Positions 1 through 64,000 are shown, counted from the first letter of the stretch. The stretch is 64,000 nucleotides of DNA from Chiloscyllium plagiosum (GCF_004010195.1 NC_057755.1:5997474-6061473), one strand, 5' to 3'. Program-made: numbers and translations. The notes: generated by a model not told the origin, from the letters alone.

Positions 1-107
1 GTTTACTGCATCTAAGAAGAAGGATCAATCGGATTTTTATGAACTGGAAACGCCGTAAAATATTCGAGTGCGCTTTCAGATGTACAGCTTCTTCATTTAT
101 TGGGAAA

Positions 108-981
108 TTATGAAACCAGAGATATACAGACGTTCTTGATTTTCTCTGTAAACTTGAACTGAGTTACTGCATAAATACATTTGTTTGTGCAGCAACTTAA
201 ATTCCGCAACATGATTCTGAAATTTCCAAGTATTATTTTAGATTCAGTGTAATCTATAACTCCAGTAGAGGAAAGAAAGGAGTTTATTACAAATATTAAA
301 CATAGAACTATGAAACTACCAGATATGGGTGTCCTCTAAAATGGCCGCCTTCCTTCTGCTTTCCATCTCTGTGTTTTTTGTGTTTCTAACCACTTCTTTG
401 AGCCTTCAACTCCTTATGGACTCTGCTGGATGCTAAAATGTGTCTGACAGTCAAAGCAGTGATCAACGGAATTAGAGCAAATGGAAGAAGTGGGTTTACA
501 GCTTTAGCAAAATAATCATATCCAAACCATCTGCGATCAGTATTACAACTTGGTTTTGCAGAACAAAACCATGGTACATTGTTAACTATCTTCTAGGGCT
601 CATAATTAAAATAGATGGGAACATTTTTCAGGCGAAGCAGAATGCAGGTTGTTGAAAGCACCACAGCTGCAATTTTCTCTGTGCAAAACAGTGCTCTTAT
701 TTTATGGCAACAAACAGCTGCAAATTGATCAAAAGAGAAAGCCATGGTGAACCGAACAGAGAAATCTATGACTGTATCAAACAATGCATTGTGGACACTA
801 CATGCAGGAGTGATGTCGAGGAAAAATTCTGGAGTTTCATAATAATAAACAACTTTTCTCAACATGACTTCAAGTATAATGACCAGAAGTTTTGCCATTG
901 CCATCGCCACGGGATAGTGAATTGTGCACTTTTAAATGCCACAATATCCACGGGATAGAATCATAACTGCCAGAAAAATAG
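108..981 (-). pseudogene. GPR139-like class A GPCR pseudogene (copy 1), exon 2
   Basis: Acceptor cag at 982-984, then (A)IFLAVMILSRGYCGI*; TAA at 932-934 and TAG at 593-595. ORF 593..910 has AMAKLLV and FSFDQFAAVC (degraded DRF). The 3' part reads LSCCTNKCIYAVTQFKF..*. Closely parallels 41839..42710. Confidence 0.93.
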
Positions 982-2239
982 CTGCTTGTGAAACAAAGGA
1001 AAAGACGATGGAAGTTAATCAGCAAACGTCTTTTTTATCTGACACGGTCAGTATAGAAATGTCGAAGCAATCTTAAGGTTTTTGCAGCTGTGAAATGTGA
1101 AATTTTCGATGCCAAAGCTAAAATGACTTCAGAATTACCAGGTTTTCAGGTAGCGGAGAGGTGTTGATTCCTCAAATACATGTGCCTTGTCTTGATCAGT
1201 GTCTGATTGAGATTGGGGAGAGTGCAGGCTAACACTCGAGTCATTATTTGAATTTTCAGAGATACAGTCACCTCTTAATCTGTTTGATCCTGATGGAATT
1301 GTTTCTCATTTAAAACTGAACTTCTTCACGGACTCCTGAGGGAATTAAGCTTTTTCTCCTTAAGCCTACACTCAATACCACTGTTCCTAGCATTACTGCC
1401 CAGTCATGGTTCACTCCTCTCTACATTTCGTACACAACTCCGAATCAGATGTTTTCCCTGAATGGATGGCTTTTCGCCTTCTTTCGATGCAACAGGTCTT
1501 TTCTAGTTATCAATCATGTGTCTCCATCCTCTGCCAGCATGAATGCCTGTGTGAGCTCATGAAATTGGAAAGAGGAGGAGGTGGTCCGGCCATTCGAACC
1601 TGAGTTATGTTCATGGCGATTCGAATTATCTCTAATTCCGTTCTAGCCCTAATCGCCAGTTACTCATTTATACAGCAGAATCAATCTAACTGTCTGAAAA
1701 AGACTGCATTCCTCTCCTTTTAGTGTATTTACAGCAAGAGAGTATACCAGACTAACGTTGAGATGAAAATTAGTGTTCTTCTCTATCTTGCATGCGTTTG
1801 GTCTTACACCTCGAAGAAGCCCCGTGCTATTGTGACTCCCACAAGATGAAAATATCCTTCCATTTGCAAAGTACCATCAGCATAACGTTCATCGTTTCCA
1901 TAACTTGTTTTCCCAAGATTTAGAAGGCAGACTAAATTACAACGGAAAGAATATTAAAAACCTCTCTGGTAGTGGGGGAAAAGCCAATTTTTCCAACTAA
2001 AAATAAACCAGTTGTTCAGCCTGCATCCCCACCATTAACATGTCGATGCAACACACACTCCCATACACCCCTTAAATCCGCAATGGGCCTGTCAACAGGT
2101 GTGTTATCAAGGTAGTTTTAACCTCACTTGTATTCAGAACTGAACTCTGATTGGAGAGTTGTTTTTATTTTAATGAATGCTGAACTCCCTGCGTACATTT
2201 CTTTGTCTGCCCGATCCGAATTAATTTTAGGAGAGGCGA

Positions 2240-2560
2240 GAGCCGAGTGATATTATCTTCAGATAGTTAATCCAGAGACCCAGATAACGTTCTGGCCACC
2301 TGGGCTTGAATCCCATCACGGGAAGGTGATGGAATTTGATTTCAATCAAAATGTGGAATTAAGAATCGAATGATGACCATGAGCTGCTTGGCGCAAACCC
2401 ATCTGGTTGACTGATGTCCGATAGGGAAGGAAGCTGCTGTCCTCACATTGTCTGGCCTACATGTGACCTCAGACCCAAGAAACGTGGTTGACTCTCAACT
2501 ACCCTCTTGGAATAAGTACTGGCTGGCCAACGACTCCCTAATTCTTTGAATGAATAAAGA
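2240..2560 (+). mobile_element. tRNA-related SINE-like interspersed repeat
   Basis: B-box-like ggcttgaatccc near the 5' end; body aaacccatctggtt..gatgtcc..agggaagg is shared with 24150-24380; ends in gaataaa. Confidence 0.5.
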
Positions 2561-3479
2561 GAAACTGTTCATAATCTGCGTAAAATTAACTTAGAGTTTG
2601 GCGACAGCAAAACAAAATGGAAAGATGCTTCCATGTGGCTCCAGACCACACAGGAGTATGGCAGTGATGCAAACTGATTTGAAGTTCTAAGACTCAAATA
2701 GCACGCTGTGGCAAATATCGACCATGTTCACCATTATGGTGACGTGGGAGAGCTAGAATCTGCTAATGATCCAGCATTGGAAAGATGGCACCTGTCAGAC
2801 TGTGGAGGAGAAATGACAGTCCTGTATTTGAAAATGTTAAGCAATCGAAATGGACTGCTGATGAATACTTTTCCTACTGCTGATAAAATCTTATGTCTTA
2901 TGAAAAAGAAATTAGCGTTCAGAGAAGGAATTGCTCAAGGTCTTATTGAATGTTCGCGAAAGCAAAAATGCCTGAATGCATCCTCCTATTCGTATATTTT
3001 TAAGTTCAATGTTTTACCAATGTCGCAAAAGATGAAACACTCAAAATGGCAATTGGATTATCAAATGATAATTATTCTGCAGTAAGTCAAAAATTAAGTG
3101 ATGTGTCACAGTTTTTTACTTTGTCAATTGCTCCTTTTCGGTAACATGGTTAACACATCAGTACTTCTGTTACATTTCATACACTGCCCTTATACGGAAA
3201 GAATCACCACCCGTTCAACATAATTTTGTGCTTTGATGTCTTCCATGCATAATTTTTAAAAGTCAGATCACTCTCATACCTCTTCCATAAGATACTGCTG
3301 CAGATGAGGGTCCTGCAACTTCAGATATACTTAAATGTACGCAAACAAATATTAGCAGGTGCTATGAAATTGAGACAGAATTTGATGGAGAATCTCAGCA
3401 GATCTGCGAGCATGTGTGGAGAGAGCAGAAAAGATAAGCAAGACACATTGGAGTGTAGTCACTCGAGTTTAGAAGAATA

Positions 3480-3820
3480 GCGCAGACGATTCACTCTATC
3501 CATGCCTCATAATTTAAGATATTTCAATCGGGTCTCTCCATAGCCTCCTGTGGTCTCGGGTAAACAATCCAATTTTTTTCAATCTCTCTTTGAAGCACAT
3601 GCACTCTAATCCAGACAAACCTCCGTTTCACTCTTCACAAGGCCACCTTTTTTCACCAGAACTGCGCACAATACTCGAAGTGTGACTTAATTAAAGTAAT
3701 ATACAGCAGCAACATGATTTGGCAATTTTTATACTCATTACCCCGACTGATGAAGAAACACATGCCAAAAACAATCTTTATGACCTTATCTCCCTCTGTT
3801 CCCTCTGTTCCCTCTTTCAG
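3480..3820 (-). mobile_element. CR1-like LINE fragment
   Basis: Similar to the reverse complement of the CR1 ORF2 3' region seen at 44800-45100 (ccagaactgc..caatactc). Confidence 0.6.
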
Positions 3821-4399
3821 AAGCAACTCCTGAAAATATTGACATTACAAACAATGGCTAAGTGGCACTCTGTAAACTCTTAGAATGTGCATGTGTAAAA
3901 TGCATGCACAATGCTTTGAGGACATACTATAAGGGGCTTCCAAATATACCAAATGGAAACGAGCATGCTTTTGAGAGGTGTCTACAGATAGTCTGACAGT
4001 TGCCCTTAATATAAACAAGGGACAACTGCAGTTAATATCTGTGAATTTTGAGACCCTTTTGGAAAGCATTAATACAAGTTCCCATAATTGATGTGTTCAC
4101 GAACTTTTTCAGTGAGAAAGGAATCTCAAGACCAGTTTCCATTAGTGAGAGGATTGTTGTAAATTGAAGGTGATATTCTGTGAAAGGTCGAATGCCTAAT
4201 AAAGGTACTGCATCGATGGAATCCACGTATTGGCCTGAAGTAGCCAAGTGCAACATTTGTGGAAACAGCTGTGTTTTATCATTTGGATCTGTGACTCCAG
4301 CCTTTGGGTTGTTGTTGGATAAGGAAGAATTTGTTTGTCTAATACAATTAACCACAGCGTAATAGATCCAGGTGCATTGATGTTTCAAGCAGTGCTTGA

Positions 4400-5215
4400 A
4401 TGCTATACCATTATTTTTTTCTGATTGAGGGCACTTTTGCCATTGACCTGAACAGTGGCAGAGTGTTTGACTTTGCTACAAGTAAGGCATTGCACTTTGG
4501 TTTGGAGAATAAGCGCAGACGTCAGGGCAATGTTGCCAAACAAATTGAGCTTAGGATATAGATTCACAGGTAGACAGGGGGTGAACATGGCATTTGGTAC
4601 AGTTGTGTTTACTTGTATCCATTGGAGTCATGTTGCAAATGTACACGACATTTGGTAAACTACTTTGGAATATTGCATTCAATTCTGCTTCCCTTGCTAT
4701 ATGAGAGATGCGTTTTGCGCCTGTAAGGCTTCCAAAAATATATTTAAGGGTGTTGGCAATATCGTAAAAATGGGATATCGGAAGAGGCTGAGTAGGCTGG
4801 AGCTATTTTCCCTGTAATATCGGAGGTTAAGGCTGGCAAAATCAAGATAGACCTTGAAGTGGATTTTGGTCAAAATTTATTTTTCCCCAGCGTAGGGGGA
4901 GTCCAAAATCACAGGGCATAGTATAAAGGTGAGGCGGGGGGGAAGATATAAAAGGGAACTGAGAACAAGTTTTCATGGAGAGGGTGCTTCATGTATGCAA
5001 ACTGCTGCCTTTGGAAGTGGTGCACGCTTGTACAACTCCAATATTTCAAACGAATATGGAGTGTGCAGGAAAAGGAAAAAAATGTAGAGGAATGTTAGCT
5101 GAATGCTGCCAAAGGGGGCGAGATGAATTTAGGACAGTTGGTCGTCATAGACGAGTCGATTGAATGGATTTTTTAAACCTTGTAGTGCAACAATGTGCTT
5201 CTATGAAACTATGAC
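4400..5215 (+). mobile_element. CR1/HER1-like LINE 3' fragment, degenerate
   Basis: Colinear with 44620-45417 (tggaatattg..caattctg, gagctattttccctg); ends in a ctatga-type tail. Confidence 0.75.
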
Positions 5216-5538
5216 TACTCTTTTTAAAAGGACATGACGTAATGTGGTAATTGCCAAAACTATTGCAATTTCTCATTTCGATTTCTACATGAAACGAGAC
5301 AGAACAGGCCATCTCATTATTCCGAAAGTTGCAGAATTAACCCATGGAGGCAATTGCTGCAAAGGGTGGGTCAGGTTAAGGCTGTTTGTGAAGCACATAT
5401 GCTCGGTGAAACTTCAAGATTTCTTTCTTGGCCTCATGTCTTTGTAGTATTAATTTTCACCCTCTACCTCTTGATTCCCAGTGCATGAAAATGAAGAGAT
5501 TAATTTTTATTGGTATGTGTAAGGAATGACTCTTTATG

Positions 5539-5612
5539 AAAAATCCACGATAGGTCAGTGAAGCCATGAATCGTCATTAAAAATCCACGACAGGTCAGTG
5601 AAAGCCATGAGT
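5539..5612. repeat. ~40-bp tandem duplication
   Basis: aaaaatccacgataggtcagtgaagccatga followed by aaaaatccacgacaggtcagtgaaagccatga. Confidence 0.9.
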
Positions 5613-6134
5613 CTACATGAAAAGTTAACTACTTATTTTAAACAACTGCACAACGGAAGAATATAGAAAGAAGCATGCAACAGAATAGCACAGAACTGTA
5701 GACTAAAATGTGGGTTATTTCATAATTGAACTAAATTCATTACTTCCAGAGTGAAAACATGCCTTATAACAAATATAAATAGATGGAGATTCACAAAAGG
5801 ACAACAGCACTGCACACAACAGTACGCAACAATGAACATAAATCTACAGGAATTGATGTTGCCAATTGTCTTCTTCAGAATGGTCATGACCTCCCTTCTA
5901 ACAGTGCACAGTTTTACACAAAAGTTAGTAAATCATTGTCAGAAAGCATTTGAGCTTCCAGCAGTGGTTAACTATCATCTGAAGAGGTAAAATGAAATTA
6001 CCGAGACAAATCATCTCATTTGATCCAACAACTGACTGCTTGATGTACAGTGTGTATAGTTGTGATCAAAATGTAGCATTATCAAGCGCAGTGTAACATG
6101 CATGCATAGATGTTCGATTATTATTCTCACTTAT

Positions 6135-6210
6135 AAAGTAGGCCAACTATAGCACGGATCACGTAGTACACATTTTTTAAGGCCGTACTTTTAAAAAGTC
6201 AGTTCTACGT
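6135..6210 (-). pseudogene. Degenerate exon 1 of GPCR copy 1
   Basis: Reverse strand reads ACG TAG..AAA AAT GTG TAC TAC GTG ATC CGT GCT ATA GTT GGC CTA CTT T|ataagt. Homologous to exon 1 at 48997..49069, including the flank cgatta..attctcactta. Start ATG>ACG; donor GT>AT. Confidence 0.85.
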
Positions 6211-6810
6211 TAACATGTGTCGCTTTATAATGTCATTAAACCCTTTTCATTGTATTCTCTGGGGATAAAACCCCACGACCATTCATTTATCCTTTGTCAA
6301 ATTTCCATGGCTATATTGTACTTACAATAAATTGTGGCCAATTGTGAGCCCCAGGCTGTTTACACTCGTGAAAGTTGAAATATTATTTCGCTTATGTTTC
6401 GCAGCTGTGGTAGGTGATGTCAATGTCATGTTTTCCAATGACAGCAAGAATAAACAATTTATGACTTTGCGTTGCATTCCATCTGACTGAAGTGGCACAC
6501 TGTGCAGAGACACGACTGCACACTCTGACGAAGGGAAAAGAAACATTGAAATTATAGACCAACTGTGTTGTCAACTCCAGCATCACAGACATTAATTTAT
6601 TTGTGATTGTTTCTGACATGCCCTTCATTGACATTCAATTGATAGTTTGTGATAATACATATGCTGTCGTTCACACACTTGTAATAAATCGGTCACAAAT
6701 AACAATGTCAAAACGGTCGTATAAATCCATGTTCTTAATTAATGGAAGAACGCATCCGAACCATCAGCGCAACCACAATGTTGAAGTTATAAATGAAGCG
6801 ACTTGAAAAA

Positions 6811-7227
6811 TTAGATTAGATTACTTACAGTGTGGAAACAGGCCCTTCGGCCTAACAAGTCCACACCGACCCGCCAAAGCGCAAACCACCCAGACACATT
6901 CCCCTCCACCTAACACAAGGGCTTTTGCCCGAAAGGTCGATTTCGAAGCTCCTCGGAAGCTCCTGAATTGCTGTGCTCTTCCAGCACCACTGATCCAGAA
7001 TCTGGTTTCCAGCATCTGCAGTCATTGTTTTTACTACGGGAAATTTAGCCTGGCCAATTCACCTAACCTGCACATTTTTTTGGATTGTGGGAGAAGACCG
7101 GAGCAAACCCACACAGACACGGGGCAAATGTGCAAACTCCACACAGAGAGTCACCTGGGGTGGGAATTGAATCCGGGTCTCGGTCGCTGTGAGACAGCAG
7201 TGCCAACCATGTGCCACCGTGCCACCC
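6811..7227 (-). mobile_element. HE1-type tRNA-derived SINE, interrupted by a PLE-derived insert at 6918-7034
   Basis: Reverse strand has an A-box-like tggcacatggttgg, a B-box ggattcaattcc, a CR1-like tail gaagggcctgtttccacactg and a (tctaa)n end. Confidence 0.88.
6918..7034 (+). mobile_element. PLE-derived short element carrying the 3' half of a hammerhead motif
   Basis: gggcttttgccc GAAA ggtc gat..gctcctcgg..ttccagcaccac; same family as 33403-33588 and 63820-63912. It splits the SINE sequence taacac|tacggg. Confidence 0.75.
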
Positions 7228-7235
7228 AGTTTCCA

Positions 7236-7470
7236 GCAATGAGCTGCAAGAGCTTGTACACTGTGGAAAGATTGCAATTAATTGCCACTATTTGTATACT
7301 GTAGAAAGATGGCAATGCGCCGCCAGCGTTTGCACAATGCAGGACGATAGTAATGAGCTGGCAGGATTTGTACACAGTAGAACGATGGCAATGAGCTGTC
7401 AGTTTTGTGAACTGTAGAACGATGGCAATAAGCTGCCAGTGTTTGTACATTGCAGAACGATGGCAATGCG
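7236..7470. repeat. Minisatellite, ~38-bp unit, ~6 copies
   Basis: Consensus approximately actgtagaacgatggcaatgagctgccagtgtttgtac, with diverged units. Confidence 0.9.
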
Positions 7471-10299
7471 GTTTCAGAATTGATAAAATAAATATATTTA
7501 AGGATTGCAAACGTATTTCCTTTCATCGCTTCTTGAGCAACATTTGGCGACAATTCATATGCATTCCTACTGAACTCACTTTTATTGTTATGTTCCTTAG
7601 AACACCTGATGCAACTCCCATTCACTTCCTCCCATGATTACGTTTATCCCATGTTCATACAGAAACTCTAACAGCGTGTGAAATGAAATGAAATTGACTG
7701 ACTGAGACCAGACAGTGGTTTCTCACTGAGAATAACTGCACTTTTGACGAGACACTAGTTTCATGCCCTGATCTGAATTGAACTTCGTTTGCACGTTATC
7801 GATTGTTGCCGGCTAGATCTTGATATGGACGTGAAGTTGATTTCTTTCAACTCACTGAAAAAATCTGCACTTATTTGAATTCTCTGCTGTTTTCTACTTC
7901 TTCAAAATAATGTTAAAAATGCCCGATTGAGCATAACGACACTCCAGAAAAAATGCAATTTCAAAATAATTATACTATATTTAATGACAGTTCATGAAAT
8001 GCATTCAGAACCATTATGCACTGATGGTTATTCTCAAGTACAAGCACAGCGTGATAAGGTCTCCTAATCCCATTGTGTACCGTCTTTATAGATCTGTATG
8101 AATATATCCCACAGAATGTCACGCCTCAGTAATTCTATGTCAGTTGTTGTCCGCTTCAACACTACAGGACATTGCACTTAAGAAGGTAAATCAATGTTGG
8201 AAAGTTTGTGAGCAACAAATAGCGGTTTATCAGTACTAAGAGGACGAACAAACGTTCGGAGACAAAACAAGACATTTGAAAAAACTAGTGATTGTCTATA
8301 GTGATCACCACGTAGTATTATCAGACACGATTTAAAAATTTAAAGTTCTGAAACGTTTATATTCATTTGCAGGGCAGACGAAGGATAGCATGGAGCATGT
8401 AGTACAATTTCTGGATTTCCTCCTCAAGAAATATCTTTCTTGAATTAACAGTGGGTCTCATTGTTGTGCAAGTAACCATTCCGTTTTCAGTTCTTTGCTG
8501 ATCAAATCGCAATACCACGGACTGACACCTTGGTAAGGTTGTATTGGTGATATCCCACTTGCAACATTGCTTAACATTATGTTCTACACTTTTCTTTAAA
8601 AAAAAAGACAGTAAATGGAATGTGAACTGCAATAATCTCCCTTTCATTTCGTCGAGACTTGGCACTCAGCCTCAATAGCACCACTTCAATCAACGTTAGA
8701 ATAGAATAATAAAGAACACATTGAAGCTGCACACTTACAGTATCAATTCCAGCATCACAGATTCAAGCATATAACTGCATATGTTCCCAGATCCTTCCGT
8801 GAATGAGAACATTTGTGCTTTGCATTGTCATTTTAAATGGGCACTCGTACGGCTATTTTCATTCTCTCTGAAGTAAATCTGCCACAGACAACTGTGAATA
8901 ATCGGTTCAATTAAGATAGCCACTTCATTCAGAGAAACACAAAACTGTTACAAATTAGAATGTGGGCATTAGGCTCAGTGTGCTTTTTAAAATTGTCCAT
9001 TCTAATCTTATTAATGCCAATAACAGTACAACATTACGACAGCAGTCTTCAAACTGCCATAATGGCAGTCTACGATAGAAATTTAAGCAAGAGTGAAGAC
9101 GAAAATGTAACTTAATTGAGAGTAAAATACGTGATTGCGCCTTCCATGTTTATATACTGTACTTACTTTATTACAAAAATATAATTTATTAATTTAAAAA
9201 TTCTTTATGTGCACACATAAACACTCAAACGTTTCAGTTCTGCAAAGTAGCAAAAGAAAACTGGACAAACGTTGAAGGTGGACTGAATCCAACCAAACAA
9301 ACATTGTGCAAGATAATATTTGCATTTTTTATATTCTATTTTAACTTAACTTTGATTTTAGTTGCACTGTGAAATATTTTTGGCTGTTCAATACCACTGA
9401 AATTTCATACATTTTTATCTTGAAACGTTTGCCGAAACTAATATGAATAATATCGGCTTATTTAATTTACATTCTCAAGAAGTGATTTTAACAAACATTC
9501 CAAGCCCATATGTGGGTGAAAGAGGATATGTGTTTCATTCATTCACAAAGCTTTTCCATACAAATGGTGGATGAGCGAACTCCTGTCCAATCAGTGCAAT
9601 GTAGTTCAGGATGAATATGCCAGACAGCCAAATAATAATTCCTGGTGGAGTGCAGTTCCCTGAATAATCCTTACAGAGGGAAGGACTGACAGATGGACCA
9701 TGTATCAGAATAGTGGGATGACATTGCGATAAATGTAATGAAATGTTTTCTGTAGAACTGTTATATTGGAGATTGATGATGTACAGGCAGAGCTGGCGAT
9801 GGCAAGGAATAAACTCACAGAGAGCTGTGTGTCTGATTTATTGGTGATAGATCGTTGCATTGGATGACGGCTGACTGATATCACTTCAAAAGTAGTGTTG
9901 CAAAAATGCTCAACGACATCGAATGGAAAGAAACTATTACAGAGGCAGAGAATGGTGTCACTACAAATGCACTTTAGATTAATGGTAATGAATTGACTCC
10001 TGAATATTTCTATCATATATGACTTTTCTTTGATGTTCATTCGGAGCTCATCTGAAAAAGGTCTAAATTGCACTTGTACAGGAGTGAATATTTCGAATGT
10101 TTATCATCCTAAACAATACGAAGTGCACACAATTTCCTTCCATCCCATCAATATCTATTTGCAATGCCAGCAAAACTTTTACCATGGTTTGATGCACTTC
10201 ATTAAGAGGTCAAGTAAAAATCTCGCATTTACTGGCTACAAACATTGTGGCACAGCTGTTGCATTCTCAGATTTATATGTTATTCATTCATTGTGTAAA

Positions 10300-10612
10300 T
10301 TATGAAAACAGAGATTTCAAACCATTCTTAATTTTCTCGCTCGACTTCGACTGATTTGCTGCATAGATAAGTGTATTTGTCAAGCAACGTAAATTCCGGA
10401 ACATGAATCCAAACTCTTGCGATATCATTTCACTGTGTAACATTTTTCTCTTAAAGTGTAATCACGGAAGAATAAAGCTACCAGATACGCTGAAAAGAAA
10501 CATGACAGACTTCCACCTACTTTGCATCTTTGGGTTGCTGTGCTTAACTCCACGACTGCAGACTTTCAGTTTGATTTGGACTGGGCTGGATAGTAAAATG
10601 TGTCTGACAGAG
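10300..10612 (-). pseudogene. 3' remnant (end of TM5 to C-terminus) of a GPR139-like gene (copy 2)
   Basis: SVRHILLSSPVQIKLK..NPKMQSRWKSVMFLFSVSGSFILP* ..TLIYAANQSK..KIKNGLKSLFS*. The 5' portion is replaced by a PLE fragment. Confidence 0.88.
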
Positions 10613-10975
10613 TAGATAGGCAGGACATTGAAAGAACGCAGCAAGCCAGGCAGCAGCAGGAAGTGGAGAAGTCGACATTTTGGGTGTAACCCTTCTTCAG
10701 GACTGGGGATGGGTGTAGGAAGAGCTGTAGATAAAGTGGGTGGCGAGGTCAGGGTTGTGAAATGTGGCTAGGTGACGACAGGTAAAGGTTGCACCTTGTT
10801 GGTCATTGGGAGGAATGAATGCAGTTGGTGGCACGGAATTTTAGAAAGAACGGGGAAGTGTTGGGAAGAGTGTTGGAAAATGGAGAGAGAGGATACTCGA
10901 AATTGAAGAACTCCATATTGCGTCCTCAGGGCTGTAGGGTGCCCAAGAAGAAGCTAAGCTGTTGTTCCTCCAATG
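10613..10975 (-). mobile_element. Penelope-like element 3' end with decayed hammerhead motif
   Basis: Reverse strand encodes EQQLSFFLGTLQP*GRNMEF (GIY-YIG C-terminal-like), then a pyrimidine-rich tract and agtc CTGAAGA agggttacaccc aaaa tgtc gact (10670-10704). Confidence 0.7.
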
Positions 10976-11739
10976 GGAGCTATGGTTTATTTTGTCAGAG
11001 AAAATATAATGCTGCCAGAACCATAGCAGGTTAAAAGGCGACCCGCTCATTAGAGAAATCACAAAGCGTTTTTTTCCTGAGAGTCACTAGGACTCAGGTG
11101 AGGGTGATAGGTATGGAGATGGGTCATTTGTGGCAGCTCTAGCCCCGTGTGGGAGAGAAACCACGCCGTTGTCTTCACTCTGTATCGTAAAGCCACCAGG
11201 ATGTGACAGCAAAAGAATGTCTAATCCTTGATGAAAGGCCATGGAAAATAGAGAGTGGTGGTGGGAGAATGCTTTTCACAATGAGGACCAGCTGCTGGTG
11301 GTGGCAGCGTTTTTATTTCCAGTTAAGATATTCACACATTTTATAACACACCTTCAGAGAAAGTTGGTCTTGAAACCAATCCTTCCGGCTCAGAGAAAGT
11401 CGCTACCACTGTACTATAAGAGCTCCCTTTTCAACGCTACTTGAGTTGCTGTATTATGAGCCCAGCAGAGATACCACTGCACCGTCACTTCACAAGATGT
11501 TAAAATTTAAATTGGGCTTTCTTAGTTCCTGCTTGAACCATCGATTGCAAATGTACAAATTTTTATCAAAGTCATGATGAGGTTTAGCTCTGCCTGATTG
11601 GGAAAGTGGACTGTGGCAGATGTATCTCGAAGTCGTACCTGATGATCGGATTCTTCATGAACTAACCAAATCGAAACACAAGGTTATTTTACAACTGGAA
11701 AACCAGAAAAGACCGAGACATTGTTAGCTTTCCTGGGTG

Positions 11740-12370
11740 TTCAGTGCCATTAATAGAAGTGTTCGGCACCGTGTCCTAACATCCGCCATTCAATAAGATC
11801 ATGCCTGATGTTTTCGTGGCCTCAGCTCCACTTACCTCCCTCTCACTCTAAAGCTTCGTTCATTTACTGTTCAAAAATCTATCCATCTTACCCCTAAAAA
11901 CATTCAATGAGGAAGCCTCAACTACTAATGGGGCAGGGAATTCCACAGATTCATAAAACTCTGGTTGAAGAAGGTCCTTCTCAAGTAAGTTCTAAAGCTG
12001 CTCACCCTAATTTGGAGGCTATGCCCTTTTGTTCTCGTTTCACTTGTCAGTGGAAACATTCTGCCAATTTCGATCTTATCTATTCTCCTCATAGTTTTGT
12101 CTGTTTCTTTCAGATTCCCCCTTTATTCTCCTAAATTTTAATGAATATGATCCCAGCCTACTCAGGCTCTCCTGAGAAACCAGCCTCCATCCCCCCCCCA
12201 CCCCCAAACTTTGCAGTCAACCTAGTGAATCTCCACTGCACCTCTTTCAGTGCCAATTCATCCTTTCTCAAGTAAACAGAACAAACCCAGACGCAGTACT
12301 CCAGGTGTGCCATAACCACAACTAGATATAGCTGCAACATAATCACTATGTTTTCAACTCAATACCTCCA
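11740..12370 (-). mobile_element. CR1-like LINE 3' fragment
   Basis: ORF 12158..12346 HLEYCVWVCSVYLRKDELALKEVQWRFTRL matches the CR1 ORF2 C-terminal motif. Confidence 0.8.
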
Positions 12371-14804
12371 GTTGGAGAAGGAGCTACACGTGGCCATTGT
12401 TATTAAAGAGATCAATGGTTACGGAGACAAAGTGGGAACTGGATATTGGGAATGCATTATCAGCTATTACCGTTCAGTTCTGAATGGCTTACCCCATATT
12501 CTCGGACAATGATACTCTATTTCTGGGCTCGCACAACATGGGGAACAATCTTCCCACATAGGTGGGAATGTGGTGCAGGCTTGAACGGCCTATTCCTGCA
12601 TCGACTTCTTGCGTTTCTATGCTTTAGAACGTCTGTGTGCTCAGCACAAGACTTCAAATATTCAGTTTGTTTCTCTCTCCACGAATGCTACATGATCTAT
12701 TGAGTTTGTCCGGCACTTCATGATTAGCATAATATTAAACAAACAAAAGGTAGTTATCAACACAAATTTGCCTCAAAATAGAACAATGTCAGATGTCTGA
12801 CGTCACCAAGTTACAGTCCAATGTATTTATTTGGAACCATAAGCTGTGGGAGCGCTTCCTCAGGTGAAGTCAATGGAAGTTAAAATTGAACAATTGTGTA
12901 ACCGGCCATGTGAAGTTATGATGTGAACGTCCTTACCCTCTAACATACATGAGAAAAGGAAAACATTTTGAGGAAAAGGATGAAAAAGATTCAATCAGTT
13001 CGTTTTGCCAGAGGTTGGGAGTGCACGTATTTGAGAGATCAGTGAGGGTTGTGTCTGCTGGTAAATTTTAAAAAAGCAAGAAACATTGTTTGAGGATTAT
13101 CGTTGATATGGAGTGATAGACCTTCTTCCAGGTTTACTGAGATAGTAATCCTTACTTGATGAATCAGGTTACAGAATTAATGGAAACAATGCCAATTAGA
13201 TTTCACCCTTGCGCAGTTTCTCTCACGACCTGCTGGACAGGTCGATCAGATTTCCTCTCAGTATTCAGTCAGATGTGAGGTTAGTGAGTGGAATGGGAAT
13301 TCATGTTTGTTGTTAAGTTCAACTTGAATATGTGCAATACTATTGAAAGCCGTATTCCACCAGAATGATAAGTACACACAGTTAGCACAATGTGTCATCT
13401 CAAAACCTAGATTTGAATAGCCCAAACATATGATTTCAAATAATAAATTGGAACACAATTAGCTATTTATATCAATTCAATGCGTTGATTGAATAATCAC
13501 ACGTTCACGAACACAGTCACATCGCAGAGAGCTGAGCAGAATCCCTAAGCAAGAATTTAATTAGTGAAGGGCAACAAGAAAGCTCACAAAATTATGACAG
13601 CATGAATATAAAATGCTTGTGTTTTTCAGCAATCAACACTTCCTCCAAAAACGAAATTGACACTGATAAATAGGCGAAATATGATAAACTAAATGAGAAA
13701 ATGACTCCAAGTGGTAAATATATTTTAACACAACAGCGAGTGAATTTGTGGCTATAGCTGTCTTCAGTTGTGTTCTTGTAAATTTAATTTGAAGATGTTG
13801 TAATCTCAGTATTCCCTGGAAGTGCAAACCTGGTAAAATGAAAGGCTTAGTGATTGTCATGAATCAGTATTTGATGCAGAGAAGTTCCCACAACACGGAG
13901 GGATAGTAACCTTGAATAGAAACATGTTTGATACATTTATTGGTGTCATGAAAATTTATTATGCAACACTTCTCTTCTGGAAGTTCCTGGTGAGATATTG
14001 ATGTGGTGGTGAATACAGGCGTGAGCAATGGTCTGTCATTTATATTTCAATTTCAATGACAAAACCACATGTGAGGGTTTTTTTAAAATTTATTTACTGA
14101 ATTCAAAACTCCTTACTTTTAAAGGTCTCCTGAATTTTAAGTTTTATCCCATTGAAGTTTATGAAGATCATCATTTTCCTAGAAATCACAGAACAGCCAT
14201 TTTGTCACCTTTTATGGAAACGGTTGGACTGGTGAAATGGTCTTGAGTAAAAGGAGGTTTCTGAGAGAATTTTTTTTCCCTGTCAGTAGTCGTCAGTGTA
14301 AAATTCAAGCAAGTAACAGTCAATTTCAGGAGCAAGATGCCTTGCTGCCCTCCCCTCTCTATTGGGGACGTCTACACCTGTGGATTTATACTGTTTGTGA
14401 AATCCCACGGGCATTGGATGAGATATTTTTCACACCATCAGCTCAAACCCTGTTTATCTTGTCAGTGGACCTGTGCTGATGGGTCATTCTGTGTTCTTAA
14501 ATTTCGTCTTGATCAATCTGTAGCTGTCGCTCATTGAGTTACACTCCCGTGACAAGAGACTTCATTAAGATAAACCGTGGAAATTGAGAACACTTATAAC
14601 TTACTGAGTGCAATGAATAATACCTTCAGTAAATTAGATGAAATGGAATAAATCGGATGTTTTGCTCAGATCTGGTATCAGGTTGAAGCATTAGATATTA
14701 TGTAAGTTATTGATAACAGCTAGGAACGAAATGGTTCCTTGTCCTCCAGCCAAAAAAAAACAAATTGTCTACAAGACCATGTGTTGTTGCCAATACTTAT
14801 CATC

Positions 14805-15460
14805 GACATAGAGTCATACCGCAGAGAGGACGCTCTCCAGCCAATGAATTTGTGCTCAGGTATCTGCACTAATCCCTCTCCTGACGTTTGTCTCTGGACA
14901 TTTCAGGTGCTCACCCAGGTACTTTGTAAAGATTATGAAGTTTCCTGCTTGGGTTGCCTTCCCTCACAGTCCATTCCTGACCCCGACCAGCCAACTCTGA
15001 GTGGAAACACTCTTCCTCAAGTCTTCTCAAAATCTCCTGTCTTTCACTTTAGAATGAGACAATTGACCCTTCAACTAAGGGGACAGCTGCTGTATATCCA
15101 CGCTTTGATAGAGTCAAAGGATCAAAGAGTCCAACAGTATGGAGACAGGCCCTTCAAACAAACCACTCCATGCTGACCAAAATATCCATCCACAGTGTCC
15201 CCATTTCCCTGCACTTGTCCCGTATTCTTCTAATCCTTTCCTATCCATGTATTTGTCAAATGTCTTTCAAATTTAAGCTACTCACCACAACCACTTCTGC
15301 TGGCAGCTCATTCTACATGCGTACCACTCTCTGTGGGAAAAATTTGTCCCTCAGGTTTCCTTTCACTCTTTCCCATTCCACCATAAATAATGCCCTAGAT
15401 TCCCCAGCCCTGTGGAAAAAGACTGAATGCATTCACACTATCCATGCATTTCTATGCACC
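14805..15460 (-). mobile_element. Two juxtaposed CR1/HER1 3' fragments
   Basis: Reverse-complement LINE 3' ends (gagtc..acag..ggagacaggcccttc; accacttctgctggcagctcattc). The same composite junction recurs at 19155-19575. Confidence 0.7.
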
Positions 15461-15811
15461 TGAGAATCTCATAGAGCTCTTACACACCCTTTCAGCTGCC
15501 TTTTCTCTGTGTCATGTGTCATAGCTAATAAGACTGCTTTATCATTTAATGCAATGCCTATACAACGAGTTAAATCGGTCACACCAATTGTTTTAAAAAA
15601 GTAAATTGCCACGTAAACATCCATGTATCATTAATCAGTGGTGTTGTCCTCAATCAGGAGGTTGGTTGAGTACATAATAATAATTGTTAACGATGAATAG
15701 CTTATAATTTTAAATTCTGACTGGGATTTGGCAGGAAAATATTGCATCCGACTCACTTGAATAACGAACTAATAAAACAAACAGATACTACTTTTCCTTT
15801 CTGTCTTGTAG

Positions 15812-16716
15812 TTAATTTAATGGCGAATGTGATCTCAAATCGAGAAAAGTGTGATCTCTCAAATTACATCACTTTCTACCTGCAGGCCATGGCATTGGCA
15901 GATCTACTTTACATTATGACTGAGGAAATTCTGTGGCGGATCAGTCATTATTTCGCAAGTTGTCTTCTGGACATTACTCCAGTATTCAGTATTATCAACG
16001 TCCTGATTAGGGTAGCCACTGATTATTGTGTATGGCTCACTGTCATTTTCTGTTTTGCTGGATTCGAAGCTGTTTGTTGCCAGAAATAGAAAACAAACTT
16101 TTCTACAGATAAAAGTGAAGTGGAAATTCTAATGACAGCCAGTATTCTATTCTATTTAAAGAACATTCCAAATTATTTCACATTTGAACCTCGATTAGTC
16201 ACTGAACATGTTCAATGGTTCTGTGATGTAAAACCAGAGTACTTTATTCAGCCTGGATGGGTAGGATTCGATCAGTTTGTTGTAGTCTTAACTCAATTTT
16301 TCCAATTTATTTTTATTCTCTTACTCAATACTCTTACAGTTAGACACATTTTAGTGGCTAGTCGCGCCTGAAAGGGATTGATGGGTCAGCGCAAGAGAAT
16401 GAGTTATAGTGACTCAGAGATAGAGAGCAGAAGAAAGTCTGTGATTTTGCTCTTCACAGTATCGGGCAGTTTCATTCTTCTGTGGCTGAAGTATGTTGCA
16501 GAATTTTTATGTTATAATATTGCAGTAACGGATCCCAACGATTACACAGATTCAGAAAACACTTTTGAAAATGTTGGTGATATGCTTCAGAAGTTGAGCC
16601 GCTGCACAAACACATTTATTTACGGGGTGCATCAGTCTAAGTTTAGAGAAGAGTTAACAACGTTGGTGAAAATTCAAATTGCATTAGTCAATAAACTGAT
16701 TCATAAACAAAACTGA
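15812..16716 (+). pseudogene. GPR139-like GPCR pseudogene (copy 3), exon 2
   Basis: Acceptor ttgtag|TT AAT TTA ATG GCG. A single frame is broken by TAG 16087-16089 and TGA 16369-16371. Motifs QAMALADLL, ITPV, WFC, ESRRKSVILLFTVSGSFILLW, CTNTFIYGV; DRF decayed to AGF. Exon 1 not confidently found. Confidence 0.93.
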
Positions 16717-16879
16717 AAACATCACAGAGGCGTATTGAAATACTTCCACATTATGAGTGAGATATGTTATCCATTCTCAAAGGTGAACCACACCGATGAA
16801 TATCAGGCAAAGTTTAATCTGCTTTGTTTGGAGATACATTAAAAATTTAGAAGAACTGAGCTATTTTATGAAGCACTCT

Positions 16880-17110
16880 ATACGTGTGCCTGTGCGTTTG
16901 TGTGACTGTGTGTCTGTGAGCGAGAGACTGTGTCTGCCGATGCATAATGAGAGTGCTTTGTGTGTGTTTGGCTGTGTGCATTTCTGTATGTGACTCTGCA
17001 TGTGAATGTTCGTCTGTGGATAAATGTGCATGTATGTTTGAGTTTACATGTGAGTGTGTTTATGTGTGAGTGTCTGTTTGTGTGTGTATACATGAGTGCG
17101 TGTGAGCGTT
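16880..17110. repeat. Degenerate (TG)n low-complexity tract
   Basis: Alternating TG-rich sequence. Confidence 0.85.
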
Positions 17111-17559
17111 TTTAACTTGTGATGAGTCAAGTTGCAAAATCAATCACCTGACATAGAACTAAAGGGACAACTGCAGCTGATATCTCACCCATGTATAGAG
17201 ATATATTCATATATATAATTTTTGGCATACTTTTAATGTCTATTTTACTTTTCATTTCCAATGAGAAATTACTGCTCTCTGACTGTCGAAATCCAGATGA
17301 TTGCTGAGGGTGATTCCTGTGGTAAAAGACTGGTTAAGGGCTTGGGTAGAAACGTATATTTATGAATCAGGAACAATCTGGAAACTGAAACCTACAGCCC
17401 TGGTGCATGAGTTGCTGATTTTACGGAGCAGGAAAGATGTTGTCTCTTCAGGATTTCTCTGCCATTCTCTAATGTCATGGCTAACTGTGTTTTCCCTGAT
17501 TTTTATGTTTCCATCTGTTGATGATAATATTCTATTCCATAACTTGACAAGAATTTGTG

Positions 17560-17762
17560 TAGATTTAGATCAGATTCCCTACAGTAAGGAAACAGGTCAT
17601 TTGGCTTAACAAGTCCACTCCGACACTCTGAAGAGTAGCCCATCCAGACCCAATCCCATAGTCTATATTCATACCTGACAATTACACCTAAAACTATGGG
17701 CAATTTAGCATGACCAGTTCACCAGACCTGCACGTTTTGGATTTTGGGATGAAACCGGAGCA
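17560..17762 (-). mobile_element. HE1-type SINE 3' portion
   Basis: Matches 6811-7110 (ggaaacagg..aacaagtccac..caatttagc..acctgcac..accggagca). Confidence 0.78.
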
Positions 17763-18460
17763 AAGAACAAAGAAAATTACAGCACAGGAACTGGCCCTTC
17801 GACCCTCAAAGCCTGCACTGAATCATATACTCTATCTAAACTGCCGCCTATTTTCTATAGAACTGTATCCCTTTGCTCACTGCCCATTCATGTATCTGCC
17901 TGGATACATCTTAAATGACGTTGTCGATCTCGCCTCTACCATCTCCGCTTGCAATGCATTCCAGGCCCTCACCACACATTGCATAAAGTACTTTCTGCAT
18001 GTATCTCCCTTAAACGTTTCCCCTCTCACTTTGAAATAGGGACGCCTAGTAATTCCACACTCTGGGAAAAAGTTCCTCTCTTACCAACATGTCTGTACAC
18101 ATGGGATATTGCAGACCACATTCAGGCGCAACTCAATCTCCGTCTTTCTAATGAAAAATATCCCCATATCTTCAAACTCTCCTCATAGCTTTTGCCCTCT
18201 ATACAAGGCAGCATCCTAGCGAATCTGTTCTGCGTCGTTTCCAAAGCATTCATTTGGCAATGTGTTGATCAGAACTGTACACAATGTTGCAAATGCGGCT
18301 GAACCAACTCTGACATTACCTGAAACAACTGTAACATTACCTGCCAACTCTTGTACTCAATATCACGTCCAATGAAGGAAAGCATGCCGGACGTCTTGAC
18401 CACATTACTCACCTGTGTTTCCACCTTCAGGCAACGAAGGACTCGAACACCCAGATCTCT
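17763..18460 (-). mobile_element. CR1-like LINE 3' fragment
   Basis: Begins with an agaacaaagaaaattacagcacaggaac tail, then the reverse complement of the ORF2 C-terminal region (cagaactgtacacaa). Confidence 0.75.
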
Positions 18461-18569
18461 CTGTAAACACTCAGGTCTCTCTGTAACTGTCTACGAGCGC
18501 TTTAGGAATGATCGGTGATTCCACAACCACTAACTTCGGTGGCAGAGAGAAAACCTCGGAGATAAAAGA

Positions 18570-18852
18570 AGTCCTCTCACACAGTGAGAGGGACCCGCGT
18601 TCGATTCCAGCCTCGGGCGACTGTCTACGTGGATTTTACACATTCTCCCAGCGTCTGTGTGGATTTCCTCTGGGTGCTCCAGTTTCCTCCAAAGTTGTGG
18701 AGGTCAGGTGAATTCGTCATGCTAAATTGCCCATAGTGTTAGTCAGGGTAAAATGTGGAGGATGGTTACTGGTGGGTTACTCCTTGGAGGGTCAGTGTTG
18801 ACTCGTTGGGCCAAAACCACTGTTTTCATACTGCAGGGAATCTAACCTAATC
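18570..18852 (+). mobile_element. HE1-type SINE
   Basis: B-box gttcgattcc, central gggtgctccagtttcctcc..gctaaattgcccatagtg, 3' tctaacctaatc; reverse complement of 6811-7227. Confidence 0.82.
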
Positions 18853-19074
18853 ATGTTTGCATGAACCTACCAAGTTAATGTATTTCCTAATGGAATAACC
18901 TGATCTATCCGTACTGAACAATTCTGCAATATTTATATGACATTTCTATTTCTTCCTTCTGTATTCATATTCTCCCAAATTATCCACTGTCTGCCAGATA
19001 TTTTCCATTTCACTCAACCTATCTATGCAGCTCTTCATTCTTCTTCTCATTGCAACAGGGTTCGTCAGCTATCA

Positions 19075-19980
19075 TAGCGTCATAGAGATGTCCATCACGG
19101 AAACAGACCCTTCAGTCCAACTTGTCCATGCCAAACAGATCATTATCATAATCAGAGAGTCAAACAGCAGAGAGGAGACCATTGACTCCATGGAGTTTGT
19201 GCTCATTTAACTGCAATAATCCCACTCTCCAGACCTTGGCCCACAGCCTTCAATGTTGTGACATTCCAATTGCTCACTAGGTACCTTGTAACGATTATGA
19301 TGTTTCCTGCTTGTGTTGCCTTCTCAGAAGTCTATACCAGACACCTAGCACCCTGTGGGTGGAAACACTCTTTTTCAATCTTCTCCAAACCTCCTGAGTT
19401 TCACATTAAAACAATGCTGCTTTCCATGACCCCTTCAACTAATTGAAACAGCTGCTTCCTATCCACCCTGTCATCTAGTCAAAGAGTCCGACAGCACGGA
19501 GACAGGCCCTTTGGCTCGAAAGTGTCCATGCCGACGAATATGTCCATCCACACTAACCCCATTTCCTGGCATATGGCAGTGTGTACAGGGCGTGTGGATC
19601 CAACACAAGTGTATAAGATCACGAGAGGCATGGATGGGGTGAATGAACTCAGTCTTTTTCCTAGGGTTGGTAATTCGTGAACAAGAGGGCAGCAGTTTAA
19701 GCTTAGAGGGGAAGGAATGAAAATGGAAACTGAGGGGCAACTTTTTCTACACAGAGTGTGGTACGCATATGGAATGAGCAGCCAGTGGAAGTGGCTGAGG
19801 CGGGTATTATATCAACATTTAAAATGCATTTGGACAAATACATGTTTAGGAAAGGATTAGAAGTATGTGGAAAAAGTGCAGGGAAATAAGGTCAGTGTTG
19901 ACGGACATTTTGATCGGCATGGACCAGTCTGGGTGGAAGGGCCTGTTTCCGTGCTGTCAGACTCTGGCTCGATGTCTCTG
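19075..19980. mobile_element. Cluster of CR1/HER1 3' fragments in both orientations
   Basis: Minus-strand tails at 19075-19575 and a plus-strand 3' end at 19590-19980 (gaagggcctgtttccgtgctg..gactct). Confidence 0.75.
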
Positions 19981-20769
19981 ACAAAGTTAGGGAGCATTGT
20001 AGACAGTGCAGATATATCATCAAATTACAAAGGGAGATTGATAGGCTGGGTGAATGGGCAAAAGAGTAGGTTTCTCTGACTCTTTATGAATGCACACGTC
20101 TGTTTAGAAATCCCCTGCATTTAACGTCACACCATCTAAAAAGTACCTTGATTTATCCTTTCTCAGTTGGAATATGTGTACCCCTTCAGATCTCTTGAGA
20201 GTGCTCCGTCCATTGAAAGTTCGAGATATATTTGAAGAGGTCCCTTGGGGTAAACTTGCTCTAACAGGTTGAGGCACTGCATTTGACCGAGCTTCTACGT
20301 AGTCTGAGACTTCGAATTGATGTAAAATATGGTATTGGCTGAATGTGGCACAAGGTGATCATAGACAATGCATTTTATTGTGATAACTTAATGCTCATTT
20401 TTATGCATTGCACTGACGTCTTGGAAGGCTGTGGAGAAGTGTAGTTGCCTGAAATTATTGCAATGGTGAAAATTTCAAGTTCATTGAAGCTTTTAACAGG
20501 AAGAATTTTGGGAGCTTAGGTATGTGAGTCTGTCTGAGATTGAGCGTACAATTAATAATGAATTTGAGAGAATAATGCAATCTCCCATGTACGTCAGGTC
20601 ATTAATCCAATGGGAGAAGTCCATAAGACCAAAACATATAGGAGCAATTGAGGTCATGTAGCCAATCGAAGCTGATCTGAAATTCCATCATGGCTGATAT
20701 GTTTCCAAAGATCATTCTCCTGCGTCTCCCATCATCCTTGTACACCTTTCTAAGGAAGTCCGTTACTGG

Positions 20770-21195
20770 GACTGGATGGTGTTATTCACAGGGAGAGGCT
20801 GGATAGGCTGGGGCTATATACCATAGACAATAAGAAGTTTATATAATCATGAGGGGCACGGATAGAGTGAATAGCGAAGGTCTTTTCCCCAGGGTTGAGG
20901 AGTCCAAAACGAGAGGGTGGAGGTTTAAGTTGTGAGTGGAAAGATTTAAAAAGGGCATGAGGGGCAAGATTTTTTACACGGGGAGTTGTGTTTATATGGA
21001 ACGAACTGCCTAAGGAAGTGGTCTGGGTGAGTATAATTCGAGATTTTAGAAGACATTTGGATTGGTGCATGAATAATAAAGATTTCAAGGAATAGTGGGC
21101 CAAACGCAGTCAAAAGGCATTAAGTTAGTTAAGGAAACCTGATCAGCATGGACGAGGTGCACTGAATTTTTTTTCCCATGCTGTTTGAATCTACA
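20770..21195 (+). mobile_element. CR1/HER1 3' fragment (mirrored at 62610-63010)
   Basis: gagaggctggataggctgggg..aatcatgagggg..ggagtccaaaac..gaactgcc. Confidence 0.8.
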
Positions 21196-21351
21196 AGTGC
21201 CATATTTGGAACAATGACTCTAAGCTGAGAGCAAAATATTTCTGGGCACGTTCTGGGTTTAATTGGATGTCGTAATCTCTACGTTAACTACCGGCAAGAA
21301 GTTAAACTTGCGATGTCGCAACTACTATGTGCCCCTGGCAATTCTGCGGGG

Positions 21352-21357
21352 TATAAA
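21352..21357 (+). promoter_or_regulatory. TATA box of intact GPCR gene A
   Basis: TATAAA begins 95 nt upstream of the exon-1 ATG and is conserved in the inverted paralog (62438-62443). Confidence 0.65.
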
Positions 21358-21446
21358 TTCAACTCTCTGGGAATGTGCTGCCTCACAGTTTAACTTAGGG
21401 AGTTTACCCTCAGCAGCAAACGGAAAGGAGCTGTGAGTGGAAAATT

Positions 21447-21510
21447 ATGTCAATATTTTCTATGATCAGGAAAGTCTATTACCTGATGCTTGCCATTATT
21501 GGTGTTCCAA
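21447..21510 (+). CDS. Intact GPR139-like GPCR gene A (copy 4), exon 1: MSIFSMIRKVYYLMLAIIGVP, phase-1 donor
   Basis: ATG TCA ATA..GGT GTT CCA A|gtaagt. The 64 nt join in frame to exon 2 (A|TT = Ile), completing TM1 GVPINLL. Not in the ORF track. Confidence 0.9.
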
Positions 21511-21869
21511 GTAAGTGTATGTGACAATGAGTTGCATGATCTTTTCTTTCAGTCAGTCTCTCTGTTTGCATGTGGTGAGGAATAAGATTGACAACATATG
21601 TCAGTAAGGAAGAGTAAACTGGGTGGAAGGCAATGAAATTTATTTGCTGGCAGACAAGATCCAAAGCTAAAAGTTTCACTCCTGATGGCAGGGTCACGGA
21701 AGTGAATAATATGCAACAGGAGAATCTGAGTGGGATGGAATAAGAGGGAGAAATCCTCATCCTTATCAGTGTTTCTGATTGGTAGACTGAGAGATGAGAT
21801 CCGGTACAGCCAGGAGTTAGGAGGGGGATAGAATGTGAAGTATAAAATACAAAGACAGGAAGTTGTATT

Positions 21870-22280
21870 TTTATTCATTGGTAGATTGCTGGTCCCGTTG
21901 GCTGAACGCAGCATTTATTGCCTGTCCCTCGTTGCGGTTGAGTGGGTGGGAGTGAGCTTCCATCTTGGACCTCTTCAGTCCATGTGCTGTCGGTAGACCG
22001 GCAGTGCCCTTAGCCAGCGAACATTATGGAATGATCAATCATTCCGAAATGGCGAGTAGTTTGGAGGGGAACTTGAAGGTAGTGTTCCCAAGTGCCAAAT
22101 GCCCTTGTCGTTTTCGATGGAAGTGGTCGTGGGTCTGGAAAGTGCTGCCTGAGGATTTTTGGTGAGATTCTGCCGTGAAAAACAGCCTGGGTTATGGCAC
22201 AATATCTTGTGGAGGATGGAACATGCTGCTGCTGCTACTGGGCCGCCGTAAGGAAGGGAACAAAGTTAAAGATTACAGAC
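21870..22280 (-). mobile_element. LINE-like 3' tail fragment in the intron of gene A (mirrored at 61480-61920)
   Basis: ttttattcatt..cagcatttattgcc..gggaacttgaaggtagtgttccca; the partner ends in gaataaaaaaaa. Confidence 0.55.
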
Positions 22281-23023
22281 GAAGGCCAACATATGTACTT
22301 TGACATAGATAGTATAAGGATTGTTGTGCATGGTTGGACCTGCAACCAGAGAGGAATAAATATCCATGTGATCAGGAGTGTGATGGTCAATCAAATATTC
22401 CAGGTAATCAAGAGGTCCACTTCAACAATGTAAAACTACGCACGATGTAATTTAAATAAAGTCATGCGGACAGGATACATGCCACTGATGCAGCATAAAT
22501 CCCTGAAACAGTGAGTCAACTTTTTTTCTAAAAAGAAAAATTCCTGACAGAGAGCCTGACAGCTATAAATTGGACTTCGTGGTATTTGGGGAAAAATTGA
22601 TTCAAAATTGAAATAACTTCTGATATTTTGTTGGCTATTCAATTGAATATCAAATATATTAACATTGAGGAAAATAAATGAAAAACAAAGTACAATAACT
22701 AGACAGAGTAATGCAGTTCACTTCACTGTATTTTTGATACATATTTTTTTCTGGTTTATTCAGTGTGCTAGTTCATAAGGTTCCAGGTACAGCAAGCTTT
22801 GTTATATTGAAATTAGCAGACCCAGTGATGTGTTATATCAAAACTCAGTAAATCTAAGTCATGGGTATGTTGGACTCAACCTGGGCTCTGAGATTTGATG
22901 ATTTAAATGTAACATGTTTGCACCAACCAGATGTTCATGCGTTTTGTGTCGTAAGATGATGGAACATGTATGTTTCACTTGTAACTTACAGCATATTTTT
23001 CTTTACTTCTTCCTCACATGCAG

Positions 23024-23931
23024 TTAATTTATTGGCAATTGCCATTCTATCCCGAGGAAAATGTGGCCTATCTTCATGCACCACACGCTATCTGATAGCA
23101 ATGGCAGTAGCCGATCTCCTGGTCGTGGTAAATGAGTTCATACTGAGACAAATCAATCATTATTATTTTCATGTATCTTACTTGAACATCACTCCTGTGT
23201 GCAGTATAATCTATGTGCTGACTCGTGCAGCCAGAGACTGTTCAGTCTGGTTCACTGTCACTTTTTCCTTTGATCGATTTGTTGCCATTTGTATCCAGAA
23301 GTTCAAAACTAAATATTGCAAAGCGAAAATTGCCACTCTGGTTCTGTCAACAACTTGCATTCTGCTCTGCGTCAAGAATATCCCTTTCTATGTGACATTT
23401 CAACCTCGAAAGATCATTAACAACGTCCCATGGTTCTGTGAGATAAAGTCAAGTTATTACACTGAACCTGCTTGGAAAGGATTTGACTGGTTTGATGCCG
23501 TTTTATGCCCACTGCTCCCATTTGTTTTAATTCTGTTATTCAATGCTCTGATGGTCAGGTATATTTTAGTGGCTAGTCGTGTCCGTAAGGGACTGAAGGA
23601 CCAGAGTAAAGGTGAGAATCAAAATGACCCAGAAATGGAGAGCAGAAGAAGGTCTATGATTATACTTTTCTCCATATCTGGCAGCTTCATTCTCCTGTGG
23701 TTAATATTTGTTCTATTCTTCATACACTATTACATTGCAGGAACAAATCCCAACTATTATACTGGTTCTGTACATATCTTCCTACACGTTGGGCTTATGT
23801 TGGTGGGTTTAAGTTGCTGCACAAACACATTTATTTATGTAGTGACACAGTCCAAGTTCAGAACACAGTTCAAAAATGCGTTGAAATATCCAATTAAATT
23901 ATTGACATTCTTCGTTAATAAAGAGAACTAG
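23024..23931 (+). CDS. Intact GPR139-like GPCR gene A (copy 4), exon 2; spliced protein 323 aa
   Basis: Polypyrimidine tract plus cag|TT AAT TTA, open to TAG. Hydrophobic TM segments with AMAVADLL (TM2), TPVC (C3.25), FSFDRFVAIC, PWFC (ECL2 Cys), LLPF..LFN (TM5), SGSFILLW (TM6), CCTNTFIY (TM7). Family assigned by recalled motif similarity to GPR139/142. Confidence 0.95.
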
Positions 23932-24439
23932 AATCAGGAGTCATTTTTTCTAACATGAGAAATTTAGATTCATTTTTTTGTCAAGTTCAATTATCTGCAT
24001 CAACTTAAGACTAGAAGAGCTATTGAACCCTGGAAAGCCCCAGCGACCGTCGTTAGAGATGGAGTGCAATCTCCTCCATTTCGACCAGGACAGTAAAGAA
24101 AGGTGGGTGAATGTTCAAGAATTAAAAATGTAAAGACTAGATAACAAGGACTGATGGAGTGAAGTAGGTATCTGCTGGTCTAATGGTGATCATTTAACAA
24201 TCATCGTAAAACCCATCTGTTTCACTGATGTTAGTTCGGTAAGGAAGTCTTTACCTGAACAGATCCACTTATCCTCAGAGATTGGCTTCAATTTGTTTGA
24301 CTGTTCTCTGCTCTCGAAGCTAATGGACAGCCCAAAAAATGTTGACCCAGCCCATGACGTCGGCATCCCATGAATAAAATTTTAAAAGGGAAATTGCAGC
24401 AATTGACAGAGATGCAATCCCGATTGGTCCGTGGTCAGT

Positions 24440-25170
24440 TAATGCAGTGGTATAGGATGTCTCCCCCGCATCTGCTCCCAGGAGGACCAGTTCCAAAAAC
24501 GTACAACCCACTTGGCCTCCTTCTGCATCTGCTCCCAGGAGGACCAATTCCAATATCGAACAATCCAGATGGCCTCCTTCTTCAAAGACCGCAATTCCCC
24601 CTCAGATGTGGTTGACGATGCTCTCCACTGCATCTCCTCCACTTCCCGCTCCTCTGGCCTTGAACCCCGCCCCTCCAATCGCCACCAGGACAGAACCCCA
24701 CTGGTCCTCACCTACCACCCCACCAACCTCCAGATACATCGTATCATCCTTCGTCATTTCCGCCACCTCCAAACAGACCCCGCCACCAAGAATATATTTC
24801 CCGCCCCTCCCCTATCAGTGTTCCGAGAAGACCACTCCCGCCGCGACTCCCTCGTCAGATCCACATTCACCCACCAACCCAACCTCCACTCCCGGTACCT
24901 TCCCCTGCAACCGCAAGAAATGCAAAACTTGTGCCCACACCTCCCCCCTCACTTTCCTCCAAGGCCCCAAGGGATCCTTCCATATCCCTGCAATCTTCTT
25001 CCTGACCTCTCCGCCCCCACCCCACTCTAACCTATCACCCTCACCTTGACCTCTTTCCACCTATCACATTTCCTACGCCCCTCCCCCAAGTCCCTCCTCC
25101 CTAGCTTTTATCTTAGCCTGCTGAACACACTTTCCTCATTCCTGAAGAAGGGCTTATGCCCGAAACATAA
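24440..25170 (+). mobile_element. Neptune-type Penelope-like element fragment
   Basis: Frameshifted ..RTPLVLTYHP..IILRHFRHLQ.. and the Cys linker CNRKKCKTCAH; pyrimidine-rich 3' region ending in CTGAAGA agggcttatgccc GAAAC (25142-25166). Absent from the inverted paralog. Confidence 0.8.
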
Positions 25171-26499
25171 AAAAACAGAAGCTCCTATAGAATGTCACAT
25201 GACGCCAAGGTGAGAGTTATTGATTCCTTTTGATTCCGAGGAAGGGTTGTGCAGTGTAACCAGGTTTCTGTGTTCCTGGAGGGATCTGTCAGTCAGAGAA
25301 ACCCAAGCCAATCCTTCCTCAGTCATGGAATCACACAAGACAGAGGAGACCCTTTGGCTCATCGATTCTGTAACAGGAAAAAATGTTCTCTGCCTGCATT
25401 ATCCTATTATCATGCACTTGAAATATCAGTTTCCCCTTGAACATTATTCAGAGATACTTCCCCAACAATGGATTGTGCTTTTAATGATACCCCATTACGA
25501 AGAGTCGAATTGTATTACAAATTGTTTTCTCCTTGAATCGAATAGAAATTCAACGAGCTGTCATGCTTGGATGCCAACGGATCATGAGCCCACTGTATAA
25601 TGGACCCAGTGATGGCAGCTCTGCATCACCTCACCCCACATTTTGGAATATTGGACAGAAAGGAAGTAGGGGAGTATCATGGTGACCCAGGAAGGACCAA
25701 AGTTTGGGAAAGATATATGAAGTTTTCTATGTTCATCTGTTTGAATTCAAGCTCCTCGCATCTGCATATTTGGAAAGAAAATATTCTTACAATGTAGAAG
25801 ACACTGGCAGTCTTCCAGTGTGAAATGAAGACTGTCCAATGCAGCAAAAGTGGGCATACATACACCGCCAATCCAGAGACACTTTTGTCAATGCTACCTC
25901 TATCTCTTTCTCTCTCCTTCATTCTCTGCAAGCCTGAGGTCTGCGTCAGCCCACTGTGTGAATTTGATGGGTCCCTGAATAAATCCGGGCCCACACTCCC
26001 CACTTTCCCAAATGATATATAAAGTAATCATCCCACTCTTAGAAACATAAGCCATCTTCTCCCCTCTTTCATACAGCTATCCCATCTCCATCCTTCTTTC
26101 AGATTGGTCTGAGCTAACTCTTCTTCCCATCATACCAAAGCCCGTCACTCAAAACATGCTGTAGTTACAGGATCAATGTCCTTCATAGTAAAGTGAAAAT
26201 TTGCAACCAGTCTGTCTGCTGTGAAGGCGCATTTTCCCTGCCCTCCTTCCTCAAGCCCAGTATGAGTTGTTTGGCATGTTTGACCGCAGCACGTGATTTA
26301 AACAGCCAATCAGATCATATATCTGTTCACTCCTGAGTCCATTTTGATCCACATCTCGCCAGTCTCTCATTCTTATTGGGTGCATATTGAAAAGCCCTTT
26401 AAAACAGCATCGTAGGTCTACAAGGACTGAGGATCATAGGAGCTGGGTTAGGCCATTCAGACCTGTTACAATCCGTGTTGTGGTCCTTGTTATTTTTGC

Positions 26500-27310
26500 T
26501 GATGTTGGTACATGATTTGGAGATGAGTGCTCAGGATAAAAGCTCGTAATTTGCAAATGACACGAAGCTGGGGAGAACGGTAAAGTATGACAATGATGAT
26601 GATCGAACTCAGAGGGACATTGACAAGTTGGCAATATTGGCAAACACTTTGCACATGAAATTGAATGCAGAGAAATGTGAGGTATTATACTTCGAAGAAG
26701 AATCTCGGAGAGACAATGCAGATTGAAAGGTACAAAAATTGAGGAGCAGAGTAGACTTGGAAGTCACATGCATGATTCACAGAGAGTCCCCAATTTCACA
26801 AAGTGAAACACATATTAAGAAGGCTAACTTTATAACTAAAGACGCAGCGTATATAAAGCAAGGAAGTGATTCCATTCTTCTACAAATCATTGGCCACACG
26901 ACGGTTGAAGTGTTGTGCTTAGTTCTGGTCACATTATCTAAGGACGCATATTAAAGTCCTGGAGCTATTTTAAATGACATTCAACAGAATTAAGCCATGA
27001 ATGAGGGATTTCAGAAAAGTGGGGAGATCGCAGAGATTGGACTTATTTTCCTTGGAAGAGAGAAGATTAAGAAGAGACTTTACAGAGTTGTTCACCATTG
27101 TAAGCAATTTTGACAGGGTAAAGAAATATAATTTGTTTCCAACAGTTGGTATGTCAGTAAGTAGGGATCACAGTTTCAGGAATGCAAGCAAGAGAGCTGG
27201 GATTGAGATGAGAAGGAACTTCTTTATTCAAGATTTGTTAGGATTTGGAATGTGCTGCCTTCCAAAGCCACAACCATACACCTGGAAGGGCAAGGACTCC
27301 AGGTACATGG
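26500..27310 (+). mobile_element. CR1-like LINE 3' fragment, old
   Basis: ORF 27001 LDLFSLEERRLRRDFTELFTI; an RT-end-like motif upstream (tttgcaaatgacacgaag). Confidence 0.75.
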
Positions 27311-28189
27311 GAAAGCGCCGCCTTTATGTTCCCCTGTCAAACACTTACCATCCTGACATGGGAATGTTTCACTGTTCTTCAGTGCTGCTTGGTCAAAGTT
27401 CCGTAATTCTCTCCTTGATGACAATGAGAGTCTACCAACATTACAGTGAAACAAGAATGAGCTCACCACTATCTTTAAAGGTTGGGGGGGGGGGGGGGCG
27501 GGGCTGACGGTAAATAGTCATTGACCCGTGATTCATTGATTAAGAATCGGGGAACGCAAGATGGAGTGAAAACAAAGGCCATGCTGCTGAGTGGTTTGCA
27601 GGGAAACTCTGATCGTGTTTGGATGTATTGACTGCTGTTGTCATTTGAGTTGTTGGATATTTGAAAGGTTCTGTCGAAGGAAGTTGTGCATTGGGAGACA
27701 AGTGATAAGCTAGCAGTATTCACTCGGTAGCAATCAGGAATGTTCATCCACATCTGGCTGTCGCTCGTTTCCAAATGAAGGTTGTACGAAATGATTGAAT
27801 TTCCACGCTGACAAACACACACACATTTGCACATTCTTACTGAAGCATATACTTTGTTGTGAAGATGTTGGTTTACCTTTAAGAGAGTTAAAAGCAGCAG
27901 AACTACCGGAATCAGCACCAAACATTCTCAATAAGTTAGCAACGTAATCTTGAGTCGAACAACTCGATCAATTCATTGCCTGGAGACAAGAAACAAATTC
28001 GAATTCGGCCAATCAGTTTATATTATACCACGAAATATAGCAATTTCTAATCAAGTTTGAATTGAGTACACTGTCAATCTTAAAAGCCAATGACACATTC
28101 TGATGCTCTGGGGGATAAGATTGAGGAAAAATTGAAAAGTTGAGAAGAGAACTGCCAATCCGAGCATGGAACAGACTTTTTGAAAAAGG

Positions 28190-31100
28190 TATCTGTGTTA
28201 AAGGATTCTGGGTAATCCAAGATGGAGGACGGGAAACATTTCTGTCTGTAACAGCTGCTAATTTTTGAGATATTTTAGATGTTGGAGGTGATTTCAAGGA
28301 ATTTCAGGAGCAGCAATTTCTGTCTTATATGCTGTTGCATTGGTTTGATATTTTGGAGAAAAAAGGTCAAAGCAACCGCACGCTTAAGAGGAAGAAGAAC
28401 AGACAACGGAAGCACAATGTGAGGAGAGAGAGAGAGAGAAACAAACTCACATTGCTAACTGACAGAATAAGCAGTTGCTGCCTTTGCTGTTGAATTCATG
28501 CATCGCTGGACATCTGCGTGCGTCTGGGAAAACTAAGAAAAAACAGTGAAATTCACAACTGATCTCGGAAGAACCTGTCTGGGAGTGGTAACAGCACAGA
28601 AGCAGATAAGTGGATTTTAAGTGTGGCCTCAAAATAAATTTGCAGAAGCGAGTAGAGTGGGTTCTTTCTTGATAGCATATTTTATTGAGTTATGTCTCTT
28701 GATTGAACTTAATATATAAGCCATAATTATTAATTTAACCTTGAACAGTGTATCGTAGAGAAATGAGACTGTGCTATATTCTGGGTCTGTAGATTGAAAG
28801 AAACAAACATGGCCCTTAGTAGAATAATATGCTCTTCTTGTTGGATGTGGATGTTTAGAGAGAGCTTATGGGTTACCGAAGATTGTATCTGCAATAAATG
28901 CCGTTCGCTGCGACTCCTATCAGATTGAATGGACTGGTTGTCCAGGCAGTTAGCGCCAATGAGGAATTTGCAAGAGCAAGGGAATGCGATGGATGGCTGC
29001 TACAGCAAGGTGGGTGGAAGGGGTGTGTGGTAGTCTCAGATACAGTCACATAGATGGCTTAACTCCAAGAAAGGTAAGAGAGGTAGGCAGGTCGTGCAGA
29101 AGTCTTCTGTGGTTATCCCCATTTCAAACAGGTCTGCTGTTTTGGAAAATGTGATGGAATGTCAGGGGAATATATCACGAACCGCCAAGTTTCTGGTATT
29201 GAGACTAGCTTTAATGGAATGAGAGGTACGTCGGATTCCAAGCGATTGATTGTGTTAGGGAAAATCTATGGTTTGAGGTACAGATGGAATGTTTGTGTGG
29301 ACAGCAGCGAAAAATCAGAATGTTGTGTTGCTTGCCTGGTGTAAGTTGAAGGACGTCTCAGAGAGGGTGCAGAATGTTCTCAAGGGGGAGAGAAGCCAGC
29401 AGGAGGTCATTATACACATTGGAAACAATGACATAGGAAGGGAAAAGGGTCACATTCAGAAAGGAGATTACAGAGAATTCGGCAGGATTTTTTTAAAAAA
29501 AGTCCTCAACAGTAGTACTATCTGGATTACGCCTGGTGCTACGAGCCAGTGAGGGAAGGAGGATAGAGCAAATGAATACATGACTGAGCAGCTGGCGTAA
29601 GGGAGAAGGATTCACATTTTTGGATCATTGGCAGCTGTTTTGTTTAAGAAGTGAACTGGACGTGAAGGACAGAATGCACCTTAATTGAAGGGGACTAATA
29701 CACTGGCAAGGAGTTTTGGTGGAGCTTCTCGGGAGAAATTAAACTAATACATGGGGGGGACGGAGAGAGTGGGAAACAGGGAGATAGTGAGGAAAAAATT
29801 CAATCCGAGTCTGGTACAGTTGAGAATAAAGGCGAGTCCAACATTCAGGAAGGTAGGGCAGGTAGCTGAGGTGTAAGTACGGGAGGACTTTGGGGCCAGC
29901 GACCATAATTCTGTTAGATTTTAAAATGTGATGAAAATGAACAGACCAGATCGAAAATTTCAGGTTCAAAATTGATGAAAGGGCAATTTTGATGGTATTA
30001 GGCAAGAACTTTCAAAAGCTGATTGTGGGAAGATGTTCGCAGGGAAAGGGACAGCTGGGAAATGGGAAGCCTTCAGAAATGAGACAACAAAAGGCTAGAA
30101 AATTAATCTTTCGTTTAGGGTAAAAGGAATGACTGGTATCAAAAGGCAATGCTGGATGGCTAAAGAAGTTGAGGGTTTCGTTCAGAAAAAGAAGGAAGCA
30201 TATGTAAAGCATAGACAGGATAGATCGAGCAAATCGTTAGAAAAGTATAGAGGCAGTAGGAGTATACTTGACAGAGAAATCAGGAGGGCAAAAAGGGACA
30301 TGTCATAGCTTTGGCAAATAGAGTTAAAGAGAGTCTGAGGGGTTTTTACAAATACGTGAAGGACAAAAATGTAACTACGGAGAGAATAGGGCCCCTCAAA
30401 GATCAGCAAGGCGGCGTTTGTTTGGAGCGGGAGGGGATGGGGCAGATATTAAGGAGCACTTTGCATCAGTAGTTACTGTGTAAAAAGGACATGGAAGATA
30501 TAGAATGGTGTGAAATAAATGGCGACATCTTTAAAAATATCCATATTACAGAGGAGGAAGTGCTGGATTCCTTGAAACGCACACAACTGGATAAATCCAC
30601 AGGACCTGATCTGGCATACCCTAGAACTTTATGGGAAGGTAGGGAAGTGATTGCTGGGCCTCTTACTAAGTTATTTGTATTATCAATGATCACAGGTGAG
30701 GTGCTGGAATCTGGCCATGGGCAAACGTGGTGCCACTGTTTAAGAAAGGTTGTCTGGACAGACCAGTGAGCCTGACGTCGTTGGTGGGCAAGTTGTTGGA
30801 GGGAATCCTGAGGGACAGGATGTACATGTATTTAGAAAGACAAACACTGATTAGGGATAATCAACATGCTTATATCTGTGGGAATTCATGTGTCACAAAC
30901 TTGATTGATGTTTTTGAAGACGTAACAAAGGGGATTTATGAGGGCAGAGCTCTAGATCTGATCTATATGGACTTCAGTTAGTCTTTCGACAAGATTCCCC
31001 ATGGGGGACTGGTGAGCAAGATGAGGTCTCATGGAATACAGGGAGAACTCGCCATTTTGATACAGACCTGGTTCAAAGGTAGAAGACAGTGGGTGATGTT

Positions 31101-31490
31101 GGGGGGTAGTTTTTCAGACTGGAGGCCTGTGACCAGTGGAGTGCCACAAGGATCAGTGCTGGGTCCACTACTTTGCATCATTTATATAAATGAGTCGGAT
31201 GTGAGCATAGTAGGTATAGGTAGTAAGTTTGCAGATAACACCAAAATTTGAGGTTTTGTGGGCAGCGAAGAAGGTTATCTCAGACGTCAACGGGATCTTT
31301 ATCAGATGGGGCAATGAGCTGTGACGTGACGTGCGGAGTTTAATTTAGATAAATGTGAGGTGCTGCATTTTGTGAAAGCAAATATTAGCAGGACTTACAC
31401 ACTTACTGGTAAGGTCCTCTGGCGTGATGCTTACCAAGGGATCTTGGAGTCCAGGTTCATAGCTCCTTGAAAGTGGAGTCGCAAATAGAT
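28190..31490 (+). mobile_element. CR1/HER1-type LINE retaining 5' UTR, ORF1 and RT, with most of the endonuclease deleted
   Basis: ORF1 from ATG 28809: CSSCWMW..CICNKC zinc finger, then SGNH-esterase-like VIIHIGNNDIG. ORF2 resumes at the SDH motif (~29900). RT motifs RPVSLTS, IYMDFS, GVPQGSVLGP, FADNTK. Many stops. Confidence 0.9.
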
Positions 31491-31499
31491 ACCAGGCGA

Positions 31500-32830
31500 A
31501 GTACAAATTAGCTGAGCAGGCAGGTTATGCTGGAATATTGCAGGACGATTTTGAGTCTACAGCTGAAGTACTATGTGCAGTACTGGTCCCGACACTGTGG
31601 CAAGGTTGTGATTGTACTGGAGGGAGTACAAAGGAGGTTCACCAGGATGTTACCTAGGATAGAGCATTTCAGTGATAAAGAGCGGCTTGATTACCTCAGG
31701 TCGTTTTCTTTGGAACAGAGAAAGCTGAGCATGGGCAAGGGGTATAGGAAACAACTGCTCTCCACAGTTAAAGGGTCCCTAACAACAGTGCATCATTTTC
31801 AAATGAAACGCAGATTTACAGGGGATTTCAGACAAAACCTGCAATCAGAGAGTGATGACGATCAGGATCGCACTGCATGAGTTGAGTCTGGAAACCACAC
31901 ATAAGCTATGAAGTATTTGGATGAGCACTTCGAGTCTCGTGGATTTGAAAGCATGTGACATGCACCCTGCTGCGAGGATCAGTGGTCGCTCCACTGCTTT
32001 TCGAAATGAACAGAACTGATTTGTATATAAACCTACAAGGTATGGTTAGTAATTTTGCAGACGACAACAGAATCAGTGTTGTTATGGGCAGCGAAGAGTA
32101 TAACTGGACCTTGGACAGAAGAGCCAATGGGCCGAAGAATAGCATATGGAATTTAATGTAGATCAGTGTGGGGAGTTGCATTTTAACAAGAGAAAGCAGG
32201 GTGGGATTTACTCAGTTAATGGTAGGCTTGTGGGGCGTGTTGCTGAACAAGGAGACATTGGTGATCATAGAAATCGCAAGTAGACAGACTATTGAAGATT
32301 GCGAGTAGAATGATTCCATTTTGCTTAGTATACTTAATTTCGGAGTTGAGAGGAAATATTGTGGCTGGACGTGACATTGGTGAGACCACTCTGTCAATCG
32401 TGTCTTCATTTTTGTTCTTCCTGTTATAGGAAATATATTGTTTAGCATGAAAAGGTATAGAAAAATTTTCAAGGACGATTTGGCACACAGAGAGAGGCTA
32501 AATCGGCAACTGCTTTTGTTTCTCCCCTGTAGCGTGGTAGGTAGAAGGGTGACCTTCTCGAGGCTTATAAAATCATGAGCACCATGAACAGGACGAATAG
32601 CCAAAATGTTTGCCAAACATAGGGGAGTCCAAAACAAATGGGCAAAATGTTAAAGTCACAGGTGAAAGATTTAAAGGGAACCAAATAGACAACCTTTTTA
32701 ATGCAGACGATGATGGGGGAGAGGTGTACAGAATGACACGCCAGAGGAGATAATGGAAGCTTTCAAATGAAATAAAAGGCTTTAGAGGAATAATGCTGAA
32801 GTGCCAGAAATGAGACAATAATTATTTAGG
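31500..32830 (+). mobile_element. Further CR1-like ORF2 fragments
   Basis: LKYYVQYWSRH..LEGVQRRFTRMLP; GMVSNFADDNRI. Confidence 0.8.
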
Positions 32831-32914
32831 ATATTTTTGCAAGGTTTGTGAAGGTTTGTAGCTCATGTTGAGGTTTAGGGTGTAGGTTTGCTCACTTAGC
32901 TCTAGGTTTGACAT

Positions 32915-32954
32915 CCAGACGTTTCATTACCTGGCTAGGTAACATCATCAGTGG
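32915..32954 (-). ncRNA. Minimal type I hammerhead ribozyme in the PLE pLTR, core intact
   Basis: Reverse strand: cca CUGAUGA u guuaccu agcc agguaau GAAA cg UC ugg. Stem I cca/ugg, 7-bp stem II, palindromic ACGU stem III. Predicted cut between 32918 and 32917. Confidence 0.8.
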
Positions 32955-33402
32955 CGACCTCCAAGTGAAGCGAAGCTGTTATCTCCTGCTTTCTATTTAT
33001 ATCTTTCTCCTGGATGGGGTTCTTGGGGTTTGTGGTGATGTCATTTCCTGTTCGTTTTCGGAGGGGTTGATAGATGGCATCAAGATCTATGTGTTTGTTT
33101 ATGGAGATGTAGTTGGAGTGCCAGGCCTCTAGGAATTCGCAGGCATGTCTTTGCTTAGCTCGTCCCAAGATAGATGCGTTGTCCCAGTCGAAATGGTGTT
33201 TTTTTTTTTCATCCATGTGTAGGGCTACGAGGGAGATAGAGTCGTGTCTTTTTGTGGATAGCTGGTGTTCATGTATCTTGGTGGCTAACTTTCTTCCTGT
33301 TGGTCCTACGTAGTGTTTGTGGCAGTCCTTGTATGGAACTTTGTAGGTGACGTTGGTTTTGTCCATGGGTTGTACTGGGTCTTCCTGGCAAAGGAAACGC
33401 TC

Positions 33403-33588
33403 AGCTGAAAATGTGTCGCTGGAAAAGCGCAGCAGGTCAGTCAGCATCCAAGGAGCAGGAGAATCGACGATGAGCTCATGCTCGAAATGTCGATTCTCCT
33501 GCTCCTTGGATGCTGCCTGACCTGCTGCGCTTTGCCAGCAACACATTTTCAGCTCTGAACTCCAGCATCTACAGTCTTCACTTTCTCC
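33403..33588. mobile_element. Fold-back PLE-derived short element
   Basis: Arms 33403-33468 and 33489-33554 are near-perfect inverted repeats; the loop holds a hammerhead remnant (gagc tcat gctc GAAA tgtc). Confidence 0.85.
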
Positions 33589-35434
33589 AAAGGAAACATT
33601 TACCACACTTTTAGAAGAGATCATCACACACACACACCAACCACATCAATCACATTACCAATGAAAACATCATGAAGCTAGTGGACCTGTGCATCAACAC
33701 CCACTTCACTTTCAATAACATAGTCTACAAACAAACGAATGGCACACCCATGGGTTCTCTGCTATCAGGATTCAGAGCAGAAGCAGTAATGCAAAGACTA
33801 GAACAAACAGCCCTACCAGCCATCAAACCAAAAATCTGGCTCCGCCACGTAGATGACACCTTTGTGATCACAAAACGAAACAAGATAGAAGAGATATTTA
33901 ACATAATAAACAACACCCTCACAGGCATAAAGTCCACCAAGTAGGAAGAAACCGACAACAAACTCGCATTCCTGGACGTCACAGTCGAAAGAAAGGACAA
34001 CGGAGAACTACAAACCTGCGTATACAGAAAACCAACAAACACTGACCAAATACTTAACTACACCAGCAACCATCCCAACACACACAAACGAAGCTGTATC
34101 AGAACACCATTCCAACGAGCCACCACACACTGCAGCAGAGGCGATCATCGGAAAACAGAGGAGAACCACCTATACAACGTATTCAAGAAGAACGGTTACT
34201 CAGAAAATAACAGTGCACAGATTGCTCAAGAACAAACCACGACAAGCAGACCAAACACAGCCAGAAACCCTAACCACTTTACCATACATCAAACAAATTT
34301 CAGAAATGACAGCCGGACTATTAAGACCCTTCGGAATCCTAGTAGCACACAAACCCACCAACACTCTCAAACAAAAACTAACAAACTTAAAAGGCCCAGT
34401 ACAACCCATGGACAAAACCAACGTCATCTACAAAATTCCATGCAAGGACTGCCACAAACACTATGTAGGACAAACAGGAAGAAAGTTAGCCACCAGGATA
34501 GACGAACACCAGCTAGCCACAAAAACACACGACCCTCTCTCCCTCGTAGCACTACACACGGATGAAAAAAAACACCATTTCGACTGGGACAACGCATCTA
34601 TCCTGGGACGGGCTAAGTAAAGACATGCCAGAGAATTCCTAGAGGCCTGGCACTCCAACCACAACGCCATAAACAAACACATAGATCTAGATGCCATCTA
34701 TCAACCCCTCCGAAAACGAACAAGAAATGACATCACCACAAACCTCAGGAGCCCCATCCAGGAGAAAGATATAAATAGAAATCAGGAGACAACAGCTTCG
34801 CGTCACTTGGAGGTCACCATTGATGGTGTTACCTAGCCAAATAATGAAATTGTTTGGATATCAAAACTGCAGCTCAGCGAGAAAACCTAATCCCTATTTA
34901 GGATATCTGCTCGGCATAGACAAGTTGGATGAAATGGTCTGTTTTCTGTACAACTCGATGACTCCACGGTGGGAAAGTTGACAAGTGCAGGACTTGGTGA
35001 ATTTTTGATGTTGTAGACGAGATGGCCAAAGGGACTCTTCTGCACTGTGATGTTATGCTTCAAACACATTTTAGTGGGACACTCATGATAAGAAATACTA
35101 TCTAAGTAAGATTTGTAATGAACATATTTGGTCATTAAATACCTGAGAACAAGATCATTCTAGCAAACCCGACCTCATTGCAAATAGATAATTTACGATG
35201 TATACCCTGCAGTAGTAAAACCTCTGTCCTCGTCATGAGTTCTGTTTGAGAAACCCATTCCCCGGTTTGGGAATGTCAGTGCAATGAACTGTGGACAATA
35301 GGTGTCTAAAAGGACAGCTATAATTGTGTATCCGTGAACTTTTAATCTTAATGTTGCTGAGACATTGAAAGTGATTGACCCAGCCTCAGAATTAAACAGA
35401 AACTGAATTCTAAACTTACAAAGCCAGTCTTAGC

Positions 35435-36469
35435 TTATAATTCTTCGAACGTCTTGAAAACAGTGTCCAAAAAATCTTTAACTGCCTTCTTCAGCTCTTC
35501 TCTGAATTTCTTCCGGGTCCCTGCTTAAACGGAAAATGTTCGGGAAAGAATGCAAAAGCTTCAAAAAATTCTCAGTCTCAGTGACGATATATCCTGATTG
35601 GTGCAATCACATCAGTAAAAAGAGCTAACGGCCGCCATCAGCCGCAGTATGATGAAGTTGCCCAATACAGTGACGAATAAAATTATGTATTTCTTTTTGT
35701 TGTGCATCGCTGGGTCTTGATGATTCTCCCCGTTTAGACCTGTCAGTTTTCTGCGGGCTAGCTCCCAACAAAAATGCGTTCGATTGTCAATGAGTTAAAC
35801 AATGTGATGAACGTGAAGAGAAGCCAGACCACGAGACAACATAAAATCAAGCGTAGACTGGTGGTGAGGAAATGAAACCTCCACTTGCGCTGCAACCACA
35901 ATGCATCTTGTTGATTTGTTGCTGTTTTTCTAATGCAAAGAAAAATGGAATATTCCTTAATCAGTTCATAACAGAGAACATTGTTGGAATGTGACTGCCA
36001 TTCCGCTGGTTCAATTGGTAGTTTTTCGAATTTTGATAGAGAACCTGTCAAATGTGAACGTGATGGTAAACCAGACAGACAAATGGATGTTACCATCAAT
36101 TAAGTTAAAAAAAAACTCTCAGATGGGAAAAGGGTTCAGTAATGGAAATTGAAAGTGAAGAATGAAAACCTGATACAATATCACACTCAAGAGCATAACC
36201 AGCAGACCTGCTATTGCCATGGTCACTATACAGACAGAGATCTACTTCGAAAGGCCCCCGTTTACTTTGTTAAGTATTATAATTGCGACAGGTTTCCTGT
36301 TAAAAAGAGAGCACAGAACTTCAACGACCTAATTGTTCATGCCATATAATGAAGATTAATTCGAATATTGCCATCGATCAGTTAATATTGCTCACTGTCA
36401 ACACCAAAGGCAGAAGAATCGAGAAGCAAATTGTTTTCTTTTAATCAACGGAATAACTGGTTCTCCCAT
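35435..36469 (-). pseudogene. Divergent GPR139-like pseudogene (copy 5), exon 1 36396-36469 and exon 2 35435-36296
   Basis: Exon 1 ATG GGA GAA CCA GTT ATT..TTT GGT GTT GAC A|gtgag; 99-nt intron; aacag|GA AAC CTG..AIIILNK..GLSK*..MAIAGLLV; later LFNSLTIERIFVGS and AGTRKKFREELKK. Many frameshifts. Confidence 0.82.
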
Positions 36470-37099
36470 TTTCTTAGAAGTTGAATCTATTGGATCACTG
36501 AGCCTCTGTTTGATATGCAAAAGGAATGATTGCAATGGTTGCATTTATCGATTTTTCAGTACTCCAAACATTTAATTATTTAAAATTATCATTGACGTAA
36601 ACTCCTAAATGCGTGATTCAGTTACTTGGATAGTATGATACATCACACCGTGGAACACAATGGTGCAATGATATTTTCAGACAGCACATTAAATACCATG
36701 TGGTGTTGATGAATCTGTTTCTAAATGACTGACAGAAGTTTCATGGAGCCTATTCACTCCAAACAAGAACTGATGTAAATCCGACCAAATAGTGAAACGC
36801 AGCCATTCCCAAGGTTCAAACAATGATTGAGTTCTTCCAATTAGTGATAGTTTTCATTTAAACTTGAGCTGAACGCAACAGCCTCTCAGTATTCATACGT
36901 ACAAGGACAGATCATGCCATCAGTGCAAGTGACACATTAACTCGTTAAATGTAACTGTTACTTTCATCTTACTGCTGGTATAAATGGCTCCTCGTATAAC
37001 CTGTGGTTGTGCAAGATGTTCGTGGGGCAACCTCTAGAGTGCCCAGTTTTCATCAACCTGCTAAAGTAAGTTTATTAGTGGGGAGGGGGGTTACAGAAT

Positions 37100-38120
37100 A
37101 GATTCACCAGGATGTTGCAGGGAGTGGAATGTTTGCCTTATAATGAGAGTCTGTGATTTTTCTTAACACTGGAGTATTAATGGATGAAGTGTTTCCCTAT
37201 GGAGGTTCATAAAACCATGATGGTAACAAATAGTCTGAATAACAGGTAGGTTTTCCTAAGGGTGGGGATTTCAAGATAAGGATACAGTTTCTTTTTAACA
37301 CAAGAGGAGAAAGATTTAATAGGGACATGCGGGGAAAGGTTTTTAGACAGTGGTCTGTACGTGGAATGAACTGCGAGAGGAACTGATAGATATGGTTACA
37401 AATGCAAAACCTAATTAATATTTAAATAAATTCATGAATAGGGAGGGTTTGGAGGGATATGGGCCAAGCACAGGCAGACGTGATGAGACCGGTTTGGGAC
37501 ATTGTCGTGGACTGGTTCAAATGAAATGTCTGTATGACTCTGACTCTGTGTCTCTATGACTGACTTTTCTCTTTGGTCCAAATTTACAAGTAAACTATAG
37601 ATCCTGAGGTGACTTCCTCAAGGGTTGATCGTGTTCCATCGCTGTTCCTTTTTAGTAAATAAATTGTGAAAATGAGGATGTGACTCAACACTTTTAAAAA
37701 TGATTGCTCAGAACGTATGGTGAGTGTGTATTCATTTCTGAATATCTTATTTACGGAAGAATGTTAGCTCCGGGGAGAGTTCAAAGGGAATTTACCGGAA
37801 ATACACCAGGAATGAGGGATTTTAGACACAAGCAAAGATTGGGTAGATAGGGTTTATTCCCCCGAGGGCAGAGAGCTTTAAAATGTAATGTTATTGAGGC
37901 GTTCAAAATTATGAGCAATTTTGAAAGCTTAAAGAAGGATATTATGTTTCCACTAGTTGATATGTCAGTAACGAGGGGTCATAACTTCAAGACTGCCAAC
38001 CATAACGCTAAAACTGAGATGAGGAGCAACTTCTTTATTCAAGGAGTTAATTGAATTTGGAATTGCTGTCTGAGAGACTGGTGGAGGCAGATTTTGCAGG
38101 GGGTTGAGCAAGAGAGCTTC
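37100..38120 (+). mobile_element. Two CR1-like 3' fragments
   Basis: gattcaccaggatgttg..tgactctgactct tail (37100-37560); a second fragment at 37690-38120 resembles 26880-27270. Confidence 0.7.
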
Positions 38121-38121
38121 A

Positions 38122-38124
38122 TAT

Positions 38125-38168
<44 letters not shown>

Positions 38169-38195
38169 CACACACATATATATGTAATATATATA
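38122..38195. repeat. (TA)n/(CA)n microsatellite
   Basis: Direct reading. Confidence 0.95.
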
Positions 38196-41100
38196 ATCCA
38201 TTTGACAGTGATGAAGTTTGAGATAGAACCCCAGAATGGGACGAGCTGAGCGGTTGTTTTGTGAGCCAATCCTGACATCAGGGGTGGAATGGTCCCTTTC
38301 GAATCTGTAACATTGTCTTATGCAGCAACAATGAAATTCCCCTATCATTAATGTTTTTGGATTATCACACTGTCTTGGGAAAACAAACAAAATAACCAAG
38401 ACCTCTTCCACTCTATTTGCATTTACTTCTGTCGGGCAGAAGATACAAAGGTGTCTAAACAGAAACTAACAGATATGAGAGTATCTTCTTCCGAACTGTT
38501 ACTGGACATTGGAACTGATCTTTCATATACTTGATAATTTGTCTCTCCACCTTCAGTTTTGCTGAAACACGAAATACAGCAGTCTGCTGTATTACGCTGA
38601 TGAATTGATGTATTGTATCATTTATCTGGATGTAACACAAAATAATATTTTTTCACTGTATCTCGATCGATGTGATAAAAATAACTCAAATCAAATCGAA
38701 CTACTCAACTGACCTCGTGATGGAATAATGCTTATCTTCAATTGAAATGACAATCCTGTTTGAATATTCACTGAGTAGAACATATACTGGAACTGATAGT
38801 GTCTATATGAAGCTCTGAATAACAATAATACTTAAACATTAAAACAGGTTTCCCGATCTATATACAATATTAGTATCAGTACATACGTGTGTTATGCTTT
38901 TTTTTTTGCGGTGGTGATAAGTATTTTACTTGAGGAGAATGAATTGAATGTATTGGGTATACACGTCTGCAATGCCAACAATGTCCTGGGAACATTTTTG
39001 AAGCAAGGAACTCGCACATAGCTGCGCCAAAATTCAAAGCACGAGGCTGTGCTCGAGATTTACTTTTTTTAAAAAATGAATGATTTTATCCATATGCTGT
39101 AGTCCTTCCTTTGCCTTTTCGATGAGATGATTGTTCAGGCCAATACTGAATTATTGGTGCATAATATAAGGAGGATTCCCAAAAACAAGACAACATTTAT
39201 GTCAATGTTGCAATTTTTCTTCCTGGAGCAATTTCTGCTTCCATGTTCCAAATTTCATTCGCTTTGTGCTGCGCATCTGCGTCTAAACTATTTAACTCTT
39301 CCCTCATCCCCTCTTTGACCATTGGAAGGTGACTATTCATTTGATCAGTGCCAAGAATTAAACCATGTTTAATTTCCTGTTCCTCTTCCCAGCTACATCC
39401 CTTTTCCCTCACCGTTGCGTGACGAATTAGACAAATCAGATTCTTGTTTTAAAAGTTGAAATGCACCCCCAAAATACTATTTCCTGTGTCAGTTCAGAGA
39501 TTACATCAATTTCTGCTTTGGTGAAGGACATCTTTTCTCTTTCCAAAGCTGATGACAAAGTTCCAAATATTTAATAAATCATGCAGTTTGTTGAATTCCA
39601 CGATAGGGAAATTGTTGCCTGTGTTAATACGACGCCCCATCATTGTGCAACGAATCCTTTGGAGTTCAGTTTCATGGCGATAAATCCGAGAGCTCCTGGC
39701 TGATACTTTATGAGATTTCTTTGGGAATATTGCATTTGCAGTATTGATCAAAATTGTGACATGGGGTACTTACTGACATATATAAAAAGATATTCCCAGG
39801 AAAGTCTTCCATCAGTAACTCTACATAAGTAGTTGCTTACTTCAAACATTGAAACACATTGCATACAAAGTAGAAAACCAATGGCACAGAAACTGGGAGC
39901 AACAATCAAACGTGTATTGTTTCCTAAGAGGTCGAACAATATTTCAGTGACAAATCAATACATCAGTGGTAACAAATGGAAGACCGACAAGATCACCATA
40001 TAATATTCTCACACAGTTTAAAATGAAACTGGCCTGTTGTGTGCATTTGCAGTTTCCGGAACTCCTGCATATGAGAAAGTTATTCCTGTACTAATAATGT
40101 GTCCTGTCATTGTGCAAGGATTCTGTCAGCTTCCAGTTCTGTGGCGCGAAAGTCGCCAAGCCAATCATAAATAACTTGTGAGATTTATTTGAGAAGTTTG
40201 AGCTTGCAGCATTTATCAGCATTAGGTTTTCATTGTTTTTTTTTTATAACAAGAGAATACAACAGTGACATAGATTAATTCCCGTGACATTCGGTCTGTA
40301 CTTGGTACTCAGCCTCAAAAGCACAACTATAATAAACGTTAAAAGACAAAACGCCTTGAAGCTGTACTGTCACAACAATGGTTTTGCTGAGTCGAACATC
40401 ACAGACTCAACGATAGAAGTACTCCATGTTCCCAGGTTCAATTGTATCCTGTTTAATGTTTGCATTGTAATTTTGCATGGTCTCAGGTTTGGCGAGTTTT
40501 TGTTTTCTCTGGAATGGAATTGCAACGTGAAACTGTGGACAACTATAAATATAGAGAGGTAACTGACATAATAGTAAATGTGTTGCAACGTAGAATGAGG
40601 GCTTTTGACCTATATGCTATTTCATTGCACGTTATCAACTTAATCGTGGCAGCAATAAGACAACATTCCGAGACCAGTTCTCCAAGATGCTGCAATTATA
40701 ACGTATGAACGAAGTACAAGTGAGAGTGAAGACAAAAATATGACTTGACTGAATGGAAAGACGTTCATTGCATTTATATACTCAGTATTAGTATCTTACA
40801 TTAACTGCATATTGTAGTTAGGTTGAACTGTGAAGCGTTCTCGATTTTTCAATACGCTTTCAGTTACATGCATGGTCACCTTATAATAATTGCAGACAAT
40901 TGTACAAAATATGACAACCCATTTAATTATTATTCTCAAGAGAGGACTGTACCGGTGTATCGGTTAATGTGTGTATATATATCTTTCGATATGCTCAACA
41001 ATTTTCCAAACAAATAATTCAAATACGAAGTCTTGTCCAATCATGGCAGTGCTGTACACGAGGGATACACCAATCAGCCAAGTCATGTTTCATGATGTAA

Positions 41101-41599
41101 TGTGGTCACCTGAAAAATCCTTGCAGATGAAATGATTGTCAGATAGACGGATCATCAGAGTAGTGGGAGTAGATTGCGGGATAGCGTGACAGAATACATT
41201 TTATACTGTCATAACGCAGCTGTATGATGTACAGGCAGATGGTAAGGAAGGATCTCACAGAGTGCTGCATGTGTGATTGATTGGTGTTTGATCGTTGTAT
41301 TTGATGATGGCTGACTTGGATTACTTAAAAAATAAAATTCATAGAAATGCAGGCCAATTGTGGCTTTTCCTTCTTCTTGTTAATTGCACATTTGTTCGTT
41401 GTTCATCTGAAAATGTTAAAAGTCGTACTTGTACTGGCGTGATCATTTCCAATATTTACCATCCTGAAGCGTAAAAGCTGTCCCTAATTTCCTACCATTG
41501 TCTATTGGAAATGCTGCCAAAATTTGACCATAGTTTACTGAACTTCATGATGTTGTCAAATATAAATCCGGCATTCATGGCCTGGAAACACAACTACTC

Positions 41600-41778
41600 A
41601 GAGTCGAGACGGTGTTACTGGAAAAGCACAGCCAGTCAGGCAGCATCCAAGGACCAGGGGAATCGAGGTTTGAGCATCAGCTCTTCATCATGATGAATCT
41701 CCTGATCCTCAAATATTGCCTGAACGCCTGTGCTTTTCCAGCACCACACTCAAGCATCTGAAGTCCCCACTATCTCCC
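41600..41778. mobile_element. Fold-back PLE-derived short element downstream of gene B
   Basis: ctggaaaagcacag..tcaggcagcat..cagg vs cctg..atattgcctga..ctgtgcttttccag inverted arms, with a decayed hammerhead in the loop. Confidence 0.75.
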
Positions 41779-41838
41779 AACACTATAACTTAGTCGGCTG
41801 CACTGTTAGATCTGCAGGTCATTGATTCATTGAATTAT

Positions 41839-42710
41839 TTAAGTGACCAGAGTTTGAAAAGCTTTCTTGATTTTCTCCCTGAACTTGGACTGAGTCGCAG
41901 CATAAATAAATGTGTTTGTGCAACAACTTAAATGCTGGCACATGAATCCTAAATCTTGCAATATCACTATTGACTCGCTGTAATCTGTTCCCCCAAGTGT
42001 ATAACGAAAGAAATTTAAAACAAACATAAACCACAGAAGTATGAAGCTACCCGAAATTGTGAAAAGTAAAATGACAGACTTCTTCCTGCTTTCCATCTCC
42101 GGATCGGTCTTTTTCTCTCCATTCCTGCGGGTTTTCAATTCCTTACGGACTCGGCTGGATGCTAAAATGTATCTTACAGTCAAAGCGTTTATCAACAGTA
42201 ATAGAGCGAATGGGAGCAGTGGGGTTAAAATCTGACGAAAGCTGTCATAGCCCACCCATACAGGATCAGTATAAAAGTTCTCTTTTACAAAACAAAACCA
42301 GGGCATATTTTCAACAATTGTCCAAGGCACATAAATAAAGTACATGGGGATGTTTTTGAAACAAAGCAGAATGCAGGTTGTTGAAAGCACGACAGCTGCA
42401 GTTTTCTCTGTGCAAAATCGTGCTCTCAGTTTATGGCAACAAACAGCTACAAATCGATCAAATGAGAAAGCGATAGTGAACCAGACAGAACAGTCTATGA
42501 CTGCATAACACAAGGTATAGTGAACACTACATACAGGAGTGATGTTCAGGAAGAACGGTGATGCTTGGTAATAATAAATAACATATCTCAATATGACCTC
42601 AAATATCACGACGAGAAGATCCGCCAATGCCATAGCCAACATGTAACGAGTGGTGCACTTTGAAATGCCACAATGTCCACGGGAGAGAATCAGAATTGCC
42701 AGTAAATTAA
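41839..42710 (-). CDS. Intact GPR139-like GPCR gene B (copy 6), exon 2; spliced protein 314 aa
   Basis: tacag|TT AAT TTA CTG GCA..NLLAILILSRGHCGISKCTTRY continues in frame into ORF 41839..42642. Motifs AMALADLL, TPVC, FSFDRFVAVC, PWFC, DPEMESRKKS, SGSFILLW, CCTNTFIYA. Confidence 0.93.
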
Positions 42711-43009
42711 CTGTATGAGAACGAAAGGGGAAAACGCTGACATTAACTTAGCAAATGTGTTGTGTGTCTGACGCAGTCAGTGCAGCAGACTGGAGCACTG
42801 AATATGAGAACCTGAACTCAATTGAGGATTTCTGGTGCAGTAGATTGTGAACATCCCAACAGTATTATTAAAATAATTTTAGACTTACCAGGTTTTCAGA
42901 TAGTAGAGAGAATGAGTAACGTTTCCCTCAATCAGTGCCTCACTGAGTGTGGGAAATGTACAGGCTTATCCCTGAGCCATGCACGGGATGTTTTGAGGAA
43001 CAGATTTGA

Positions 43010-43610
43010 TCTTAAGACCATAAGACCAGAAGACATAGGAGTGGAATTAAGGCCATTCGGTCCATCGAGTCCACTCCGCCATTCAATCATGGCTGATGGG
43101 CATTTCAACTCCACTTACCCGCATTCTCACCGTAGCCCTTAATTTCTTGTGGCATCTTGATTTATTAGTTCAATGGGCTGTGGAGTGGAAGGTTGAGTTT
43201 AACTTGGATAAAAATGATGTATTACATTTTGGTAAAGCAAACCATCTTAAGACTTATACAATTGAAAGTAGAACCTTTGGTAGTGTTGTAAAACACAGAA
43301 ACCTTGGCGTTCAAATTCCTCATTCTTTGATGTTTTTGCCAAATTTAAACAGGGTAGTTCAGATGGTTTATAACACACTTACCTTCATTGTTCAGAATTC
43401 TGAGAATAGGAGTTGTGATCTCATGCTGATTTGGTGCAGAATAATGATGAGGTCTCTGCTGTCGTACTATGTCCAGTGCTGCTCGTGCTGCTTTTGGAAG
43501 AATGTTATTAGCCTGGCGAGTGTTGAAAAAAGATTTAACAGGATGGTGCTGTGAAAAGGAGCTTCGAGTTGCATGGAAATGCTGGATAAATGGGCATTTT
43601 TTCATGGAGC
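43010..43610. mobile_element. CR1 3' tail (minus, 43010-43145) and CR1 ORF2 fragment (plus, 43150-43610) in the intron of gene B
   Basis: taagaccataagacc tail; WAVEWKVEFNLDK..VLHFG. Confidence 0.72.
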
Positions 43611-43684
43611 GTAGGAGTTCGCGAGATGACATGTCTTTTTCCTTTGTTTCGATGAAATGGGACTGCTTTGCATTTTTCTCATTG

Positions 43685-45417
43685 GACAGAAAATAGGGCC
43701 CCTCAAAGACCAGTAAGTGGGACTTTGCGTGGAGCCGCAGAAAATGGAGGTGATGTTAAATGAGTATTTTGCATCTGTATTTACTGCGGAAAAGGATATG
43801 TAAGATATAGACAGTAGGGAAATAGATCGTGACATGTTGCAAAATGTCCAGATTACCTAGCAGGAAGTGTTGGATGTATTCAAACGGGTAAAGATGGATA
43901 AATACCCTGGATCTGATTAGGTGTACCTGAGAACTCAGTGGGAAGCTCGAGAAGTGATTGCTGGGCCTCTTGTATCATCGATAGATGACGTGCCGGAAGA
44001 GCGGAGGTTGGCAAAGTTGGTGTCACTGTTTAAGAAGGGTGGTAAGGACAAGCCAGAGAACGATAGACAAGTGAGCCTGACGTCGGTGGTGGTCAAGTTG
44101 TTGGAGAGAATCCTGAGGAACAAGATGTACATGTATTTGGTAAAGCAAGGACTGATTATGGACAGTGAACATGGCTTTGCGCGCGGGAAATCATGTCTCA
44201 CAAACTTGATTGAGATTTTGAGGGATTAACAAAGAGGATTGATGATGGCAGAACGGTAGATCTGATCTATATGAACTTCAGTGAGACGTTCGACAAGGTT
44301 CCCCATAGGACATTGGTTAGCAAGATTAGATCACATAGAATAAATGGAAAACCAGCCAATTGGATACAGAACTGTCTCTAAGGTAGAACTCAGAGGGTGG
44401 GATGGAGGGCTGTTTTTCAGACTGGTGGCCTGTGGACAGTAGAGTGCTGCAAGGATCGCTGCCGTGTCCTCTGCTTTTTGTCATTTACATTAAAAATTTG
44501 GATGCGATCATAAGAGGCACAGTTAGGATACTTGCAAATGATGTCAAAATGCGATGTGTAGTGAACAGCAAAGAGGGTTACCTCAGATTACAACAGGATC
44601 TTGACCCGATGGGCTAATGGGCTGAGAAGTGGCAGATGGAGTTTAATTCAGATAAATGCGAGACGCTGCATTTTGGGAAAGCAAAACTTAGCAGGACATA
44701 TACACTTAATAGTAATGTCCTAGGCAATGTTGCTGAATAGAGAGACCTTGAAGTTCAGGTTCGTAGCTCTTTTAACGTGGAGTCTCCGTTAGATAGGATA
44801 GTGAAGAAGGCGTTTGGTATGTTTTCTTTTATTGAGTACAACAATTGGGAGGTCATGTTGCGGCTGTACAGGACATTGGTTATGCCACTGTTGGAATATT
44901 GTGTGCAATTCTGGTCTCCTTCCTATCGGAAAGGTGTTGTGAAACTTGAAAGCTTGCAGAAAAGATTTATAAGGATGTTGCCAGTGTTGGAGGATTTGAG
45001 CTATGAGCAGAGGCTGAACAGGCTGGGGCTGTTTTCCCTGGAGCATCGAAGGCTGAGAGGTGACCTTATAGAATTATATAAAATTATGAAGGTCATGGAT
45101 AGTATAACTAAACAAAGCATTTTCCCTGGGGTGGGGGAGTCCAGAACTAGAGTGCATAGGTGTAGGGTGAGAGGGGAAAGATAGAGAAGAGACCTACGGG
45201 GCAACATTTTCGTAGAGAGGATGTAACCTGTATGGAATGAGCTGCCAGATGAGATGGTGGAGGCTGGAACATTTGCAAAATTTAAGAGGCATATTGGCCG
45301 GGTGCTGGCAGGTGGGGCTAGATTGGTTTGGAATATCTGGTCGGCGTGGATGGGTTGGACCGAAGGGTCTGTTTCCATGCTGTGCATCTCTATGACTGTG
45401 ACTCTATGACTATGACT
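43685..45417 (+). mobile_element. 5'-truncated HER1/CR1 LINE with intact 3' end, in the intron of gene B
   Basis: RQVSLTS, HGFARGKSCLTNL, LEYCVQFWSP, RRLRGDLIE; 3' gaagggtctgtttccatgctg followed by ctatga/tgactc repeats. Same family as 30380-31490. Confidence 0.92.
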
Positions 45418-45799
45418 GTAAGAATATCTGAATGTGCTGACAAAACAAAAGCAGGATTAAAACGTGAAGGCAGAGATGAGATACAAACATGTGGAATCTA
45501 ATTACACCACGTTCCATTCGACACCTGACCACCTTTTACCATTTATCATAGTCTTATTCTGCTTTTTAAAAAAGGACTTAACCCCAATTTTACCGAACGC
45601 GAATTCAGCAGATTCATGAACATTGGGTCAGAAATAATTATTCTCAACTCAGCTTCACATGTGCTGCATGTCGTAACTGCTCAAAATACGTAATTCTTTA
45701 ACATCCTGCAGGACAAAAATTCCTTCCGTTTACAGTCAAACAAGAGTTTAAAGGATTTTCTTATATCTGTATGTGTGTGTGTGTCTGTGTGTATGCATG

Positions 45800-46360
45800 T
45801 GCGTATAGTTAGCACGAAAATTGACTCTTCAGTTCAACTCGTTCATGCTAACCACATATCTGAGATTAATCTAGTTCGATTTGCCAGAATTTGAACCGTA
45901 TCCCTCTAAACATTGTCTATCATATACGCATACAGATATTTTTTTTAAATATGATCATTCCATCAAGCCCAACCACCTCCTTTGGCAGCTCATTCCATGC
46001 AGCACCACGCTCTGCATGACAAAAAGAGTACCCGTTTGGTCCCGTTTAAAACTTTCCCCTCTCACCTGAAACCTATGCCTTCTTCTTCAGAACCATTCCA
46101 CCCCAGGGATAAGACATTGTCTATTTAGCTTATCCATGCAAAACATGGTTTTATACACCTCCACAACGTTATCTCTGAGCTTCTGATGCTCGTGTGAAAA
46201 CAATCCAAATCTATTCAGTGTGTCCCTGATTCTCAAACCTTCAAACCCTGGCAGCTTTCTTGTCAATTTTCTCAGAACCCTTTCACATATCCAAACATCC
46301 TACATATATCTTGGTGTCCCAGGACTCAGAAACCAGGCTGGAGTACAATGCAAATTATTT
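45800..46360 (-). mobile_element. CR1/HER1 3' fragment
   Basis: accacctcctttggcagctcattccat, tttcccctctcacct. Confidence 0.7.
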
Positions 46361-47129
46361 CAAAAGAAACGCTCCAAATCTGTGGAAACCCAATGTTTCT
46401 GTAATAATAAAACGGAATTTTACGCCTGTTTACCGACCATTACTATTCTCAGAAGCCTGCGTGCACAAGCACGTACACACACACAAACACACACACACAC
46501 TCGAATATGTCAATCTCAATTTCAACTATATTCTCACCTGAACTATGGTTGAACAGTTACTTTTTTTCTGGTGAATTTTTAAATCCTTCCTCACACTTCT
46601 TTGTCTGTCTGATTGTCGGCAAATGACTTTCACTGGTTACAGCTAAGATTTGGTTAGGCCACAGAAATAAATGACGCTTTGTTGTTTTTTTTCCAATCTC
46701 ACAGAACTACAGCAGTGATGTTACTTGCCGATCATCTTCTAATAAATTCATTATTAATTTGTCAATTGCTCCTATTTGTTAATTTAGTAACTTCACAAAG
46801 CCTCCATTTACATTTCAGACATTGTCACTATGTGAAATTATCACTAGCCACTCAACATAGTATCATCCAGCATTGTGTTCAACTCATAACTTCCATACTC
46901 AAAACACTACCAGAATTCTTCCATAAAAAGTTGTTGTGGACGATGCTGCTCCATGAATGCATTCAGTGATACATGTATGCATATAATAGAACAAAGAACT
47001 ATAAGTGCTGGAAATCTGATACTGAGACAGAAAATTGCTGAGGAAAGTTAGCAGGTCTGGGAGCGTGTGTGGAGAGGGAAAAAACATAGCTGACATTTCG
47101 TTTTCGTCATGACCGTTCTTCAGAAAAGG

Positions 47130-47660
47130 GAAATGATGTATGCTTACTTCAAGGAGCTGGATTTATAAGAGCAGTAAAAACTTATTGGTTCAGCACAAGG
47201 TATTGTTGACACCACATCAGGAGTGTTCTGAATTGTTTTTGTCACCTTCCTGGGAAAAACAAAATGAGTCATTTCATTGAATGCAGTTCGGACAAACACA
47301 AGTAAAATTGCCCCTTCTCTGTTGGGATTGGCTAATGGGAAAAGTTGGGAAACTTCCCACTCGAGATTAGAAGAATGTGAATTGGTTTTGTTGAGTCACA
47401 ATGGATTCTTAAGGAGTTTGACTGGGTAAATGCTCGGAAGATGTTTTCCGTCATTGAAGATTCTCTGGCTAACGTCCATACACATCCAATAAAGGCATGC
47501 CAATTTGCGACGTGATGGAGATTTTTTTCAATGTCTCTAACAGGTTTATGAGTCTTTGGAAGTCCTTACCATGCAGCGTTGTGGCAGCAGAGCTGTTGAA
47601 TACATTTAAAACTGAGGTCGATAGATTCTTGATCAGTTGGGGAATCGAGGGAACGGGAAA
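47130..47660 (+). mobile_element. CR1-like LINE 3' fragment, old
   Basis: SLWKSLPCSVVAAELLNTFKTEVDRFL matches the CR1 ORF2 C-terminus. Confidence 0.7.
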
Positions 47661-48996
47661 GGACAGAATCGCGAATGGAACTATTGTCGTATCAACATTT
47701 ATTCTTTTACCCGGGTGATTAGGTGACAAGATACAACTTTATACACGTTCCACTGTATTCCGTTCTTGACTACTCTGGACAATAAAATCTAAAACCGATT
47801 GTAATTCGACGTGTTTTACTTGGCATGTCTCCAGACCAAAATGAAAACTTCAGTGTAAGACGTTGCAGTGAAGTTGAAAATGAAGTGGTTTTCTCGCGAG
47901 ATAATGACAATACACGGGGCATCCACGCAAAGATTCGAAAGGCCTGACTTCATTGGGAGAAATTTAAATTTTGTTAATTCACATCACTTCAAAGGCATCA
48001 CAATCGCAAAACTTAAAAGGCACCTTGGTGGGGGAATGTCTCAGAAGTAATGGAGGGACATGGGCCAAATACTGGAATGTAGAACTATATTATTTTATGA
48101 TTTCTAGGATTTCAAAGGAAGTGTTTGTTTCCATGCTGCACAAGTATTTGACTCTGTGAATCTATGGCTCTTCTTTTGATGAATACTTGAGTTAAGTTTC
48201 TGATCGATGAGAGCAATGCAATTTCTGAGTTAGATTCCTGCATCATGTCGGAGCAGGACAATCCGGGGTTTGAATCATAAAATTGGCAAAATGCCTCATA
48301 ATGGCAATTGTTGTTAAGGTTGAGTTAGGTCACTCTGCACGTGAAGCAAACATATATCATTCAACTTCGAGATTTCGCTCTTCGCATAACGTTTGTGAAT
48401 GATCCATTCTGGACAGTTATTTATTGATGGAACGTAAGTTACAGGGCTGGTGGGATTGGCACTTCAGCGGAAGCCATTTATCGATATGAAAAATTCACTG
48501 TTTATTAAAACAAATCTGCAATTATAAATACATTTTTATAAAAAGACGTGCAGCGCAATGGAACAGGAAAGGTGACTGAAATATAGGATATTATACAATT
48601 ACACCATCTTAATTAATTTCAGTCAGAAGATAACCTCTACTGTAGTTGCACAGATGTAAAACCACAATAATCAAACTGCACTAAGGAAAGCTATTGTAAT
48701 CGAAACACTGAACCACACATCGAAGAAATTAATAGGAATACTTTGTTCCAAGAATGTCTTTCTGAGAGTGCCTGCATTAGCTGATGTCCAACTCAGAAAT
48801 ACATAGTGTTACATAAAATCGATGCAAGCAAACATTTGATCAACAAGTAGTAACTCGATATCACGTAAAGAGATGGATAAAATTACAGAGACAACAAATG
48901 AACGTTCGGTATTGGATCTGTATCATAGTGGTCCACAGGTAACAGTATCAAGCATGGTGTAAATTTTACAAGTCTTCGATTATAATTCTCACTTAC

Positions 48997-49069
48997 CAGG
49001 CACACCCACGGCAGCAAGGATCATGTAGTACACTTTCTTGAGCTCGTACATTTGAAGCAATTTCTGCAT
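48997..49069 (-). CDS. Gene B exon 1: MQKLLQMYELKKVYYMILAAVGVP, phase-1 donor
   Basis: ATG CAG AAA..GTG GGT GTG CCT G|gtaagt. The 73 nt join in frame (G|TT = Val) to 42710 across a 6286-nt intron. Same KVYY..GVP pattern as gene A exon 1. Confidence 0.9.
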
Positions 49070-49144
49070 TAATATGCGTCAATTTGTACTGCAACCAATC
49101 CGTCTGCGTTTCTGTTGTTATTGAAGAAATGATAGATCCATTAA

Positions 49145-49150
49145 TTTATA
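49145..49150 (-). promoter_or_regulatory. TATA box of gene B
   Basis: TATAAA on the minus strand, starting 81 nt upstream of the ATG; spacing similar to gene A. Confidence 0.6.
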
Positions 49151-49369
49151 CCTCATGAACTCTCCATAGAAATATTGTGCTTATGACAATTATCAACGTC
49201 ATGTTTTCCACGAACAAAACAAAGATAAACAGATTACAACAACCTGTCAGATTCCATTTCATTGACGTGACACGTCGCACACGCACACAATTACGCAACA
49301 ACGATAAAGGAAAATGATTAATTCGCAATCTCACAACAATAGTGTTTTCCACTCGAGCATCACAGATAC

Positions 49370-49770
49370 TCATAGAGATGTACAGAATGGATACAGACCC
49401 TTCAGTCCAACCCGTCCATGCCGACCAGATATCCCAACACAATCTACTTGAACCCTTTCAAGTTTCACAAGATCTTTCCGATAGGAAGGAGAACACAATT
49501 GCATACAATATTCCAACAGTGGAAGAATCAATGTCCTGTCGAACCGCAATATGACTCCCAAATCCTGTACTCAATACCCTTCTCAATAAAAGAAAGCATA
49601 ACAAACGCCTTCTTCATTATCCTATCTGCCTGTGACTCCACTTTCAAGGAGCTATGAACCTGCACTACAAGATTTCTTTGTTCAGCAACACTCTCTAGGA
49701 CTTTTCTATTGAGTGTACAACTCCTGCTAAGATTTGCTTTCACAGAATGCAGCACCTCGCATGTATCTGT
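49370..49770 (-). mobile_element. HER1/CR1 fragments with 3' tail
   Basis: LLEYCMQLCSPSYRKDLVKLERVQ joined to the 3' tail; internally deleted. Confidence 0.8.
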
Positions 49771-52429
49771 AATAACAAATTCAGTTATGTCCGTTATGGC
49801 CGCCGTTGAGAGTGACCATTCCATTAAGACGTTGTGATTTTGTTTGACCTGTCGCAGAGACATTCAAATTTTCTCTGGAATTAATCTATCACAGATATCT
49901 TTAGAAAGCAACCTGTTAATTCATTGTGTCACAGAAATGGTGTGGTGCAGCATGAGAACGAATGGCCCATTGTCCTTTTGTAAATGTACATAATCAAGGT
50001 ATGATGTAACAGTATTAAAACGTTGCAAACAGAGGCATACAAGACATTTCCATGGAATTTGTTTTTTGAAAAATGCAAGTCCGAGCAAAGAAGAAAGCAT
50101 AACTTACTGAAAGCGAAGTTTACCATTACTGTATTTATCTACAAGTGTTTCTTCATCGCATCACAACCACGAAAACCAAACTTGCCTAAATTCGAATAGG
50201 TTACATATCTAAAACAATGGAACAATATTGTCTACGTGGTTCATGAATTCCCTAAGCAACTTCACATGTTTTCAGAGCACTGTTGAGTCACTCCGCTGCT
50301 ATCCCTTTCCTGCATATCCTCCAGTGTGACAGTGGTCAAGACGCAATTGTGGCAGAAATTTCTAGGGACAGAGTGAATCATTAAAATGATTTCCAGACAT
50401 GAATTTGTGTTTTCCTAAACACCACCTCTGAACAGTGGTGGGATATTCTCCATCATGGATTTAGCAAAACCTGCATGTTTTGCGAAACGATGTTGAGGCT
50501 CTTGGAAACTGTGATGGTCATCAATCAAACATATGTGAAAATCGGCCAGACCATAGAAACCTAGTCATTACGTTGATGCTTAATACAAGGTTTATTGGAG
50601 TCAATTAAATAGGCATATTTTAATTTAATGAACAACGCCAAATCAACTAATATCAACCAATCCACATATATATGGATGCGAGATTGTGTGTAGTTCGAAC
50701 AGGTGTTAATTTTTCACATCATTAGATGAACGGTTTAATTATTTATTTAGAAGAACTTGTTGGGAAACCCAGTAGTGATTAATAATGACTGAATATGGAT
50801 CAATAACACTTGGGTTAAATCACGTTTGCAAATTAAGAACTGAGGCTCAAACAAAAGAATCTGGCTCATTCCAATTAATACTCTGTTAAAACAATATACG
50901 TAACGACTATCCAAGGAAAGATGTCTGGAAAGAAGAATGAGATCACGTAATTTTCGACTGTAATTTTATTGAACAGCGTTTCACGACTGGACTTCACTTC
51001 TTGTACTGGTGTTGATCTGAAATATGAGAACGATTCTGGGAGCATTATCTGAACGCCAATAGATTAGCAAGAACTGACTCATGTCAGATTTTTAACTGAA
51101 GGACAATATTAACAAAATTGAGAAATTATGTTGTTTTAAACATTGAGTTTTGTTTTACTTTACAATAAAATGTTCGAACAGATGACATGCCCAAAGAGAT
51201 AGAAGTTCGTGGAAGTGAAGATAGTACAGAGTTCAGAATGTTCAGAATGTAAAAAAACCAGGATGGTGGACATCAAATAGATGTTGGTAACAAACAAAAT
51301 CAAGGATTTGTCAAATCCCACATTGACCTACTGTGATTTCAAATTGAGTGATGTCTACAAATAACAGGAAATAATGCATCTGCAAATGAACAAAGCTCTT
51401 TTTGGAACGTTGTGTGTCTGTTCGTTTCAGTGTCTTTAAACAAAATTGACGATAACTGATACTGTGCGAGAGAGGCAGCATTGTAATCAGTACGGTCGTG
51501 AATTATAAAAGGATATTAAGATCTACATTGCAAGGTGAAAACAGAGGAGGATAGTCTTTAAAGTAGGACCGTGAGGAGTCAGTAAAATAGTATATTTGAT
51601 GACTTCAACAAGTAAATGCTGAGACAAGATTTGAAACTATGTTTAGCAAAAGGACTTACTGCCGGTCAATTTTAAATCATTCAGTGTTGATTTAAATTAA
51701 TCGAGTGCCTTTTCAACATTATCCTACTTCAATCCCTGGTAAAATCTGGGACCGCATTCTTTGTCCTCCTAAATGTTGGTTAATAGTTTCGATTAGATTT
51801 CAGTATTTAACTCACTCCTGCGTATTTGGTATTCTGTACATACACCACCACAACCCCATTGATTAGACTCCAAAGTGTAACTCACTGCCATGTACATGTG
51901 ACTCTGCGTATAAAACACTCCAAAATCTTCAATTATAATACACTTTTTGACTCACTACTGGTTACGTTTTTCTGTTAACTCAGTCATGGGTAAATGTTTT
52001 TTTCTATATGAAAACCACTGACCCCTTCGATTAGATTTCAGACTCAGACAATGTTCTACCCACTCAATTACAAACTCTACATCCAAATGTTCTTCTCTCA
52101 AGCCCTGTCCCTCGGTCAGTGTGTGTGAAACCGTCTGCTTCTCTCTCCACTCCAGGAATAGCTTCCAATTCCCACATAAATCCATTAGCCTTTTTGAGTT
52201 GTTTTTTTGTGTCCACGTCCCATGTAGAATCCCAATAAGGCTTCTTCAATTCTGCATCCCATTTCCTGTGGATAACTTGCAAAGCATCAGGGGCCCACCT
52301 AATATTTGATGAAATGATCATGTCAGCTTTCTATTCTTTGTGTTCATAGATGCGTAAAATAATGTTTCATATCGTAATAAGTACCACATTAACCGTATAA
52401 CTGGCCCAATCATACTGGGCCCTCTGACA

Positions 52430-53520
52430 CTGGCACACACATACATCCATACACACACACACACAAACACACACACACACGATATTCACTTTAAACATGA
52501 GCATATGAGCACGAGGAAGAAACTGTGCAATAGTAAGAGTGTGTGTACGTGCTGTGTGAGAGGATGAGGGTGTGTGTACCGGAGTGAGAGAGGTTATGTG
52601 TGCGTACGAGAGAAAACGAGTGTGTATCTGTGTGAGAGAGAGGAAGAGTGCACACCTGGAGAAGGGAAAGAGTAGTGTGTGTATGCGTGAGTGTACGTGA
52701 CTGCCTGAGAGAGAGAGAAAATGCATGAGTGGCTGAGAGAGAGACAGAGAATCTGTGCGTGCAAAAGAGAGGGTGTGTGCATTCGAGAGGAAGAGTGGGT
52801 GTATGTGTGTGCAACAGAAAGGGATAGTATCTGTGTGGGAGAGACTGTGTGCAATTGTGAGATGGAGTGTGTGCATGCGTGAGATATTGGGAGTCGATAC
52901 AACTGAATCTGTGCGCATGACAGAAAGAGAGTCCGTGTGAGGGTGAAACAGAAAAAGAGTGTGTGTGTGTGAGAGAGAGGAGCGTGCGTGCATGTGAGTG
53001 CGAACACAAGAGGGAGAGTCGAGGGTGTGGTGCTGGAAATGCACAGGAGGTCAAGCAGCATCCAAAGAGCAGGCGATTCGACATTTTGGGCTTAATCACT
53101 TCATCAGGAAGGGTTTCGACCAGAAATAACAATTCACCTGATTCTCGGATGCTGCCTGACATGCTGTGCTTTTCCAACACCACACATTCGACTCTGACCT
53201 CCAGCATCTGTGGTCCTCACTTTCCACTAGAGAGAGAGTGTTTGGGAATGCGGGAGAGAGTGTGCAAATGCAGGACAGAAAGTGCCCACGATTGTGAGAG
53301 GGAAGGTGTGTGCGAATGTGACAGTGTGTGCAAATGTGAGAGAGAGTGTGTGTAATCACAAGGGAAAGTGTGTGTGAACTCGACACCGAGTGTGTGCAAA
53401 CGTGAGACCGAGCATGCGTGAATGTCAGAGAGTGCATGCGAAGCCCAGAGAGAGAGAGAGAGAAAGATAGAGAGTGCACGAAAGTGGAACAATGTGTGCT
53501 TGCACGAGGTAGAGATGGAG
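52430..53520. repeat. Degenerate (CA)/(TG)/(GA) low-complexity region
   Basis: Direct reading; it generates spurious H/T/L/S-rich ORFs. Confidence 0.9.
53015..53225. mobile_element. Fold-back PLE-derived short element
   Basis: agagtcga..gtgtggtgctggaaatgcacag..agcatcc vs ggatgctg..ctgtgcttttccaacaccacac..tcgactct; minus-strand CTGATGA..aaaatgtc hammerhead remnant. Confidence 0.8.
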
Positions 53521-54214
53521 TAGAATGGATGAGGGGCATGTATGTTGTGGATGTGTTGCCAGCAAGCGGACTGCATTCGAAGCTTCTAACTACAGTCTTC
53601 CTGTTCTCAAAAAGTGCCAGATTTACCGAGTTCCACGATGATTCGCATGTGCTCCGATGCTTTATGCACCGTCCCTGATGCAGAGCCCCTGCAGATTTGT
53701 AACTAACAGAAGTGAAAAAGTGTGGAACTCTGTTCATTGACATGCCTGTCTAAGAACTTAAACCCAATATTCGACCATCTCAGTTCCAACTCAGAAAATA
53801 TTTATTCTCGTGGCTGCTCATGCACTACATTCCTGATAGTGTCCATAGATGTGAAATACCTTGTCCGTTTTAGGATTTGTGTTGGATTGCTTTCGTCCAT
53901 TAATAGTTTGATAAACATGGAGAAGGTATTAAATCTGAGAGATGAGAAATTTGCATTAAAATATTTCATTCATTACGAATTTCACTCCTTATTAATTTAT
54001 TTCTTCAGTTTGCTTAATGGTTCACAACATATCTTTATTTAATTCTGGTTTGCTTGATTCAATAATTTCAATGCACATTTTCATCATGCATTGTTCAATT
54101 GTGTTAATATGTCAATCTGGGGAAACTGGTGCGGTTTGGCAGACATATCGAGCTGATCTTTCTGCTTTGACTTCAGTCGTGAAGAAGAGTACGTTTATGT
54201 ACTGTTTCTTATCG

Positions 54215-55115
54215 TTAACTTTATTCAAATTGTGAATCCGAATCGAGGCAATTATGGGCTCTCTAAATGCATCACTCACGATTTGTTGGCAATGTCTGCA
54301 GCAGATCCACTTCTCATCATCCTTAATGCCATTCGGAAACGAATTAAGAATGCTTATTTCCCAGTTACTTCTTATCCATCAGTCCTGTATGTATCTTGAG
54401 AGTTGTTCAATGCTTAGCAGCCCTGGACTGCTCAGTTTTTTCTTCACAGTTGCTTTCAGATTTGTTTGTTTGTCGCAATTTGTTGCCAGAAGCTTCGGGT
54501 GGGATATTGCAATAACAGAACTGCAGTTATGTTTATCGTAGTTGTGAGTGTGATCTGCTTTTTGCGGTCAACTGTTCGGTATTTTATATTAGCTACGCAA
54601 TTGTCATTACAGTGGCCTTAGTGTTGCAACATAATATCAGACTATTCCACATCATTATTTTGGAAAGTGAATAAACTGATTGACATTATAATTATACTGC
54701 GTCTTCCAATTCTGTTGATTTTGATATTCAATGCTTTAAATGTCAGGAAAATCATAAGAGCAGAACGCATCCGCTGTCGCCTTCAGAACCAGAGAAATGT
54801 ACAGAATCGTACTGATCGAGAGGTGTTAAATCGAGAAAATCCATCATCTTGGTCTTTGCGTTGTCTGATAATTTCATAGTATTCTGTATGACAGATGTGA
54901 TACGCTCTTTATTATGGCCGTAAGTAAACCATAATGACGAAGACAAGACTTTAAACGATCCAAAATTTATCTTTCAAGAAATTGGATTCATGCTACGGCT
55001 TCTGAATTCATGCACCAGCACCTGCATATGCGCTCTAACACAAACTAACATCCGTGAGGAGCTAAGCAATGAAGCAAAGTATCCATTTAATCAAATTGTT
55101 AAACGATGCAAATAA
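54215..55115 (+). pseudogene. Divergent GPR139-like pseudogene (copy 7), exon 2
   Basis: NFIQIVNPNRGNYGLSKCITHDLLAMSAADPLL..LPILLILIFNALNVRKII..GFMLRLLNSCTSTCICALTQTNIREEL..*. Frameshifts; acceptor AG>CG. Confidence 0.88.
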
Positions 55116-57629
55116 TGCACAGATATGATGTCGATTTGAAGATGTATGTAACAAGCCATGCAACAGGTTCAAAGAGTTCATGGAATTTTCCTGTTTACTT
55201 TAACTGAAAAGAAGTCCATGTCTTCAGCATTAGAAACAGAATACCTTTTCGCTCAAATTAGACGTAATCAGTTGTGCAAGACATTAATGATTTATATTTT
55301 AAATAATATTGCACAGAGCCTGAGTATCTGCAAATTAAGTTGCTCGGCAAAAGCTAGAGGCTTTGTTTCGGATTTATTTTAAAACTTTTTCCAATTTCTA
55401 ATGTATTTATAGTTTTAAATGTTCTCATTAATACATTTATGTCCTTGTGCTGAAGACGTAGCGGCAGCTTCATGTGAATGCGTTCAGTAACTAACGACCA
55501 CGGTAATCATGTGAAAAGATTAAACTTTAAATGTTTCAAAATGCTTTCACTCAGACATCTGAATTGGCCAGTTTGTGGCAGCTGGGAACAAATCATATAA
55601 TATTTAAATTTTGATTCTCCTAATTCACTTCGGTCTCTGGCTCTGCCTCGAAACAAAAAGTACCTGTCTAGTTGTTCCTCCTGTTACATACTGTAACTAC
55701 AGTTCAACTTTGAAACGACCACATTTTCAACATTCCTAAAACTTTCTTCTTTGGGTATGCATTGCATTTTATTTTTATTTAAAATGTCATGACCTAACAG
55801 TTGAAGTTACATTTCTGATCGACAGTTGTGACTTTAAATCATTACTTTATTTACTGTTTATTTCCAGTCACTATTTACACCGCACAATGTATATTCACTC
55901 TCCTCAATAGAACTGAGCACGTCCTTGAAGAATGAGATTGAGCCACAAAGTAAAAGAAATATTGTGCACAGACACGACCAATAGAATTATTGACGACTCA
56001 GACTTATTGTGAAAGAAATCCTGAACCAGCCAGGATGTGCAGAAGTAAACTACTGTCAATTCTTCCAAAATGGGATCGTTGTCTTTGTGCATGACCACAC
56101 TCTCCAAATATCATGGCATACAAATAACACTTACAGTGTTGCTGATCTAATCTCGTTATAGCCAGCACACACTTTAAACATCCATGGTTTAGAAACAGCG
56201 TTCCCTATCGACCCAATCACGTTCCAGCCAATGTGCAACTACTAAAGATAAGTTATAGCAGAACCCGCTGTGCACAAACTGCATGATCTCCTTAGTTCAG
56301 TGGATAAGTACCTTATATATCTAACGACTGACTCCCCACTGGCTCTCAAATAAACCAATTGAGGATTGGACGAGTATGAGTGTCAAGTTATTGTCTTAAG
56401 ACATTCTTCTCCCATGATTTCCTGCCTGGCGTTCAAGAAACTATCGGACAGAATCTGCTCTATGCAACGAGTGTCTATCACACTCTGCCTCAGTATGCTG
56501 TTCAGTCTGTCTAATTGTCACTCCAAGTTGGTAACAAAATGCGGAAAGGTATTAACATAATGATTGTTAATATTCTTTGTACTGTATTAGAAACAAGAGC
56601 AAGACATTACGTAATGTTAGGAATTGTAGCAAGCATTGCTGAGTGTTACGTAAAGGAACATAACAGTTTAGAAGGAATTCCAAATTCCTTTAAATTATAA
56701 AAAAATGTTTCTGATAACCTTATTGAGGATCATGAATATTATGAAAAAAAATACTTGGAATGCATTGTGAAGATTGTTACAAAATTGAATGGATTGAAAA
56801 CAGTTACAAATTCAATACGCCACGGTGTTTGGTTGGATACATTTCCCAGAATCAATTCCTTGTGAATGCATACAGAGAATTACTGCAGCAGGTGTAATTA
56901 AGGGAACATTTGTCAGGAACGGAAATTACGGGAAGCATGGATGCGTGTCACAATTTTCTCATTTTCTCTGGGCAGAATGAGACACATATCCAAAACTTTA
57001 TAATGCACACTGACAGAATCTGTTGATTTGTGGTGAAAGCAGTTTCTATTGTTCGTGCATTTATTTTCTCCGGAAGGTAGAAGTGAACCATTTCCATTAA
57101 CGTCACCCTCAACTGTTACAAAGGGGATAAAAACACAAGCTGCAGCAAAAGTTCATTACGTTTGCAAGCATCTGTGGCTCGAAATCAGAGTTAACGTTTC
57201 AGTTTCAGCGCCCCTTCTTCAGAATAGAAATAGCCTGATTTGAAAATGTCTTGACAAGCTCCATTCATTCCTCCCTTTGTAATTCTGGAATACTAAACGT
57301 GGGACAGGGGAGGGACTGATAACTAAGTGACAGAGCAGTGTGACAGAGAGTTGCTGGCAAAGTGGAGATTTGCCTTCCCAGTTAACTTGTGATTACAGAG
57401 GTGCTCCTTTACAGATGTCACGAAGATAAGACGAGAAACAACGACTATCGATTTGATACTCTGGGTGGACAGATATGGGAGTGAATACACAGTCATTACA
57501 TAGGCTGTAATCATTTCATATTTATTGTATCCCTGGGATGTGGGTGCTGCTGCGTGGGCTGACATTTATGTGCCCTTGAGAAAGTGATGGTGAACTACCT
57601 CCCTGGATCGCGGAAGTAGATGAAAGGGG

Positions 57630-58450
57630 AAAACAGTGACAGGTGGAGTTCCATATGAGCAAATGCACATTTATTCATTTTGGACTAAGAACGGATAGAT
57701 CAGGGCACTTTCGAGTTTCGGTGAAATTAATTACAGTAGATGCCCAAACAGACTTTAAGCTTCAGGTGCACAGACGTCAAAGATGCCCCAAAATGTGCAG
57801 GAAACAATCATGGGTGTTTCTGGTATCCAGTGTTTATTCCTAGACGACCGAGGTGCAGGAATGTAGAAGATATACTTCAGTTCTGCAAGGCACTGGTAAG
57901 TCCCCATTTGGCTTGTTATGAGCAGATCTGAACACCACACCACAGGAAGGATTCATTGGCCTTACAGCGATTTGAACATGGTTTTCCAAAAATAATTCAT
58001 GAATTTTATAGTTTAGAATGCGAGAAAGGTTTAAATAAATTAGGGACGTTTTCTCCACAATTTGGAAGGCTAAAGGACAATCCGATCTAAGTATTCAAGT
58101 ATAAACAGGAAAAGACAGCGTAAGTAAAGATTAATTATTCTTACTGATTGGGACGCTAGAATGGGGGCACAGTCTGATAATTAGAGCTGGTGCATTCAGA
58201 AGAGATTTTAGGAAGTTCATTTACGTACAAAATGTCGGAGATGTTTGGGACATTTATCTACATACGTCAGTGTGTGCAACATCAACTATTATTTCTGAAT
58301 CTGAGAAAGATAATTTTGTATTAAACAAGTATTGAAGAGATATGGCCCAAAGGGAGGTATATGGAGACAGGCCAGAGTTCAGTCATGATGTCATTGAATG
58401 GTGGAACAGGCCTGAAGTGCTGAATGGCCTGAGCCAGCACTTATGTTCCT
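57630..58450 (+). mobile_element. CR1-like LINE 3' fragment, old
   Basis: QVEFHMSKCTFIHFG; ILQFCKALVSPHL; 3' ctgaatggcct..ttatgttcctta tail. Confidence 0.7.
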
Positions 58451-59391
58451 TAGCCCCTGAGTTGGATGAGTTGGAAGAGGCTTCACAAATTGGATCCAGT
58501 AAGAATGAGGGTTGAGTGTGAAATAGATCTGAATGGACCCATGAGTGAACAGATACATGAACTGATGGCTGTTTAAACAGGGTGCTGCGGTCAAGCATGC
58601 CAAACACAAAAGTCTGGACTTGAGGAGGGAGGGCAGGGATAATCTACTTTCACTAGAGACATATATGCTCGAATGTTCACTTCACTAAAAGGGATTTTAT
58701 CCTTTAACAACAACATGTTTGGAGTGACCAGAACCGTTTTCGGCATTGGGGCAGTAGCGAAAACTCGATTTAAACTGAAAAAACATTTGAGTTCCAACAG
58801 CTGTCCGTAACCTGGGGTGGGGGTGGGGGGGTGGGGAGAAGATGGCTTCCGTTTCTCAGAATGGGATGATTAGGGACGCACTAAGTGATGGTCTGGGATT
58901 TAATCATAGGCCCATGAAATTTCCACAGTGGCTTACACAGACCTCAGACTTGCAGAGAGTAAAGGAGAGAGAAAAGGCGAGAGGACGCCGTGTCATGAAG
59001 CGCCTCTCGATTGCAGGCGGTTTTATGAGTACTTCTGCTGCAATAGGTAGTCATCATTTAACAATGGAAAGCTGCAAGTGTCTGCCGCATTGTACGAACA
59101 TTTTCTTTACAACTATGCAGAAGAGAGGAGCACGAAGTCGATTTACTGATATTTCAAGTGATTGCGCTGTTGATAATGCAGGCACAGTGTATTTTTGGTT
59201 GTAAAGGCTCGATGGGCCAATGGGTCTCCTCTGCATTGTATAATTCCATGATAAGGGAAGGACACGTCTTTGGTTTTTCTGACTAACAGATCCCTCCACG
59301 AATACAGGAGCCAGGTGACATTTCACAAACCTACCGAAGAATCAAAAGTGACCAATATCTCTCGCCTTGGTGTGATGTGCCATCTTGTCCG

Positions 59392-59818
59392 ACTACATGA
59401 ACCGCTCATCAACCATTTGGAATCGCATCCTGGTTTGTCGCTGCTATCAGCTTTTTTAAAGGATCATTAACGAAATGCCTGGGTCATGGATTAGGTCAAC
59501 ATATATTTGTCTCCCCATTTGTTCAGAGAGCAGAGAAACGTCGAACACATTGAAGTCATTTTTTCAGATGTGAAGGAGCTGCAAGAGAGAAGATGAATCG
59601 AAAACTACATGAACCGCTCATCAACCATTCGGAATCGCATCCTGGTTTGTCGCTGCTATCAGCTTTTTTAAAGGATCATTAACGAAATGCCTGGGTCATG
59701 GATTACGTCAACATATATTTGTCTCCCCATTTGTTCAGAGAGCAGAGAAAAGTCGAACACCTTGAAGTCATTTTTTTTTCAGATATGAAGGAGCTGCAAG
59801 AGAGAAGATGAATCGAAA
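59392..59818. repeat. Recent 212-bp tandem duplication
   Basis: actacatgaaccgctcatcaacc...gatgaatcgaaa at 59392 and again at 59604, with few substitutions and a poly-T length difference. Confidence 0.97.
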
Positions 59819-59860
59819 TTGCGCGTGTTCATAAAATTGACTCTTGTTTCTCGGTTGTTC

Positions 59861-60755
59861 CTAGTTCTCTTTATTAACTAACGGTGCCATATGTAACTGG
59901 ATATCTCAGCACAGGTTTGAACTAGTTTCTGAACTTGAACTGGGCCACTGCATAGAGAAATCTGTTTGTGCAGCAACTGAAAGTCACCAACATACGTCCA
60001 ACATGTAGGAAGATATACAGAACAAATATAATATTTGGGATTTGGGTCCTGCAATATAATACTCTATGAAGAATACAACAAATACTCACCACAGGAGTTT
60101 GACGCTGCAGGATATGGAGAAAAGTATAATCATGGACTTTCTTCTGCTCTCCATTTCTGCGCCATTTTGATTCTCACCTTTGCTCTGATCCTACAGTAGC
60201 TTATGGAATGACGAACCATTATACTATGTCTGACAGCATTGACTAACAGAATTAAAACAAATAGGACCAATGACAATAAAACGGCAACAAACAAGTCAAT
60301 CCTTTTCATGCAGTTTCGGTGGAAAATCTTGACTTGATCTCGCAGAACCACACGACATTGTTAATGGTCGTTCGAGTGTGAAATGTGTCAAAGAAGGGGA
60401 TATTGTTTACACAGAGCAGAATGCAATTGTTGGAAGACCAGAGAAGCAGTTTTCACTGTGCAATATTTTGATTTGAGCTTCTGTCTACAAATGGCCACAA
60501 ATCAATCAAAGGAAAAAGTGACAGTAAACCAGACTGAACAGTGCCTGGCTGTCTGACTCATCACATACATTACACTGCACACAGGAGTGCTCTTCAGATA
60601 ACATACAGGAAAACAATAATGATTGATTTATGTCTGTATGAACTCAGTTACAGCGACCAGAAGATCCGATATTACCATTGCTATCAGATAGCACGTGGTG
60701 CATGAAGATAGGCCATGTTTTCCACGGGATTGAATGACAATTTCCAGTAAATTAA
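59861..60755 (-). pseudogene. GPR139-like pseudogene (copy 8), exon 2; inverted paralog of gene A
   Basis: NLLEIVIQSRGKHGLSSCTTCYLIAMVISDLL..TEFIQT* (TAA 60628-60630), frameshifts, and the same terminal ..VNKEN* as gene A. Acceptor AG>AA. Confidence 0.95.
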
Positions 60756-62284
60756 TTGCATGAGGAAGAAATAAAGAAAACATAGTTACAAGTGAAACAT
60801 AAGCAATCAATCAAGTTACAACTCTACAGGAATGAAATTATCGTTGATGTAAAATCACCCATTTAAGTCGTCAAATCTCAGAGACCAGGTTGAGTCCAAA
60901 ATGCCAATAACTGAGGCTTACTGATTTTGGGTGTATCACATCACTGAGATTGGCAATTCTAACACAAGAAACTTTGCTGTACCTGGCATCTTATGAACTA
61001 GCACACTTGATATACCAGAAAAAGTTAGATACCTAAAATGCCATAACGTTAAGTGCATTACTTTATCCAATTATTCCTTTCTTCTAATGTATATCTCTCA
61101 ATGTTGACGTATTTGTTGCTCAATTGAATAGTCATCTAAATATCGACAGCTGCTTCAATTTTGAATCAACTTATCAAATTCCATGAAATTCAAGTTGTAG
61201 TTGAAAAGCTGTCTGACAGTCAGTGTTTTTAAAGGCAAAGTTGCATTTTCGTCTCATTGATGTATGCTGTTAGTAACAGTGGCATGTATACACTATGCAT
61301 TGCTCTTTTTAAAGACACAGTGGGCATTTTTACAATGATTTTATGGACCTCTTGATTATCTGGAATATTTGGTTGACTATCATACTCCTGATCCCACAGA
61401 TATTTATTCCTCTCTTGTTGCAGGTTCAACCACACACAACAATCCCAATACTACATTTGTAAAAGCAAAATATTTGTTGGCAGTCATCTGTCATCTTTAA
61501 CTTCATGCCCTTCCTCACGGAGGCTCAATAGCAGCAGCATATTCCATCCACGAGATATTTTGCTATAACTCACCCAGGCTGTTACGCAGCTCAGAAATTC
61601 ACCAAAGATCATCAGACAGAACTTTCCATACTCACGACCACTTCCATCTAAAATGTCAAGGGCATCAAATACTTGGGAACACCACCTCCAAGTTTCCCCT
61701 AAGGTACTCACAATTTAGAAAGAATTGATGATTTATAAGGGTCGCTGGGTCGAAATCCTGAATTTTCCTCTCCCGGAGCATTGTGGGTCAACCTCCAGCA
61801 CATGGCTTGCAGCGGTACAAGAAGGCGAATGACTGCCCATCTCTCAAGGGCTACCAGGTCCAGGCAATAAATGCTGGGATCAACCAACGGCATCAGCATT
61901 CCACCAATGAATAAAAAAAATCATTCCGGGCCTTGTGTATTGTAGCTCTGATTGAAACCCGAAACTTCTGTCCCTCTCCTAACTACTGGCTGTATACCAT
62001 CTCATCCATCCAAGTATGCATCAGCTATGTTGGTAAAGAAGAGGATTTCTACATCTTATTCGATCCCTTTCAAAATGTCCTGTGGCAGATTATTCACTTC
62101 CATGACTCTGTCATCAGGACAGAAACTTTTAATTTTAGAGTCTCTTCTGTCAGCAAAAATCCCTGTGCCTTTCTCCAATGTACAATTCGTTACACACGTT
62201 ATCTTGCTAATCTTCTTCCATACCACATAACAGAATGGCTTACTGAAAGAAAAGTTCATGCAACTCATGGTCACATTCACTTTC

Positions 62285-62348
62285 CTCGGACACCAGTGAT
62301 GGCAAGGATCAGGTCATAGACTTTCCTGACCACAGAAAATGTTTACAC
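62285..62348 (-). pseudogene. Degenerate exon 1 of copy 8
   Basis: GTG TAA ACA TTT TCT GTG GTC AGG AAA GTC TAT GAC CTG ATC CTT GCC ATC ACT GGT GTC CGA G|gaaagt. Same 64-nt length as gene A exon 1; start lost, stop in codon 2, donor GT>GA. Confidence 0.92.
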
Positions 62349-63819
62349 GATTTTCTGTATGCAGTTTCTTGCCGTTTGTTGCTGAGGACAAACTCTATGA
62401 GTGAACATCTGTGGCAGCACATTCCCAGAGAGTTGGATTTATACCCGTAGAATTGCCAGGGGCACACAGTGGTAGCAATATCGCAAGTTTAACTTCATGC
62501 CTGTTATTAACATATACATAACGACATTCAATTAAACCCAGAATGTGGCAGAAAATATTTTGCTCTGGGATCCGAATCAATGCGCCAAATATCGCAATTA
62601 TATAGGCATTGAGTAATACAGCATGGAAACAGACCATTCTGTCCACCTCGCCCATGCTGACCAGATTTCATGAAATGAACTTGTACCTTTTTCCTGCGTA
62701 TGATCCAATATTCCTTTAAACTTTTATTATTCATGTACCCATAAATGTCCTTTCAAACTTCTAATTGTACTCAGCTCTAACCACTTCCTCCAGCAGACCG
62801 TTTCATATACACACCAGACACTGTTTGAGAAAAGTTGCCCCTCAGGTCCCGTTTAAATCTTTCCCCTCAAATCTTAACCATCTGTTCTCTCGTTTTGGAC
62901 TCCCCTACCATGGGGAGAGGACCTTGGCTATTCACTCTGTCCTTGCCCCTCATGATTATATCAACTTCCTATGCTCCAGGTTATATGGCTCCAGCCTATC
63001 CAGAATCTCCCGATAAATAAAATCCTTCAGTCCCAGAAACGGACTTGATTAGAAAGGGGACCAAGGATTATGGGGAGATGCAGGAGAACAGAATTTGGAA
63101 ACATATCAGCAATGTTCGAATTTCATGTCAGATTCGATAGGTTGAATTGCCTCATTTGTTTCTATACCTTATGATTTTATGCACATTTCACACTGTCCTA
63201 ATGATCTGACATGCATTGAGATTGTATTCGTCCCTCAGATGCATTGCTAATTGTACTATCCATCTCACACAGGCTCACACACCTTAGTCCCCTTTGTGGT
63301 CTCAATATTCTTTCCTTGAAAAGCTTTATTATTGTAATAGTTCCAGGCAGCTACACTTCTCCAAAGCCTTCAACGACGTCACAGCCCTGCATAAAGGTCA
63401 GCATGAGGTTATCACAATAGAATGCATTGTCTGTGATCACTTTTTGCCAGATTAATCCAATAACACACTTTACATCAATGTGAAGTCTCAAACCATGTAA
63501 AAACTCGATCAAATGCAGCGCATCAAAGTGTTCGAACAGTTTTAACACCAAGTAGACTATTCAAACATGTTGAGAGCCTTCAATGGACGGAGCATTTTCA
63601 ACAGATCGAAAGGGATGCATATACTCCAATTGAGAAATGATAGATCAGGGTGCTTTCTGGATGATATAAAGTTAAATGCAGTAGATGTCCAAGCAGACTT
63701 GGGCATTCATAAAGAATCATGGAATCCTCCGGGTTTCCCCTTTCATCCATCCTACCAATCCATTTGCAATTTGATGGCACGATTCACATTGTCTGCAATG
63801 CTGCCTAAATTTGACATAG

Positions 63820-63912
63820 AGTCCTGGTGAAAGGCTTTTGTCCGAAATGTCGATTTTCGTGCTCCTCGGATGCTGCTTGACCTGCTGTGCTTTTCCAGCA
63901 CCACTCTAATCT
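63820..63912 (+). mobile_element. PLE-derived short element with a mutated hammerhead
   Basis: agtc CTGGTGA aaggcttttgtcc GAAA tgtc gatt..gctcctcggatgctgcttgacctgctgtgcttttccagcaccac. Absent at the paralogous site near 19975. Confidence 0.78.
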
Positions 63913-64000
63913 GCACTTGTCATGGAGTCATCCAGTCAGTGTCCTACAGCACGGAAAGAGGCCCTTCAACCTACACCGGACTATGCCACTCAAAAAGTCT

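Follow-up and report, generated by a model that had tools for sequence, protein, structure and literature searches.

A GPR139-related receptor family, expanded to several hundred loci in a shark genome, is a candidate chemosensory repertoire

The 64-kb stretch of shark DNA analyzed here (the window) carries members of a receptor family for which we observed a high copy number, intact genes, purifying selection, ancestry in the GPR139/142 superfamily, a variable pocket opposed to a conserved inner face, and a positioned promoter motif. The best reading, which we hold to be reasonably probable, is a chemosensory, probably olfactory, receptor repertoire not described before. The window is part of the tandem array of an elasmobranch-wide, two-exon class A GPCR family, in which one gnathostome gene, a single-copy member of the GPR139/142 superfamily, has multiplied into several hundred paralogs as copies arose locally and were lost. 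In our model, an O/E(EBF), homeodomain, and TATA promoter would switch each gene on in sensory neurons, every paralog would offer its own pocket for a small molecule or short peptide, and the conserved intracellular face would lead to one common G-protein pathway. Coupling may be to Gq/11, by analogy with GPR139, or to Go, by analogy with shark olfactory neurons. We infer the binding of EBF to the motif, the cell type, the sparse expression of one receptor per neuron, and the ligand class.

Receptor copies in the window

Searches with tblastn and a profile HMM in six frames recovered exactly eight exon-2 copies in the window (E 3e-22 to 6e-164). The initial annotation had claimed at least eight GPR139-like copies, two intact and six dead, in both orientations and at several divergence levels, with, where exon 1 was found, a short exon 1 and a phase-1 intron in TM1 in common. 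All of this held: genes A and B are intact (323 and 314 aa), six copies are broken, and protein identity between copies ranges from 22 to 69%. Its figure of three quarters dead is right inside the window (6/8) but does not extend to a general figure, because the genome search scores best candidates only.

Gene A lies on the plus strand. The coding part of its exon 1 (21447..21510; 21 codons and one base) ends in a GT donor after ...IIGVP plus one base, and its exon 2 (23024..23931) runs from an AG acceptor through the second half of TM1 to the stop. A TATA box (TATAAA, 21352..21357, plus strand) is located 95 nt 5' of the ATG, and a putative O/E(EBF)-like promoter site (21331..21341, plus strand), with two mismatches to TCCCNNGGGA, occupies the family-wide position. 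Gene B, on the minus strand, has its exon 2 at 41839..42710 and the coding part of exon 1, with a GT donor, at 48997..49069; the ATG at 49069 yields the 314-aa product and the ATG at 49051 one of 308 aa. Its degenerate O/E-like site, which has three mismatches to TCCCNNGGGA, and its TATA box lie at 49145..49172 (minus strand).

Among the broken copies, C1 (exon 2 at about 96..981, minus strand; two stops, two frameshifts) is a paralog of gene B with 74% DNA identity. There is a decayed promoter/exon 1 relic, probably belonging to C1 (6116..6313, minus strand), and another such relic (8353..8548, minus strand). Pseudogene C2 (10279..10623, minus strand) is 5'-truncated, with one stop in the remaining 3' third of exon 2. 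Pseudogene C3 (exon 2 at 15812..16713, plus strand) has two stops and has lost the DRF motif, and the window search found no exon 1 relic for it. The strongly decayed exon 2 of C5 (35450..36295, minus strand; eight stops, three frameshifts) has two weak promoter/exon 1 relics upstream (39580-39727 and 40050-40183, minus strand; nhmmer E 5e-8 and 2e-9). Exon 2 of C7 (54215..55106, plus strand; two stops, three frameshifts, acceptor mutated) belongs to a distant subfamily. Finally, C8 and gene A go back to an old inverted duplication (19975-26460 against 63820-58420, 69-76% DNA identity; dN/dS 0.73); C8 comprises an exon 2 with six stops, five frameshifts, and a mutated acceptor (59892..60755, minus strand) and an exon 1 relic with mutated start codon and donor (62285..62348, minus strand). 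Further broken copies were present in both 10-kb flanks of the window.

Copy number and taxonomic distribution

Among the matches listed, 720 rows collapsed to at least 516 distinct near-full-length loci in this genome, at least 429 of them with no stop flagged. The initial annotation had named a low genome-wide copy number as the outcome that would count against an expanded family, and the count departs from it by a wide margin. Most loci sit on a few small chromosome-scale contigs; contigs C1-C51 carry at least 392, led by C44 (89), C46 (80), and C37 (57), and at least 343 exon-2 loci on the chromosome-scale contigs of this one shark have no flagged stop. The count was still climbing, as 74 of 103 loci in the last genome search were new, and recapture estimates from non-random samples give roughly 440 loci on contigs C1-C51 and 570 overall.

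By sequence comparison, the family is elasmobranch-wide, and gene A matches whale shark XP_048476694.1 at 83%. Of the lineage-specific diversified family proposed earlier, the birth-and-death expansion stands, whereas the lineage restriction does not. A large clustered family with births and deaths, as seen here (at least 516 loci; 6/8 dead in the window), is expected of an olfactory repertoire. Separately, orthogroup OG0000365 contains 157 proteins from 12 of 37 taxa, with PF00001 and no human gene; it may be the shark receptor family.

Receptor class and gene structure

Genes A and B match Pfam 7tm_1 at 76 and 75 bits (curated cut-off 30.5), the only Pfam domain in the family. The predicted model of a horn shark relative (P0011; pLDDT 85.8) shows seven long helices and reaches TM 0.7 against class A structures. 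We checked the class A motif set N1.50, D2.50, C3.25, DRx, P5.50, W6.48, and NPxxY. D2.50, D3.49, and R3.50 occur in 136/136 family sequences, C3.25 in 132, and W6.48 in 133, while NTxxY replaces NPxxY; the N-terminus is short. Judged by domain, modeled helices, and motifs, these are class A (rhodopsin-like) GPCRs. Exon 2 was open with an AG acceptor in 59 of 60 fetched genomic loci, and in 45 of 58 an exon 1 bearing both an ATG and a GT donor lay within 9.5 kb. We took long "fusion" proteins with sodium channel, integrin, TRIM, or hemopexin partners to be gene-model errors; an open frame of 1357 aa turned out to be an assembly gap.

Phylogenetic placement

The tree included eight invertebrate outgroup rows, with vertebrate class A sequences limited to the GPR139/142 superfamily and supports under LG+F+G4. 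A superclade of the family and GPR139/142 was separated from protostome peptide receptors with UFBoot 99, and the four genes compared have the same phase-1 acceptor position, before N1.50. Tree and shared intron place the family in the GPR139/142 superfamily. Its sister is a single-copy amphibian/sturgeon receptor, at a node of moderate support, because it received UFBoot 83 in the bootstrap run, 0.96 in FastTree, and 58 in a quick IQ-TREE. The next relative is the coelacanth-clade gene XP_005988539.1, with one shark copy (UFBoot 100). Membership in the OR, TAAR, V1R, or V2R families was rejected by sequence, as only 7tm_1 was found and the nearest relatives by search are GPR139-like orphans and peptide receptors.

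The database names suggest GPR139 co-orthologs sensing L-Trp/L-Phe, an explanation we consider very improbable. Besides the RefSeq names, it draws on the identical intron position and on human GPR139 as top match in a profile search of solved structures (79.8 bits; the next, at 59, is about 20 bits lower). However, a true single-copy GPR139 is located elsewhere in this genome, on contig C21 (527 bits to human GPR139), as is a single-copy GPR142-like gene (56%), and none of 136 family sequences carries the complete residue trio for Trp/Phe. Gene A is only 23% identical to the shark's own GPR139, whereas GPR139 keeps at least 70% identity to human even in zebrafish (PMC7318219). The AU test (5000 replicates) rejected a clade made up of the family and GPR139/142 (p 4e-6). 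GPR139 orthology was therefore rejected, in agreement with the initial annotation, which had also argued against it.

Selection and pocket diversity

The paralogs are under purifying selection, with dN/dS of 0.22 between genes A and B and 0.27 across 23 independent recent paralog pairs from 59 loci. No site class showed positive selection among the 23 recent pairs; pocket dN/dS was 0.38 (0.28-0.50), and only site 3.33 exceeded 1.5, a noisy value. At 19 pocket positions, chosen beforehand, variability was 2.67 bits versus 1.01 in the inner TM half (n=136). Single-copy relatives reverse the pattern, at 0.13 versus 0.69 and 0.82 versus 0.97 for pocket and inner half. At equal TM identity (0.66), 116 family sequences presented 109 pocket signatures, versus 13 in 92 single-copy relatives, and 59 loci from this genome presented 47. 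In the alignments, the pocket is hypervariable and the intracellular face conserved, the diversified pocket expected of an olfactory repertoire.

A ligand could not be carried over from GPR139. Of the pocket residues required for Trp/Phe action (F3.33, H5.43, W6.48, R6.51, N7.38/39; PMC5430874), the family retains W6.48 alone. F3.33 occurs in 17, a basic 6.51 in 6, and N7.39 in 3 of 136 sequences, and the three together in 0/136, so the aromatic amino-acid ligand proposed by extension from GPR139 was not borne out.

These data also bear on a further reading that seems rather improbable to us, in which the family would either serve neuromodulation in brain or endocrine tissue as receptors of endogenous peptides, or be an expansion that is tolerated in dosage and means little for the senses. 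The superfamily includes a brain receptor, GPR139, and a pancreas/gut receptor, GPR142 (PMC7318219), its protostome relatives bind peptides (MIP/sex peptide, FMRFamide, proctolin; PMC8514136), and arrays rich in repeats duplicate easily. Nevertheless, neither a single ligand nor neutral drift would predict hundreds of paralogs kept at dN/dS 0.27, almost every one with a pocket signature of its own, and single-copy relatives show the opposite pattern.

Promoter architecture and expression

Sites with at most two mismatches to the published O/E core were found in 18/20 discovery and 21/26 held-out promoters, counts that are not fully independent because paralogous promoters share ancestry; other windows gave 1-7 and dinucleotide shuffles a mean of 5.9 (maximum 13). 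The narrower scoring window was set after the first result, and the preset window gave 14/26 versus a shuffle mean of 2.9. The promoters are no more alignable than shuffled sequences (0.36 vs 0.34). The O/E-like site lies 21-23 bp upstream of a TATA-like box in 21/27, and homeodomain sites occur in 14/26 promoters versus 8.5 shuffled (P 0.01). The strict pattern YCCCNNGGGR matched 0/20 promoters, so the site is visible only once mismatches are allowed, and the consensus leans to TCCCNNTGGAGA, so a factor other than EBF may bind. B cells and a wide range of other neurons use EBF factors too. As a motif match, O/E and homeodomain sites by a TATA box are as expected of an olfactory repertoire, and this combination is the signature of mouse odorant-receptor promoters (PMC3247239). 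The architecture adds support for the sensory side of the initial interpretation.

A non-olfactory sensory repertoire in trigeminal/dorsal-root neurons, skin, gill, gut, or solitary chemosensory cells would detect irritants, peptides, or metabolites in the role of the MRGPR family. We regard it as unlikely, although the pocket and copy-number pattern fits it equally and other sensory neurons also use EBF. It gains from the reported absence of MAS1/MRGPR in cartilaginous fishes (PMC8455134) and the frequent expression of shark OR and V2R-like genes outside the nose (PMC11979771). However, the promoter combination is documented for odorant receptors, and several hundred members exceed MRGPR sizes (174 proteins, 19 taxa).

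Leukocyte or B-cell sentinels that sense microbial peptides or metabolites and are under the control of EBF1 or a STAT-like factor are a further alternative of low probability. EBF1 is early B-cell factor, birth-and-death evolution and variable pockets typify immune receptors too, and mis-joined gene models place some members by integrin-alpha-X-like and TRIM genes. Against this, ETS, NF-kB, and ISRE motifs, taken as their generally known consensus sequences, were not enriched in 20 promoters, and recent paralogs lack positive selection. The family also goes unmentioned in one small supplement file to a single-nucleus study of nurse shark spleen, a weak point. E-box patterns were likewise not enriched in the promoters.

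No RNA data set was listed as containing gene A. Of four read sets compared with gene A, the first was DNA of a relative. In two single-cell runs (2% and 6% of reads; tissues not given), gene A obtained 20 partial reads at 88-95% identity and 0, respectively. In a fourth run, presumed to be RNA, short matches fell on conserved motifs and a repeat of gene A. Two reports count against the olfactory reading: catshark olfactory neurons are all microvillous, Go/TRPC2, and served by V2Rs (PMC10116579), and no GPCR is among the 50 top olfactory-library genes of catshark (PMC11979771), which is weak counter-evidence because V2Rs are missing there as well. Varied pockets with promoters resembling those of smell receptors suggest an unrecognized chemical-sensing repertoire. 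That it is a further vertebrate olfactory family, evolved by sharks and rays and independent of OR, TAAR, V1R, and V2R, in which a GPR139-related orphan was recruited to O/E-driven expression across several hundred genes, has in our judgment an even chance.

Significance

We found no published description of the expansion in the open literature searched. The supplements of whale shark, bamboo shark, and nurse shark spleen (one small file), little skate (2/3 files), and catshark habenula (4/5 files) gave no match; the family is hidden under the automatic "GPR139" database label. GPCRs were described as relatively few in cartilaginous fishes (PMC8455134), a view contradicted, whatever the function of the family, by at least 343 exon-2 loci with no stop flagged. 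Surveys left a puzzle, as sharks have large olfactory organs and keen smell, yet few receptor genes: 4-9 each in OR, TAAR, and V1R and about 34 V2Rs, and whether odour space is thereby restricted "remains to be seen" (PMC10116579). If the olfactory reading is true, the family would serve elasmobranchs as their main odorant repertoire, about tenfold the size of the V2R set in catshark, and it would be wrong to think that a few dozen V2Rs run the shark nose. The ancestral ligand can be approached through the amphibian single-copy gene, whose GPR139-like pocket is invariant.

Comparison with known systems

Like GPR139 and GPR142, the family has two exons, the same phase-1 acceptor and, in alignment to human GPR139, N5.58 without P7.50. 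It differs in identity (19-23%) and in having hundreds of copies, and separate single-copy orthologs are present in this genome. Unlike GPR139, which has no cysteine at 3.25, it has the TM3-ECL2 cysteines; it mostly lacks P6.50 and does not have the F3.33/R6.51/N7.39 pocket. The amphibian/sturgeon receptor (XP_069092602.1, Pleurodeles; RXM35349.1, Acipenser; auto-named GPR139) shares the loop motif DPE(M/V)xxR(R/K)KS, and in this genome it matches a family member best, at 37%, which makes the relation one-to-many. It forms one cluster per species or group (20 amphibian clusters), and its pocket is invariant (F3.33, K6.51, N7.39 in 21/21). In the parts consulted, GPR210A/GPR210B (PMC6504862, whose main text does not mention sharks) and "NMOGPR"/"Orphan 139-like" (PMC5207463, Table 1) occupy the same GPCR-tree neighbourhood; these reports cover bony vertebrates and describe no expansion there.

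With OR, TAAR, V1R/ORA, and V2R/OlfC, the family shares big tandem arrays with pseudogenes and a variable pocket on a conserved scaffold, and with mouse ORs the O/E, homeodomain, and TATA promoters. D5.42, present in 88/136 family sequences, is reminiscent of the non-classical amine site described for TAARs of teleosts (PMC4695389), as a lead. The family differs from these receptors in its GPCR ancestry and its coding intron in TM1, and it is far larger than the catshark olfactory families (34 V2R; 4-9 each of OR, TAAR, and ORA).

Receptor copies in the window

The eight paralogs of the initial annotation, two intact and six dead, were borne out: a tblastn search and a profile HMM derived from 83 homologous shark sequences recovered eight exon-2 copies in the window, with genes A and B whole and the remaining six damaged. 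Gene A (plus strand; exon 1 at 21447-21510, exon 2 at 23024-23931) has a phase-1 intron and a product of 323 aa, and gene B (minus strand; exon 1 ending at 48997, exon 2 at 42710-41839) gives 314 aa using the first ATG. The broken copies carry one to eight stops each and up to five frameshifts, and one is truncated. The dN/dS was 0.22 (0.13-0.31) between genes A and B and 0.73 (interval 0.49-1.15) between gene A and the broken copy C8, which is an old, early-decaying inverted duplicate of gene A. Four additional exon-1 relics in the window and broken family copies in both flanks indicate that the array extends beyond the window.

Decayed LINE-like repeats, presumably of CR1 type, lie between the receptor copies (30381-31491, 43688-45297, and 26979-27260) and are possible substrates for unequal crossing-over. 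An inverted pair of retroelement-like fragments (32876-33383 versus 34896-34391, 90%) flanks a palindrome at 33403-33554; we take their frames to resemble Penelope-type elements, and Pfam returned zero matches on these frames. The window also holds a tandem duplication of 212 bp (59392-59818, 96% identity) and a minisatellite of about six copies of a 38-bp unit (7235-7468).

Genome-wide size of the family

The expansion that had been proposed from the window is upheld by at least 516 distinct family loci, collapsed from 720 match rows, against one amphibian gene. The census comprised six own-genome searches with different queries, each covering the best 103-131 of 5,354-8,906 first-look candidates. 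A stop within exon 2 was flagged at 87 of the 516 loci, leaving at least 429 without a flag, which was not given where the match extended upstream into the intron and the stop fell there. At least 343 of these 429 lie on the chromosome-scale contigs C1-C51, and small unplaced contigs may carry haplotype duplicates. The 12.8-Mb contig bearing the window has at least 80 family loci. These counts are lower bounds because the sixth search still yielded 74 new loci. Of 60 fetched loci, chosen mostly among the no-stop rows, 59 keep exon 2 open, have its AG acceptor, and retain almost every core motif; an exon 1 that starts with ATG and is followed by a GT donor was located within 9.5 kb at 45 of 58 (18/20 and 27/38).

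Taxonomic spread and database labels

The family proteins of this genome are 83-96% identical to those of whale, zebra, and bamboo sharks, a similarity that marks the source as an elasmobranch and probably as a carpet shark. A protein search (E ≤ 0.001) gave 2111 clusters, the best 120 of which were sharks or rays without exception; 77 of these 120 were from horn shark, and nearly all were auto-named 'probable GPR139'. The 12 more distant family representatives checked include catsharks, bamboo, zebra, and smoothhound sharks, a skate, and a stingray, and chimaera was absent among the named matches listed. The family genes are already in RefSeq, wrongly named. Four database proteins (P0189, P0212, P0179, and P0122) combine family-member sequence with sodium channel, integrin-alpha-X-like, TRIM, or hemopexin domains; these fusions are probably gene-model errors, hinting at adjoining genes.

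A search of the open-licence literature found no description of the expansion; an earlier mention in subscription papers or in several large supplements is possible. GPR210A/B are named in the relevant passages of PMC6504862 as GPR139-like genes that occur in coelacanth, gar, and fishes, and sharks are unmentioned there; a table in PMC5207463 classes 'NMOGPR' and 'Orphan 139-like' with the orphan families of unclear status, after Yun et al. 2015. Cartilaginous fishes are described, in a passage of PMC8455134, as having a relative paucity of GPCRs. In supplementary file 5 of that paper, OG0000365 is an unnamed orthogroup of 157 rhodopsin-family proteins that spans 12 of 37 taxa and lacks a human member; it may be the shark family, seen there without discussion. 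The olfactory families covered in the pertinent parts of PMC10116579 and PMC11979771 (section 13) are four only.

Ancestry and relation to GPR139

The suggestion that these receptors are not GPR139 orthologs was confirmed by a separate, single GPR139 locus on contig C21 (L003 807-1772, minus strand), located by degenerate motif search, which scores 527 bits to human GPR139 versus 36-42 for family proteins. A single-copy 56% paralog on contig C24 (L005) is probably GPR142. Background on GPR139 came from portions of PMC7318219 and PMC8514136.

The nearest non-shark relative is a receptor with one cluster per species or group (20 amphibian clusters and sturgeon), followed by a clade of coelacanth, ray-finned fishes, amphibians, and reptiles with one copy per shark, and then by amphioxus. 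In a tree of 43 sequences (LG+F+G4), the family itself had an ultrafast bootstrap of 94; support was 83 for its node with the amphibian/sturgeon gene, 100 once the coelacanth clade is added, 97 with amphioxus, and 99 with GPR139/142. A clade of the family with GPR139/142 was rejected by the AU test (p 4e-6; 5000 replicates, below the advised number). The splice acceptor two bases ahead of N1.50 is common to the family and its relatives, in agreement with the shared phase-1 intron noted initially. The best match of the amphibian protein in the shark genome is a family member (37%), so one gene in amphibians corresponds to hundreds in the shark.

The amphibian/sturgeon receptor (P0234 and relatives) is an unstudied single-copy orphan present in Xenopus; N2.50 replaces D2.50 in 21/21, and its pocket is wholly invariant. 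The coelacanth-clade GPR139-like orphan, found in fishes, amphibians, and reptiles, has its shark single-copy member at L001 (G000:C26:36599278-36603243) and L128; R6.51 is kept in 92/92, and mammals and birds were absent among the 120 matches listed.

Binding pocket and selection

A horn shark member modelled with AlphaFold is predicted to be an ordinary 7TM receptor, in which the N-terminus is short and ECL2 forms a hairpin. With TM positions numbered from anchor residues, variability across 136 family sequences was 2.67 bits in the pocket, 1.93 at outer non-pocket positions, and 1.01 at inner ones; the conserved inner helix halves and most variable pocket form the opposite pattern to both single-copy clades. 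This result was unchanged after removing 20 rows with damaged motifs. At matched divergence, seven-residue pocket signatures numbered 109/116 in the family versus 13/92 and 1/21 in the single-copy clades.

Amino-acid sensing like that of GPR139, as the database names would suggest, is very improbable. GPR139 requires certain pocket residues for Trp/Phe (according to the part of PMC5430874 concerned); F3.33, K6.51, and N7.39 are kept in 21/21 of the amphibian gene, and F3.33, a basic 6.51, and N7.39 co-occur in 0/136 family sequences. D5.42 occurs in 88/136, R3.33 in 50/136, and both in 42/136; the two may pair as a salt bridge inside the receptor or else serve as an amine/acid contact like that described for teleost TAARs (PMC4695389).

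Recent paralog pairs gave a dN/dS of 0.27 overall, 0.38 (0.28-0.50) in the pocket, and 0.20 in the inner helices. This purifying selection throughout speaks against a strong arms-race reading. The pocket divergence lies mainly between older subfamilies, or comes from relaxed constraint. An endocrine or near-neutral expansion appears improbable.

Promoters and putative function

In 20 upstream regions a motif recurs immediately above a TATA box; a strict O/E (EBF-type) pattern was found in 0/20. Among held-out promoters (27 found, one removed for too short upstream sequence; n = 26), TCCCNNGGGA with up to two mismatches, in a window preset on the first promoter set, occurred in 14; other windows gave 1-7, and shuffled sequences averaged 2.9. 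In a second test, with a 50-base window chosen after the first held-out result, the published O/E core TCCCYNGRGA was detected with up to two mismatches in 21/26 (shuffle mean 5.9, maximum 13), and at one mismatch in 7/26 (shuffle mean 0.7). The O/E-like site starts 21-23 bases upstream of a TATA-like box in 21/27 promoters, and homeodomain sites are mildly enriched. The promoters otherwise align with one another only at shuffled-sequence level, so the conservation belongs to the site alone. The single-copy control promoter (n = 1) has three mismatches to it.

EBF proteins are active in B cells and in other neurons as well. A non-olfactory sensory repertoire, which would share the many pockets and an EBF-type site, is an alternative, albeit an unlikely one; an immune receptor family, which B-cell EBF activity would fit and the purifying selection would not favor, is less likely still. 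We favor, with some confidence, a putative chemosensory repertoire, probably in the nose, because the family has many members under purifying selection and joins a common inner face and numerous pockets to a promoter of O/E-TATA type. Among the reads available, those aligned to gene A yielded no interpretable expression signal.

In catshark lamella, a V2R co-receptor probe labels about six neurons per mm and single V2R probes about one (table in PMC10116579). The 314 mouse odorant-receptor promoters treated in the pertinent part of PMC3247239 are enriched in O/E, homeodomain, and TATA sites, and the shark family likewise combines the three, as motif matches.
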